Part shown: in pieces, positions 1 to 64,000 of the stretch
Numbering within the stretch: the first letter of the stretch is position 1
Layout of the letters: every line of letters starts with the position of its first letter
DNA from: Adineta vaga
Taxonomy: Eukaryota > Animalia > Rotifera
NCBI GenBank assembly: GCA_021613535.1
Contig: CP075492.1
Location: forward strand, 18,600,001 to 18,664,000
DNA: 64,000 bases
Direction of reading: 5' to 3'
The notes under the pieces: model-generated
Told to the model about the DNA's origin: nothing
The model's database searches: none
The model's input: the letters and a program-made list of their open reading frames with translations, nothing else
Made by a program: the position numbers and the translations under genes

Positions 1-314
1 CTTTTGAATAACATAACCTGAACAACAATGAATTTTTCTTGAGACAAACCATAAAGTTGCACAAGTTCAGTAGCTGACGAATATTTATTTCTGGCTACCC
101 ACTTCTCTTCTCTTTTCTTTCTATTCTCTTTAGTTTATTTCCACATTGTGTTGCTGACAACGTTATACCTTGCGTTTGTCGCAAACTTATATTTAATGAT
201 ATTCAGTTTTTTACAAAAAAAAAAAGGAAAAGGAGGAAGTGTGAAGCCAGACATTCTTTTCATCATATTTCTACTAAGTTTCTGCCGATATAATTAGCAC
301 ACGTTTGAGTAACA

Positions 315-1134
315 ATGGTGGAAGTTGAAATCGAAAACACTCCAAAAAATGACGAAGATTTATCATTTTATGACCAAATTATTATCAGTATTGAAGAAAA
401 TCTAAGAGCTATCGTTCTTCTTATTCTTCTATTTATCAGTATTCCTTGGCCGATTATAAAATTATACATTGCCTTGAAACATATGAATTCTTGTTCATAT
501 AAACCAATGGTACCTATATGGTTGGCCATTTCTGCATTAAGAGGATTGATTGATTATATTTTCCTTATATCACTGGTAAGTCGTAGCAAAACCATATATA
601 AAAATCTCAAATTGTTCTATGTTAATAATATAAATCCGTTTTCCTATCGTAACCATACGTACTGTGATATTTTAATTTAAAAAAAAATATGATTGATTAT
701 CAATAACTTAGCATTATTTAGGCAATCGGTACTATCTTTATGCCAAAGACAAAACATAGCATTTCATTACGAAATGTCCTGGTCACTGTTTTCGTGACAT
801 TTTCAACTCTATTTGGATTTTCATGGGTCATTTATGTAATAACAGAGATCAAATTTTTGTTTTCTACTAAATTGTGATTATATTTTAGTGCTTTATATTA
901 TTAGGAAAGGATGGCTTCACTGTTAACATGGAAAAATCAGAGGTTGCGAAATATTGTGGAGTGCAACTACACAAATTAGTGAACAGAAGCATGGCAACAT
1001 TCGCCGGCGGTTTCACAATAATAGGTGTTATCAATATATATAAGCGTACATCGAGAAACAAAGAAAGAAGAACGTTCTTCTCCAAACTTCAATTTCTTCT
1101 CCTTATGTTTCTCGTCCCTGCACTAATGGCTTAA
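315..1134 (+). CDS. Multi-pass membrane protein, TMEM272-like; 3 exons (315-575, 722-835, 889-1134)
   Basis: GT-AG introns 576-721 and 836-888 join the ORFs in frame. Hydrophobic segments and C-x4-MVPIWL ... W ... YC motifs resemble TMEM272-type proteins. Confidence 0.65.
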
Positions 1135-1384
1135 TATGATTCTTTTAATACAAAAATAGAAATAAAAATAATTTATATATCTCACAACGTTTTTCTTTCT
1201 AATATACAAATTTCTTATTGAGATTGCCAATCAATACTCATTGTCTTCTCTAACCATAGTTAGTTATAACATATCAGTAGGTCCATAAATTAATTTCATT
1301 ACAAGTATTTTCGAGAGTTTTTCAATTTCTATAAAGCAATCATAATTATAAAATGTCAACAAATGTGTATGAGCAGTACGAAAA

Positions 1385-1458
1385 GGTGTGGGTAAGGGTG
1401 TGAGTGTGGGTGTGGGTGTCTTTTTCATATTTATATCCACCCACACCCACACCCTCAA
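1385..1458. repeat. Telomere-like foldback element (H1)
   Basis: GGTGTGGG...TGTGGGTGTGGGTG, AT-rich loop, CCACCCACACCCACACCCTCAA. Confidence 0.9.
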
Positions 1459-2095
1459 GTGTAATTCATCATTTGTTCCCACTATTCGATAAATTGAAAT
1501 GAGAAAGGAAAGAAGTGGATGGTATTAGTGTAGACTCTGAAGATTTTTTCAAATGATGTCAGATGAATAGCTGACTGTTATGCTAATTTTTTTTGTTTTG
1601 AAGCTCTCTTTCTATACGTTGTACACCGTCGATGTGGCCTCAGTTTTGTACAGAACAACAGAAAGAAGCACATTTGTTACGATGTTTTTGTTTGAGTCGC
1701 ACGTTGAAGATGCATTCAGTGTTCTGCCATATTGCACACAACATCATACGAATCATTCGGGTAGAAGGAGAAGCTGAAGTGTCTCCAGTACACATACTGC
1801 GCGAACAGAAAGCAATTCTACAATTCGTTCCAACATTTTTAATAACAGCGAACCGAATAAGGGACGTCGATGAGCGACTGGGAGCTGTGAATAATGATTT
1901 ATCATATAAAATCTCAAAAGAACGCTGAAGTTTTTACAGTTTGTCTCAAGTATTCCTTATTGTCAATGTGACACATCATTTCATGAGACTGCACACCGAA
2001 AGCACACTCATAGAAGATAATAATATAAGCTGATTAGAGAAAATGCAGTCGATGTTCAAGCGAGTCAGCCCCGACGACCGTTATTTATATATATA

Positions 2096-2597
2096 TGTCG
2101 TAGTAATAATCAAAATCCAGTTCAGTTTTAAACCGAACTAGTACAGATCAAAATTTCAATCTGCACTTGCTGAGTTTAAAAGTGAACTAGTTCGTTTCAA
2201 AATTTTGATAAAAACTAGGATAGATTAAAATATTTTGATCCAAACTAGGATAGACTAAAATTCTTTGAAGTAAAATGTCTTTGCATGATTAAACTAGAAA
2301 ATTAACTGTGAGGTATATCGATCTTTGTTTTGACTGTTTGAATAGTAACTTGAACAAAAAAACGTTTAAATATATTTTGACACAATGAAGGAAGCATTTT
2401 ACATAAGAACATCAGTCATAACTTATTTTCAATACAAAGAAATATTTTAATTTAATGGAAATTGATGAGGAAGATATTTTATATTCGTCAAAAGAGAATT
2501 TATTTAAAATAACTAAAGAATTTCATGCGGTTGAAGGTATTTTAATCTGAACTAGTTCGGTTTAAAACTGAACTGGAATTTGATTATTACTACGACA
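2096..2597. mobile_element. MITE with ~60-bp terminal inverted repeats, inserted in a (TA)n tract
   Basis: TGTCGTAGTAATAATCAAAATCCAGTTCAGTTTTAAACCGAACTAG at 2096; its near-perfect reverse complement ends at 2597; TA repeats on both sides; no ORF. Confidence 0.85.
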
Positions 2598-2824
2598 TAT
2601 ATATCGATAGATAGATATCACGATTTTATTCAATCTTTTTCGAAGACGGATGTTAATATAGCAAAGAAAACACGTATACTAAATAGATAAAGAAAACGTA
2701 TTTTTCTAGAACAGAATAGTTATATTGATATAACATACGTACGTGATGATTATCAAACAAGATAGAATTTCATGAAACATCAATTTAGTTGTCAGTTAAC
2801 GTTTAATTAAAGTCAAATAGAATA

Positions 2825-5800
2825 ATGAAAACGTTGCAATTATATCTGGTGTTGATAAGATTGTTCATAGTAAAAAGCAATGTATATTGGGTAACTTACT
2901 CAAAAGAAGAAATACATGCAGATTGTTTCTTTATTGATTTACATTACTTTTGTCATCAGATTGAGAAAAGTAACAGTACAATAACATTATGCACAAATGG
3001 TAAGTTATGGAGTTTTGAGAAACTCAAGACACAGAAAGTCACAACTGATAACTTTGTCGATTGGTCGATTTCATTTAATTTAATCGAACAATATGCTGAT
3101 TATTTGAACAATGATAAGAATATTCATCTCTCTAAGTTAACCATATGCAATTGTACATCTAATTGGAGAGGTAGAGAATGTGATTATAGTGTTGAACAAC
3201 AATTTACAAATCCAGGTTCTCTACTAAGCAAACAAAATACAAACAGAAGAAAGAATATGAATGAAACTCTTACAAAATTCATCGATGGTATTATATGTAC
3301 AAATGCGCATCTATTTCTTGAATGGCGACATATTTGTGATGGTATTACTCAATGTTCAAATGGAGCTGATGAATATCAATGTGATTTATTAGAATTTCAT
3401 GAATGCGAAAAAGATGAATTTCAATGTCGTAATGGAATGTGTATATCAATCGAATTTATATTTGATGCAATGCCAGATTGTATGGACTCGAGTGATGAAC
3501 AGTCAACAGAAGAGATGCATACTGCATACTATAGTTGTTCAGGAAGCACATCGGTCAATTGTCATAATCGACTATGTCAAAAAAATGAATTTTCTTGTGG
3601 AAATGGTGAATGTATTCCTTGGATTTCTATTTTACAAGATGACAAAGGTTGTAGTAATCGTCGTCAAGCAGCTTATATTTGTGACACAATGGATTATAAA
3701 AAAGACGTCTCAGAAGAATCATTTGGAATCTGTACAGAAACAATAAGAGAACTTTCACCATTGACAAATACATCTAGTTGTTTGCAAAGTCTTGGTCATT
3801 TGCTACGCATTCGTTTTGATAAAAATTTACGGCAAGTGGCTCTTGTAAATATTAAAGAACGTTGTGAACAACTTATTCTTTATTCCAATAATAATGCATA
3901 TTTTCCAGGTATACATGTTGTCTACAATCGTTCTGATATAGAAACATTCTATGAGGAGCCGAAAAATTTAGCAAAATTCATTCGTAGAACACCACATTCA
4001 TATTATTTTACTGGTGAAATCAAATGCAATGGTGTTCAAATAAATATTTCTGATAAATTTTGGTTCACTCATCAAGAACGACAACAATTGACTTTTTATC
4101 CATTTTTTCCACTATCTCATTTATTATGCCAGCGATTTGGAAATCAATCGTTGAATCAATTATATGTAACCAATTCTCATTCATCGTTATTGTCATCACC
4201 TTATTATCGATGTAAAAATACTTCCGATCGATTATCATTACGTCGTATCAATGATGGATATATTGATTGTCTTTATGGTGATGATGAAAGAAATCTAAAT
4301 TATCCAGTTAATCAATTATTTCGATATCAATGTCAGACTGTTACATATCCATCACAATATGTTAGTTACTCAAAATTAGGCGATGGTATTGATGATTGTA
4401 TTGATGGAAGTGATGAAATATCACGAGAATTAAATTGGTCACATTTTAAATGTGATTTAAATGAAAGATATGAATGTTGGGTTTTTCAAGGTGGTCAATT
4501 TAATAATGATCGTATTAGAAATGTTCGACTTCATTTTCATCGTTATTGTGATACAATGTGGGACATGATGGATGGTAATGATGAAAAGAATTGTTCAAAA
4601 TGGATTTGTCACGAAGGTTTAATTAAATGTAATCGAACAGGACAATGTATTGAACATGAATATCTTTGTGATGGTGATTTTGATTGTAATGATGGAGAAG
4701 ATGAAATAAATTGTCGACCACCACGAGAATTATGGACTCTTGAATCAAAATGTGACAAGAAATTCGAATATTTCTGCATCACTAAACAATATATGAAGGA
4801 TCAAAATTCTTCACATCCTTGTATCTTTTGGAGTCAAGTAGGTGATGGTCAGATCGATTGCATTGGTGCTCGCGATGAACGTAATGTTTTATCGTGTCCC
4901 GTTGATCATCGAATGATTGGTGATCGTTTTTTATGTGATAATCGAACGAAATGTATCGATCATCAAGCTATTTGCAATGGAATCCGAGATTGTATGGATG
5001 GAACAGATGAAACAATTTGTTATTGGAATCTTGATAAGTGTTTGCCCGGAAATTTTCCCTGTGCGAATGGAAACATCAGATGTATAAGCAGCAGATGTAA
5101 AAGTAATCCAACATGTACTGACAAATCTCATCGATTTTGGTGTCCAAATCCGAGTAATAATAATGCTGTGTATCGCTCTCAGAAATATCGATCAATCATT
5201 GATGATACAAGGAGATGTTATGATCAATCTCAATCACAAATAAAACATATAATTGCAGCACGTTCTACAAATCTTCAAATTAAAGATCGATTAGTTGAGT
5301 CATCATATTTTTATATGTATTGTAATAGAGGATTTTATCTGGAAGAAAGTCATAAATCAAATCCTCTATGTTTTTGTCCTCTCAGTTTCTATGGTCATCG
5401 TTGTCAATACGATAGTCGACGAGTTATTATTCGGATTCGTTTTGATCGATGGCATCGTCTTGATATTCCAATTGTTCTCAACGTTCTATTTATACTTTTA
5501 TTAAATGATAGTCAAATTTTGGATCATCACTTTCTCACCGATGAAAGCAAAGAATATCCATCGAAAAATGATATTTATTTGATTTATCCTCGTCCAAAAC
5601 CTTCAGGTATCTATTCTTTACGAATTGAAGTTTATCATTCAACACAATTTGTTCACTTCTGGGAGTATTTAATTAGCCCATTAGATTTTCTGCCAGTAGT
5701 TCGCATTGCTAAAGTCCTTCGATTTCCTGATCGCTCAATTCCTTGGTATTGTTCAAATAATAATTGTAAGAATAATGGAACTTGTTATCAAACAGAGAAC

Positions 5801-7645
5801 AATAGATTTCTTTGCATTTGTTCGCGTCCCTGGAAGGGCAAATTTTGTGACATGCAAATGGATCAGATTCGTTGTTCATTAAATTCTCTTGTAAGAGCTG
5901 AAAATGTTTGTGTATGTCCACATGGTTATATGCGACCACATTGTTTTGTAGAGAATCGAAAATGTCTACGAGTGATATGTAAAACAAATCAAACGTGTAT
6001 TCCACGTTCTGATCTTCCAATTTATAGACATATGTGTATTTGTAACACAACTAATTGTAAACCTGATCGACCTATTATTATTTTAAATCGTCAAGAACCA
6101 AATGAGTCACCATTTCTTATACAATTACTTCAACTAACTGGTAATTATCCAACTATTCGTCATCAAATTCTCATTCAACCACTGACATCATTTCCATTGA
6201 TTAAAACAATTAAAACTCGTGATAAACGCGATTATATTGGACCTCTTCCAGAGATTGGATTACTCTATTCATTCGAATCTTATACAAATTCAATACAAAG
6301 TACGTTATATTTACTTTTCATCAATTGTACAAATAATTTACGAAACTTTACAATCGATTTGGATCTACAAGCACAAGAATGTCATGAATTACCGAAGGAT
6401 GAGCAATATTCTGTCTCACTATTTTCAGAATTTTGCAATAATTTTACATATGGTATTTGCTTTGCATATGATGGTTATTTATGTTATTGTAATTATTCAA
6501 AAATTAATCAGAGCAATTGTCTATCATATCAACGAATGTATATAACTTGTAACTATTGTCAAAATCAAGGACATTGTGTTCAAGGTGATCTGACAAATAG
6601 AACAGATTTTACTTGTGTATGTCCAAAATGTATCACAGGAATCTTGTGTCAGTTTTCGTCGAGTCGTTTTTCGATTTCATTAGAATTTCTATTTGAGAAA
6701 AACGACTGGAATTATGGACATTTTATAGCACCAATAATTCTTTTTATTGTCGGTTTAATTCTTAATTCTCTATCGATTATTACTTTTACACATAGGAAGT
6801 TTCGTACGAATGGTGTGGCTGTTCATCTTTTAGCAATTTCATTCTGTAGTCTTCTGGTAATAACATTATTATTTGCAAGAATAATTTATCTCTACATGGT
6901 ACGAAGGATCATCATTTTGCATCGAATAAATATAGTATTGTGTAAGATTCTACCTATGTTTATGTATACTTTCTATTATGTTAGTTTATGGTTAATGGCG
7001 ATGGTTACAGTAGAAAGAGCAGTGTCTGTGTTATGGTTTTCTCTATGGTCTTGGTTACAAGAGCTTAGAAAGGCAATCTTATTAGTGTTAGTAATTATTT
7101 TAATTGTTTCAAGTTCAAATTATTTATTCATCATTCAATACAAGTTAGTCAATCATCCTGATTATGAATTTCCTTGGTGTATACGTGAAATTTCACTGAA
7201 TCAGCAAGTGTCTACACATATTTTGACTATGATTCATCAAATATTACCTTTTCTAATCAATATAATTGCCGCATTAATGATCATTTTAGTGATCACACGA
7301 TCGAAAATAAATGCTCATCACACAACTAAACGCAGTACTCTGATGGATCAAACAAGAAAACGATTTGATCTTCTTTTGGGTCCAATTGTTTGTTTTTTAG
7401 CACAATTACCTGAAATTATAATTCTATTTCTAAATGCATGTGACTACGATACTAGTACTTGGTTTTCACCAGTTACTCTATGTATTTACTACATTTCATT
7501 TTTACCACAAATGAGTATTTTCTTTCTATATGTTACACCATCGAAACAATACTACGATATATTTAAGGAGGATACTTCATTAGGCAAACATATAACTTAC
7601 ATGTTACAATCATCAGTTGTTCTTTCCAACCAAGCAAATACATAA
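2825..7645 (+). CDS. Intronless 1606-aa GPCR with LDL-receptor class A repeats, EGF domains and a C-terminal rhodopsin-like 7TM
   Basis: N-terminal signal peptide; many CDG..DC.DG.DE LDLa motifs; EGF motifs (CKNNGTC...C.C...W.G..C); 7 hydrophobic helices with TM3 'VTVERAVSV'. Confidence 0.9.
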   Translation: MKTLQLYLVLIRLFIVKSNVYWVTYSKEEIHADCFFIDLHYFCHQIEKSNSTITLCTNGKLWSFEKLKTQKVTTDNFVDWSISFNLIEQYADYLNNDKNIHLSKLTICNCTSNWRGRECDYSVEQQFTNPGSLLSKQNTNRRKNMNETLTKFIDGIICTNAHLFLEWRHICDGITQCSNGADEYQCDLLEFHECEKDEFQCRNGMCISIEFIFDAMPDCMDSSDEQSTEEMHTAYYSCSGSTSVNCHNRLCQKNEFSCGNGECIPWISILQDDKGCSNRRQAAYICDTMDYKKDVSEESFGICTETIRELSPLTNTSSCLQSLGHLLRIRFDKNLRQVALVNIKERCEQLILYSNNNAYFPGIHVVYNRSDIETFYEEPKNLAKFIRRTPHSYYFTGEIKCNGVQINISDKFWFTHQERQQLTFYPFFPLSHLLCQRFGNQSLNQLYVTNSHSSLLSSPYYRCKNTSDRLSLRRINDGYIDCLYGDDERNLNYPVNQLFRYQCQTVTYPSQYVSYSKLGDGIDDCIDGSDEISRELNWSHFKCDLNERYECWVFQGGQFNNDRIRNVRLHFHRYCDTMWDMMDGNDEKNCSKWICHEGLIKCNRTGQCIEHEYLCDGDFDCNDGEDEINCRPPRELWTLESKCDKKFEYFCITKQYMKDQNSSHPCIFWSQVGDGQIDCIGARDERNVLSCPVDHRMIGDRFLCDNRTKCIDHQAICNGIRDCMDGTDETICYWNLDKCLPGNFPCANGNIRCISSRCKSNPTCTDKSHRFWCPNPSNNNAVYRSQKYRSIIDDTRRCYDQSQSQIKHIIAARSTNLQIKDRLVESSYFYMYCNRGFYLEESHKSNPLCFCPLSFYGHRCQYDSRRVIIRIRFDRWHRLDIPIVLNVLFILLLNDSQILDHHFLTDESKEYPSKNDIYLIYPRPKPSGIYSLRIEVYHSTQFVHFWEYLISPLDFLPVVRIAKVLRFPDRSIPWYCSNNNCKNNGTCYQTENNRFLCICSRPWKGKFCDMQMDQIRCSLNSLVRAENVCVCPHGYMRPHCFVENRKCLRVICKTNQTCIPRSDLPIYRHMCICNTTNCKPDRPIIILNRQEPNESPFLIQLLQLTGNYPTIRHQILIQPLTSFPLIKTIKTRDKRDYIGPLPEIGLLYSFESYTNSIQSTLYLLFINCTNNLRNFTIDLDLQAQECHELPKDEQYSVSLFSEFCNNFTYGICFAYDGYLCYCNYSKINQSNCLSYQRMYITCNYCQNQGHCVQGDLTNRTDFTCVCPKCITGILCQFSSSRFSISLEFLFEKNDWNYGHFIAPIILFIVGLILNSLSIITFTHRKFRTNGVAVHLLAISFCSLLVITLLFARIIYLYMVRRIIILHRINIVLCKILPMFMYTFYYVSLWLMAMVTVERAVSVLWFSLWSWLQELRKAILLVLVIILIVSSSNYLFIIQYKLVNHPDYEFPWCIREISLNQQVSTHILTMIHQILPFLINIIAALMIILVITRSKINAHHTTKRSTLMDQTRKRFDLLLGPIVCFLAQLPEIIILFLNACDYDTSTWFSPVTLCIYYISFLPQMSIFFLYVTPSKQYYDIFKEDTSLGKHITYMLQSSVVLSNQANT

Positions 7646-8034
7646 GTATGAAGATGTATATATATATATGAATAATTAAAATACTGATTAATTTGAATAA
7701 AATTGAAAATAAAAAATTTACTAAAATTGAATTTTGTTGAAACTTTAATTTGACTTTAACCCACACCCATCAATACTTATCTTTATAATCTTTCTTGTAC
7801 CTTCAAACACATATATGAAAAATCATTTAAAAACTCTCTTACAACTTGGCGAAGTCGAACTCATCAAAAATAATAAAATATTATTTATTTGCACAACTTT
7901 TACTAAATTTTGCTTGAGCTTTGTTTTGGATGTCGTCATTTCATTTTTTCATGAACATTCTCAGCACTAACTCAGCTTATTTCGATTTCAATTGAGAATT
8001 TTAGTTGAATCATCAGAAATCATATTTCTTGATA

Positions 8035-8113
8035 TGAGGCTGTGAGTATGTAAGAGAAAGACATTCTCCGTTTCACTCTCACCCCGCACCTTCACCATTA
8101 CCGTCACCCTCAA
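8035..8113. repeat. Degenerate telomere-like foldback element (H3)
   Basis: TGAGGCTGTGAG ... CACCCCGCACC...CACCCTCAA. Confidence 0.65.
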
Positions 8114-8346
8114 GATTATTTAGAGTGAGCATATCAAATATAGCTATCATATACTTATGTCGTTTATTTTGCTCGTATAGTTAATAAAACGTCGAAAAAA
8201 AACATCATATTGCTAATTAAAAATGTTATCTTCTATTCAATCATTTTGTTGATGTCACGTTTTTTGCAACGAAATTTTTATCTCTGATATTTCAATATTA
8301 ATTATTTATTCATTGACATTACAAATCAATCATATCGAAAAACAAT

Positions 8347-11300
8347 ATGAACAACGTTCTTGAAGAAATTTGGGAAAATGAAGTAATAAGATCTTCATTA
8401 TTTGACTCGAAATCTTTAGGTAACCAATAACTTTAGATAAGAAATTAATTGAATTATGTTTACAATTACCAAAATTAGAAACTATTGAAGAAAAAGGTTC
8501 TGATATTATTATTATTTGGTTCAAAAATCAACATGAAAAAATATTAACTGACTTACGCATAAATATCTTTTATTCATATGATGAATTAACAGCATTTCTT
8601 AGTGAATTAAAAACAAATAATGTATTTTTAATCATTGATCAATCCATGTTATTACATATTCTTCCATATTTAGATAATTTATTACAAATTATTTTTATTT
8701 ATATATACAAAGATACAGAAATTTATAATCCTGTACCAACAGTTGATTGTAAAAGAACATTTCGAAAAATTTCAAACAATCAAGACGAACTTTCTCATTC
8801 AATACAAGAAGATATTGAAATATGTCGAAAAGATTCTTTATCAACAAGTCTATTTGATTTAATTGTTCAAGAAGAATCAACAGATCAAACAAAGAATATG
8901 TCATTTATTTGGTATCATCTATTAATTAATAGTCTTTTTGACTCAGGTGTTTATCATAAAACAGCTAAAACTGATTTTATAAATTATTGTCGACAACAAT
9001 ATTTAGATAATAAGACAGGACAAAATACTATCACAGAATTTGAAAATAAATATTCATCAATCGATGCTATTCGATGGTATACACGTGATTCATTTGTTTA
9101 TCGTCTTTTAAATAAATCTCTTCGTACTCGTAATATTGATATTATATTTAAACTTCGTTTTTTTATTATTGACTTACAAAATCAACTTGAACAATTTTAT
9201 AATGAAGAAAGTATGAAATCTATTCCATTTGTATATCATGGTCAAGAAATATCTGATGTAGAGTTGGACAAATTGAAGACAAGTGTTGGTAAATATATAT
9301 CAATTAATACATATTTTTCAGCATCACAAAATCAAAGAATTGCTGAAAATTTTGCTATTCATCCAACAGCTATTTTATTTGAAATTGATATACAAAATGT
9401 TATATCAATGAAAAATAAACGTATTCGTCCTGTTAATATACAAGATAAAAGTTATTTTCCTGATGAACTTGAAATTATTTTTCCAATTGGTTCAATATTT
9501 AAAGTTGATTCGATTGATATAGACAATTCTCCACGTCGTATTCGATTAATATTAACGGAAGATGAAGATTATGAACGAATGTTTGAAATTTTTCAAAAAA
9601 ATTATGTTATGAAACTTCCATCAAGTGTTTTATTTGCTGATTTACTTATATCAATGGGTGAATATCATAAAGCTAAACAATATCTTCATATATTAATAGA
9701 AGAATTAAATCTATCAAATGATATGATTAATAATGGATATGCTTACTGTTCTATGGGCAAAATTTATGATGCAAATGGTGATTATAATTGTGCATTAGTT
9801 TAGTTTAATAAAGCATTGAATTTAATTGAAAAAGATAATGCCTTTTGTGCTCGAATATATCTTTATATAGGAAGATTATACAGAAATAAAAACGAATATG
9901 ATACAGCTTTGAAATATTGTCATAAAGCATTGAATTATCAACATGCAATGGATAGTTCAGATTTAGCTGATTTATATGATGAGTTTGGTAGTATTTATAG
10001 TCAAATGCAAAACTTCGATCAGACTGTGAAATATTTAAATCAATCATTAAACATACGTCAGTCAAATCAATCAAATTATCGTGAATATATTTCGACATAT
10101 ATTTCTCTGATTATATTATATCTAAAAAAATCTGATTATCATGAAACTCTACAACGTTTGAAAGATATATTACATATTTTAATAAATACAGTACCACAAG
10201 GTCATCCAGATATTGTTTTTATCTATACATGTGTTGGAATAGCGTATAGAAAATGTGAAGATTATGAATCGGCAATGATTTATTGTCAAAAAGCTTTACG
10301 TACAATTGAAAATCTTTCACAAAAACAAAACGTCAATGCGACAACATATATTCTTCTTTATATAACACTTTCAGATCTCAATGATCATGCGAATGATCGA
10401 TTATTTTATGCTCAATCAGCATTCGATATCTATGTAAAGTTGAAAAATATATTACCAGAAAGAAATCCAATTGCATTCGATATGTATAATCAAATGGGTA
10501 TTGCTTATTTTCATTTATTTAATTTCAATTCTGCATTAAATTATTTCTTTTATGCTCTGGAATTCAGTTCTGAAGCTGACAAAAGATGTCTAATACTCTT
10601 TCATATTGCTAGAACTTATATTGAAAAAGGTGATTGTAAAATGGCTTTACAATATTTAAATAAATCACATCAAATTAGTTTAGAATTAAATCACCAAGTT
10701 ACAAATTATCGTCGATTAGCTGAGATCTATTCTGATTATTCTCGTGTATATGAAATTGAAAATAATCTTGAAAAATCAATATTTTACGTTGAAGAACGAC
10801 TAAAATTGAATGAAACTAACAATGATAGTCTAGGTCTTGCAAATGATTACGAACGTCTAGTAAAATTACATCCCGATAAAAAGAACATATATGTACAAAA
10901 ACTTGTAGAAATTATTCAAAAAAATGATTTATGTCCAACTGATAAATATGCCTATCATATGATTCTTGCGTATTATTTCGAAAGACAAAATGATTTAACT
11001 TCTGCACTTGAATATCATAACTTATCTTTAAAATATCAATTGACAATTATTCCACCATGTTATCATAATTTGATACTTACATATTCAACTATTGGATTTA
11101 TCTATAAGAAAATACAAGATTTTGATAATGCATTAGATTATTTTGAAAAAAGTTGTCATATGTATGTGAAATTATCTAACTTATCACGACCATCATTGAA
11201 AGATCAGAAGATTATGCTCATGAATGAAAGATATATTATAGAAAATGTTAATCAATGTTCATTATTAACTTCCACTATTCTTTTAACTTATAATAATATT

Positions 11301-11510
11301 GCATATATTTATATGCACAAAAAAAATAATGAGAATGTGTTAAAATATGTTCGAAAAGCACATGAAATAATTGAAGATTATCAAGGAAAAAAAGAACTTA
11401 TTTCTAAACAAGAATTTTATTATGCATTAGCAACAGTATATAATTTTCTAAAAGATATTGATCAAACCTTATATTTTTATGAAAAAAGTGTTGAGGGTGG
11501 GTGTGGGTGA
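8347..11510 (+). pseudogene. ADP-ribosyltransferase (ART) plus TPR-repeat gene, disrupted
   Basis: WYTRDSFVYRLLNKSLR, VYHGQ, FSAS and ELEIIF ART motifs followed by many TPRs. Frameshift near 8422, in-frame TAG at 9801-9803 (ALV*FNKAL), and the 3' end is cut mid-TPR by element H4. Confidence 0.85.
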
Positions 11511-11557
11511 AAGAAGATAGGAGTACTCACACCCACACCCACCCACACCCACACCCC
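11491..11557. repeat. Telomere-like foldback element (H4) at the ART-TPR/LINE junction
   Basis: TTGAGGGTGGGTGTGGGTG-AAAGAAGATAGGAGTACT-CACACCCACACCCACCCACACCCACACCCC. Confidence 0.9.
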
Positions 11558-12063
11558 GTCGTACATTTTTTTGTTTACAATGGAACGAACTTTTCTTTGC
11601 GCATATAGTTGATGAATTGTCATTAGAAGACTGCTGTGCTGCATATTGGAATAGATATCTCGTCGCGCTTTCTAATTCGACTGATGGTTTTCTTCTTTTT
11701 GAAAAAGCTGATCTGTGTGGATTTCGTAAATGCTGGGTTAATAGAGAGTTTTCTATCAAAAGATTAAGAATATCAAAGAGATTTGTTCCTTATTTGTCTA
11801 TCCTTGAAAAAGTTGTGTCATGGCTTTCTTCTATTCCTTTAAATTCTTCTGTTCCTAACTTTAATTTAGATGATATTCAACTGTTGCAATTTTTCCCTGG
11901 CACATTTTGTTAAACTTGTTTTCTTTCTACTTGTTGCTATTTCTTATGTTTTTTTATATATTTCTTCTTTTTGCTTTTCCTTTCTTTTTCTCGTTTTCTT
12001 GTTGTTAACTCGCACTGTTAGGATCTGATGATCACAGTTATGTTTTAAGCAAATAAAAAAAAA
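11558..12063 (+). mobile_element. 5'-truncated non-LTR retrotransposon 3' end (ORF C-terminus, T-rich UTR, A-tail)
   Basis: Open frame RTFFCLQWNE...SLEDCCAAYWNRYL...FPGTFC* starts without ATG directly after H4; pyrimidine-rich UTR; A-run at 12055-12063. The family call rests on recalled resemblance to rotifer RT C-termini. Confidence 0.55.
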
Positions 12064-12982
12064 TATTGGTATATTCTTAAATGTGTGGTTCATCTATACG
12101 ATTTCTTATACGTGTTTATCATTTTTATCAAAATAAATATTATCAAAAACCGTAACGACATATTTAGTTTATGTCTTTCAACTATCTGTTCAATTATCAA
12201 AGATCGGATAGGAAATAAATATTTAATTTTCATTAGCATATCAAGATATTTCGTTATAACACCGATGTCTAGTCTTCACCGCACCACATACGAAAGATGA
12301 GAAAATATCATTTTCATACACAATCGATATCGCTCTGTCAACTACAGCACGTAACTTATTCATATCGTAAAATCTATTTTTTATTTTTTTTGCAAATGGC
12401 ACAATGGGCACCTGCTTCAGTCATATACTCTAGAAAGCATTTTATTTCCAGAAAAATTAAATTAATGACAAATTTAAAACAAAAGAAGATTTGTTTCTTT
12501 TCAATTATTCGCTTAAAATTTACATTTTTATTTTTTTTAATTTCCTGTAGTTCATTCATACTATTAATTTCGCTTTCAATAATGAGGTGTTATAGAAACT
12601 CTACAAACAAAGTTTTACGAAAAAAGCCATATCAGCGTCGTTATTCGTAATAATTTTTCTACCGTAATGATTCGCATGAAGAAACACACCTCTAAATAAA
12701 AACGAATATGCCTACGTATTTACAGAATAAAGAGAACAGTATTTTTTTTTCCTACAGTATGATACTACGCATTATTTTTTGGGCATTTTTCTAACCAATT
12801 CGTGTCCTCCATGCCTCACGACGCGTGTAAAATCCTTTCTCTTAATTTTCCCGATTTCTCTCTCCCGTTCTATTATGAATCGTGAGTATATAAGAGAAGA
12901 AATATCAATGTCAAACTACACAACTAACATTTATTCTTACTCAAATACGCTTTCTCAATAACTCATTATTCAAGGATACAAA

Positions 12983-13246
12983 ATGAACACTAACAAAATC
13001 GTATGTTACGTCATTCTTTTGGTGGCACTTCTAGCATTAAGCTGCAAGGCACGACGTATGGAGGAAGAGTCTGACGACATTAGTCTTGAAACTAGCCGCC
13101 GAGACAGCCTCATTAAACTTCTAAAAGAAACCATCGAGAAGCGTGCTTGTCGTCGTCAGGGTCAGGATTGTGAGCGTGCTTTTGAGGCTGCTCCTGGTCG
13201 TGCTTGTTGTGGTGGTCTTGCTTGTCTTGGTCATCGTTGTGAATAA
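12983..13246 (+). CDS. Secreted knottin (ICK) toxin-like peptide precursor
   Basis: Signal peptide, acidic propeptide, KR, then ACRRQGQDCERAFEAAPGRACCGGLACLGHRCE (C-C-CC-C-C). TATA at 12887; 3'-UTR intron 13252-13309. Confidence 0.88.
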   Translation: MNTNKIVCYVILLVALLALSCKARRMEEESDDISLETSRRDSLIKLLKETIEKRACRRQGQDCERAFEAAPGRACCGGLACLGHRCE

Positions 13247-16200
13247 GCCAGGTATGAACTTTGAATGAATTGTTTGATTGATAACTCATGAAACTATTTT
13301 CCTTCGTAGGACATGCAGCATCAAAGCAATGGTACTTCGACAAGCCAACAGCCATCATCAACATAAGCGAACATTATAAATTAGTTAGTTTCTCTACATC
13401 ATATATTTATCTATTTGAGTTTTTTCTTTCACATATTCTTCATTTATTAGCATACTCTTTCCATAGATTCCACGATCTATCTAGGTTTTCATTTTATTGT
13501 ATTTCCATAATTTTTGATTTTAATAAATCATATGCATTAAAAAAGTACACAGCTTGAGTTCTCAGTAACAGAATATGTAATCGTAATATATATTTAACAG
13601 CCAAGGACAATGAATGCATTATTTCTTCATAGTTGTGACATGTTACAATTCTTCCTCTGAGTTATCATCAAAGAGAAACAAGGAACAAATTGAAGGAATT
13701 GCACGATATTCCCATTCAATCTCATTGATCGAAAAATGCATGTAATAAATAAATAAATAAAAAGAGCAGTTGTAATGCGAAGAATCTTCAAATATCAAAA
13801 CACATAAAATCTCAAGGCTAGAGACGTCCAAAACGGACACCTTACGACAGATATCTTTGCTCACAGCTTGTTCGTCAGGAATTTTTTCAAGATGGTTTCA
13901 TATTTGAAATGAATATGTAGACAAAGGACACTTGATTATGCATCGTCAGTCATGGTTATATCTGTTTTGATAATTGGTCTTTATGTATCCCTTTCACTAC
14001 CTTTTTGGTTAGTTTTTTTTGATATATTGATTCTCAACATAAAATGACAGCTTAAGGCTATGCTTGAATAAAGATTATTACGAAGCAATTAATGCATAAT
14101 CATGATTCTGGACATATAACCGGTTAGATTTATATTTATTTGATTAAAAAAAATGAAATGAATAGAAAGAATTTCTTTTGTACGTCACAATGCATTCTCT
14201 AATTTGTTTCAATGTAATAAAAAAAAGTATTTATGTAGTAAAATATTCATATCTTGAATATGACTATTGTAAATATCAAGTGGAAGATTTTCACAAATAA
14301 TCTCTAGTTAGAAAGCACTTTACAAGGAAGTTTGAGCATTATGCATAAATGGTTATGCTAACAACCTGCTACACTTTTAGTATGCCTTAAAATGAAGGCA
14401 ATGTTTAGGAAATTCCTTGAAAACGAACTTTCCAAATATCTTTTAAACTAAGATTCGTGGAGCGTTGACCCTTGTTGACGAAATGTTCATTGTGATAAGA
14501 TCTATCGATTGAACCTATGATATCATGCCATATATTAATTCATAAAATAAATTTCATTATAGAGTAAAAGTTGTTGTTTTCATATGCCATTGATATGCAT
14601 GCTACATTCTTGCACATCCACATGGAGCTGAAATTGTTTACATTCTTATTATTTTTCTTTAAAAAAATGGACATGAAAGGAGCTGTTTATTGCTTTTTTA
14701 TTCATATTATATCATCAGTAATCATTTGAAGATTCTTAATTTCAAACATGAATTTTACAAAATAACGAACAATCAATAGTATTACAGATGGTTTAAAATT
14801 GAATAATGTATCGTTTAAGTCAATAATGATGAGCCGAATTCATTCGATGTACAAATTAGCGGTTCATTTAAATCAGATGCTTCAGAAAGTAGCATTAAAC
14901 TTTGTAGTAGGATAATTGTTATGTTTGCGTTGTTTTATTAAGTTAATTATAGGATTAGATCAATCTGATGCTGAAAGTTGTATGACAAATAAAACTAATT
15001 CTCAAGATAGCATATTAACATTAATCGATTTCTAATTACATCAGTTTATGTCGTTGATCTAGAGGATTTAAATTTTAATTGTAAGGTGATATTGGATCAT
15101 TTAACCGCTGAACAAATTCTTGCAGCATATATTCCAACTTCTTGTTTGCCTAAAATACCCCGAAAAGGGTTGACATCCAGTAACAATTCGAATAAAAAAA
15201 TTTAGTAAATAAATAAATAAAATAAATTCTAATACTTACAAGAATATCATTGTTTGAGGGTGTGCTCATTCATTTTCTTAGCTTTTACCCGATGGAATAA
15301 AACTTTTACTTCTGAAATAATGAGTTTATTTTTCAAAAATCATTTGCACAACGAATCGAAGGACAGAAATACTCAATTGTTCAATATCTTTCTTCATATT
15401 CGAAATCTAGTATGATGGAAAATCACGTATCTACCAGCATGTAATAATTGAACGATCAGTAATTATTACCAGGGACGTGTAATTCGTTTACAAATGTCCA
15501 AACGTGCCTTTAAGATTTTTCTGATATCATACGCAAAACAATATCAAACTAATGAATAATTTTTCATTTATTACCAGAACATCATATATAGATACATATA
15601 TAGAAAAATATTCTGTTATGAAACTTTTTATTATAATAGCCAACAGCATCTTTAATCCTAGTAACAGGAACTGCTTCTTGTAGCAGTGTGATAGGACTAA
15701 CAATTTTATATGATCAAACTCATATATGAAATCTTTTCAATCTAACTTTAAAGTTGATTGAATAAAATTGTTTTTGGTCACATGAAGCTGTTATTATTTA
15801 CATAAGCTCGACATGATTAATGATATCTGAACAATTGTTTTTGGATACGAACTCTTCATTCGAAATGCAATCATCACTTTCTACATTTTCCAGTTAATTT
15901 TAATTATAGTTCAAACGGTGTATGCATACAAATAATGTCCATTAATTCAGATGACTCGTAAACTAGAATAATCGATTGACTTCTAAATCTAAACGTTATT
16001 TACTATATTTTATTATGAACCTTAATAGTGTAGATGTTGTTATAGGTTTTTAATGAAATACATTTATAACTAGCAAATATGCAGACTATTTTATATATAG
16101 AAACATGTCATGTGCAGAAGTTCGAAAGTATTTCAAGTTTATTCGTCACACAATCATAACATGCACTGACGTTTTTTCGAAACGAGTCATTTTATCTTAT

Positions 16201-16810
16201 TACCTCATGCATGACTTTTGTAGTATATCTAATAGACGATAGTTCACTAGCATAATTTAGAATGAAAGTGCATTAATGTAGTTATGATGATTTCATGCAC
16301 CCGTTTATACTAAGTTTCTTACATTCAGTGATAAAATAGCTATTCCATGGACGTCGATTTTCTTATGAAAAAATCTAATATTAAATGATATACAGTTAAT
16401 ATTTAAATTAATGTATGATCATTCTTTACCCGTTAATATTAAAGTTAACGAAAACCGTTTACGTTTATTTTAAATAAACGTAAATGTCCCACCCCTAATT
16501 CAGAGAACCGATAGCTGCCATACACCTAATCGTGATAGCTCGACTGCCCCTCTTTCGTATCTACATCAAACATGCGTCTTAAATCATTTTTTTCTTTCCT
16601 CTACACAAATACAATCTGCTTTCTTGTTCTTAGCGACAACCAACCATTCTTCGGCATACCTGACTGACTTCAGAACATCGAAAAACAGCTCAATCGGAAC
16701 GTTTCACATATTCCCTCTTTATCCATAGTATATATAACAAACAAACTCAATGAAACATCCACAGTTAATTCACATTCAATTATTCAACTGTCTTACAGCG
16801 AAACAAATCG

Positions 16811-17026
16811 ATGGACGGCAAATGGTTGGTAATGATGGTCGTTGCCACAATTCTTGTGACACAAGTAACCACTGCAAGCATCCACAGCGCGGATATGGAC
16901 GATAATGATATGCTAGAAAAACTGGGCTTTGGATTACGTGCCCCGAAATACAAACGTATCTGTTTCTGTATAGGGTGCCAAATTGCAAGTGTCGGCGTAT
17001 GTTGTCTGACAGACTGTGGAAAGTAA
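16811..17026 (+). CDS. Secreted 6-Cys peptide precursor, probably amidated
   Basis: Signal peptide, acidic propeptide, KR, then ICFCIGCQIASVGVCCLTDC-GK. TATA at 16729; 3'-UTR intron 17033-17097. Confidence 0.85.
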   Translation: MDGKWLVMMVVATILVTQVTTASIHSADMDDNDMLEKLGFGLRAPKYKRICFCIGCQIASVGVCCLTDCGK

Positions 17027-18681
17027 ACTTGGGTAAGTGTATTTTAGTTTTGAATCAAACTTTATTTATTTCATTCACTTTCTCTTTTTTCTTTCAGTGA
17101 CAACAAATGTCACAAATCAAATCAATGTCCCAGCACCCTCCAAATTCCAATCCTTCTCCAAGACATTACCACAATCTCGCTTCCCCCATCATTTTGTTAT
17201 CGCTAGCTTTTTCTGTTTAGTTAGTTTTTCTGTTATCATTAAAAGTATATATGGAACACGAAAAATATCACAAAAATATGAAAAAAAACGATTCGAAGGA
17301 TTGCTAATATCAAAAAAAGTTTTTTAACAATTAGTTTTTATATGGATACAAAATCTGATCATGCAGTATTGCCTCTACAGTACTAAGAGAATATACGGTG
17401 TTTACTGTAGGCTTTTTGTCCCATGTGCACGAAGTTCTACACTGAATATTACTGCTTGTTTTTATACAGTTATCAGGCACTTTTCTCTCAATTACTTAGT
17501 TTAGCAAGGTTTTCAAAAGTAATATTCAATAATTCAGTGATCACCTCGGACTGGGGAGGGTGAGCATGAATACCACAACACTAGGATAGTATTTCAAATA
17601 TTTCGATAAAGTATCATAAGGAATCGGTTCGACGAACTACTACCTTCAATTATCTTTGTCGATGTGAAATGCATGAAAAGAAAAACACTACAAAAGCACA
17701 TCAATGTATAGAGGATGGTAAAACTAAAATGTTGATTCGATTTTGATAGTTATTTATTGTGATATTGGTGTGAATATTTAATCAGAATAACAAAATGCGC
17801 CTATTACATTGAAAGTTATCATATATTCAATATATCACAAATGTAGTTTTTGTTCGACGGACTCAGTTTCGGAAAAATATTGTCGTACACATGTTAACTG
17901 TGAAGATAATTATCAAAGAACTACTATTGATATTCTTAGATAATCTTCAACAGATTACCAACTGTACTTTTCATTAATCGTTGAAAATCTGCAGAACATT
18001 TTAGTATACTGATGTGTAAAATTGTTTTTTTGTAGAAAATCCTTTTCTCACAGAGTCAAAATAGGATCTTTCTGAATAGTGACAAAAAGACCTTCTTCTG
18101 TTTCAGTATAACTCTGTTGTTGTTTTTGAATACAGATATTTTCATATCGACCATTTCTTTTTTACAATAATTATTCGAAATATACGTTGTCTTGTTAGAT
18201 TATCAATATATCTGATATATTTAGTACCACAATTATTCATCAAAAATCATAAAAATTATGTTAAGAAATAAAAAAATCTCAATCATTGTTTGATTTCTTT
18301 TGGTGATTTATTCTACGTTTGACATCAAAATGAGCAACATAAACAAAATTATGTTTTCATAAAAGATACATACTGCGTAAAACGAAAGAAAAGTCATCCT
18401 CAAGGTATCTCATTACAGGTAGTATCGATGATTTTGATTATGATTGATGAAAAATATATCATTCATTATAATCTGTCATTTTATTTCATTTCAAATGATA
18501 ATTACCGATCGTATACACAATATTTTGTCCTTGTGAAACAACAAAATCGATTTTCTATGGTAGAGCGATAGATCAGTCATCATTCTTTTTTTCTACGGTA
18601 CGAAAGAAAAAACATACAGTAATATGAAATCTTATAGAAAAATCAATAGAAATAAAAGTGCAAATAAATATCACAATAATA

Positions 18682-19610
18682 ACGGGTGCGGCAGAATAAA
18701 TTGCCGGCTTTTAATAGGCTGCTTTTTTTAAAGTTAGAGTGGATGAGAAAATTTTGTTCTGATGTCGAAAGATAGAGAATTTTGTGTAGATTTTATTGAT
18801 ATGTTCTTTGCAATATTAGCAATTGTCCTTCTCCTGTAGCATCAAAGGCACTGGATACCACAAAAAACATAATTTGCTCAGCATTTTACGGAAATAAAGT
18901 GTTAATTTTCTTTGTCAAATGGCTTTACATATATTATTCAAATGCAGTATTATAAAGTACAGACACGTATCTGTTTTTGAGATCCAATATAAAGTCTGCA
19001 GTAGAAATTTTGTCATCCGAAAACTCGCTTGCAAAAAATGCCTAATTTCCGTTTTTAAGACTTTTTCATGTTGGACAAAAGATCTTAAGCTCATCATAAG
19101 TTCAAAAAAGGAATTCAGTTCTTGTAGTGAAGAGCATTGTGTAGAGCGTGAAATTCTGTATCTGTTGATAAAAAAGGAACAATCTTTGTAAAACCAAGTT
19201 TTGAGAAAATTGGCAACGGAAAGCACGATTCCGTTGACCGAGGGTATTTTCTTGATTTTTTTTGTCTTTTGAAGTAGAAACGAGTAAGCTTTAAAAAATC
19301 AGAACACCACTAGATACACTGAAAAATTCTGCATCGCTTAGGAACAAGAAGAAAATTTTGAACTATAATTAACAGGGCAAAAATTGAAGTTCAAAAGTGT
19401 TTCATTTTCCAGTTGAGCAAATTATGTTTTGGTAGTATCCAGTACTTTTAATATTACAAGAGAAGAACAATTGCTAATATTGCAAAGAACATATCAATAA
19501 AATCTACACAAAATTCTCTATCTTTTGACATCAGAACAAAATTTTCCTACCTAGCCTAACTTTAAAACAGTAGCCTATCAAAAGCCGGCAATTTATTCTG
19601 CCGCACCCGT
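18682..19610. mobile_element. Non-autonomous Tc1/mariner-type element with ~200-bp TIRs and TA TSD
   Basis: TA-ACGGGTGCGGCAGAATAAATTGCCGGCTTTT... matches ...AAAAGCCGGCAATTTATTCTGCCGCACCCGT-TA; the inverted match extends ~200 bp. Confidence 0.9.
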
Positions 19611-19920
19611 TATTTGAACATGAATTCAAATTATTTAATAACACTTGTTTGTTATTTTATTATTTGCAAAGAATATTTCAGATTAAACTATGCATTAATA
19701 TACGTTTTTCTATTTCGTTTTATTTTTATTTGATTCACTTTAAAAATAGTTCATTATTTAAAGTTATATCATTCAGAACAACAACAAAAAGAAAAACGTG
19801 TAAATCTATAAGAAAACTGAGAAATAGATTGCAAAGAAAAATTTTCATTGTTGTTACTGCTGACGAAGCATCTCGATTTGATTCTATTTCTTGTCACACA
19901 ATTACAAATTAGAAGAAAAT

Positions 19921-19951
19921 AGGGTTGGGGTGGGTGTGGGTGAATAATACC
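19921..19951. repeat. Left arm of a foldback element (H5), cut off by a Penelope-like fragment
   Basis: AGGGTTGGGGTGGGTGTGGGTG-AATAATACC then unrelated sequence. Confidence 0.65.
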
Positions 19952-19952
19952 T

Positions 19953-19995
19953 GCCATGACCGGTTTCGTCCTATTTCAAGGGCTCGTCAGATGGC
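19953..19995 (-). ncRNA. Minimal type I hammerhead ribozyme, Penelope-like element type
   Basis: Minus strand: GCCAT-CTGACGA-GCCCTTGAAATAGGAC-GAAA-CCGG-TC-ATGGC. Stem I GCCAT/ATGGC, core CUGAnGA and GAAA, palindromic mini stem III (ACCGGT), GUC cleavage triplet; one mismatch in stem II. Confidence 0.8.
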
Positions 19996-20191
19996 TTAAT
20001 TGCTTAAACATGATTACAAATCTCTATCAAGAAACGTCATAAAAATTTAATCAGTTAAAGTTCAAACCAGTTTTGATTGGCTTCTAGTTGAATCCTAAGA
20101 TCAAGGTTGGTTTTAGGAGAATTGTATAATTGGTATATTTTAAGTTTTTTTTATCTGAAATGAATAAAGCGAAACATGGAATATATGTGTT

Positions 20192-20262
20192 TTGAGGGAG
20201 TGGGTGGGTGTGGATGTAGATGAAGATAAGTGTATTAGCCATACCCACACCCACACCCTCAA
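20192..20262. repeat. Telomere-like foldback element (H6), complete
   Basis: TTGAGGGAGTGGGTGGGTGTGG ... ACCCACACCCACACCCTCAA. Confidence 0.9.
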
Positions 20263-20668
20263 TATAAATAAGATAGGAACAAATGCAATAAAAATATTTG
20301 TTCTTAACAATACATTTCGTAAATTAACTCATGAGGATGTCATAGAGAAAGAACTATTGCTCCACTTTTCCTTTCTTACACATCAGATTAATTATCTCTG
20401 TTGAAGTTGTCATATTTTGTAATCGAGTTTAGTTGAAGATTCTAAATATTGGGTAGTCTAAGGGCTTTAATTAGACCATTCTGTTTATGCTCCTGAAGTT
20501 TTAAAACAATACGATAATATATGACCATTAACTTCAAAAAACGAATAGTCGATTTGTTTGAGCACTTCGAAAGTTTTGCTAGTCCTACTGGAACTTACCT
20601 ATAGCGAAAATTCTTACAAACAAAAATATATTCGAAAGCTTTTTCATCTGAGACGCAAGAGGTTTAAC

Positions 20669-23600
20669 CAAGGGGGAAAAGCGATTTATGATTTGCTTGA
20701 TTTAAATGAGTTAAGGTGATTTACATGATTTAAATGATTTAAAAATGATTTAAATGAGTTAAAGTGATTTAAAACTCATATAAATCGAGCAGCGTATGAA
20801 GACTTTACGGTGACATAAGATTACTATTTCCCTAGAAATATGCATGTATCGTATAAATGTTCGTGCTAATTTTTATCCAGTTAGTCTATCAAGTAATTAT
20901 CGAAATAAGCGATCAATCTGCACATACGAAAACATAGGGATCGAAGGATAAACAAGCCATAAATTTTAGTTTATCTAATGCATGTATTATATATATATAT
21001 ATATATAAGCTCAGGAAAACATTTAGAATGAAATGTTTTTTATTTTGAGTAGCATTTTAGCTAAGGATATATGTATTATTATCGTAAGATGAACTGCATG
21101 TTAGTTGAGTATGTTAATTAGAGAAAGAGAAAAATGAAATGGTCATTCTTTTTTATTATACACATACATTGTATATGTGTAGAAAACAAACGAAATAGAT
21201 AATTCACTTCTTTTGAACTCTAACTGATCGATCAGAAGATAAAGTAGGTTTTGTTTTGGAAAAATACCAGTTTGCAGCTTGTTTATGCATGAATTTCTTC
21301 TGACCATTTACTTCAACAGAAAAAAACGATGCATTTTGATGGCTGTTGATAGAGTCAAAGATGCGCATTCCGCGAAATATTGAATTTGAAACATTAGGAA
21401 GAACATCAGTATTTGATTCATCAATTGATATCGATTCATCGTAGTCATCAAAATTATTATTTCTACTGGACTGTTTCTGGCTCAAATATTCTTCATAATC
21501 ATCATCATCTTCTTGTTTGCTATTATTCAATTGAGAATCTTTCTGGCTAAAAGTTTTACAGTGTGATCTTGTTAACTTTTGAAATGCTAAACGATTCACT
21601 TCTTCGAAAGATATAGTTGTATCATAAGGATTGAGGATCGACAGGTTGCAACTTGAAAGAATTTGACAAGCTTGAAGATAAGCACTAAAAACTGTATCTT
21701 GAATTAATTTTTCTGTGATCGCGGTTGTCATATTCATCACAGGTACTTGATGTTTTTGTTGTGAATGTTTGTGGTGTTTAGGAAAGATAAGGTTGTTATT
21801 ATTAGAATCAGACGAAGATTTAATAGCTTGAAGAGCAGCTAGTTTCTCGACACGTTGAAGAAATTCATCAACGGAAAAGTTCACAATAGATGAGAATGGA
21901 CCAGACATTGATCGTGCCGCTCGGAACGTTTGCTCGCATATTTGTGAATTATATAACGACACATTTAGAGCTTCTTCAGTTATCATTCGCTCTGATACAA
22001 GTACTACAAGGTATGTCAAGCTATGAACATTTAGTTCAAGTGAAAAAAGAGCTGGCATGGTTATGAACAAGCTTGATTTAGAAAAAGATCCCATGGAATT
22101 GGATGGTAACAAATGTGACATTATCTCTTCTAGATCAGCATAAGTTGTAATTTCTAACCATGAAGACCAAAGACGAACTATAAAGACAGCAGTCCACGAA
22201 TAGTATAAGCGATCAATAATAGAAGTGTGTTTTTCGACGAATGCCAAACGAGCAAATCGAATAATCTATCAAATTTAAATAAAAATATTTAAGCACTCCA
22301 TAGAATTTGAGACAGAATCAAAGCTGCAGCCTTAAGATAATTTAGGACTATTCTTATAAAAAAGATTTCGTCATAGTTCTGTTTTTTATAATGAACCAAA
22401 GATTAAATCGAATTAAATTGTTTCTCGTGAGTTATATGAATACAGAAATCGATGAAATATTACTTGTAGATAGGCTTGTAATGCTTCAGAATTTGCAATT
22501 TTTTTAAGAGAAGTAAGAACAGCATCACTTGATATCTTTTCACAAGATGAATAGTTTTGTTTATCGTTTTGAAGGACATCGGATACTGTTAGAGCATGAT
22601 CGAGCTTTGAATATTTGTTAATCAATTCCATAAGATAATCAACACTTGCATATTTTTCTCCTATCAGTAGTGTAATTGCTGAATCCAAAAGACGATTGCG
22701 TAATTTGGTGCATATATGCACACCATCTTGAAAACAGACAAAAAGTTGTTGTGGTTTTAGAAAAAACCATGAACTATTCTAAATATTAGAAAAAAATATC
22801 AAAGAGTTCATAAAAATATAAAAACATGTGTTCTTAAGTCGAATTGAAAACTGGATTCGTTTTTTATTAGTTTAATTTAAAAATTTTTATTTATACGTAA
22901 CAGGGAGATAGGAACAAAATTCAGTCATGAAATACCCATTTCATTTTTAAACGATGCTATTCACTCAAACAACACCACTAGCAGAAGCTATTAACCATTC
23001 AACACCTCTAATATTTCAGACTATTCTGTATATGTTTGATCAAACACATGTGTCTGCTGTTGCGAAGTAGAAGGATTTTCATCAGTAGACAAAATTAGCA
23101 TATAAATAGAGGTGCTTTTCGTCAGATTGACAAAATAGTTCATCGCTATACTTAGTTAAGCTTATCTAATACAAGGAACCATCAAATCAGGGCCATTCAG
23201 TTAGCTTCACGTATTTTCTATTGCACGAGAATGTCTCATTAATGTTCGAAGTTTGTAAAAGTCTAAGATCTTTTTACCACTCAAATAATTACGATATTAT
23301 TTTTTTTCTTAATATTTCGAATAAAACCAGCGTATAGCTTTTAACCTAAACGTTTTAATAGTGTACTGACCTTCAAAAACGAAATTTCGAAATGCTGTGG
23401 ATGTTCTTCTAATTGCAATACTGATTTTGAAAAAAATCCCATTGCATTACGCATCGCATTTAGGCTTCTAGGATCACAATCCGTTGAAAATGCGAGTATC
23501 CTAATATTTCTCTTCAAACACGAATCAAATATGGTGAACCATCTTTTAAGAATGTCTTGAGCGGTATACTTGCTGTTTGTACCGTACGCTGATAGAATAA

Positions 23601-25375
23601 ATGGTGAGGGTGAAGTGTGAGTTGTAGGACACAACGGTTGCACGACATATACGTTGAGAAGAGATGCTTTATCCACCTGATTATACCATATTTCAAGATC
23701 AGCTAATATATCAGTAGAGAAATATCGCGTCGAAGGAAATCCATCTGTAAGTGGAAGCGTGAATCCTGTAAAGCAATTTGAATGAACATCATAATGTATT
23801 TTTTGTACTACGCCAGTACAATCTTCTCCCACGGATGCATATATGCATTTAAACGAATCCATATAATAGTTAAGACGATCATAGTAGAATTCACCTTCAA
23901 TATATTCATTTTTTGAAGATCTAATGATTGTTCGAAGGCTGGTTAAACTAGATATAGATCCTGGAATGTTGATTCGTATGAACTCCTATGCAGTTCTTCC
24001 TCCCAGAATGTAAAGACATGTCGCAAAGTCTTTCACAGATTGTTGATAACGAAAGCAGTTCTTTGAACGTGTTAAATTCGACGTCATATTTGAAACAAAG
24101 TCCAAAACAAATTTAGAGAATAAGTTTGATTCGAGACAATGTATAAGATCAATCAGAAACGGATATTGTTGAATGAGATCAGAAGATATTGTCAGGCACT
24201 TGGTAGTCGATGCAGAATTAGTAGTTGGTAGAAGAGAACGAAGTGTATGAATAAATTTGTTAAGTTTCAAACGAATTCCTGGCATAACGAAGAATGAATA
24301 ATTATCAAATTCATCTTTACATGGACAACCTAATATTTGTTTAAGCGTATCAGTTTGATCAGATTCGAAATAGAGAATGGAAAAGATATCATCGATTTCA
24401 AGTAAATCCATTGAGGTATCAATTAACTGAAATTTAAGTAATTCCACCGCCTCAACACCACAGAATTGTTTAACGATGCTGTAGAATGAATCTCCAGAAA
24501 ATAGAAGAGAATTAGTTGGAAGAGGAAAAGTCATCTGAAATTTGAATTCATCAAAGAAGATATAATAAATAACAAAAGAATCGATCAGGAACGCATGGAA
24601 TATATTTTGAGATGATCACTGCCATATATCACTTATTTGCTTATATTATAATCATTTTAATAGTTGAAAATGTTTAATAGTTGAACCGCAACAAATTAAT
24701 GTATGACGTTATAGAACTCATCATCTTCGAACTTAATCAATCGTTGCTAAATGAAAAGAATTCTTATAAATGATTTATTTCTTCAATTCCTTATTTTCTT
24801 AGACAATATTGTTTGTACGTAGAATACAATAGTTCGTATATAGGATGCAAATGAATAGAAGACGTATTGAATTAGAATAACGATGAGATGAAAATGAACA
24901 TGCGACAACGAATCGAGAAGAAGAGAAAATATTTTCTTTTTATTTCTCCGTCTTACTGATAACAACGAACCGAAAAAAAATTCTCTTGCGTTCTGTCTTA
25001 TTAGATTTCAAGTAGACAGACAAAAGGAAATTATGTATCGAGATATTATACGACTATAGAAAGCACATGTTTGTCATAAAATCAAACCGAAGAAATAGTT
25101 ATTTTCGCTCCGCAATATCACATGAGCATCCAGTAACGTGTACAAGTGTGATATGTTTTAACTGTATTAGTTGCAGTAATAACTTCATAGAGTTTTTGTA
25201 ATGATTTAAATGATTTAGAAGTGATTTAAATGATTTAATTGATTTAGAAGTGATTTAAATGATTCAATTGATTTAAAAGTGATTCAAATGATTTAAGGTG
25301 ATTTAATTGATTTAAAGTGATTTGTTTGATTTAAATTTGATTTCTAACTGATTTAAATCCGCTTTTCCCCCCTTG
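20669..25375 (-). mobile_element. P-superfamily (THAP9/Galileo-like) DNA transposon, ~4.7 kb
   Basis: TIRs CAAGGGGGAAAAGCG / CGCTTTTCCCCCCTTG; subterminal GATTTAAAT arrays at both ends (20683-20775, 25201-25358); internal transposase gene. No clear TSD. Confidence 0.8.
21204..24534 (-). pseudogene. P-element-like transposase; exons 24534-23371, 22778-22464, 22265-21204; nonsense codon at 23986-23988
   Basis: Motifs EDCTGVVQKIHYD...GFTLPL, FSTDCDPR, QDGVHICTKLRNRLL, DKQN and NSQICEQTFRAARS; in-frame GT-AG splicing; GGRTA*EFIRINIPG stop. Upstream exons may exist. Confidence 0.75.
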
Positions 25376-25843
25376 CTCTTTTAGGTACTTAACTGATATT
25401 GATTGTTTTTCTATCTCACTGTAAGAAGAGAGTATAATATTATATGGTGCCTATAGGTAGTATTAATTCAAAGATAGCTAATTGGATTCACATTTACTGC
25501 ACTTCAAACTCTTATGAATTATAGAATCGAGGGTAGACAGATACGCCGAATTTAAATCTAAAATCAGATTTTTGTTTCACGCACTGCAAGCAACGTTACT
25601 AATCGAGATTCAATTCAAAAAGTTATCCAGTAATCATCTTAATGAATATGAATGAATGATGATTATGTTTTGTCGAACGATTCGTAAGATTCTGATTGTA
25701 AGTAGTGATTGAATAATCTCATTGAGTTTTTTCTATGCCTAGAACTGATTCTAGATTTTGTATAAAAAATATCAGAATTCTTGACACAAAAACGTTGAAA
25801 TATGTAATATATAAACGATACCATACAAAAATACAATTTGATA

Positions 25844-26296
25844 CAGTAAAACCTCTACTAGTGAACACCTCTTTATTCTGAACACTTTCAGGTCCGACGA
25901 AGCTAATTTTGCTGGAAATGCACCTCTCTATCGTGAACACCTCTTTATTCTGAACATGAACACCTTTTCTCAGTCCCTTTAGCTACTATAAACTCTCTAA
26001 TGTGAACAGATATTCATTTTTCTGCTTATCTGTTACACATACATTTTGTATGTCTGACCTATTTTTTTCTGACTGTAACGTTTGTTCTGAATAAGAGGCA
26101 TCAGTCTTATTTCTCATTATTGTTCATTATCTAATCAGACGAAGTAGTCTCTTGACTTTTCTCTCATTCATCTAATTATCTCTCAGCAGAATATACACCA
26201 CCTCTATATAATGAACACCTCCCTATAATGAACACCTCCCTATAGTGAACACTTTTGAACAGCTCCAATGGTGTTCACATTAGAGAGGTTTTACTG
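25844..26296. mobile_element. pogo/Tigger-type MITE with TA TSD
   Basis: TA-CAGTAAAACCTCT...AGAGGTTTTACTG-TA; internal TGAACACCTC repeats. Confidence 0.88.
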
Positions 26297-26739
26297 TATG
26301 TAGAAAGGTGATTTATCATAACGTGGATCTTTATTGGCACTGCATCTTATTCTACACTTTCTTTTTTTTCTATTTAGTATAAAAACTCACAAGCATAGAA
26401 ACATATAAAGCATATCTTTCTTTTTCTGTCTTTCTCTCTTATCACTTTGTAACATTGCCAATGCAATGAGCACGGCAGACGTATGTGTAAAATTAGCCAA
26501 ATTACCTTTATTGTTTCTATATGCAAGATTTTCAGAAGTCGTAAAAAAGAATTGCCAAATTATTGAAAATCTTTCCTAACAATTCAAAAAGTTTCAATCT
26601 GCAAAACGCTTTATTGATTTCGGATATTGAAAAATATTAATTCTTTAATTTTGACAAGTCAAAATAATTTCATTATGTTAAAATACATATATCTATATCC
26701 TAATGCATAATAATTAAGACAATAAACATCTTCAGATAC

Positions 26740-26789
26740 GGGCAAGGGTGTAAATGTTCTGCTTGCTCCTCGATCTCACTCACCCTCAA
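26740..26789. repeat. Degenerate foldback element (H7)
   Basis: GGGCAAGGGTGT ... CACTCACCCTCAA. Confidence 0.55.
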
Positions 26790-26983
26790 ATCTAAATCGA
26801 TTATTTCTGAAGAAAATTACGATTGTTTAATGTCAAAAGAAGAAATTGAAACTTCAAATGTGATAGTTAACTTTCAATCGATGTATTTTTTATTCATAAT
26901 CAAATGCTATGAGTTATACAAACATTTAGATAAAATTATCAAAATATATGTATAAAATTCTACTAAGTATGCGTTGAAAAGTG

Positions 26984-27191
26984 CACTCTAAATAAAAAAG
27001 GTAATGTGACCGAACTCATCAAAAGGGTTTCGCAGATTTCAAAAGCTTCATAATGCGTCGATAAATGGAAAGAAATGGTTTTCCAAATCTATGAAACCTG
27101 AAAAGAATCTGACCACAAGTACACGCTCCGAACCATCGTCTACGAAACCCTTTTGATGGGTTCGGTCACCTTACCTTTTTTATTTAGAGTG
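26984..27191. mobile_element. MITE with ~50-bp TIRs and CAC...GTG termini
   Basis: CACTCTAAATAAAAAAGGTAATGTGACCGAACTCATCAAAAGGGTTTCG versus CGAAACCCTTTTGATGGGTTCGGTCACCTTACCTTTTTTATTTAGAGTG. Confidence 0.85.
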
Positions 27192-27198
27192 TAGTTTA

Positions 27199-27631
27199 TT
27201 GGTAGCAACACATGAAGCCATTCCACAAAGCAAACAGACGAATACATCTTTTATGTCAAGTGAAGTATCGAAGAGTTTGATTCAACAAAAACATCAAGCA
27301 TATCGAAAATGGAAGAAGACCGGAGATGTAATAGACAAACATCTATACTACAACTCCAAAGTCTTACTTACAAATTCATTACGTAACGACAGGCGAAACA
27401 AGTTAATGTCTTCTCTATGTCATAAGAACATGTATTCGGAAAAAGTTTGGTTAACGGTTCGCAAGATCCACAACAAACAGATCAAGTAACAAGTCAAGCA
27501 AAACAAAGTCAAGAATCGTAATATAACCTCAACAAACACATACAAGTGGAATTTAATTAAAGTAGAAGAAATCAACTATCATATAAGACAACTTCGAAAT
27601 AGCTCCACAGGTCCGGACAACATTCATAACA
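27199..27631 (+). mobile_element. Internal LINE fragment (endonuclease-RT linker), truncated at foldback H8
   Basis: KHQAYRKWKKTG...YYNSKVLL...W..VRK linker, then IKVEEINYHIRQLRNSSTGPDNIHNR (the GPD motif that precedes non-LTR RT domains); ends at H8. Confidence 0.8.
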
Positions 27632-27687
27632 GGTGGGTGTGGGTGTGGGTATGAATCGTTTTTGCTAATACCCACCCACACCCTCAA
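27632..27687. repeat. Telomere-like foldback element (H8)
   Basis: GGTGGGTGTGGGTGTGGGT-loop-ACCCACCCACACCCTCAA. Confidence 0.9.
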
Positions 27688-28762
27688 GAATAGTTTAATA
27701 GGGTAGAAAAAGAAGCGTATAACGTACTATTCGAACGATATGAATAGTAATAGTCCTTTAAGACCATTTCATTGATAAAGTGTCTCTCGTTCTTTACTTT
27801 TTCATTTATGATTTGTTGTATGCAGTATCAGTCGATATCATGTCTGACATTGAAAATTCACATAAGGAATATAATTACGTATACTGCATTGTTTTACTAT
27901 AAACACTTTCCAAGTAATTACTTTTTTTCTTTCTGGACAAAATCGATCGATGTCACATCTCACATCAAAAACCATCTACATGCGTAATGTACACATATTG
28001 TGCCATTTTCTTCTATATTTCCCTTTACCAATCGTTTCGTTCTATGCAAAATCAATCACTTCACTTTTCTTTATACGAACCGGCGTAATAAGTTTATTGC
28101 TTCATTTATTATTTATTCTCCATAAATTTGATCGATGTTATATCTCGCATATACAATATATATATATATATATATATATACGTAAGCTTCAAGTCTTTTT
28201 CCTACTCATAACTATATTCAGTCCACTATATCGCTGAATTAATGATATTTTTGCGAGGTTTTCATTTTTTCATAAGATGAAAAATGTTTAAATCTCAAGG
28301 ATAATCATAAGTAAATATTTAATTCTTAATAATGTTATATATGAAAAATATGATGCGTCATGTAATCGAACATTTTTTACTTTATCGGGCATACTGAGAT
28401 TATTCATTAATTTATAACTATTTGAGAAATAAAATATTATGCAAATAAATGCTAAATTTTTCTGTACTAAACATTCATTATACCAATGATGTTGTTTATT
28501 TGTGACAAAAATCATTTTGAAATTGTTATTTAATACTTTTATTTTAGATTTAATTAAGAATAATTACTTGTGTTTTATAGGATATATCGCTCTATTTTCT
28601 AAATTCAAGAATAAAGATAAAAATTCGTTTATGAGATGTATTCAACTATATAATAATTTCTTTATTTTGAAACGAAAATACAAGAAGAATTGTTAAAATA
28701 AATATTGAAATGTTTTTATGAAGATTATAATTTGCCGGATATTTGATCATATTCAATATAAT

Positions 28763-29446
28763 TTAGCAAACACTACAGTTCTGTTGACCAATAATGGTAT
28801 TAGTGTTAAATGAGATGGCTGCTGTCCGAGCGTAGACAGAACCAGTTAATCTAATGCCATAGGCGAACTTGACGGATGCGTAGGCAAGAAGATTTCCAAC
28901 AAAAATACTGTTTTGACCGAGCGTAGCGCTGCTACCTACTTGCCAGAAGACACAAGCAGCATTGGCACCGTTTATCGTCTGAATTTGACTATTGCCCGAC
29001 GTCTTTAGAGCACTACCTACCTGAAATATGTAAATTCCGGCTCCGCTCAGTGTCAAAATACCTGCAGGCGTTTCGATTGCAGCAGTTGAGTCAAACTTGT
29101 AGATGCCCGGCCCTAATGTCTTGCCTGCCAAATCAACACCCGTCATCTGAGCAGTAAGTGGTGCACTTTTCAAATAATTGTACGCCGAGGTGAGATCTTT
29201 TTGCGCTTTTTGAGCAACGGCATTGCCCAGTTGCTTGACACCGTAGATCACACCGGGCGGATTGAATCCAGTCAAGGAGATGCTGGGACTCATAGCTACG
29301 TTCCCGTTGATGATGGTGGAACCAGCGTTACTTACCGAACTTGCAGCAACTACCGTAAACTTGGCAGCACTTCTCAAAGTTGGGCAAATTTTGGCATTTG
29401 TCGTAGCTAAAACCAAACATAGAAGAACAGGAAAACTTACACTCAT
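28763..29446 (-). CDS. Secreted DUF3494 ice-binding-like protein, intronless
   Basis: Signal peptide MSVSFPVLLCLVLATTNA (ATG 29446 preferred over 29509); motifs AQKDLTSAYN, DLAGKTLGPGIYK, IFQVGSAL and VFWQVGSSATLG. Confidence 0.92.
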   Translation of the reverse strand: MSVSFPVLLCLVLATTNAKICPTLRSAAKFTVVAASSVSNAGSTIINGNVAMSPSISLTGFNPPGVIYGVKQLGNAVAQKAQKDLTSAYNYLKSAPLTAQMTGVDLAGKTLGPGIYKFDSTAAIETPAGILTLSGAGIYIFQVGSALKTSGNSQIQTINGANAACVFWQVGSSATLGQNSIFVGNLLAYASVKFAYGIRLTGSVYARTAAISFNTNTIIGQQNCSVC

Positions 29447-30154
29447 TGTTATTTTGTGTAGAAGGGCTTTTTTTAATGATAATAATATTGAAAAGTAAAA
29501 TGTACACATTATTTATAGGTACAATTTCTGTACTTGATACCCATCGACCTTTTCTCTCTAACGATAAAAGAACATCAACTGAAATGTGTACGCTAAGTGA
29601 AATTAGAGAAGAGAATCAAACGATAAGTGGAAAAAAACGATGAAATAAAAAATTAGGATCTATGAATATGTCAGATATTTATTATTCATAGAACATCGTC
29701 TATATTAACCTTCTATATTTTCTTCGTAAATCATAAATTTAAAAATAAAAGAAAGAAAGAAAAAAAAACATCGCAACTCGTATCTAATTTATGTAAATTA
29801 TACTTTGGAATAATAAACAAGCGATGGCATCATTTATGGTTATACCGACAAGTCGATGCATAATAAAAATCGGGAATATTAATATCGTACATCATAACAA
29901 AATATCTTGAGAACGGACGGCGTCAGTTAGATAGAGTTTTGATATTTGTGATGAACATGATCGATTGATTTATTTTCTATAGAAATATCGGTGAGAGTAT
30001 GGATATTCTTTCCTTATGTGTATCGTTTCATAATATTAATAAGCAGAGTGTTATGAGCACCTCGATCATCTCTCTCTTTAGTTCGTATGTAGATAATCTC
30101 TATGTGTTTGTCTGTTCATATAACTAAATAAAGTCCAATGTATAACAACAAAAA

Positions 30155-30203
30155 GGGTGTGGGTTCCAGATAGATGTAGTACTCATACCAACACCCACAC
30201 CCT
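30155..30203. repeat. Telomere-like foldback element (H9)
   Basis: GGGTGTGGGT-loop-ACCAACACCCACACCCT. Confidence 0.85.
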
Positions 30204-31729
30204 GATCAGCTAGTTGCATTATTACACAAAACATTGTTACGAACATTGATCCTTGAAAATATCTAGTCAACATGTCTCCACAATGTTCTTCATCAGTTAA
30301 TTACTTCCCCATACCTTTCTTCACTCAGCATCACAACTCTCGATCTCATTAAGGATAAAAATCCTTTTTACCAATAAATATTTCATTTACCCTTTTTGAA
30401 ATATTGTAAATTATCATTAGGAGAGGAATATTTCAGTGACATACTGCCATTAACAATCAACGAATAAAGTTCAATCGAACACTTAATCATTGATCATGAG
30501 ATATATATTGATCAATTACCTATATTCTTTTCTTATGTACTTCAGCTTCGTTGTTTATCATTGAATTTATTACGTGGACCTGCAATGATTCCCAATCAGT
30601 CATCTTCATCTGTATTAAAGCATCAAACTCATGTATCTCTCAAACTAACTAATTCTGCGAGATTCAATTATTTGGAACCAGTTTTGACCAATTTTTTCCC
30701 TTTAATTAAAGTTTTAAATATTGCAGCAGCTTCAGATTGCTTGAATGCATACAGATGGGAACATTTAATATCAATTTATTTAGTAAATTTGCGCATTTTA
30801 AATGTTCTATTTCTAGTAAATTTATGCGCAGATATTCAAACAACAACAGTTGAAAACCAATTCAAACTTCTTAGTTCTTCATTTTGGACTAAACGACAAT
30901 GTTTTTTCGATTATTAAACATTAAAACAAACAACATACAATGAATATAGAATCATATATTCTACAAATCCATATAGGTATTTATATTAATAGCATTTCAA
31001 ATATAGATTAAGAATATTTATTTTATTTCTAGAAGAAAAGATTATATAATATGTAATCAATTAAATAACATCAATTATGGAGATCAATATGGAGAAGTTT
31101 TCAACGCAGTTAATCAACTTCACATTGTAAGTGAAAGGGCCATGGAGAAATGTTTGTATTATTTTCCAAATGCAACAAAACTCACGATAGAAGATGATTG
31201 TTCTGCAGCTATTTGTCGATCGATGACAACGAATCTTAATCGTATTTTACGTTTACAACAATTACAAACATTAATTATCAAATGTAATCATCTATCTATT
31301 TTGAAAATGATAGAAATTTTATCTTCTACACCAAATCTTCATACATTAACTCTTCAAACGACGCCTCTTTACAAAGAGAATGAAATAATTATTCAACAAA
31401 ATGAAATATTCCAATCGATATCAAAGATAAATCGTGTTATCAACGTTTCTTTTGTACATCGTTATAGATTAAACAAACTGAAATTACTTGCTAAACTATT
31501 TCCTTGTTTACAACATCTTCAAATTAATATACAGAGGAAAGATATGAAAATAATATTAGAATTTCTACTGAATAATAATAAACAGAATATTTCGGATTTA
31601 GGATTATCATGTTTTACATCATTAAATAAAGTTTATCTCGAACATTTAAATAATCTGATCAAATTGAGAGTATTATCTTCTGACCAGAAAGCAAATCACA
31701 CTGGTAACATCTTGTATTTATGGTGGTAA
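30204..31729 (+). pseudogene. 5'-truncated F-box/LRR-like paralog (copy 1)
   Basis: Aligns by eye to 32224-34159 from 'LTLILENI' onward; several in-frame stops; same intron position after NPYR; ends LYLWW*. Confidence 0.8.
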
Positions 31730-32223
31730 TGATAGTATTTCATCATATATATCATTTCTTTTTAAATATATCTTTGGTGATATGTCAATTTAAATTTAAT
31801 AAATTATGGAATTATTTTCAGTTACACTAATGTCATCTTTTTAAATATTATTATGATTAAATTTGAGAAATAAATCGATTAATATTTCTAATCTTTTACT
31901 TTTGATTTTAATATTCTGTTAGACTCTCAACTATTCGAAAATGATCACACAGATATATTCTTCTCGTGCTCATTGTGTTGTGTAAGAGAAACAAAAGAAA
32001 GTGCACATTTATCAATTAGTTATTTAGATTTTTTCTTACCAGAAATTTCCACCCATTTTTACCCACTTCAATTAGTCATTGTCAAAACTTTTGTAAATAA
32101 CCGGATTTTTCTTCCTTTTTTTCTTCTTTCTTTCGATGTAATAAAGAATCAGGAACGATAAAGCTACGACCACGTTTTCTTTTTTCTTGTTCTCATATAT
32201 TCATTGAGCTCTGACAAATTTCG

Positions 32224-34159
32224 ATGGAAGGAACCAAACGTTGTCGAAGTGATAGTTTTCATGATTTGCATAATACAGACGATCGGAAAAAACAATTAAC
32301 AGCAACACAGAATTCGTGAGTAACATGAATTTGTATTATTCAATAGAAATTCTCCTTTTGTTTGTTAGTGATTCATCAAAAAATATTACACAATTTAAAG
32401 ATCTTGCTAATGAACTCATTTATGAAATATTTGAATATCTCGATTATTATTATGTTTACAAAGGATTTTTCAATCTCAATATTCGACTTCATTCGCTTCT
32501 TATGCAATCAACTCTTCCACTCAAGATCAATCTCTTCACGATGTCTCAAACAACTTTTCATCGTTACAATCAAGATATAATCTTACCTAATACACATCGA
32601 ATTCATACCCTAAGAATTCCAAATCACTTCATGTTTGATCACGATACACTTGCATTATCACAAAAAATATTCCTTCAAACACTTGTCCTTGAAAATATCG
32701 AATCATACTATTTGGATGATCTTCTTGATCAATTCACTTTATTATTACAATTGTCATCACTGACTATCATAGCAATTAACGCGATCGATAATAAATCTTC
32801 TATCTATCAAAAGATATTTAGATTACCTTCAATGAAATACTGTAAAGTATTATTAGGTGATCTATATTCTGAAGATATATTACCATATGCCATAAACGAT
32901 CACAGTCCCATTGAACATTTAATTATCGTCGATAGAATCAATCCGCAACAGTTGAATAGCCTTCTATCATATGTTCCTCATCTTCGTCGTTTGAGAGTAG
33001 ATCTAACGCAACAGGATGGATATAAAGCACCAAATATACCATACTATACTTTGAAGAATTTGACACATGCTTCTCTCAAATTACACCATTATATCACATA
33101 TATTGAGTTACAAGAACTTTTAATCAATAGTTTTCCATTTGTTGAAGTTTTACACATTTCAGCAATGAGTGAAGCTCTGGATGCTAACGAATGGAAACGA
33201 TTAATTTCAATGCATCTACTAGATCTACGCATCTTCGATGTGTTTTTCACATTGATGCTCTCTAGTGATGCTGAAAAGATTGCATTTGACGAGCAAGTTA
33301 ATCTATTTCGATCTTCATTTTGGATTGAACGACAATGGTTTTTCGATTATCGCTTAAGGCAAACAGAATACAGCCAAGGAAGATTTCTTTATTCAATAAA
33401 TCGATACAGGTATTTATCTATGCCAGTTCAATTAGATCAAAAATATCTGTTTTGTGTTCTAGAAGAAAAGATTATGAATTAAGTTATCAGTTGAATGACA
33501 CCATTTGCGGAAATGAAACTCGAGATGTTTTCAAATCAGTTGATCATGTTGAGATTGGAAATGAAAAAGTGATAGAGAAATTTAACGATTATTTTCCAAA
33601 TGCTACAAAACTCACGATAAAAAGAGATTTTTGTGCAGCTTTTTATCGATCGATTCCAACCAATCTTGATCGGATTTTATCTTTACAAAAGTTACAAACT
33701 TTGATTATCAAACGTAATGATTTGTCTCTTTTGAAACTGATTGAACTGTTAACTTATACACCGAATCTTCATCGGTTAACTTTTCGAACAATGCCTTTGT
33801 ACAATGAGAGTAAAATAAGTATTGAACAAAATGAAACATTTCAATCGATATCGAAGACAAATTGCCTCATATATGTCACTTACCAACAGAGTTGTACACT
33901 GGAGGAAGTCGAACTACTTGTTATGTTATTTCCTCGTTTGCAACATCTTGCAATTAATACACAATTGGACAATGTGGAACCAATCTTACAGTTTTTACTG
34001 AAGGAAAACAATGAGAATACTCGTGATTTGGCTTTATTTTCATTGATATACGCAAATAGACCATGGTTTGATCATTTAGATAGGCTATTCATGTTGAAAA
34101 CTTTACCTCAGCAATGTAAAGCAACTTATATGTATCCTCATTTATTTGTATGTTGGTAA
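32224..34159 (+). CDS. F-box/LRR-like protein; exons 32224-32315, 32369-33409, 33463-34159
   Basis: F-box-like 'FKDLANELIYEIFEYLD', LRR-like repeats, FRSSFWIERQWFF and YFPNATKLTI motifs; in-frame GT-AG introns. Confidence 0.85.
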
Positions 34160-34797
34160 TTTGAATTATAGAAATATTTCGTTGAAATAAATGGGAAATG
34201 TTTTAAATTGATTGTTTAATTGTATTATTAACTTCAGCGAGATATCGATCTGCTATTAGGTAAAATAGTTTTCATTGACAAATGAAAAAAAGAATCTTAG
34301 ATCATGTTGTACTATACTGTTGAAAACAAAGTATCACATAACATTTGGACGAAAGCCAAATATTTCGAATCATAAACAAACCCGAAATCAATTTTTGACA
34401 GTTGCATATCGCCAATTTAACATCGATATTTTTGTATGGAATTCTATTCAATGAGTTATTACATACTATAGTGGCGTACAGAGTGTACATATGAATTAGT
34501 CACTTCTTCTATCACAAAAGAAGTATTTACTATTTTGCTTATACCAATCGTTGATCAGGAATAGTTAAAAAAATACAAATATTTATCCTTTCTTTTCATA
34601 TTCATCGTCATTTATGTTCGTGTGTTCTTTACTGAGTGAAATAACGAAAGATAACACAGATATTGTCGAAAATACTATCCGTGTATTTTATTTTTGTACG
34701 AATAATTCTTTATTATTTCAATGGAACAAATCAGACGTCAATGAGATCATAGTTTTGATCACCATGACAATAGTAGAACAATGAAAGATATTTAGAA

Positions 34798-35925
34798 GTG
34801 ATAATAAATAAACGGTGGGTCAATGAAGATAGATTATCATTACCTATGAATAAATATAGTGGAATTGAACATTTAATCTTCGATCATTGGATCAATGTTA
34901 ATCAATTAGATACATGGTTATCATATGTTCCACATCTTCGTTCTTTGTCTGCCAATCTCGTTGGTACACATCATCATGTGTCAATCAATAATTCGCTGGT
35001 CGCATGTTGAATCATTTGAAACATGTTACTCTCACATTCCGATATGGTGTTCAGTTTATTGATTTAGAACAAATGTTTTCGAAATATTTTTCTTTCATTG
35101 AAGTTTTACACATTTCAGAAGATCACGAACAAATGGATGCAAACAATTGGCAACAACTCATACGATTATATTTAACAAAATTACGTATATTTAATGAATT
35201 TCTAACAAAATCAAATGGATATCCTGCTTACATGATACTCTTTTCAACGAATCCATATAGGTAGGTAATACTTTTCAATAAATAAATTAACTATATAGAT
35301 ACACTTTTCTTTTTCTAGAAGAAAAGATTATATATTATACAAACGTTTGGAGAGAATAATTGTTATAGATAATGAACAAATAACGATTTCCTCTGTTAGT
35401 CATATTTATATCAAAAATGGAAAGGAGATGAATAGATGTATGTGTTATTTTCCACGAGTTATAACACTTACTTTCGACTATGGATTTTCAATTAACGCTC
35501 ATCTTTCAATTGCAATGAGTCTTACTCGTATTTTATCGTTAAAACAATTGAAAACTCTAATAATTCAATGTGTTGATTTACCGTTTATTCAAATGATAAA
35601 AATTTCATCGAAGAAATAGAATCATTTCGATTAGTATCAATTACAAATTATATTAGAAATATAATTTTTCAAAGAAAATGTACAATAGAAGAACTTGAAC
35701 TACTTGTTATGCTGTGTCCTCGTTTGCAACATCTTAACATACATGTTACGATTTTTACTCAACAGAAATAATAAGAATACAATTCATTTAGTTTCATTAT
35801 GTTTTTCAAATGCAACAGAATTATATCTTGAATATTTTTATAATTTAGTTTTATCCAGGAAAATATTTTATGAACACAATGTGCTATATGTTAGTTCGAT
35901 TAGACAGTTATTTTTATGGTGGTGA
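34798..35925 (+). pseudogene. Degraded F-box/LRR-like paralog (copy 3)
   Basis: IEHLI, LSYVPHLR, MDANNW, STNPYR|R and FLWW* motifs with frameshifts and deletions. Confidence 0.75.
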
Positions 35926-36537
35926 TATTATCTCGGAAAATAACTTTTGTTTTTTGATTATTTATTTGAAATAAACGAGAGAATTAGTTAGAAATGTTTT
36001 AGACACGATCGAGTACCTTTTAAATTCAACTTCGAATATAAATGATGATTCTCAAAAAGTGCTTGTAGTCATTATTTTTGATCGATAAAGATTTATACGT
36101 TGTTACTCATAAATAGAATTTGTAGGCAGAGTCATTTATGTGAAGACTTTGGAATTTTAATGGATAGTAACCAAAATAAAACATTTTGCGTGAAGTATAA
36201 TCGCATATGGATAAAAGAAAATCTATTCCTTTTCTATGGAAAATCTCTAGCTCAAATTTTGTGATTTATTTTCGAAATGATATCAAATAGATGAATGTGC
36301 ATTTATCTTCGAATTTCAATTAGACAGCTCATGATTCATCAACAATATACAAGCAATATACTCGAGTCAAGTCGCTAACGATTCTTCAAGATATATATGT
36401 CGTGCCGAAGTTGTAACTTCAGATGCTGGAAAATAATCACTACAGTTTGTATTTTATCTTTAAAATTATTTTTCACTATTAAAATATTCAAATTTACTTT
36501 TGAATAATATAATTAGCATATGCATGTTCAAAAAATC

Positions 36538-36608
36538 GAAGGGTGTGGGTGGAATTGATGAATAATTATATCATCCACACCTTCAACCTCTTCCAAACCC
36601 ACGCTCAA
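36538..36608. repeat. Telomere-like foldback element (H10)
   Basis: GAAGGGTGTGGGTGG-loop-CATCCACACC...AACCCACGCTCAA. Confidence 0.75.
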
Positions 36609-37500
36609 TGATCTTCTGACATTGACCCACATCTCTTTCTAAATAAAAGATTGTGATAAAGCAAAAGAAAATTTTGAATTATATTAAAACATTTAAGTCG
36701 ATGTAACGCGAAGATGCGAAATCTGCAGAGTCATTAATATGAATAATATTTTATGGCAATGTTTGACCTGTTTAGATAAGACAATAAAAACGAGAAAAAA
36801 TGTATATGTGAGTATAAGTGTCCATGATCTAAATTCAATATTTGTTTGCGAAGATATAAATGAAAGAAAATATGACATGGGAATAGATATGAAGATGTAA
36901 GTTATTGAAAGCGTTCGAAAGAGAAAGATAACATGTTCATAAATTCGAATTTTTATGTCGGCATTCTTCAATAATTTTATTTTAGGGCATTTATTAAAAC
37001 ATCTATAAAAGATAACATATTTACATAAATAAAATCTGGAGCATGAGGCAAAAAAGCTATCTCATGGTAGCATAAGAATCATATGAAATAATAGATGAGA
37101 TAATCATACAACAGAGAAAAAAGAGAGCAGAATAATATGAAAACATATATATATATATATATATATAGGATGAGAATAAAAACTGAATTATAATAAAAGA
37201 TTTAAGCAGATAAAACTAAATAACAGATATATTAAGCTATTTTTCAATGTCTTTTTTTCGAGATTTTTAAATTAGATCACTACATTGCTATATTGAATGA
37301 CACAATCAATTGATAAAGTCATATATAGTGAACTGACTGCAAATGATGAACAAGCAAAATTCACTTCGGCAAGAACTTTAAATAAACATCGATCATACAA
37401 ACAGTGAGTACTCTAAACATACAGTCAATAAAATGAAATATATTTCGATATTTTTATTGTTTGTAGATCATGGTGGTCAACTGCTTTCGTACACAATTGA

Positions 37501-40289
37501 ATGAAAATTATCTGTGCTATTTTAGTACTTTTTTCTATCTCAGCTGGTTTGATGATATTTTTCAGCTCTTCTCAATTATCATCAACAAAGAAGGCCTCTC
37601 TAGACAATGAACAAGGTAAGATCAGATAATTTTTATATTCGAAAGCTCTATTCACTTTTACATTTTTATAGTTGATACAATTCCTCAACTACGATCATAT
37701 ACAAAATATGAAGTAAATCATTCATCTATTCATAGTTCAAAATCTTTTATTTATTTCATAGAAACGTCGAATACCATATGATCTTGGTCATATGCATATT
37801 TATATACACAAACGCAATCGACATAAATATCAACGACATCGCTTTCCTGTAGCTCGATATGATCGTCATCGCATGCGTTTGTTTTCTTCAATTTATTAAT
37901 TCATTGAATTTGTTTCTATTTTTATAGCATTACGTGGTCCATTTCTCAATTTTATGCCGTGGGTTCCTATATTTGCTGATCGATTAACCAAACAAACAAT
38001 TATTTATTCACCAGCAGGCGGTGGTAAATAATCATTATGCTTTCATTTGATCGAAAATCCGTTTATTGTTTTAGTTTACATCATTCCACCATTGATCAAT
38101 ATCTATGGCCAATTATTTTCAGTTGCTCAACTTATTGCTTCTGGTTATGCAAGTCTAGTGAGTAGTGGAATGTCATTAAACGGAAATATCGACATGCTCA
38201 ATTATTTTCAACCGCAACCATGTGAGCGTGTATTATGTTCATCTGATTTGTGGTAAATCTTATTGTATATTTTAGTAATGGGTCCTGGTATTCCAGTAAT
38301 TAATCCTTTGACAGGTGGATTTATTGGTGGAATGTATGGTAATTTTGGTTCTTTTCCAAATACTCGAAACTATGAATCAAGAACGAACATTGATTATTCA
38401 CGGGAAAGAGAAAAAGATGATGATGATGAAGATGATTACGAAGGACGAGAAAGTGAAGATTACAATTATCGACCTCGTTACAATTCATATAAGAACAATA
38501 GAAAACCATACAAGATAAACACATATAAAAGTAATATGTAGTAGATTTCGAATCTTATCCAGTAGGATTCTTTTATGCCCTATGTACAACTAACTTATTT
38601 ACTGCTTCAGAACCTAGCGTACCATCTTCTACAACCACCACTACCACTACCACTACCACGACTTCTACGACCACAAGTAAGTCACATATATCTTATAATT
38701 ATGAAAACCTGATCATGAAAGATTTTTTCTCGGTTAACTATATCATTTTTGTACATTTCGTTGATATTTTTTGTAAATCGTTTACAGTAATGGAGAAAAT
38801 AAATGTCGTGGATTTCCTCTATCAGCTAACGAAAACTATTTTCATTGTTAATCTATAGCAAAACCTAAATGCAAGTAAAGTAACTTATAGTTTTGATAAA
38901 AATTTAGTTCACTTCCAAATTCTAACAGAGAAGTTGATAGTTCTTGTCTATTATTTTACAGAGTTTTCTCCATCTTCTGGAACATTGTGGCAACAAAATG
39001 CTATTACTGTATTCGGTGATTCATCTGGAACTAGTGGCGATGATCTTATGCATCTCAATACGCCAATCGGCATGTTTTATGATCAAGTTAATAATGCTTT
39101 TATTGTCAGCGATTATAATAATCAACGTATTCTAAGAATCCCTCTTACCAATCCACCTTCACCTGGAATAGTAATCGCTCGAGACATTGATACGTCCAGT
39201 TGTGGTAGGAGTACATTAGTAACTCCTGTTGCAGTAGCTATGGATAACGTTGGCCAATTGTACGTAACAGACACAACATGTAGTCGTCTCGTTAGATTTC
39301 CGGTCAATTCAAATTCAGCATCACTGGGAGTAGAACTCAGTGCGTCGTTACAAACACCTCAGCAATTATCTATAGATCAACGAAATAATGATATATATGT
39401 AGCTAGTTATGGTAAACAGGTAATATACAAGTTTCCTGGTGGTAATGGACCACCGATAATTGCAGCAGGTATGTGATTTATTTTGAAATAATCGTTGATT
39501 GATATATATTCTACTCTGTGCACAGGTATCAGTGATAGTCCAGGAAGTGATTTAACCCAACTCAGCAGTCCAAATGGAGTTTATTTTGACTATTTATATA
39601 CCAATTCTTTATATGTTGCTGATTCAGGCAATAATCGTGTGATGAAATTTCCATTGAACTCAGTAGAAGGAACACCTGGAATAGTTGTTGCGGGGGGTAA
39701 TGGTGCTGGAAGTAGAATGGATCAATTGGATGAACCAAGAACTGTATTAGTCGACAGTGGGGGAGCTGTCTATATAGCAGATGGAAGTAAGAGAGTTTTA
39801 AACATAACATTATACTTTTCTCTCTAATAATCTGGTTTGATTAAATAATATTGTAAAGGATTTCTCATTTAATTAGATTATGAGCTTTTGTTTATTCTTA
39901 TTTGATGACCTTGTCCTGTGCTTTCATGAAAATAGTTAGCCTAAATTTTAAACTTACGTATGTTTATGTCCACATCAAGCTCATATTATTTAAAATGACT
40001 ATTTATCGAGAAATTTTAAGCAGAATTTTTTCTTACAATAAATATATGTTCATCAAGACTGAAAAAAACCGAAACTTTATATTGACTTTTTTATAATCTA
40101 GATAATAACCGTGTTCAACGTTGGGTGTCACCTGCGGGTCCCGGTACTACAGTTGTGGGTGGAACTATTGGAGCAGCATCAGATCAACTCTCATTTCCTG
40201 AATCAATGGTCTTCGACAAGGATGGTAACCTGGTGGTTGTTGATCGACGTAACAGTCGAATTCAGTTGTTTAATGTAGTAACACCCTAA
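37501..40289 (+). CDS. Multi-exon secreted protein: signal peptide, low-complexity region, Thr-rich stalk, NHL-repeat beta-propeller
   Basis: MKIICAILVLFSISA; many short exons; poly-Thr at 38620-38676; NHL motifs LYVADSGNNRVMKF, VAGGNGAGS..DQLDEP and DNNRVQRW. Exon boundaries are approximate. Confidence 0.75.
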
Positions 40290-40523
40290 TATATGAGTTC
40301 TTATTCGTATTATCATTGAATAAAAAGACTTAAACACTCGTTAACCATTTGACTACCATAGTATGAAAAAAAGCTACACCTATTTTTCAACACTTGTCAT
40401 AATGTAATTCATAAAAACTAATACGTAATCTCTTGAAACGAAGTAAGAGAATATTTTAGAACCCTTTTGAAGTATATGTATCACACACGCCGCTTTCACA
40501 TCTTTACTCATATATTGTCTTTC

Positions 40524-40638
40524 TCGAGGGCGTGGGTGAGATTGATGAATAAATATACTACCCACCCTAATTAGTGCTTTTTCGAAATTTTCTTGAGGGC
40601 GTGGGTATATCTTCTTCACTTACGTCTACACCCATCCT
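40524..40638. repeat. Two adjacent foldback elements (H11 40524-40570, H12 40593-40638)
   Basis: TCGAGGGCGTGGGTG...ACCCACCCTAA and TTGAGGGCGTGGGT...ACACCCATCCT. Confidence 0.8.
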
Positions 40639-41675
40639 GCATTTTTCTCATGAGAAGCTCAACAGATTACAAAATAGACATTAGTTATGAGATATTCACT
40701 GCTTCCCTATTGGTACTCACTCTTCTTCGATTATGAATCATTCTACTAACACTTATCTATGAAATTTCATTAATGTTTCTTTCTTTGCTTCATATATCCA
40801 AATGTTGAGAATACTTATATTATATTGATCGACAGTTTCTAGTTGACCCTGCTATTCTTGTTTCTCCAAATTTAGTTTCAATAAATAGCTCCATTAAACG
40901 AAATGATTTCGACAAATTTTTCATCTCTAATTGTTTAGAATTCGTCTACAGTTCATGGCTATGTTCCACAAGATGTTTGGTATGAATTTCCATCAGATAT
41001 ACAAATAACAATGGTAGCACAATATGTAGATTTTGACACATCTATTCAAAAGATTAATGTTCATCTCCGCAGTAGATTTACTATTTCAATGAAAATGCCT
41101 GGACTTAAACTAGTTGTCGGCCGTCAAAATCCATTTGTATTACTTGTTGCATTGTCTCAATCATAAAATGCTAATGGAAGTCCTTTTTTAAAGATGACAG
41201 TGATTTCATGGGTATGTTACAAAGAATTCATCTCTCGGACTTGGAAATATTAAGCTGTAATAATTTAGACACGATTGAAACTAAAACATATAACTATTTC
41301 GAATTCAATGTAAGATATGAAATAACGAAGGCATTTTCCAACGCCTAAAACTATCGCCCTTCTTCTTGTTTATTAGTTCTTTTCTTAACTGTTTCACATT
41401 TTTATAGAGTGTCTTGACAATCAATGCTTTGGTAACAAATGACAAAGATTCCTCCATACGGTATTAGGTATGGTAAAAGTTCTTGATTGTATTTGATATC
41501 ATTGATTTCAATCAACTAACGAAGATGATCTTATTGCCGATACTTTAGATTTAACTTATTTACGAACTTGATTTGAATATGTTAGGTGAAACAAGTTAAA
41601 CCATACAATGGAAAACAGTGAATTGACAATGATAGGAGATGTGATTTCAAGTTTTTTTTCTTATTTTTTTATATA

Positions 41676-41737
41676 GAAGGGATGGGTGTGAGTATAAAAC
41701 AAATGTGCCACGTATTCATATCCACACCCACTCTCAA
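41676..41737. repeat. Telomere-like foldback element (H13)
   Basis: GAAGGGATGGGTGTGAG...TCCACACCCACTCTCAA. Confidence 0.8.
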
Positions 41738-42060
41738 TTTTTATTAAAGAGAATATTGAGAAAAAATGATACGAATAACAACTAATGAAGAATGTTCATA
41801 GACGATAACGATGATATTTGATGATCGACGTGTATACCATATTTTCTGAAAAGAAAAGTATTAAATTAATCTAGTGAATAAATATTTGCGAGTCATAGTT
41901 TCAAAGAGAAATGTAATTATAAATGATGGGATAAAATATCGGAAAATGTGAATGAGTCATAGCATTTACTTATTGATTCACATTATTTGGAAGTTTTCAT
42001 CTAAAACCACTCTCAAGGAGCTATCATACACATTTCATAGTGACACAAAACATACCGAAC

Positions 42061-42345
42061 TTAGCCGAGAATGGCAGCACAATTACAACCATAACAAACA
42101 GTATCATAGCAATGATCATAACCACCAGCAAGAGCACAATACACACAACAACCATTAAAACCGCCACAACTAGCACGGGATGTGATTTCAGAGGCTAAAC
42201 TACGGAGTACATATTGTGAATTCATAGCAACATTCATATTGTCACCGTTTCCACCTGCTGGCCATGCCATGGAGTTTGTTAAAAATAATGCTGCGAAAAT
42301 GACAAGAGAAATGATATTGATATTGACATAGACCATTTTCAACAT
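42061..42345 (-). CDS. Secreted 8-Cys peptide precursor
   Basis: Signal peptide, propeptide, R, then ASCGGFNGCCVYCALAGGYDHCYDTVCYGCNCAAILG. TATA near 42410-42422; 3'-UTR intron 42055-42001. Confidence 0.85.
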   Translation of the reverse strand: MLKMVYVNINIISLVIFAALFLTNSMAWPAGGNGDNMNVAMNSQYVLRSLASEITSRASCGGFNGCCVYCALAGGYDHCYDTVCYGCNCAAILG

Positions 42346-42882
42346 TTGATAATATAGAATTCTTTCTCTGAATAACTAGACAATTGATTTTGTACATTGT
42401 TGCTCCCGCATTTATATATATATTGGTCGATCATCATCATCATCATCTGTCATGTCTCTCATGTCTCTATTTGTTTGTGACGTTTTTCGTCGAATGATAC
42501 TGTTGTAAAAAAGTGTTTTTTTTGAAAAGTTCTTTCTCACCGTTTGAAGAAATTATCGGTATGCATTTTAACCAGCGAATTTCTCTATTGAGAATTATTA
42601 TACTAGTTGAAATAGATACAGAAACAAACAGTGCCATATCACTATCAAGGAATTAGACCATTTTTCCTCAAGTAAATAAAAAACAAATCACACGGACTGT
42701 ATTCCTGTGAGTCAAAACGATAGCTGTATTTCTCCGTTCATGGAAAAAATACTTTTCTTCGTCCGTTCCCTTTGGTCGACGTATATATAAAGTGGAAGCA
42801 CAACTTTAGGACCATACCACTTATATAGCTAAGTATATTCATCAATCACTCCTTACTCAAGCGTTGAATAGCAACCAGAATC

Positions 42883-43110
42883 ATGCAAAAGAGCAGTCAA
42901 TTAATTTGTTTCATCGTCGTTGTCTTGGCGTTAATGACTACAAGCTGTATGGCACGCACCGTACACAAACAAACTGAAGTCAATGGTAGTCTTCGTGATT
43001 TAATCAACAAGCGCGGCTATTGTAATAGTACTTGTCTTAATACATGTTGTTTCCTTTTTGAGGCTACTCATGGTGGTTGTGATCAGAGTTGTTATTTTTA
43101 TTGTTGCTAA
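42883..43110 (+). CDS. Secreted 8-Cys peptide precursor with a duplicated CxxxCxxxCC motif
   Basis: Signal peptide, propeptide, KR, then GYCNSTCLNTCCFLFEATHGGCDQSCYFYCC. TATA at 42782; 3'-UTR intron 43120-43192. Confidence 0.87.
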   Translation: MQKSSQLICFIVVVLALMTTSCMARTVHKQTEVNGSLRDLINKRGYCNSTCLNTCCFLFEATHGGCDQSCYFYCC

Positions 43111-44421
43111 TAAGCCAAGGTATGTTGCATCGAGAGAATGTCACTTCGGCCACTTTACAATACTGAATTAAGTTACTATTTTTTCTTTGCAGGAAATATG
43201 GCACTAATACACATTTACACCTAAAATTCAACATTCCCATCATATTGTTACCAACCTCAAACATTGTCGACTATTTTGTTTTCTTTTTTTTCATATTCTC
43301 ACCTGGTTAACTTTCTTCTCTGATACTGTCAACTATTTTTCGAGATAGAAGCAACTTTCTATTTCCAATAAACTCACCACCAACCGATATTGCATGCAAA
43401 TTCAATTTGTAGAGATAAATACAGGCTCAGAAAGCGAAAGTCTGCTGTGTGTGTGTGTGTGTGTGAGCATTAAATAAAATACCTGTATCCTAGAGTGTTA
43501 TCTACATTCAAACATTACATTCTTGTTCGCGTCGATCTATTTTAACATGATTCTCCAAAGATATCTACCCCTCTATTGTAGAGGCAACTACATCATAACA
43601 GTACTCTATTATAGATATCGAAGAAAAACAGATTGCAGGATACTCTGAATAGTAGACTCCAAAAATCTGACGTATATTTTTTCTAAATAATATAAGTTTA
43701 AAAATAATAATGCTAAATGAAGAACTGACGGAATGAAAATTCTAATGATATGATCAATCAGTTCGGCAATAACAAATAGTTCATTGTACTTCAAATAGTA
43801 GATGACGACTTGAGAATATTTTCAAATGACAATCTAAATTCAGTAATTGATAGGATTTATGAGATACTAATAATTCTTTTTCACGAAAAATAATATCATA
43901 TGCTAAATCAATAATATGAAAACGACACTTATAAATACAAATTTTGTCAATTCTAATTTATTTATACTGAATACTGATGTGAAAATTAAAGATGGCTTCT
44001 ATAGAAAAAATAAATAAATGAATACAATAATATTTTCATTGATGTTCCTTTAGCCTCTCATAGGTAAATATCGCTTACGTATACGAAAAAAATGATTTTA
44101 TAGATAAATTTTCTTTCTAATATCTCATTAAATCGTCATTAATTTCTCTACGCAGATCGATACACCCGAATATGAATAATACATACGCCGTTTAGTGCAT
44201 GATTTTTTCAAAAGGTTATTCCGTATGTTTTAAACGAATGTTCTTTTCACTTTTGATATGCATCAGAGCGTTTATTATGTTACTTTTCAAAAGAATTGAC
44301 TCACGCTAAAAATGTAGGAAGAGAACAGAAAGATGCATATATAAACCTGTATTGATACGCTTTTGTATGCATACTTATTCACAACCATTATACAAATCTT
44401 CATAAGATACAAGCAATAACA

Positions 44422-44728
44422 ATGTTCGGTGGACATCATCATCATCATCACGGTAAAAATACTATAACTATTTTCTTAAAACTATCTATTTTTCTTATAT
44501 GAAGGAGGTTACGGTGGAGGAGGATATGGTGGTCAAGGATATGGTGGTGGCGGCTATGGAGGCGGTTACGGTGATCCATATGGTGGTGGTTATGGCGGAC
44601 AAGGATATGGAGGCTTCGGTGGACAAGGATATGGTGGTGGCTACGGTGGACAAGGATATGGTGGTGGCTATGGTGGACAAGGATATGGTGGTGGTGGTTA
44701 CGGATCATCTTATGGATATGGCTTTTAG
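44422..44728 (+). CDS. 84-aa His6 plus Gly/Tyr/Gln-rich protein; exons 44422-44452 and 44505-44728; not in the ORF track
   Basis: MFGGHHHHHHG|GYGGGGYGGQGYGG...GYGF*; GT-AG intron keeps the frame; TATA-like motif ~80 bp upstream; AATAAA downstream. Confidence 0.8.
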
Positions 44729-45929
44729 AGAGGTGATCTAAGCACATAATTCTTCTGTAATCGAATGTATTTTAAACAAATGTACTACTTACAAAATTTG
44801 TAAATATAGTCGTTTTTTAAAGCATCTTCTACATTTGTAACTAATAAATCAAGAATTTCTTTAGGAGAAATTTAAAATCTTTCCTGTAATCAATTAATAA
44901 TCGACATAGAAATCTTTGTAAGTTATCGAAAAAATACTAGAAAAAGAGGTTTTTATATAAAAAAGTAAAACATAAAATATTCAGCTGGACAGCGTCAGTG
45001 CGAACAAGATGTATATATATATATATATATATTCCTGTTATGTATACCATTAAGAATAAACTTTTATATTGGAGGAAGATACCAAATATTCTGAAGTTCA
45101 TTCTATACAACTGATTTAGCCGTTGTCGTTATCTACACGTTTACAAATCGCAATCGCTTCGAATTTTTTCTTCTCATGGCTTACATGCATTGTATATCTT
45201 ACCCATTGGTACTATTAGATTTAATTATTAATAATCTTGAATATGAGAATAATATTTCTTCAAATAATAGACATTATACATTATACATTCCTTTTTTATA
45301 TTGTTTCATTGGCATTCTTTTATTGATTATAAGTCATCTCAAAGGTAAATGTAAAAGTGCGTTGTTACATACGTAAATTAAATGTCAATCAACTGAATAA
45401 AACTTTTGAAGCAGAAAATACATCATTATCTATTTTTGCACCATAGTCTCTTAATTAAAAGCACCATTATGTATGTTCGTCAATTCTTTTTTTCTTATCA
45501 TAGTTTTATAATTTCTCCTAATATTGATGATGCCATATGCATAAGTGGCGAAGTATTAGGTCAAAGTCAATTAAACTTCTATTTTAAATACTCCAGAATG
45601 CCTTTTGTCTTTTTCTATAATTTCAAAACGGCAAGATTAGATTCATGTTTTCTCAAGGTACTTTTCCAGGACACAGAAAATCTTCATAAGATTTTATCCA
45701 ATCAGTTTGTAAAATTGTTTGCAGATAGCCAGACTTATATCTCAGATGTAATTTTGAGAAGTTTCAAAAATTTTCACTTTTATTAACTACAGCCGTGAAG
45801 GACATCTCCAAATATATCTAATCAAAATTTCAACTCGATTGGACTAAATTAAGATGGGTAATAATCTTTTATCTATTTTGAATTAGATTTCGTTTATTGA
45901 AATGAGAAAAGAAAAAATAGAATAGAAAT

Positions 45930-46893
45930 CTAATGTTTTCTAATTGTTCGTGTTGGATTAATAGTCATTGGTCGAATTCTAAAAACAATTCTCTTAAAAT
46001 CTGGGAGAAAAAATACCGAAATTATTGGAAGACCAATTGCCATTAAAACAGGTAAAAAAAGAAAATATTTTATTTGTAAATTAAGAGATATGGATGATAA
46101 TGTATACATATAAATTAAATTATTTATTGCTGAAGGATACCAAGTTATTAAAAAGAAAATACTAATAAATAAAAGATATGTTGTTAATTTCCATTTTCGA
46201 TACCAATCTCTTTGACGATTTCGTTTTTGCCATAAGACTCGAATGATTAAAGTTACATTTGCTAGAACTATTATTGTAAGTGGTATCAATGTATGCATTA
46301 TAAAATCATATAATACTAAACTTGATTGATTATATGCATAACAAGGTTGAAGACAAAATACCTGGAATTAATAATTATATAGATGATTAAGAAAATATTA
46401 GAAAACTTACATAATTGTAATCCCAATAGTTTTCACATGAATTGAAAAAAATAATAATCAAATAAAATAGATAAGGATAAAGAATGATACATAACGTTGG
46501 TAATATATGAAAATAAAATCGTTTTTGTTTTGTTGATAGAAGATTATTATGAAATATAATTAAATGTCGTTCAATTGAACTCCATGCTGCTGTCCCAACA
46601 AATGCAGTTAAAGAATAAACCCACCAATTCCACCATAAACAAAAACTTGGTGTTGTAGGAATAACTTTTCTATAATGATAATAGATTAAAGCAAATGGAT
46701 AATCTGTTATCATATCTATACAACAAAATATGACTAAGATAAGAGTTAAATCATGATGAATTGAAAGTTTATATCGTTGTCGATAATAATAAATAAATAT
46801 TAATATCGAACAAATTATTGATAAAATTGATGAACAAAGTATTAACCAGAATTTAATTTGAAGAATTCGTGATATTTCATCATTTTCAGACAT
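45930..46893 (-). CDS. Rhodopsin-like GPCR, 2 exons (46893-46411, 46361-45930)
   Basis: 7 TM segments; FCLWWNWW, AWSSIERHLIIF and HTLIPLTIIVLANVTLIIRV; in-frame intron 46410-46362. Confidence 0.85.
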
Positions 46894-47604
46894 GATGATA
46901 TTGTCAAGAGAAGAGTGATACCGAGTACTACTCTTTCAAGAGTATTTATAAGAGAAAATTAATGAGGAAAGATAAAAGAATTTCATTATAACAACAATTA
47001 ATTATATAAAATAAAGATCAAATAAAATGGAAAGATTTAACAAACAAGTAACGCTCATATCCTTTGGATTCGTTGACCTTTTTCTGAAACAATCAGAAAA
47101 TAATGCTGACAAAATACCATAGTTTTGAATAAAATAAAATGAAAAGAAAATCAAATAATCTCTTATCAGAATCATAATTATTCGTATCCGGTAAAACGAA
47201 TAAAGTTGTTAAAACTGCTAGTACACAGTTCATCTCTTATTGAACAACTAGTTTCACCCTGTCAGGACGAAAGTAGCATGATGAAATCTGATTGGCTTGG
47301 ATAAACAAACAAACTTTAACGATTTTTATCGAGCCTATAATCCTTTCTTTCAGAAAAGGAAATTATCTTAAAAATATTCTTGTATCGTAATTGATCAATT
47401 TCATTACTAATTTTACTACGTAAATTTTCTTTCATTGACGTCATTCATCTTATAATTATAACTCTATTACTCATTGAAAAAAAACGTCCTTGGACATTGA
47501 CATGTAATCATTATTTTTTACCTTTTGCTATAATAAGTGAGGTTTATATTCTTCGATTTCATTTCTATTCTTATTTTAAGCAACGAAAATTACGCGATAA
47601 TATA

Positions 47605-48153
47605 ATGATACTAATAAAAATTTTCTACATTTTATCTTTGATCTTCTATGTATATGGTGCACCAGGTAATTATTTAAACCAGAAAAAAATTCATTAAAAA
47701 TTTGATTTTGAAATATTTTTATTTGTAGCATCAGATCAATTCTCAGATACTGATATTAAAACAGTAAGTTTTCAATTATTTCAATTGAATTCTATTTTGT
47801 ATCAATAGATTTCGCCATGTCCACATATTTTGTGCGCAGCAATACAATGTGATAATCCTATACCAACTTTTTTAACATTTAATGGTCAAAAATGTCAAGG
47901 ATGTCCACGTTGTCCTATTCCATGTCCATTGATAAAGTGTGCAGCACCACTATGTGACAATCCTCAACCAACTTCTACAATAATTAACGGTCAAAAATGT
48001 CCCGGATGTCCACGTTGTCCTCCTATTGAGTGTCCAGAATTGAATTGTTTAGCAGTAGTGTGTGAAAATCCACAGCAAACTTCTATAAAAATCAATGGAA
48101 AACAATGTCCAGGATGTCCTCGTTGTGATTTACCAACAGCCGAACAAATCTAA
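47605..48153 (+). CDS. Secreted protein with three tandem 6-Cys repeats, antistasin-like; 3 exons
   Basis: Signal MILIKIFYILSLIFYVYG; repeat CP-x3-C-x4-C-DNP-x7-NG-x2-C-xG-CPRC three times. Confidence 0.75.
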
Positions 48154-48757
48154 AAAAGAAACTGAACATCTTCACTAATTAATTGAAATCTATTGACTTT
48201 AATTTCAAAAAAACTAATAAAAGATAAATAACATTAATGGATGGAAATCTAACAGCAGATAATGAAAATTCTCCTCTATGAATTGATTGAAGTTACAATT
48301 TATAACATCAGTATAAGTCTTTTCTTCTACAAAGAATTTCTTCTTTAATTAATTTCATACTTTGTAATATTGAATTGAATTAGATTATCAAGTATTCTTA
48401 TTTATATAACTTCTTCTCTAGATTGATTATATATGACGTAAAATCTCGTTAATTTGAAGTATTTTTTCTACTTTTCTGACCAAAAAACGAAGTTTTCACA
48501 AGCTGAAAGAAATGCAATCGCCTCTCGATTCCATATAGAAAATCGATTAACAGAATAGAAAGAAACAATGGGTTGATGTTTCATTCTTTAGCTTTGTTTT
48601 ACTTATCGAAATAAAGATATTCTAAGGTTTCTTTGATTGAATTTTTATGTTATCAGAAAAAAATTAAGTCTTTTTTTTATATGCAAATAACATTGACAGA
48701 ATTACTTTAAATTGAAAAAAAACATAGAGAAAATCATTCACTATTGATCGTGTTTTG

Positions 48758-50631
48758 ATGAGTACACATACGGCTAAACCAAAAGTTATCCGTGTTAAAA
48801 AAAATCCAACACCCGTAAGTTGTTTTCTTATTAAACTATGAGTTAATTCATTTACTATCGATACGATTTTCTAGTCAAATCCACCAACAACTATTCGTAC
48901 AGAGAGTACGAATGATTTATCGGCTGAATACAATCAATCGAGAAAATCTAACAGCTCATTTACTCGTGTGAAAAGAATAACTTTATCACAAATTGGTGTT
49001 AACAAAATTAAGAATTCTTTTACTGATTCACATAAAGCAAATAGTCCATCATCAATTGAAATTAAACCGATCGAAGTAAAGAATTTGATTAGATGAAACA
49101 TAATAAATTTATCTTATTTTGTAGTCAGAAAATGGTTATTCACCAGGGTTATTTACACGATTATCATCTTTTGGAAGTATCGACTCGATTTCGCCACTCA
49201 AAGTACTTATTTACACTTGAAATTCTATTAATTATCTTGTTTTTTATTACGATATTTACAGATAGGATCATTCGGTAATGATGATGAAAAAGAAGATCGG
49301 AGAAAAAGACGACGAAGGTAATCTCGAAAACTTTTTCATAAAAGAAAATTTTGTTGTTTATTCAGAGGTGGATTTTTTCAAATAACGAAATGTTGTTGTT
49401 GTGCTTTATTTGCTGCTGCAATTGCTGCTATCCTTCTTGCAGCTTTAATTACAGCAATAGTTTGGCTTCGTACGTATACATCAGTTGAAGTATCACATAA
49501 TATCATATTCTGATGAGTTTTATTTTTATTTTAGTAATGCGACCAAAAGTTACTACGACGACAACAACAACGACAACTACAACAAGTAGTAAGTAAAATA
49601 CATTCTATAATGAGATTTAGTAAACTCATAATATTGTTCATCGAAGCTACGAGTACGACGTCAACAACAAGTACAACTACGAGCACGTCGACTTCAACAT
49701 CAACGACATCAAGTACAAGTACAAGCACAACTACGACAGCGTGTGTATCATGTAGGTTTTTTTTGAGTTTTGAATTCTTATATTATCATTACACTTATGA
49801 CTTTCTAGGTTCTAATTATTGTTGGAACACAACAGGTGCAGCAGTGGCCGGAACTAGTTCCAGCGCCATTGCGAGTCCTACCAGTATAAACATCGATTCA
49901 TCTGATACAATTTATCTTTCTGGTCATAGTCTGGGACTAATTGAGAGATGTCCGATAAATTGCACAAGTACAAACGCAACAACACAGTATACTGATCATA
50001 TCAATTATATTGCAATTGATAAAGATGGATATATGTACACGAATGATCATAACAATTTTCGGTTCAACGTTATGCACCAGGTTCTTCAATTGGTACTGTT
50101 ATTGCTGGAGCTGGTTCGTCTGTTACTGGTACTCTCACGTATCCAGTAGGTGTCGCAGTTGATGTCAATTTGAATCTTTACATCGGTGATCAAGGTGCTA
50201 ATGAAGTAGTTATGTTGACTCCCAATGGAACAAGTCTGTTTGTTACTATTAGTACCGGTAGTGCCATTAGTAAAATGTCGGCACTTTTACTTCCACAAGG
50301 TTCGACAAGCGAAATCTACATCAGTGATGAAGGCGGGCAGAACGTTTTTTTATGGCCATTTAATCAATCAAGTCCCAGAGTGACATATACCAACGTCATT
50401 GGTTCTCCTTCAACACTTAAAAATCCAAGGGGTTTAAAACTCGATAATTTCGGTAATTTGTACGTTGCAGATGAGGGTAATAATCGAATAGTGGTATATT
50501 GTGTTAATTCTACGGATGGTCTTGTAATTATGGATACTACTAGTGGCCCTGTCGATCTTGCATTCGATTCCAATATGAACCTTTACACATTTCTAAGTAA
50601 TGGTAAAGTGATGAAACATCAATTATATTAA
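48758..50631 (+). pseudogene. Type II membrane protein (cytoplasmic N-terminus, CCCC plus TM, Thr stalk, NHL propeller) with a frameshift
   Basis: Multi-exon; KCCCCALFAAAIAAILLAALITAIVWL TM; poly-Thr; NHL motifs. A 1-nt loss near 50060 breaks NFRVQRYAPG and could be a sequencing error. Confidence 0.7.
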
Positions 50632-50661
50632 ATTGACTTTACTGATTAATTTGAACAACTA

Positions 50662-50716
50662 TTGATGGGTGTGAGTTTGAGTGAAGAAGATATACTTACG
50701 CCCACCCACACTCTCA
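50662..50716. repeat. Telomere-like foldback element (H14)
   Basis: TTGATGGGTGTGAG..GAGTGAAGAAGATATACTTACGCCCACCCACACTCTCA. Confidence 0.8.
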
Positions 50717-50860
50717 TATTTGCACTTATATGTACTTTTTTTTTTCTTAAGAAAGAAAATTATTCATAAATATCGACGTCAAATGTTTAATATTTGTGTT
50801 TTTAATAATTATTCTTATGAATTATCGAACTGGTGACAATAAATGAAAAGAATACGTAAA

Positions 50861-50927
50861 GCATTCTTGTTTATATTCTATCTTTACCTCAAGAAACATA
50901 TTACTCAGGTAATTGAAATGAAAATTT
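50861..50927 (+). repeat. 67-bp direct repeat of 54703-54769 (3' flank of the SDR gene)
   Basis: GCATTCTTGTTTATATTCT...GGTAATTGAAATGAAAATTT, with 2 mismatches. Confidence 0.9.
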
Positions 50928-50982
50928 GGGTGTGGGTGTGGTGTATCGCTTCTTTTCTCACATTCACCCACACCCACACCCT
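50928..50982. repeat. Telomere-like foldback element (H15)
   Basis: GGGTGTGGGTGTGGTG-loop-CACCCACACCCACACCCT. Confidence 0.9.
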
Positions 50983-51444
50983 ATCTACAGTAATGCACAG
51001 TTGTTTGTTGATTGACAAACAAATGAACAGAAAATAAATTTAGTTCATATATTAGACTGAACGTTTTGTTTTATTATTGATCTTTTTGAAATAATTCTAT
51101 GATTTTTCATACTTCTTATCAGAAAAATAGTTTAATATACATTTTATAGTTTTGATCTTTCGTTTGTAATCATCTGAATTTGTTTTTAAAAATAAAATAA
51201 TGCACACAATATATGTACGACGATGTTTGATTCAAGTCTGCAACGATGATCAATCGAACATCATATTACTTTTTTTTGGAAAGAAAAGAATATTGTTAAG
51301 AAAAAAGAAAAATCAATTTATTTTTCTCATTTGACGAACATAGGATATTGTATTTGTTTACCTAATTAACACATCTAAGGATTCAAGGGCACTCTCTCGT
51401 TTTCTTCATTCAATATATTTTATTCTTTAAAAAAAGTCGAGTAA

Positions 51445-53986
51445 ATGGGCAAATCTAAATTCATACGAGTATCTATTCGTAAAGGATCAGCTACAAATCA
51501 ACGAACAAACCAAGTAATTGTAGAGAAGAAAATTATTGAAATTATCTTTTAATCTTTATGATAGATAACACCAAAGAATGATGAACAAGATAATCGAAAG
51601 AAAAAAGTCCAAAGAATATCGAATAATGATCAATCTTCTAAAACTTTCTCGTTGATGAATGAAAAGTATCAATCATCATCTAAAAAAATATTCAAAACTC
51701 ATGAAAAGAAGAAAATGAATGACTCGCATTTGGCTACTTTAGAAGATATCTTTCGATTTCAGTGAGTATAAACATTTTCACATTCTAACATTTATTATTT
51801 TTGGTTACAGCAAACGTAAAACGAATAATAATGATAATAATCGACGAAGAAGACGTTTGAACGCTTGGTGGACTTTTGGTATATTATTTGTTATCAGTCT
51901 TCTTTTGATAGCTCTAGCAATTGGCACATTTTTCCTCATTATTTTAAATGAAAAGTCCACAACAATTTCAGGTGACTATTACTTTATTATTATCGTAAAA
52001 TTTCATATAAACAATTGACACATAAGTTTTACATATTCGGGATGAAAAAAATAATAAAATAAATCTTTCAAATGGATATCTAAAGATAAGAAAAATAACG
52101 AGAGAAAAAACGATATCTCATAGATCTATTTTAAAAAGTTTCATAAAATCGAATTCTTTATATTTACATTAGTCAAATCTTTTTTTGATGAATAAGTTGT
52201 ATGTCAAGAGGAAATTTTAATTAAAAAATAGAAGGTTTCTCTTTGATAGAAAAGAAAAAAAAATACATTTGTTGTTCTAAAACAATAATACAGATAAAAA
52301 TGCATTTTTTGTGTACGCAAAAAGTGAGTACACTCTAGAATCGGTCAGTGTGTCCGGTGTGGGTGTGGGTGAGGTTTAAGAGTAAAGTCTAACCCACACC
52401 CACACCCTCAATAAATATCGTGATGACACAATCATTCGGCAAGTTTATTGTGTTACTCAGATAGAGACACATTTTTATAAGATTACAAAGTTTGAATTGT
52501 TTGTCTTGTACATTTCTCTAACTACCAAACAGGAAATTTGACTCTTTAATCAACAAATAAATTAGACAACAGAACACAAATATTTGTTTAGCTGTGACAA
52601 CAACAACAATAACAACTATAACTGCGTCGACCACAACAATAACAACAACTGCATCAACAACAATAACAACAACTGCGTCAACATCAATAACAACAACTGC
52701 ATCGACCACAACAAGAGCACCAAGTAATATATTGGTTTCTTTTATTAGTGCTAATTTATCTTTTTAAATAAAAGAATGATTCATTTAGAAAATATTTACT
52801 GCTGACTAAGAAAAGTGAGTTGTAAGAATGAAAATGTTTTGAATTTAGGAAAAGTGAGAATAACAGTTCTACAGTAAACATTGATCATTTAGTAAAATGA
52901 TCTGTATAGTTTTATTTATCTGATTGTCAATATTTAACTTTTTGATAATATTTTAATATAAATATAAGAAAATATTTGTTTTTTATAGTGTGGTTGAGTA
53001 CTGGTAGTATGAATTACGCTCGATTTTATCACACATCAACTATATTAACAAATGGAAACGTATTAGTCGCTGGTGGATATGGTAATAGTGGTGTTATGGA
53101 TACTGCTGAATTATATGACATATCAACTGGAATGTGGAATATTACTGGTAGTATGAATAATCCTCGATATGGTCATACAGCATCAATATTAACAAATGGA
53201 AAAGTGTTAGTTACTGGTGGGCAGAATGGTGGAGGAACTTCGGACAGTGCTGAACTATATGATCCATCTACAGGAATGTGGACAAATACTAGTAGTATGA
53301 ATTACAAACGATGTTTTCACACAGCATCTCGATTAGAAAACGGAACAGTACTGGTAACTGCTGGATTTAGTAATAATGGTTATTTAAATAGTGCTGAATT
53401 ATATAATCCATTAACAAACGTGTGGAATATCACTAGTAGTATAATCAATCCTCGAGAATATCACACAGCATCTATATTAACAAATGGCAGTGTGTTAGTT
53501 GCTGGTGGTCGTGATATTAGTGTATCATTCAATAGTGTCCCATTATATGATCCATCAACAAATACATGGATAATCACTAATAATATGAATTACATTCGGG
53601 GAATTCACACAGCATCGATATTATTAGATGGGAATGTTTTAGTTGCTGGTGGATCTTCTGGTAGTATTTATTTGAATAGTTCAGAATTGTATAATACATC
53701 AACAGGTATTTGGACAATCACTGGTAGTATGATTCACAATCGAAGATTTCATCAATCATCTGTATTAACAAATGGAAAAGTATTAGTTACTGGTGGAGAG
53801 AATAGTGTTGGTTCTTTGAATAGTGCGGAATTATATGATCCATCTGCAGGAATATGGACACTTACTGATAATATGAATAATAGTCGATATCATCACACAT
53901 CATCTTTATTGACAAATGGAAAAATATTAATTGCTGGTGGACAGCAAACTAGTGCTTTGAAGAGTGCGGAATTATATCAATCATAA
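51445..53986 (+). CDS. Type II membrane protein with Thr stalk and a 7-blade Kelch propeller (terminal exon 52989-53986)
   Basis: MGKSKFIRVSIRK...; TM WWTFGILFVISLLLIALAIGTFFLIIL; Thr-rich exon 52591-52723; repeated R..HTAS.L.NG.VLV.GG...SAELYDP..G.W. Confidence 0.85.
52356..52411. repeat. Telomere-like foldback element (H16), in an intron
   Basis: GGTGTGGGTGTGGGTG-AGGTTTAAGAGTAAAGTCTA-ACCCACACCCACACCCTCAA. Confidence 0.9.
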
Positions 53987-54634
53987 TCTCTTTCCAACAA
54001 CTGTTATTATATTCTAATCACTTTGTATACTAACTATCCAGATTTTGATTAACTTTTTGGGTCTTTCTCATTTTTTAATAAATTCATCTTATAATAATAT
54101 AAATCTTTATTTTTTATATCTTTTATATTTGAATCATTATTGAACATATCATCTTTACCAAATGAAGAATCGTTTTTGAAGATAAGACTTATTTTCAAAA
54201 CTTTACTCAAGATCTATTCTTGACTCTGTTTTCATGTGAAAATAATAATTTTTTGTTCATACGATGAATTTTTCTAAGAGGTTTACTTTGAATATACTAA
54301 TGCATTATACCATATCGAATATCTTATTCGAAAAAAAATCAAAGTCTGCTCGTTAATCAGTCTTATTGATATGTATTCCGAAACTCTGTCATGAATGTAA
54401 AAATATATTGTTTTATAAATCAGCTATTGTCTTACTCGTTAACATTACATATGATGAATACTTTCTCTTCTGTTTCATTTCAAATACAATACATAATAAG
54501 TTTGATCGGAGATCGTAAAATAAGCTGTAAGATAGAAATCAAACCTGCTGTTATTCGAAATAATGATAAAAATAATATGCAGACCGATGTCAAAGACGTA
54601 AGGTAGGAATCGGTCGGATCCGATCAATTCCGGC

Positions 54635-54698
54635 TTGAGGGGTGGGTGTGGATGGGTGTCGGTTAGGCTATACTCTTAACCCAAACCCGCACCCTCAA
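54635..54698. repeat. Telomere-like foldback element (H17), complete
   Basis: TTGAGGGGTGGGTGTGGATGGGTGT...ACCCAAACCCGCACCCTCAA. Confidence 0.9.
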
Positions 54699-54774
54699 GA
54701 TGGCATTCTTGTTTATATTCTCTCTTTACCTCAAGAAACGTATTACTCAGGTAATTGAAATGAAAATTTATTCT

Positions 54775-55664
54775 TTAAGAAAAACATAATTCACCATTAA
54801 CTAAAATACTTTGTCCAGTAATATAATCTGATTCTTTGCTTGCAAGAAATGAAACTAAGTTTGCAACATCATCTGGATTTCCTGTACGACCAAGTGGAAT
54901 ATTTTTTGTTACATTTGATGCAATTTCATCTACTGTTTGTCCTCGAATTTTTGCTAACTCTTGATTACACATTTCAGTCATCGATGTTTCAATACGTCAT
55001 ATATTTAAAAAAAAACTTCTTAAAATGTGATATATTGAAAAAGAAAAACATACCTGGACAATAAGCATTAACTTTAATATCATGCCGAGCCCATTCTAGA
55101 GCAGCAGTTTGTGTTAAACCTCTTACACCCCATTTTGTAGCACAATAATGACCAATCAGTGAAACTCCTCTATATCCAGCAGTACTACAAGCACCAATGA
55201 TTTTCCCTCCTGTACCTTGTTGGATCATAATTTTAGCTGCTTCTTTATAACAAAGAAATACACCACGCATATTAACTGCAAAAATTCTATCCCATTCATC
55301 TACACTTGTATCCAAAAGTGATTTTATATTACAAATTCCTGCATTTGCAATTACTACCTATATAGAATTAATCAATAAAAGAAAATGGCATAATCAGTAA
55401 AAAAGATATATATACATCTAAGCTTCCCAATTTTTGTACAACTTCTTGCATCATTTCTTCGACCTTTTCCCTAATAGAAACATCAGCAATGATAACAATT
55501 GATTTTTGACCAATTTTTTCAATTTCTTGTTGAACTTTTTGAAGATCAACAGTATTCGATTCTATATCATTAACAGCAATATTGAAACCATCTTTAGCAA
55601 GACGAAGAGCAATTGCACTTCCTAAACCTCGAGCAGAACCAGTTACCAAAGCAGTACGAGTCAT
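54775..55664 (-). CDS. Short-chain dehydrogenase/reductase, acetoin/diacetyl reductase-like; 3 exons
   Basis: [25 protein letters not shown] and YITGQSI motifs. The acceptor of intron 2 appears to read AC instead of AG (near 54996), so the gene may be defective. Confidence 0.8.
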
Positions 55665-56081
55665 TTTTAAACAAATAATAAAATATTATCTTCGTCAGTA
55701 TCTTTTATAAATGAAGTATAAAAAAATAGAAGCCTGAAAAACATATCTCAGTATATTTGACAAGAAAAAAAACATTAGAAGATAAACAAAAGGTAATATT
55801 ATTATAGAACAAAAAATATAATTGTTAAGATTTTGAAGATGTTTTTTTATTAATAATATTTGTTTTCCTTAGACAATAAGCTAGTGACATTGATAGAACA
55901 ATCAACATATACATTGAATGATAAATATACATTATATGCAATTGCTGGCTAAAATATGTCTATAATATAAAAAATTAAAAAAAACAAAAGAATCATTAAT
56001 ATAAAACAAACTAAAAATTACATGCTATTGAGTTTTTCTTATTAGATAAGTGACTTTATCAAAAGATTACAAATAATTTCC

Positions 56082-56391
56082 TTATTCCCTCGGCTGAAGG
56101 ATGGGTCATATGAAAAAAATTAGTTTGTCTGTCTGTAACTGTGTTTGCAACAGGGTCAAAGGACATATAGTACTCCACTGTGTTCAATACTTTGGAGGTA
56201 CTCTCCGACCTTCAAGCTCGGATTCTGCTTAGATCCTCAAATGTTATACTACGTGTGTAGATGAGCAATTGTGGTAAAATTTTTCATGTAACTGTTACTA
56301 AATTCCGCTCCCTAATAGAATATCCGTGTGTAACTAACGATGATTCTACAGTCTCCGGATTAAGGAAGTCGAACCGACGAACGTTACTAGT
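56082..56391 (+). mobile_element. Possible non-autonomous Helitron/Helentron-like element
   Basis: GC-richer island starting TTATTCCCTC, with a TCTG microsatellite near the 5' end and a CTAGT terminus. Confidence 0.35.
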
Positions 56392-56974
56392 ATACTTTTT
56401 GTTAGTAAGTAATTATGAAACAGGAACAATTGTTTGTTCATTTGATGAACAAGGTGTTACATATAACTAAAAGAAAAGAATAAAGAAATTAAATCGTTTG
56501 AAATCTAAATCATTTACTATTGCTTGATGAGCATGATAAAATTCAATATTTCATTCTAAACGATAATGTATTGTTTGAGAATTGATTTGTTCATTTGAAA
56601 ATTTCCACGTATTTTTACGATTTTAGAAATAAAACGAGAAGAGACAGGTATTAATATACAACATCTAAATGAAAAGTAAAATCTTTTAAACAAAACTTTG
56701 GTTAAACTCTCATCATTAGAGATATAATCCTCTCCAATATTATTTTGATTGTAGAATATCTCTCAAGTAAAGTTTTCTATCAATAAAAATAAATCTTAGA
56801 AATGAAATTTGACGAAAATGTAGATTTTTATTTTGAAAAATTATTCTTTAAATAGACGAATAGATTTCTTTTTATAATCTTTATTGATATTTAAATTTCA
56901 TTAAACGTACGGTATAATGATATACATTACTAAACTTGTAAGAATGCTGATTCTATAACTATCAAAATATATCA

Positions 56975-57978
56975 TTATAAAAAAACACCCAATGGAAATA
57001 CAGAAGTAAAAATAATCATAATAAATATTCCAAAAATCGAATAAAAATTTTCATATAAAAATAATTTTCTTGTTTGATCATTTATTGTTGATAAAAAATC
57101 TGAATAAACTTCACGTGTTAAATAATTATTGAATAATTGTGAATAAGTTGTATTAATATCGAACATATTATTAGAATCATCACCTATAACTAAAAAATTG
57201 CTTTTCTATTTTCAAAAAAAAGAAAAAAAGAAATAAATTCAACTGACTTGCAATTGAACTTTGAAGATATTGAAGAATAAATTATCCATTATCTGTATCT
57301 TCTTATTTATTTATATTCCATGTACCTTCAAATTGATTATTCATTTCATTCCATTTTAATTTTATTATAACTCGATGTCCTAATTTTTCTTGATTAATTG
57401 TCGTATAGTGTCGATATTCTTTTATTAGGACTATTCGTTTTGTTTTATTTAAGTATTTTCCTTTGATATCAAATATTCCCACATCATCTGATCCTATTTC
57501 TTTTATTTTCATTTTTGAAGAAGAAGAAGAAGAAGAGAATATAAGTCGAAATTGAAAAAGTCCATGCCAACATTCATTTTGATAATATTGACTTAACCAA
57601 ATACCTGATGGAAAAACATTTACATTTGATGTTATCTTTTCATTAATATTATCATTAAGAAATTCATTAAATATATTTTCACATCTGCTATTATCATGGA
57701 AGACTTTGCGCAATATTAAGAACACAACTATAGCAATAATTCCACTAATAATTAATGCACCCGTGAATCGACATTCAGGTTCATGACAAGTTTTCGTTTG
57801 ATGATGAATACTACTTCTTACATAACTACCTATCAATATGAAAATATTTTAGCGAAAAAGTAAGGTAAATAAATTTACTTCCACTCAAATGGCGACTACC
57901 ACTACTACGTGCACCTTGACAATGAACAAAACTACCAAAACAAATAATAAACAGGAGTATATGATAAATGAATTTCAT
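56975..57978 (-). pseudogene. Signal peptide plus single-TM hypothetical protein with internal stops
   Basis: MKFIYHILLFIICFGSFVHC, intron, TM GALIISGIIAIVVFLIL, GSDDVGIF..KG domain; stops at 57303 and nearby; a further exon-like hydrophobic segment downstream. Confidence 0.5.
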
Positions 57979-58499
57979 TTGACTATAAAAAAAAACAAAT
58001 ATTTTGGCTAATATAAATGATTACATTATGAAGAAAGAATAAATCACTATAAGAAAACGATTGTATCAGGAAAATATTTTCATTGTCCAGATGTTCTATT
58101 CTCTCTATTATTTATTATGTCTAAGTGAGAAAATAAGAAGAAATTCATCATCCTTGATCTATTCAGACATATGTCATGTAGATGGAAAAGAATATGAACA
58201 TTTATTGTTGATATATAAAGAAGACAAATATATTGATATACATATTGTACATGTGTCGATATAATTATTCAATAGATTTTATCAGTTGAATATTTATTAT
58301 GATTAATATTAATTCATTGATTAGAAAAGATATAGAAATATTCTATTTAGATAATATAAGAAAAAAACGTATTCAACGAATCCATAAATGAAAAAAAGTC
58401 TTGGCAACAAGTATTTTTTTGTCATTCGAATAAATTATAAAAATTAATGATCGAAGATGAATCATATGATCAATAACATAAATTAAACATTGTCGATTT

Positions 58500-59504
58500 T
58501 CAAGTCCAATTGCCAGATTCAATAAATAAATTGTTTGTGAGAGAAGCAAATGTTACATTGTTCGAAAAGTGACTTGTTTTGGATAATACTGTAAAATTAG
58601 TCTCCAGATTAAATAGATTAATAATAGCATCGACACATGATTGATTATACAAGCATTGAAGTTGTGAGAATAGTAATGATTCAATAAAGTATAGTGATGG
58701 GTAGAAACCAGGCACTGGAACTTTTATGAGATTTCCATACGTGTCGTAGATATCTATTCCAGTTTGCAGTTACAAACTGGCTCAGAGAATAGGGAAAATA
58801 TAGTGCCATCATTATCATTAAAGCAAGCTATAGTAGGCTGAAAGTAAACCAATAAACGTTCTGTATTGTTTATTCCCATATACATGAAATAGTTTGTGTT
58901 TGATTCATAAATAAATTGATTGGCGCTTGTCGTTTGACACATCATCCTTAATGGACGCGAGAAACGATCAGGTGTGAGATGTTGAACATATTCTCCTTCA
59001 GAATTCATTTGAGATACGAAAATATCTAAGGTAATCAAATTTGCAGTGACAAATTGCGATTAATAGAATATCTTAAGGGCATTATCTACTGTTATATTGA
59101 CTATAATTCACAAAATGATAGAAGTAATTTGAAGACAGGTCCATTTCGTCGAAAAGTAGATAAATCCACCAATCTGATACAAAGTCACTGAAACATATTT
59201 CATGATAGCTAGGAATCAATTCAATATAATATTGAAACGATGTAGAAAGCTGAGAACATAGACATTCAAGAGATGGTAAATTAGTTTGCTGCTGAAGATC
59301 TAATACTTTACCAAGCGAAGGATTAATTACATCTATGCGAATTGTTTGCTCAGTTATTGCTGTATACATCGCCACTATGATAAGAGAAAGTAAACAAAGA
59401 ATAATATAAAATCGAGTAGACAAACGTTGAATTCGAATACTATCAACATCATTAGCGTTTGTCTCGAACAGATTTAATTCAGATATCCATTGAAAGAATG
59501 GCAT
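58500..59504 (-). pseudogene. Fragment of a large Cys-containing membrane protein family
   Basis: LNLF...STRFYI+TM, CLCSQLS...YHEICFSDFV and PGF...ESLL.SQLQCLYNQSC motifs broken by stops and frameshifts. Confidence 0.6.
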
Positions 59505-60461
59505 CTTCTTGCCTATTTCAAACGAGTAATTTATTCAACTAAAAAGCTAAAAGAATTTAGTGAGCACAAAGCATAACAATTGCTTTCATATGTTCTTATA
59601 ATGAAATTGGCTTTTATTTCTACAGGAACCATAGTAAAATACAATTTCCAAAGAAATTTAAACCTTCACTATCCTATATAAACTAGATGAGTTTTTTTTA
59701 TTAAAGTAGCGTATACAGATGCATTTGACACATCGCTACTGCTGTAATAGAAGAACATAGAGATGATATTAACTAAAAACTATAAACAAAGGCACATTCT
59801 GAAGTGTTAATCTTTGATTTCAATCTGATGCGCTTCTTCAAATTATTCGAAATATTTATTTTCTTTCACATACTCTTCATACAGCTTTATTTTTCCAGTA
59901 CAATTGATTTCGCTAATGTTTGATATTTTGTTATCGGGAATTTCATGCCCTCGTTACCAAATAGAGCGAATTGACACAACAAAGAAGAAAAAAACCTTTT
60001 TTTTCTTTCAGCTTATATAAACTGAAATTCCTGTTCAAAATATTCATACAAAAATATTTGTTCTTTCATCATTTTGTACAAAGTTAAAATTGTTTACTAT
60101 ACTATAGATGTGGAGGATGAAGACTGAAATAGATATGTACCAAATTCACACCCATTTAGTATTCTTTCCAATGACACAACAATTAATATTAAACAACAAA
60201 GTGTCTATCCATTTCGTTCCCGTCTTGTTACAACAGCTCTCATACGCAATGCGTCATCAACAGCAGGTCGTCCTGGTCGTCGTAAATGTAGAACTTTGAC
60301 GAGTTTTTTTTTGAGTTCAGGTAATGATAAAGCACAAACGAAAGGAAAAAATAGTAATAGAAAATAACTGAAAAATACTGCGTATGTATGAGGTCATGAC
60401 AAATCTCAAATTGGTTCCAATTTCTAGCAAAACACTTTCCACTGATATCTTACTTTTACGA

Positions 60462-63400
60462 CAGATATCAGACATCTACTTTCAATGTAAAATTTGAAAA
60501 TTCTAATTCAAATTCAATACAAATCAATGTCTAACCACCGATAGTTTTCTAAACTGTATCAGATAGAAGATATCAGATATTTACTTTCAATGTAAAATTT
60601 GAAAATTCTAATTTAAATTCAATACAAATCAATGTCTAACCACCGATAGTTTTCTAAACTGTATCAGATAGAAGATATCAGATATTTACTTTCAATGTAA
60701 AATTTGAAAATTCTAATTCAAATTCAATACAAATCAATGTATAACCACCGATAGTTTTCTAAATTGTATCAGATAGCAGATATCAGATATTTACTTTCAA
60801 TGTAAAATTTGAAAATTCTAATTTAAATTCAATACAAATCAATGTCTAACCACCGATAGTTTTCTAAACTGTATCAGATAGAAGATATCAGATATTTACT
60901 TTCAATGTAAAATTTGAAAATTCTAATTCAAATTCAATACAAATCAATGTCTAACCACCGATAGTTTTCTAAACTGTATCAGATAGAAGATATCAGATAT
61001 TTACTTTCAATGTAAAATTTGAAAATTCTAATTTAAATTCAATACAAATCAATGTCTAACCACCGATAGTTTTCTAAATTGTATCAGATAGCAGATATCA
61101 GATATTTACTTTCAATGTAAAATTTGAAAATTCTAATTCAAATTCAATACAAATCAATGTATAACCACCGATAGTTTTCTAAATTGTATCAGATAGAAGA
61201 TATCAGATATTTACTTTCAATGTAAAATTTGAAAATTCTAATTTAAATTCAATACAAATCAATGTCTAACCACCGATAGTTTTCTAAACTGTATCAGATA
61301 GAAGATATCAGATATTTACTTTCAATGTAAAATTTGAAAATTCTAATTCAAATTCAATACAAATCAATGTCTAACCACCGATAGTTTTCTAAACTGTATC
61401 AGATAGAAGATATCAGATATTTACTTTCAATGTAAAATTTGAAAATTCTAATTTAAATTCAATACAAATCAATGTCTAACCACCGATAGTTTTCTAAACT
61501 GTATCAGATAGAAGATATCAGATATTTACTTTCAATGTAAAATTTGAAAATTCTAATTCAAATTCAATACAAATCAATGTATAACCACCGATAGTTTTCT
61601 AAATTGTATCAGATAGCAGATATCAGATATTTACTTTCAATGTAAAATTTGAAAATTCTAATTTAAATTCAATACAAATCAATGTCTAACCACCGATAGT
61701 TTTCTAAACTGTATCAGATAGAAGATATCAGATATTTACTTTCAATGTAAAATTTGAAAATTCTAATTCAAATTCAATACAAATCAATGTATAACCACCG
61801 ATAGTTTTCTAAATTGTATCAGATAGCAGATATCAGATATTTACTTTCAATGTAAAATTTGAAAATTCTAATTTAAATTCAATACAAATCAATGTCTAAC
61901 CACCGATAGTTTTCTAAACTGTATCAGATAGAAGATATCAGATATTTACTTTCAATGTAAAATTTGAAAATTCTAATTCAAATTCAATACAAATCAATGT
62001 CTAACCACCGATAGTTTTCTAAATTGTATCAGATAGAAGATATCAGATATTTACTTTCAATGTAAAATTTGAAAATTCTAATTTAAATTCAATACAAATC
62101 AATGTCTAACCACCGATAGTTTTCTAAATTGTATCAGATAGCAGATATCAGATATTTACTTTCAATGTAAAATTTGAAAATTCTAATTTAAATTCAATAC
62201 AAATCAATGTCTAACCACCGATAGTTTTCTAAACTGTATCAGATAGAAGATATCAGATATTTACTTTCAATGTAAAATTTGAAAATTCTAATTCAAATTC
62301 AATACAAATCAATGTCTAACCACCGATAGTTTTCTAAACTGTATCAGATAGAAGATATCAGATATTTACTTTCAATGTAAAATTTGAAAATTCTAATTTA
62401 AATTCAATACAAATCAATGTCTAACCACCGATAGTTTTCTAAACTGTATCAGATAGAAGATATCAGATATTTACTTTCAATGTAAAATTTGAAAATTCTA
62501 ATTCAAATTCAATACAAATCAATGTCTAACCACCGATAGTTTTCTAAACTGTATCAGATAGAAGATATCAGATATTTACTTTCAATGTAAAATTTGAAAA
62601 TTCTAATTTAAATTCAATACAAATCAATGTCTAACCACCGATAGTTTTCTAAACTGTATCAGATAGAAGATATCAGATATTTACTTTCAATGTAAAATTT
62701 GAAAATTCTAATTCAAATTCAATACAAATCAATGTATAACCACCGATAGTTTTCTAAATTGTATCAGATAGAAGATATCAGATATTTACTTTCAATGTAA
62801 AATTTGAAAATTCTAATTTAAATTCAATACAAATCAATGTCTAACCACCGATAGTTTTCTAAACTGTATCAGATAGAAGATATCAGATATTTACTTTCAA
62901 TGTAAAATTTGAAAATTCTAATTCAAATTCAATACAAATCAATGTCTAACCACCGATAGTTTTCTAAACTGTATCAGATAGAAGATATCAGATATTTACT
63001 TTCAATGTAAAATTTGAAAATTCTAATTCAAATTCAATACAAATCAATGTATAACCACCGATAGTTTTCTAAACTGTATCAGATAGCAGATATCAGATAT
63101 TTACTTTCAATGTAAAATTTGAAAATTCTAATTCAAATTCAATACAAATCAATGTCTAACCACCGATAGTTTTCTAAACTGTATCAGATAGAAGATATCA
63201 GATATTTACTTTCAATGTAAAATTTGAAAATTCTAATATAAATTCAATACAAATCAATGTCTAACCACCGATAGTTTTCTAAACTGTATCAGATAGAAGA
63301 TATCAGATATTTACTTTCAATGTAAAATTTGAAAATTCTAATTTAAATTCAATACAAATCAATGTCTAACCACCGATAGTTTTCTAAACTGTATCAGATA

Positions 63401-64000
63401 GAAGATATCAGATATTTACTTTCAATGTAAAATTTGAAAATTCTAATTTAAATTCAATACAAATCAATGTCTAACCACCGATAGTTTTCTAAATTGTATC
63501 AGATAGAAGATATCAGATATTTACTTTCAATGTAAAATTTGAAAATTCTAATTCAAATTCAATACAAATCAATGTATAACCACCGATAGTTTTCTAAATT
63601 GTATCAGATAGCAGATATCAGATATTTACTTTCAATGTAAAATTTGAAAATTCTAATTTAAATTCAATACAAATCAATGTCTAACCACCGATAGTTTTCT
63701 AAACTGTATCAGATAGAAGATATCAGATATTTACTTTCAATGTAAAATTTGAAAATTCTAATTTAAATTCAATACAAATCAATGTCTAACCACCGATAGT
63801 TTTCTAAACTGTATCAGATAGAAGATATCAGATATTTACTTTCAATGTAAAATTTGAAAATTCTAATTCAAATTCAATACAAATCAATGTCTAACCACCG
63901 ATAGTTTTCTAAACTGTATCAGATAGAAGATATCAGATATTTACTTTCAATGTAAAATTTGAAAATTCTAATTCAAATTCAATACAAATCAATGTATAAC
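60462..64000. repeat. Tandem satellite, 105-bp unit, about 34 copies, running off the window end
   Basis: ATAGTTTTCT recurs at 60541, 60646, 60751 and so on; units are nearly identical with about 4 variable sites; no ORF in the track. Confidence 0.98.

Follow-up and report, generated by a model that had tools for sequence, protein, structure and literature searches.

The systems closest to the locus described here are the conotoxins, whose ORFs carry one or two long introns roughly separating signal, propeptide and mature regions (as set out in PMC3862624), and the CRP-I peptides of mussels, for which PMC4558851 and PMC10138031 report no antimicrobial, antifungal or insecticidal activity. In the CS-alpha-beta defence superfamily, CxxxC and CxC together mark the cysteine-stabilised helix pair (PMC5116183). 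Hairpin loop peptides (HLPs), small secreted cysteine peptides that occur in Adineta genomes too and have been proposed to be antimicrobial, are characterised in PMC13357843 by a hydrophobic mature chain that starts with GP, runs to about 64 residues and contains six mirror-symmetric cysteines. Bdelloids are asexual animals, and the main study consulted on their resistance to fungal parasites (PMC11258130) stresses horizontally acquired biosynthetic genes; the words 'defensin' and 'cysteine' have zero occurrences in its main text.

The present analysis concerned a 64,000-nt stretch of Adineta vaga DNA (the window), for which a preliminary description had proposed one family of four conotoxin-like precursor genes, here called A to D. 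The genes themselves proved to be real, while their kinship and their assignment to conotoxins had to be revised. The literature consulted yielded no description of these rotifer peptide genes.

Four precursor genes spliced just past the stop codon

All four ORFs were borne out by the sequence, uninterrupted in the DNA and in transcript-like contigs, each with TATATAA upstream at about the proposed 70-100 bp and each with its own cysteine spacing (Table 1). Hydropathy and the KR motif served to predict signal and cleavage sites, in place of a dedicated predictor. Among the 112 ATG ORFs of 45-130 residues at positions 1-60400 of the window, exactly A, B, C and D combined a hydrophobic N-terminus with at least six cysteines in the last 40 residues, and all four had the TATA box; such ORFs numbered 0.02 per window in 100 Markov-4 simulations, in which no ORF had the four features together. 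Six of the 128 ORFs of at least 45 residues, A to D included, have a donor-like 5-mer at 4-10 nt past the stop. The combined features of these genes lie far above chance expectation. Genes C and D stand head-to-head, with 538 nt between their ATGs, and their predicted mature peptides are rich in Tyr, Gly and His. Genes for 7TM receptors are also present in the window.

Table 1. Parts of genes A to D, in positions of the window
Feature	Position	Strand	Evidence or remark
Gene A TATA box (TATATAA)	12887..12893	+	sequence; 96 nt ahead of ATG
Gene A ORF, single exon, 87 aa: predicted signal ~1-23, pro, KR site, mature	12983..13246	+	
Gene A predicted mature peptide, 33 aa, Cx6Cx11CCx4Cx4C, net +1, predicted inhibitor cystine knot	13145..13243	+	
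Gene A GT-AG intron, 58 nt, 5 nt past stop	13252..13309	+	joint in X13, X14, X16
Gene B TATA box	16731..16737	+	sequence; 80 nt ahead of ATG
Gene B ORF, single exon, 71 aa	16811..17026	+	sequence
Gene B predicted mature peptide, 20 aa, CxCx2Cx7CCx3C, then Gly-Lys (likely amidation signal)	16958-17017	+	
Gene B GT-AG intron, 65 nt, 6 nt past stop	17033..17097	+	joints in X14, X16
Gene C TATA box	42412..42418	-	sequence; 73 nt ahead of ATG
Gene C ORF, single exon, 94 aa; predicted monobasic R site	42061..42345	-	
Gene C predicted mature peptide, 37 aa, Cx5CCx2Cx8Cx4Cx2CxC, net -2	42174-42064	-	
Gene C GT-AG intron, 210 nt, 5 nt past stop	41846..42055	-	joint 41845>42056 in X13, X14
Gene D TATA box	42784..42790	+	sequence; 99 nt ahead of ATG
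Gene D ORF, single exon, 75 aa; KR site	42883..43110	+	
Gene D predicted mature peptide, 31 aa, Cx3Cx3CCx9Cx3Cx3CC, net -2	43015-43107	+	
Gene D GT-AG intron, 73 nt, 9 nt past first stop	43120..43192	+	joint in X13 only

Genes A, B, C and D are transcribed and spliced just past their stop codons. All four introns were skipped in contigs of the transcript-like runs X13, X14 and X16, which come from three studies and whose RNA status was guessed automatically or is unrecorded. The joint of gene A was found in all three runs, those of B and C in two of the three each, and that of D in one, with 39 nt on its short side; a variant-sequence form of the B joint, using the same donor, was in all three. 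The preliminary description had named absent transcripts or unspliced UTR introns as grounds for abandoning the proposal; joints were found, as were poly(A) loose ends in X13 at 13557 (A), near 17341 (B) and at 43400 (D), and DNA run X1 contained none of the splice joints. AATAAA occurs at 13522 (A), 41745 (C) and 43367 (D). Contigs begin at 12953 for A (X14) and at 42377 (X13) or 42376 (X14) for C, although contigs cannot show true starts. The proposed placement of the introns, 5-9 nt past the stop, was correct for all four, and the proposed length of 55-73 nt holds for A, B and D but not for C, for which 55 nt had been implied; because the C intron is 210 nt, the spliced lengths range from 58 to 210 nt. 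Nonsense-mediated decay follows a 50-nt rule, and an intron so close behind the stop would allow transcripts of an intronless ORF to undergo splicing yet escape this decay. The TATA box, short signal ORF and donor 5-9 nt past the stop offer a signature for genome-wide searches.

Kinship and the T3 codon switch

Sequence comparison ties A to D through the signal, the promoter and the splice region. In shuffle tests that kept signal sub-regions, cleavage site and cysteine positions, the two were alike over the whole precursor (p 0.001) and over the signal (p 0.0002), in agreement with the shared signal proposed earlier, while the remaining five of the six pairs gave p>0.12. Likewise, TAAGCCA(A)GGTATG occurs within the window at A and D only. 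The 5'-UTR motif TTACTCAA, also advanced as common to both, has eight occurrences in the window and carries little information alone. The mature regions had been called unalignable, which is true of the proteins but not quite of the DNA, where 19 of 22 nt are identical around the FEAxxG loop (p 0.059).

Gene C joins this pair weakly, through a distant metagenome precursor, P0010, with a C-like prepro region and an unrelated mature part (BLASTP E 4e-13; signal z 4.1, propeptide z 9.6, mature p 0.41). Combined into a profile, four C-clan prepro regions picked out D (p 0.002) as well as A (p 0.019) and left B aside (p 0.56), the C-D and C-A links depending on this one singleton protein and on modest p values. 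Gene B had no sequence link to A, C or D in either the pairwise shuffles or the profile, and is probably a separate lineage with a common gene plan. The single family first proposed is thereby reduced to three genes, A, C and D, that look distantly related; a single ancestral gene would have given rise to them through repeated remodelling of its mature module.

In A, C and D, third codon positions turn almost pure T within one or two codons of the predicted cleavage site. T-ending codons make up 28 of the 28 T-possible codons in mature A, 25 of 29 in mature D, and 31 of all 37 codons in mature C; the predicted mature region of B has no such switch. This T3 switch is a new observation, a sharp, testable oddity with no exon border at its place and with a bearing on the turnover of cysteine frameworks; if recurrent across paralogues, it would suggest that selection or mutation acts there in a way not yet described.

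As far as kinship alone is concerned, the four genes might be unrelated, or A and D the sole related pair, with the common plan a convergence on the needs of short, strongly expressed secreted-peptide genes. Only one pair in six is significant by direct comparison, the exonic 3' UTRs of the four genes are no more alike than random pieces of the window (p 0.07-0.34), and neither intron lengths nor cysteine patterns are uniform. Convergence is nevertheless somewhat unlikely, given that every one of the four introns sits 5-9 nt past the stop, that the C-clan profile separates D and A from B, and that the T3 switch follows the same division. A bolder reading, rather unlikely as a whole, is that one compact chassis (TATA box, signal, propeptide, cleavage Arg, post-stop intron) carries swappable mature modules of different folds (knottin, defensin-like and others), near-pure NNT from the cleavage site onward, the NNT being a trace of dedicated making, importing or diversifying of modules inside a single exon. 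These genes would then belong to an undescribed bdelloid effector system, by which an asexual animal could keep replacing its defence peptides with no need of exon shuffling.

Distribution, variation and predicted function

Searches of 5.8 billion clusters and 1.84 billion representatives found no homologue of A or B, none of any of the four past close relatives, and no conotoxin among the homologues; the genes are not conserved neuropeptides with a wide spread of homologues, a case close to the other ground for doubt named beforehand. Those of C (P0005, P0007 with an Adineta ricciae label, P0009 and P0010) are all in Adineta-labelled or unnamed records, and metagenome locus L001 contains a copy of D at 92% identity, which keeps the splice donor but has an intron of 116 nt. 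Gene predictors were said to miss such genes easily: the exact B protein (a one-member cluster) and the C protein are in NCBI nr, both with no name displayed, but a collection of 15 billion proteins contains neither A nor D as an exact protein.

The preliminary description expected hypervariable mature parts and proposed comparing signal with mature regions. Mature C and D vary no more than their prepro regions among alleles and species: C differs from P0005 at 2/27 in the signal, at 3/30 in the propeptide and at 2/37 in the mature part, and from P0007 at 4/30 and 4/37 in the latter two; D differs from L001 by one mature change against four in signal and propeptide. This is not an arms-race pattern, because the mature regions are no more variable than the prepro. 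A superfamily pattern of kept signal and different mature region is seen for A against D and for C against P0010, but not among alleles and close copies. Among the matches listed (40 of 123 and 40 of 107), B alleles show three mature changes, and 13 of 17 coding differences between alleles are non-synonymous, which fits neutrality (0.79) and exceeds omega 0.2 (p 0.006).

A knottin (inhibitor cystine knot) is the predicted fold of the mature gene A peptide, which shows the C-C-CC-C-C array; in knottins the disulfides connect I-IV, II-V and III-VI. Of its five single-sequence models, the best reached pLDDT 91.5 and the other four 50-66. Small disulfide-rich peptides, presumably knottins, filled the 21 VIA rows at Z>=2 and most of the 13 Foldseek rows, with titles naming peptides from venoms, inhibitors of enzymes and antimicrobial peptides of plants. 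All of these are weak matches, with E>=0.83, Z<=3.4 and an rmsd of 1.0-3.0 over 24-31 residues. The C model (pLDDT 68) has a helix at 6-16 and no beta-hairpin, and matched no structure at Z>=2. Neither Pfam nor PDB gave a sequence match for mature A, B, C, D or for P0010, that of D to radish defensin Rs-AFP being non-significant (E 3). Gene B resembles hepcidin, but was rejected as one, with six cysteines against an eight-cysteine domain and no Pfam or PDB match at E<=10.

On balance, opinion here leans slightly towards A to D being lineage-restricted secreted defence peptides that would act against microbes or fungal parasites. The signal would direct the precursors into the ER, a convertase would cut at KR or R, and disulfide-bonded peptides of 20-37 residues would be secreted and released, that of B amidated via Gly-Lys and that of A in a knottin fold, as extracellular defence effectors. 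Fungal parasites do attack bdelloids (PMC11258130), and the narrow range of the genes, the excess of non-synonymous differences over omega 0.2, the knottin-like A model and the CxxxC + CxC of C and P0010 all suit such a role. It fits less well that the mature peptides lack family matches, that the C model is helical and matched nothing, and that variation is unlike that of an arms race. Most antimicrobial peptides are cationic, whereas the predicted charges here are neutral to anionic (+1, 0, -2 and -2 for A to D), and the closest analogue, mussel CRP-I, was inactive in assays (PMC4558851; PMC10138031). Ion-channel or receptor toxins with which protists, nematodes and other meiofauna would be deterred as predators or competitors, in the manner of conotoxins or spider knottins, would account for the array of A, for its predicted fold, to which venom peptides make up most of the nearest structures, and for the likely amide of B; neurotoxins are also most of the Swiss-Prot peptides with this array (PMC4558851). 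Yet the fold matches are all weak, antimicrobial peptides and enzyme inhibitors are among them, a common fold is no proof of function, and B, C and D have no toxin match. Bdelloids are microphagous and are not known to have a venom apparatus, and a toxin role is quite improbable.

Hormones, neuropeptides or pheromone-like cues, as endogenous signals to the expanded GPCRs of the rotifer itself, seem quite unlikely as well: neuropeptides share the basic cleavage sites and the Gly-Lys amide signal, the window contains 7TM receptor genes, mature C is well kept in Adineta-like records (4/37 changes to P0007) and conotoxin-like precursors of non-venomous spiralians can be signalling peptides (as stated in 10.1101/2022.08.05.502922), but homologues end at close relatives, unrelated mature domains share one prepro (C against P0010) and allele differences are mostly non-synonymous. 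Very improbable are structural, adhesive, mucus or metal-binding peptides with no enemy target (foot-gland cement, integument, desiccation-related), to which the neutral or anionic, Tyr/Gly/His-rich C and D peptides and the short TATA-driven genes would correspond; repeats are absent, the four frameworks are distinct, and a propeptide with convertase site and a compact predicted knottin are more in keeping with a diffusible ligand than with a subunit of a polymer. If the defence reading is right, native ribosomal disulfide peptides would add a second arm to bdelloid defence. If the peptides are inert, as mussel CRP-I largely was according to its published assays, interest would shift to gene structure and codon evolution.

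Comparison with known peptide systems

Membership of the HLPs as characterised was rejected, as none of A to D has their mirror-symmetric cysteines or a hydrophobic chain starting with GP. Of the CS-alpha-beta motifs (PMC5116183), CxxxC + CxC, a low-information pattern, is found in C and P0010, and CxxxC + GxC in D; unlike these defensins, C and D are non-cationic and lack significant Pfam or PDB matches, the C model has no hairpin, and D has no terminal CxC.

Conotoxin superfamily membership was also rejected. The best Pfam match, Chi-conotoxin, scored 13.4 bits against a cut-off of 27 (E 0.095) and covered signal and propeptide only. The conotoxin-like assignment fails on the absence of a family match, of ORF introns and of allele-level mature hypervariability, whereas conotoxins are cone-snail venom-gland products with hypervariable mature exons and ORFs split by one or two long introns (PMC3862624). 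The likenesses are a signal-pro-mature plan with a cysteine-rich C-terminal peptide after a predicted basic cleavage site, a kept signal/propeptide with a different mature domain (A against D, C against P0010), the framework VI/VII array of gene A and the likely amidation of gene B.

The MgCRP-I genes of Mytilus differ in several respects as they have been described: one invariant six-cysteine array as opposed to four arrays here, two introns inside the ORF (PMC4558851) as opposed to an intronless ORF with a post-stop intron, basic rather than neutral or acidic mature peptides, dozens of clustered paralogues where the 64 kb here have four genes, and a mature exon under positive selection. Membership was rejected, since the searches found no homologous prepro, the array is in A only and ORF introns are lacking. 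Even so, MgCRP-I comes from a non-venomous spiralian, is lineage-restricted and has the same order of signal, propeptide, dibasic site and mature peptide (PMC4558851; PMC10138031), and gene A shares with it the C-C-CC-C-C array and a likely knottin fold.

Expressed precursor genes and their surroundings

Four short genes, A to D, encode Cys-rich peptide precursors and lie where the preliminary description placed them, each with a TATATAA motif 73-99 nt upstream (see table). Window positions 1-60400 contain 112 ORFs of 45-130 aa that start with ATG, and of these only A to D combined a hydrophobic N-terminus with at least six C-terminal Cys residues, an arrangement that arose 0.02 times per simulated window. 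The ORF scan admitted introns of 45-90 nt only, so the gene C intron lay outside its range. No fifth member was found when the window was searched by tblastn with the four proteins.

An intron begins 5, 6, 5 and 9 nt past the stop codons of A, B, C and D, respectively, and is spliced out in transcript-like contigs. These came from three runs of three studies (X13, X14 and X16), none of them recorded as RNA: X13 and X16 are guessed to be RNA and the type of X14 is unrecorded. The 58-nt intron of A was skipped in all three runs, the 65-nt intron of B in two (in a variant-sequence form in three), the 210-nt intron of C in two, and the 73-nt intron of D in one; the DNA run X1 contained no splice joint of any of them. 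Transcripts and UTR splicing, the lack of which the preliminary description had named as contrary evidence, were thus seen for all four genes, and its sole factual error was the implied intron length of 55 nt for C. Loose poly(A) ends were found in X13 for A and D, 28-35 nt past AATAAA, and one also for B. NCBI nr already contains the B and C proteins, listed without a name; the exact A and D proteins were absent from the protein collection searched. Titles and abstract openings of the rotifer peptide literature, among the matches listed, gave no description of these genes; subscription journals or supplements may contain one. A to D are a real, expressed set of rotifer Cys-rich peptide precursors, apparently undescribed, with a candidate function.

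Features of the window, with predicted mature peptides of genes A to D
Feature	Position	Strand	Details
Gene A	12983-13246	+	33 aa, Cx6Cx11CCx4Cx4C, net charge +1, cut after KR
Gene B	16811-17026	+	20 aa, CxCx2Cx7CCx3C then Gly-Lys, net charge 0, cut after KR
Gene C	42345-42061	-	37 aa, Cx5CCx2Cx8Cx4Cx2CxC, net charge -2, cut after single R
Gene D	42883-43110	+	31 aa, Cx3Cx3CCx9Cx3Cx3CC, net charge -2, cut after KR
LDLa-EGF-7TM gene	2825-7645	+	1606-aa intronless ORF; LDLa repeats, EGF domains, rhodopsin-type 7TM
ADP-ribosyltransferase/TPR	8646-11510	+	ADP-ribosyltransferase domain then TPR repeats, across two ORFs
MITE-like element	18678-19614		~190-nt terminal inverted repeats, 560-nt interior
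Long open frames	21207-24615; 30468-35619	-; +	four tested, no Pfam match at E<=0.05; by eye, presumably a degenerate transposon-like stretch and tandem F-box-like genes
Ice-binding-like gene	28766-29512	-	secreted; PF11999, E 4e-42
Gly/Tyr-rich protein gene	about 44420-44727	+	TATA-led; small, His run and GYGG repeats; probably one intron; signal peptide not evident
Six-Cys repeat gene	about 47605-48153	+	multi-exon; signal-like N-terminus, three 35-aa six-Cys repeats; no Pfam match above cut-off
Tandem array	60463-64000		105-bp unit, homogeneous, 33.7 copies, 97% matches, reaching window end

The window is AT-rich eukaryotic DNA (GC 0.24-0.34), and its other genes (LDLa-EGF-7TM, ADP-ribosyltransferase/TPR, NHL, Kelch and ice-binding) form a mix typical of bdelloid rotifers; the ice-binding family (PF11999) is often horizontally acquired. 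Around gene A (12650-16144), X1 provided one identical contig and no second version at 85% likeness, whereas about three versions cover gene B; this might indicate presence/absence variation of A, with the caveat that contig depth is no copy number. Stretches between A and B uncovered in the three transcript-like runs were given no weight. At 43085 and 43274, X1 contigs match the 3' part of D and then run into unrelated sequence (loose ends of at least 255 letters), one break falling within the mature coding region, which would reflect either a partial copy or an insertion allele. Low-depth X13 contigs cover 14682-15150 and 16464-16543, and one of them, linking 15150 with 16464 through a joint whose ends are non-canonical, is possibly repeat-derived or chimeric.

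Kinship and variation among copies

The four genes had been presented as one conotoxin-like family. When pairs were compared with shuffles preserving signal sub-regions, cleavage site and Cys positions, A and D were significantly alike (p 0.001; signal alone p 0.0002), and none of the other five of the six pairs was. A and D can also be aligned across promoter and signal DNA, and both carry TAAGCCA(A)GGTATG, which the rest of the window lacks. In the mature region, 19 of the 22 nt surrounding FEAxxG are the same in both genes (p 0.059). The exonic 3' UTRs gave no support for kinship. A query with gene C against 1.84 billion representatives returned three proteins, one of them new (P0010, a JGI singleton, E 7e-4). 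Its signal and pro regions resemble those of C (z 4.1 and 9.6), while the likeness of its 50-aa mature region, spaced Cx9Cx7Cx3Cx4Cx4Cx9CxC, to that of C is within the shuffle range (p 0.41). A profile from four prepro (signal plus propeptide) regions of the C clan recognized D (p 0.002) and A (p 0.019) and not B (p 0.56). The pair test, P0010 and the profile together suggest that A, C and D likely belong to one deep clan, and that B is likely separate, with the gene plan alone in common.

The nearest named homologue of C, P0007, carries an Adineta ricciae label (88% over 69 aa), which makes an Adineta the likely host. Searches requiring shared 5-mers and similar length returned two candidates for A, none at E<=0.01, and for B only itself. 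A search of the ESM Atlas with the stored homologues gave sub-threshold leads (P0006 0.87, P0007 0.76). P0006, a 121-aa model also labelled A. ricciae, matches the C pro region and then runs out of frame, and likely represents either a faulty gene model of C or a broken copy. Horizontal origin left no sign in searches that are weak tests: prokaryote genomes with the C/D alignment (14 pattern matches, 0 confirmed), viral contigs with gene A (41 matches, 0 confirmed) and viral fold matches for A (E>=5.6).

The hypervariable mature region expected of a conotoxin-style family was not seen among close copies of C and D. A metagenomic copy of D (locus L001, 92%) carries a single change in its mature part and retains the promoter, the ORF, the donor and the poly(A) signal. 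Between C and its close homologues, 2-4 of the 37 mature residues and 3-4 of the 30 in the pro region differ. A rough count of coding differences in the read tables, among the rows listed (40 of 123 and 40 of 107), gave 13 non-synonymous of 17, which fits neutrality and exceeds an omega of 0.2; gene B showed three coding differences in its mature part, among the rows listed.

A switch to third-position T near the predicted mature start

Third codon positions of A, C and D turn to T close to the predicted start of the mature peptide. Among codons able to end in T, the mature regions had T in 28/28 (A), 31/37 (C) and 25/29 (D), against 14/41, 20/48 and 13/34 in the prepro regions (Fisher p<1e-5, 1e-4 and 1e-4), and more than the 15.5, 24.3 and 20.1 expected from amino acids and window codon use. 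Unconstrained change-points fell at codons 54, 57 and 46 (permutation p 0.0002, 0.0016 and 0.001), close to the mature starts predicted for codons 55, 58 and 45; gene B had none (p 0.62). Of the 45 four-fold sites in the three mature regions, 38 had T and 1 had A; of the 1274 in nine reference ORFs, 520 had T and 544 had A. A run of 28/28 occurred in 0 of 5461 overlapping 28-codon windows from 28 long open frames; one window reached 25. Residues unable to end in T were also rare (0/37 in C, 1/50 in P0010). The switch was spotted post hoc and recurs in three genes, sorting A, C and D together as the prepro profile does.

It is a sharp sequence feature that the causes tested do not explain. An active retroelement-type diversifier is unlikely, because the window held no template differing at adenines only (the best non-self matches were A-rich runs) and the alleles show ordinary low variation. 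Recent slippage finds no support, since adjacent codons were no more similar than shuffled ones (pooled p 0.55-0.79) and in-frame self-repeats were not in excess. The mRNA 5' exons of A, C and D were not more stably folded than shuffled sequences (z about +1). Non-Cys, non-Gly codons still ended in T in 17/17, 19/22 and 16/18 cases (A, C, D), and the neighbouring six-Cys repeat gene has no such bias (48/95). Candidate causes would be selection on decoding accuracy or speed restricted to the mature part, a U/G-rich RNA element beside the post-stop donor, or modules derived from NNT-rich DNA. Slowed decoding, for instance, would leave more time for the signal to be recognised on so short a chain.

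Predicted peptides, function and known systems

Signals and cleavage sites were predicted from hydropathy and motif. None of the four mature peptides had a Pfam match at E<=10 or a PDB sequence match, save D with two radish defensins (E 3 and 6). One of five single-sequence models of mature A reached pLDDT 91.5, and its nearest structures, with weak scores, were small disulfide-rich peptides: spider, scorpion and cone-snail peptides, sponge asteropsins, plant amylase inhibitors and antimicrobial peptides. The model of mature C (pLDDT 68) was helical and matched no structure. Suspected likenesses of B to hepcidin and of P0010 to drosomycin and plant defensins were not confirmed by Pfam and PDB searches.

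A strong TATA promoter would drive a short mRNA with a single intron just past the stop, spliced yet spared nonsense-mediated decay; under the 50-nt rule, an intron close behind the stop does not trigger that decay. ER entry, oxidative folding and convertase cleavage would then release a compact peptide. As a candidate role we somewhat favour defence, with microbes or fungal parasites as the targets, because the taxonomic range is narrow, one prepro accompanies different folds, the Cys patterns are knottin- or defensin-like, and the hosts face fungal parasites, as PMC11258130 describes. A term search for pathogen-challenge expression in 14 of the 16 supplementary files of that study gave no match. 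Counting against defence, the peptides are non-cationic, C and D carry no arms-race signal, and the mussel CRP-I analogue is inert according to PMC4558851 and PMC10138031. Toxins aimed at predators and endogenous signals are both improbable, to a similar degree, and structural or metal-binding roles slightly more so.

Big defensins are absent from rotifer genomes, according to PMC7203481. Genes A to D fall outside the conotoxin and CRP-I superfamilies, since signal homology, gene structure and hypervariability all fail; what they have in common with conotoxins (PMC3862624) and mussel CRP-I (PMC4558851; PMC10138031) is the precursor plan.
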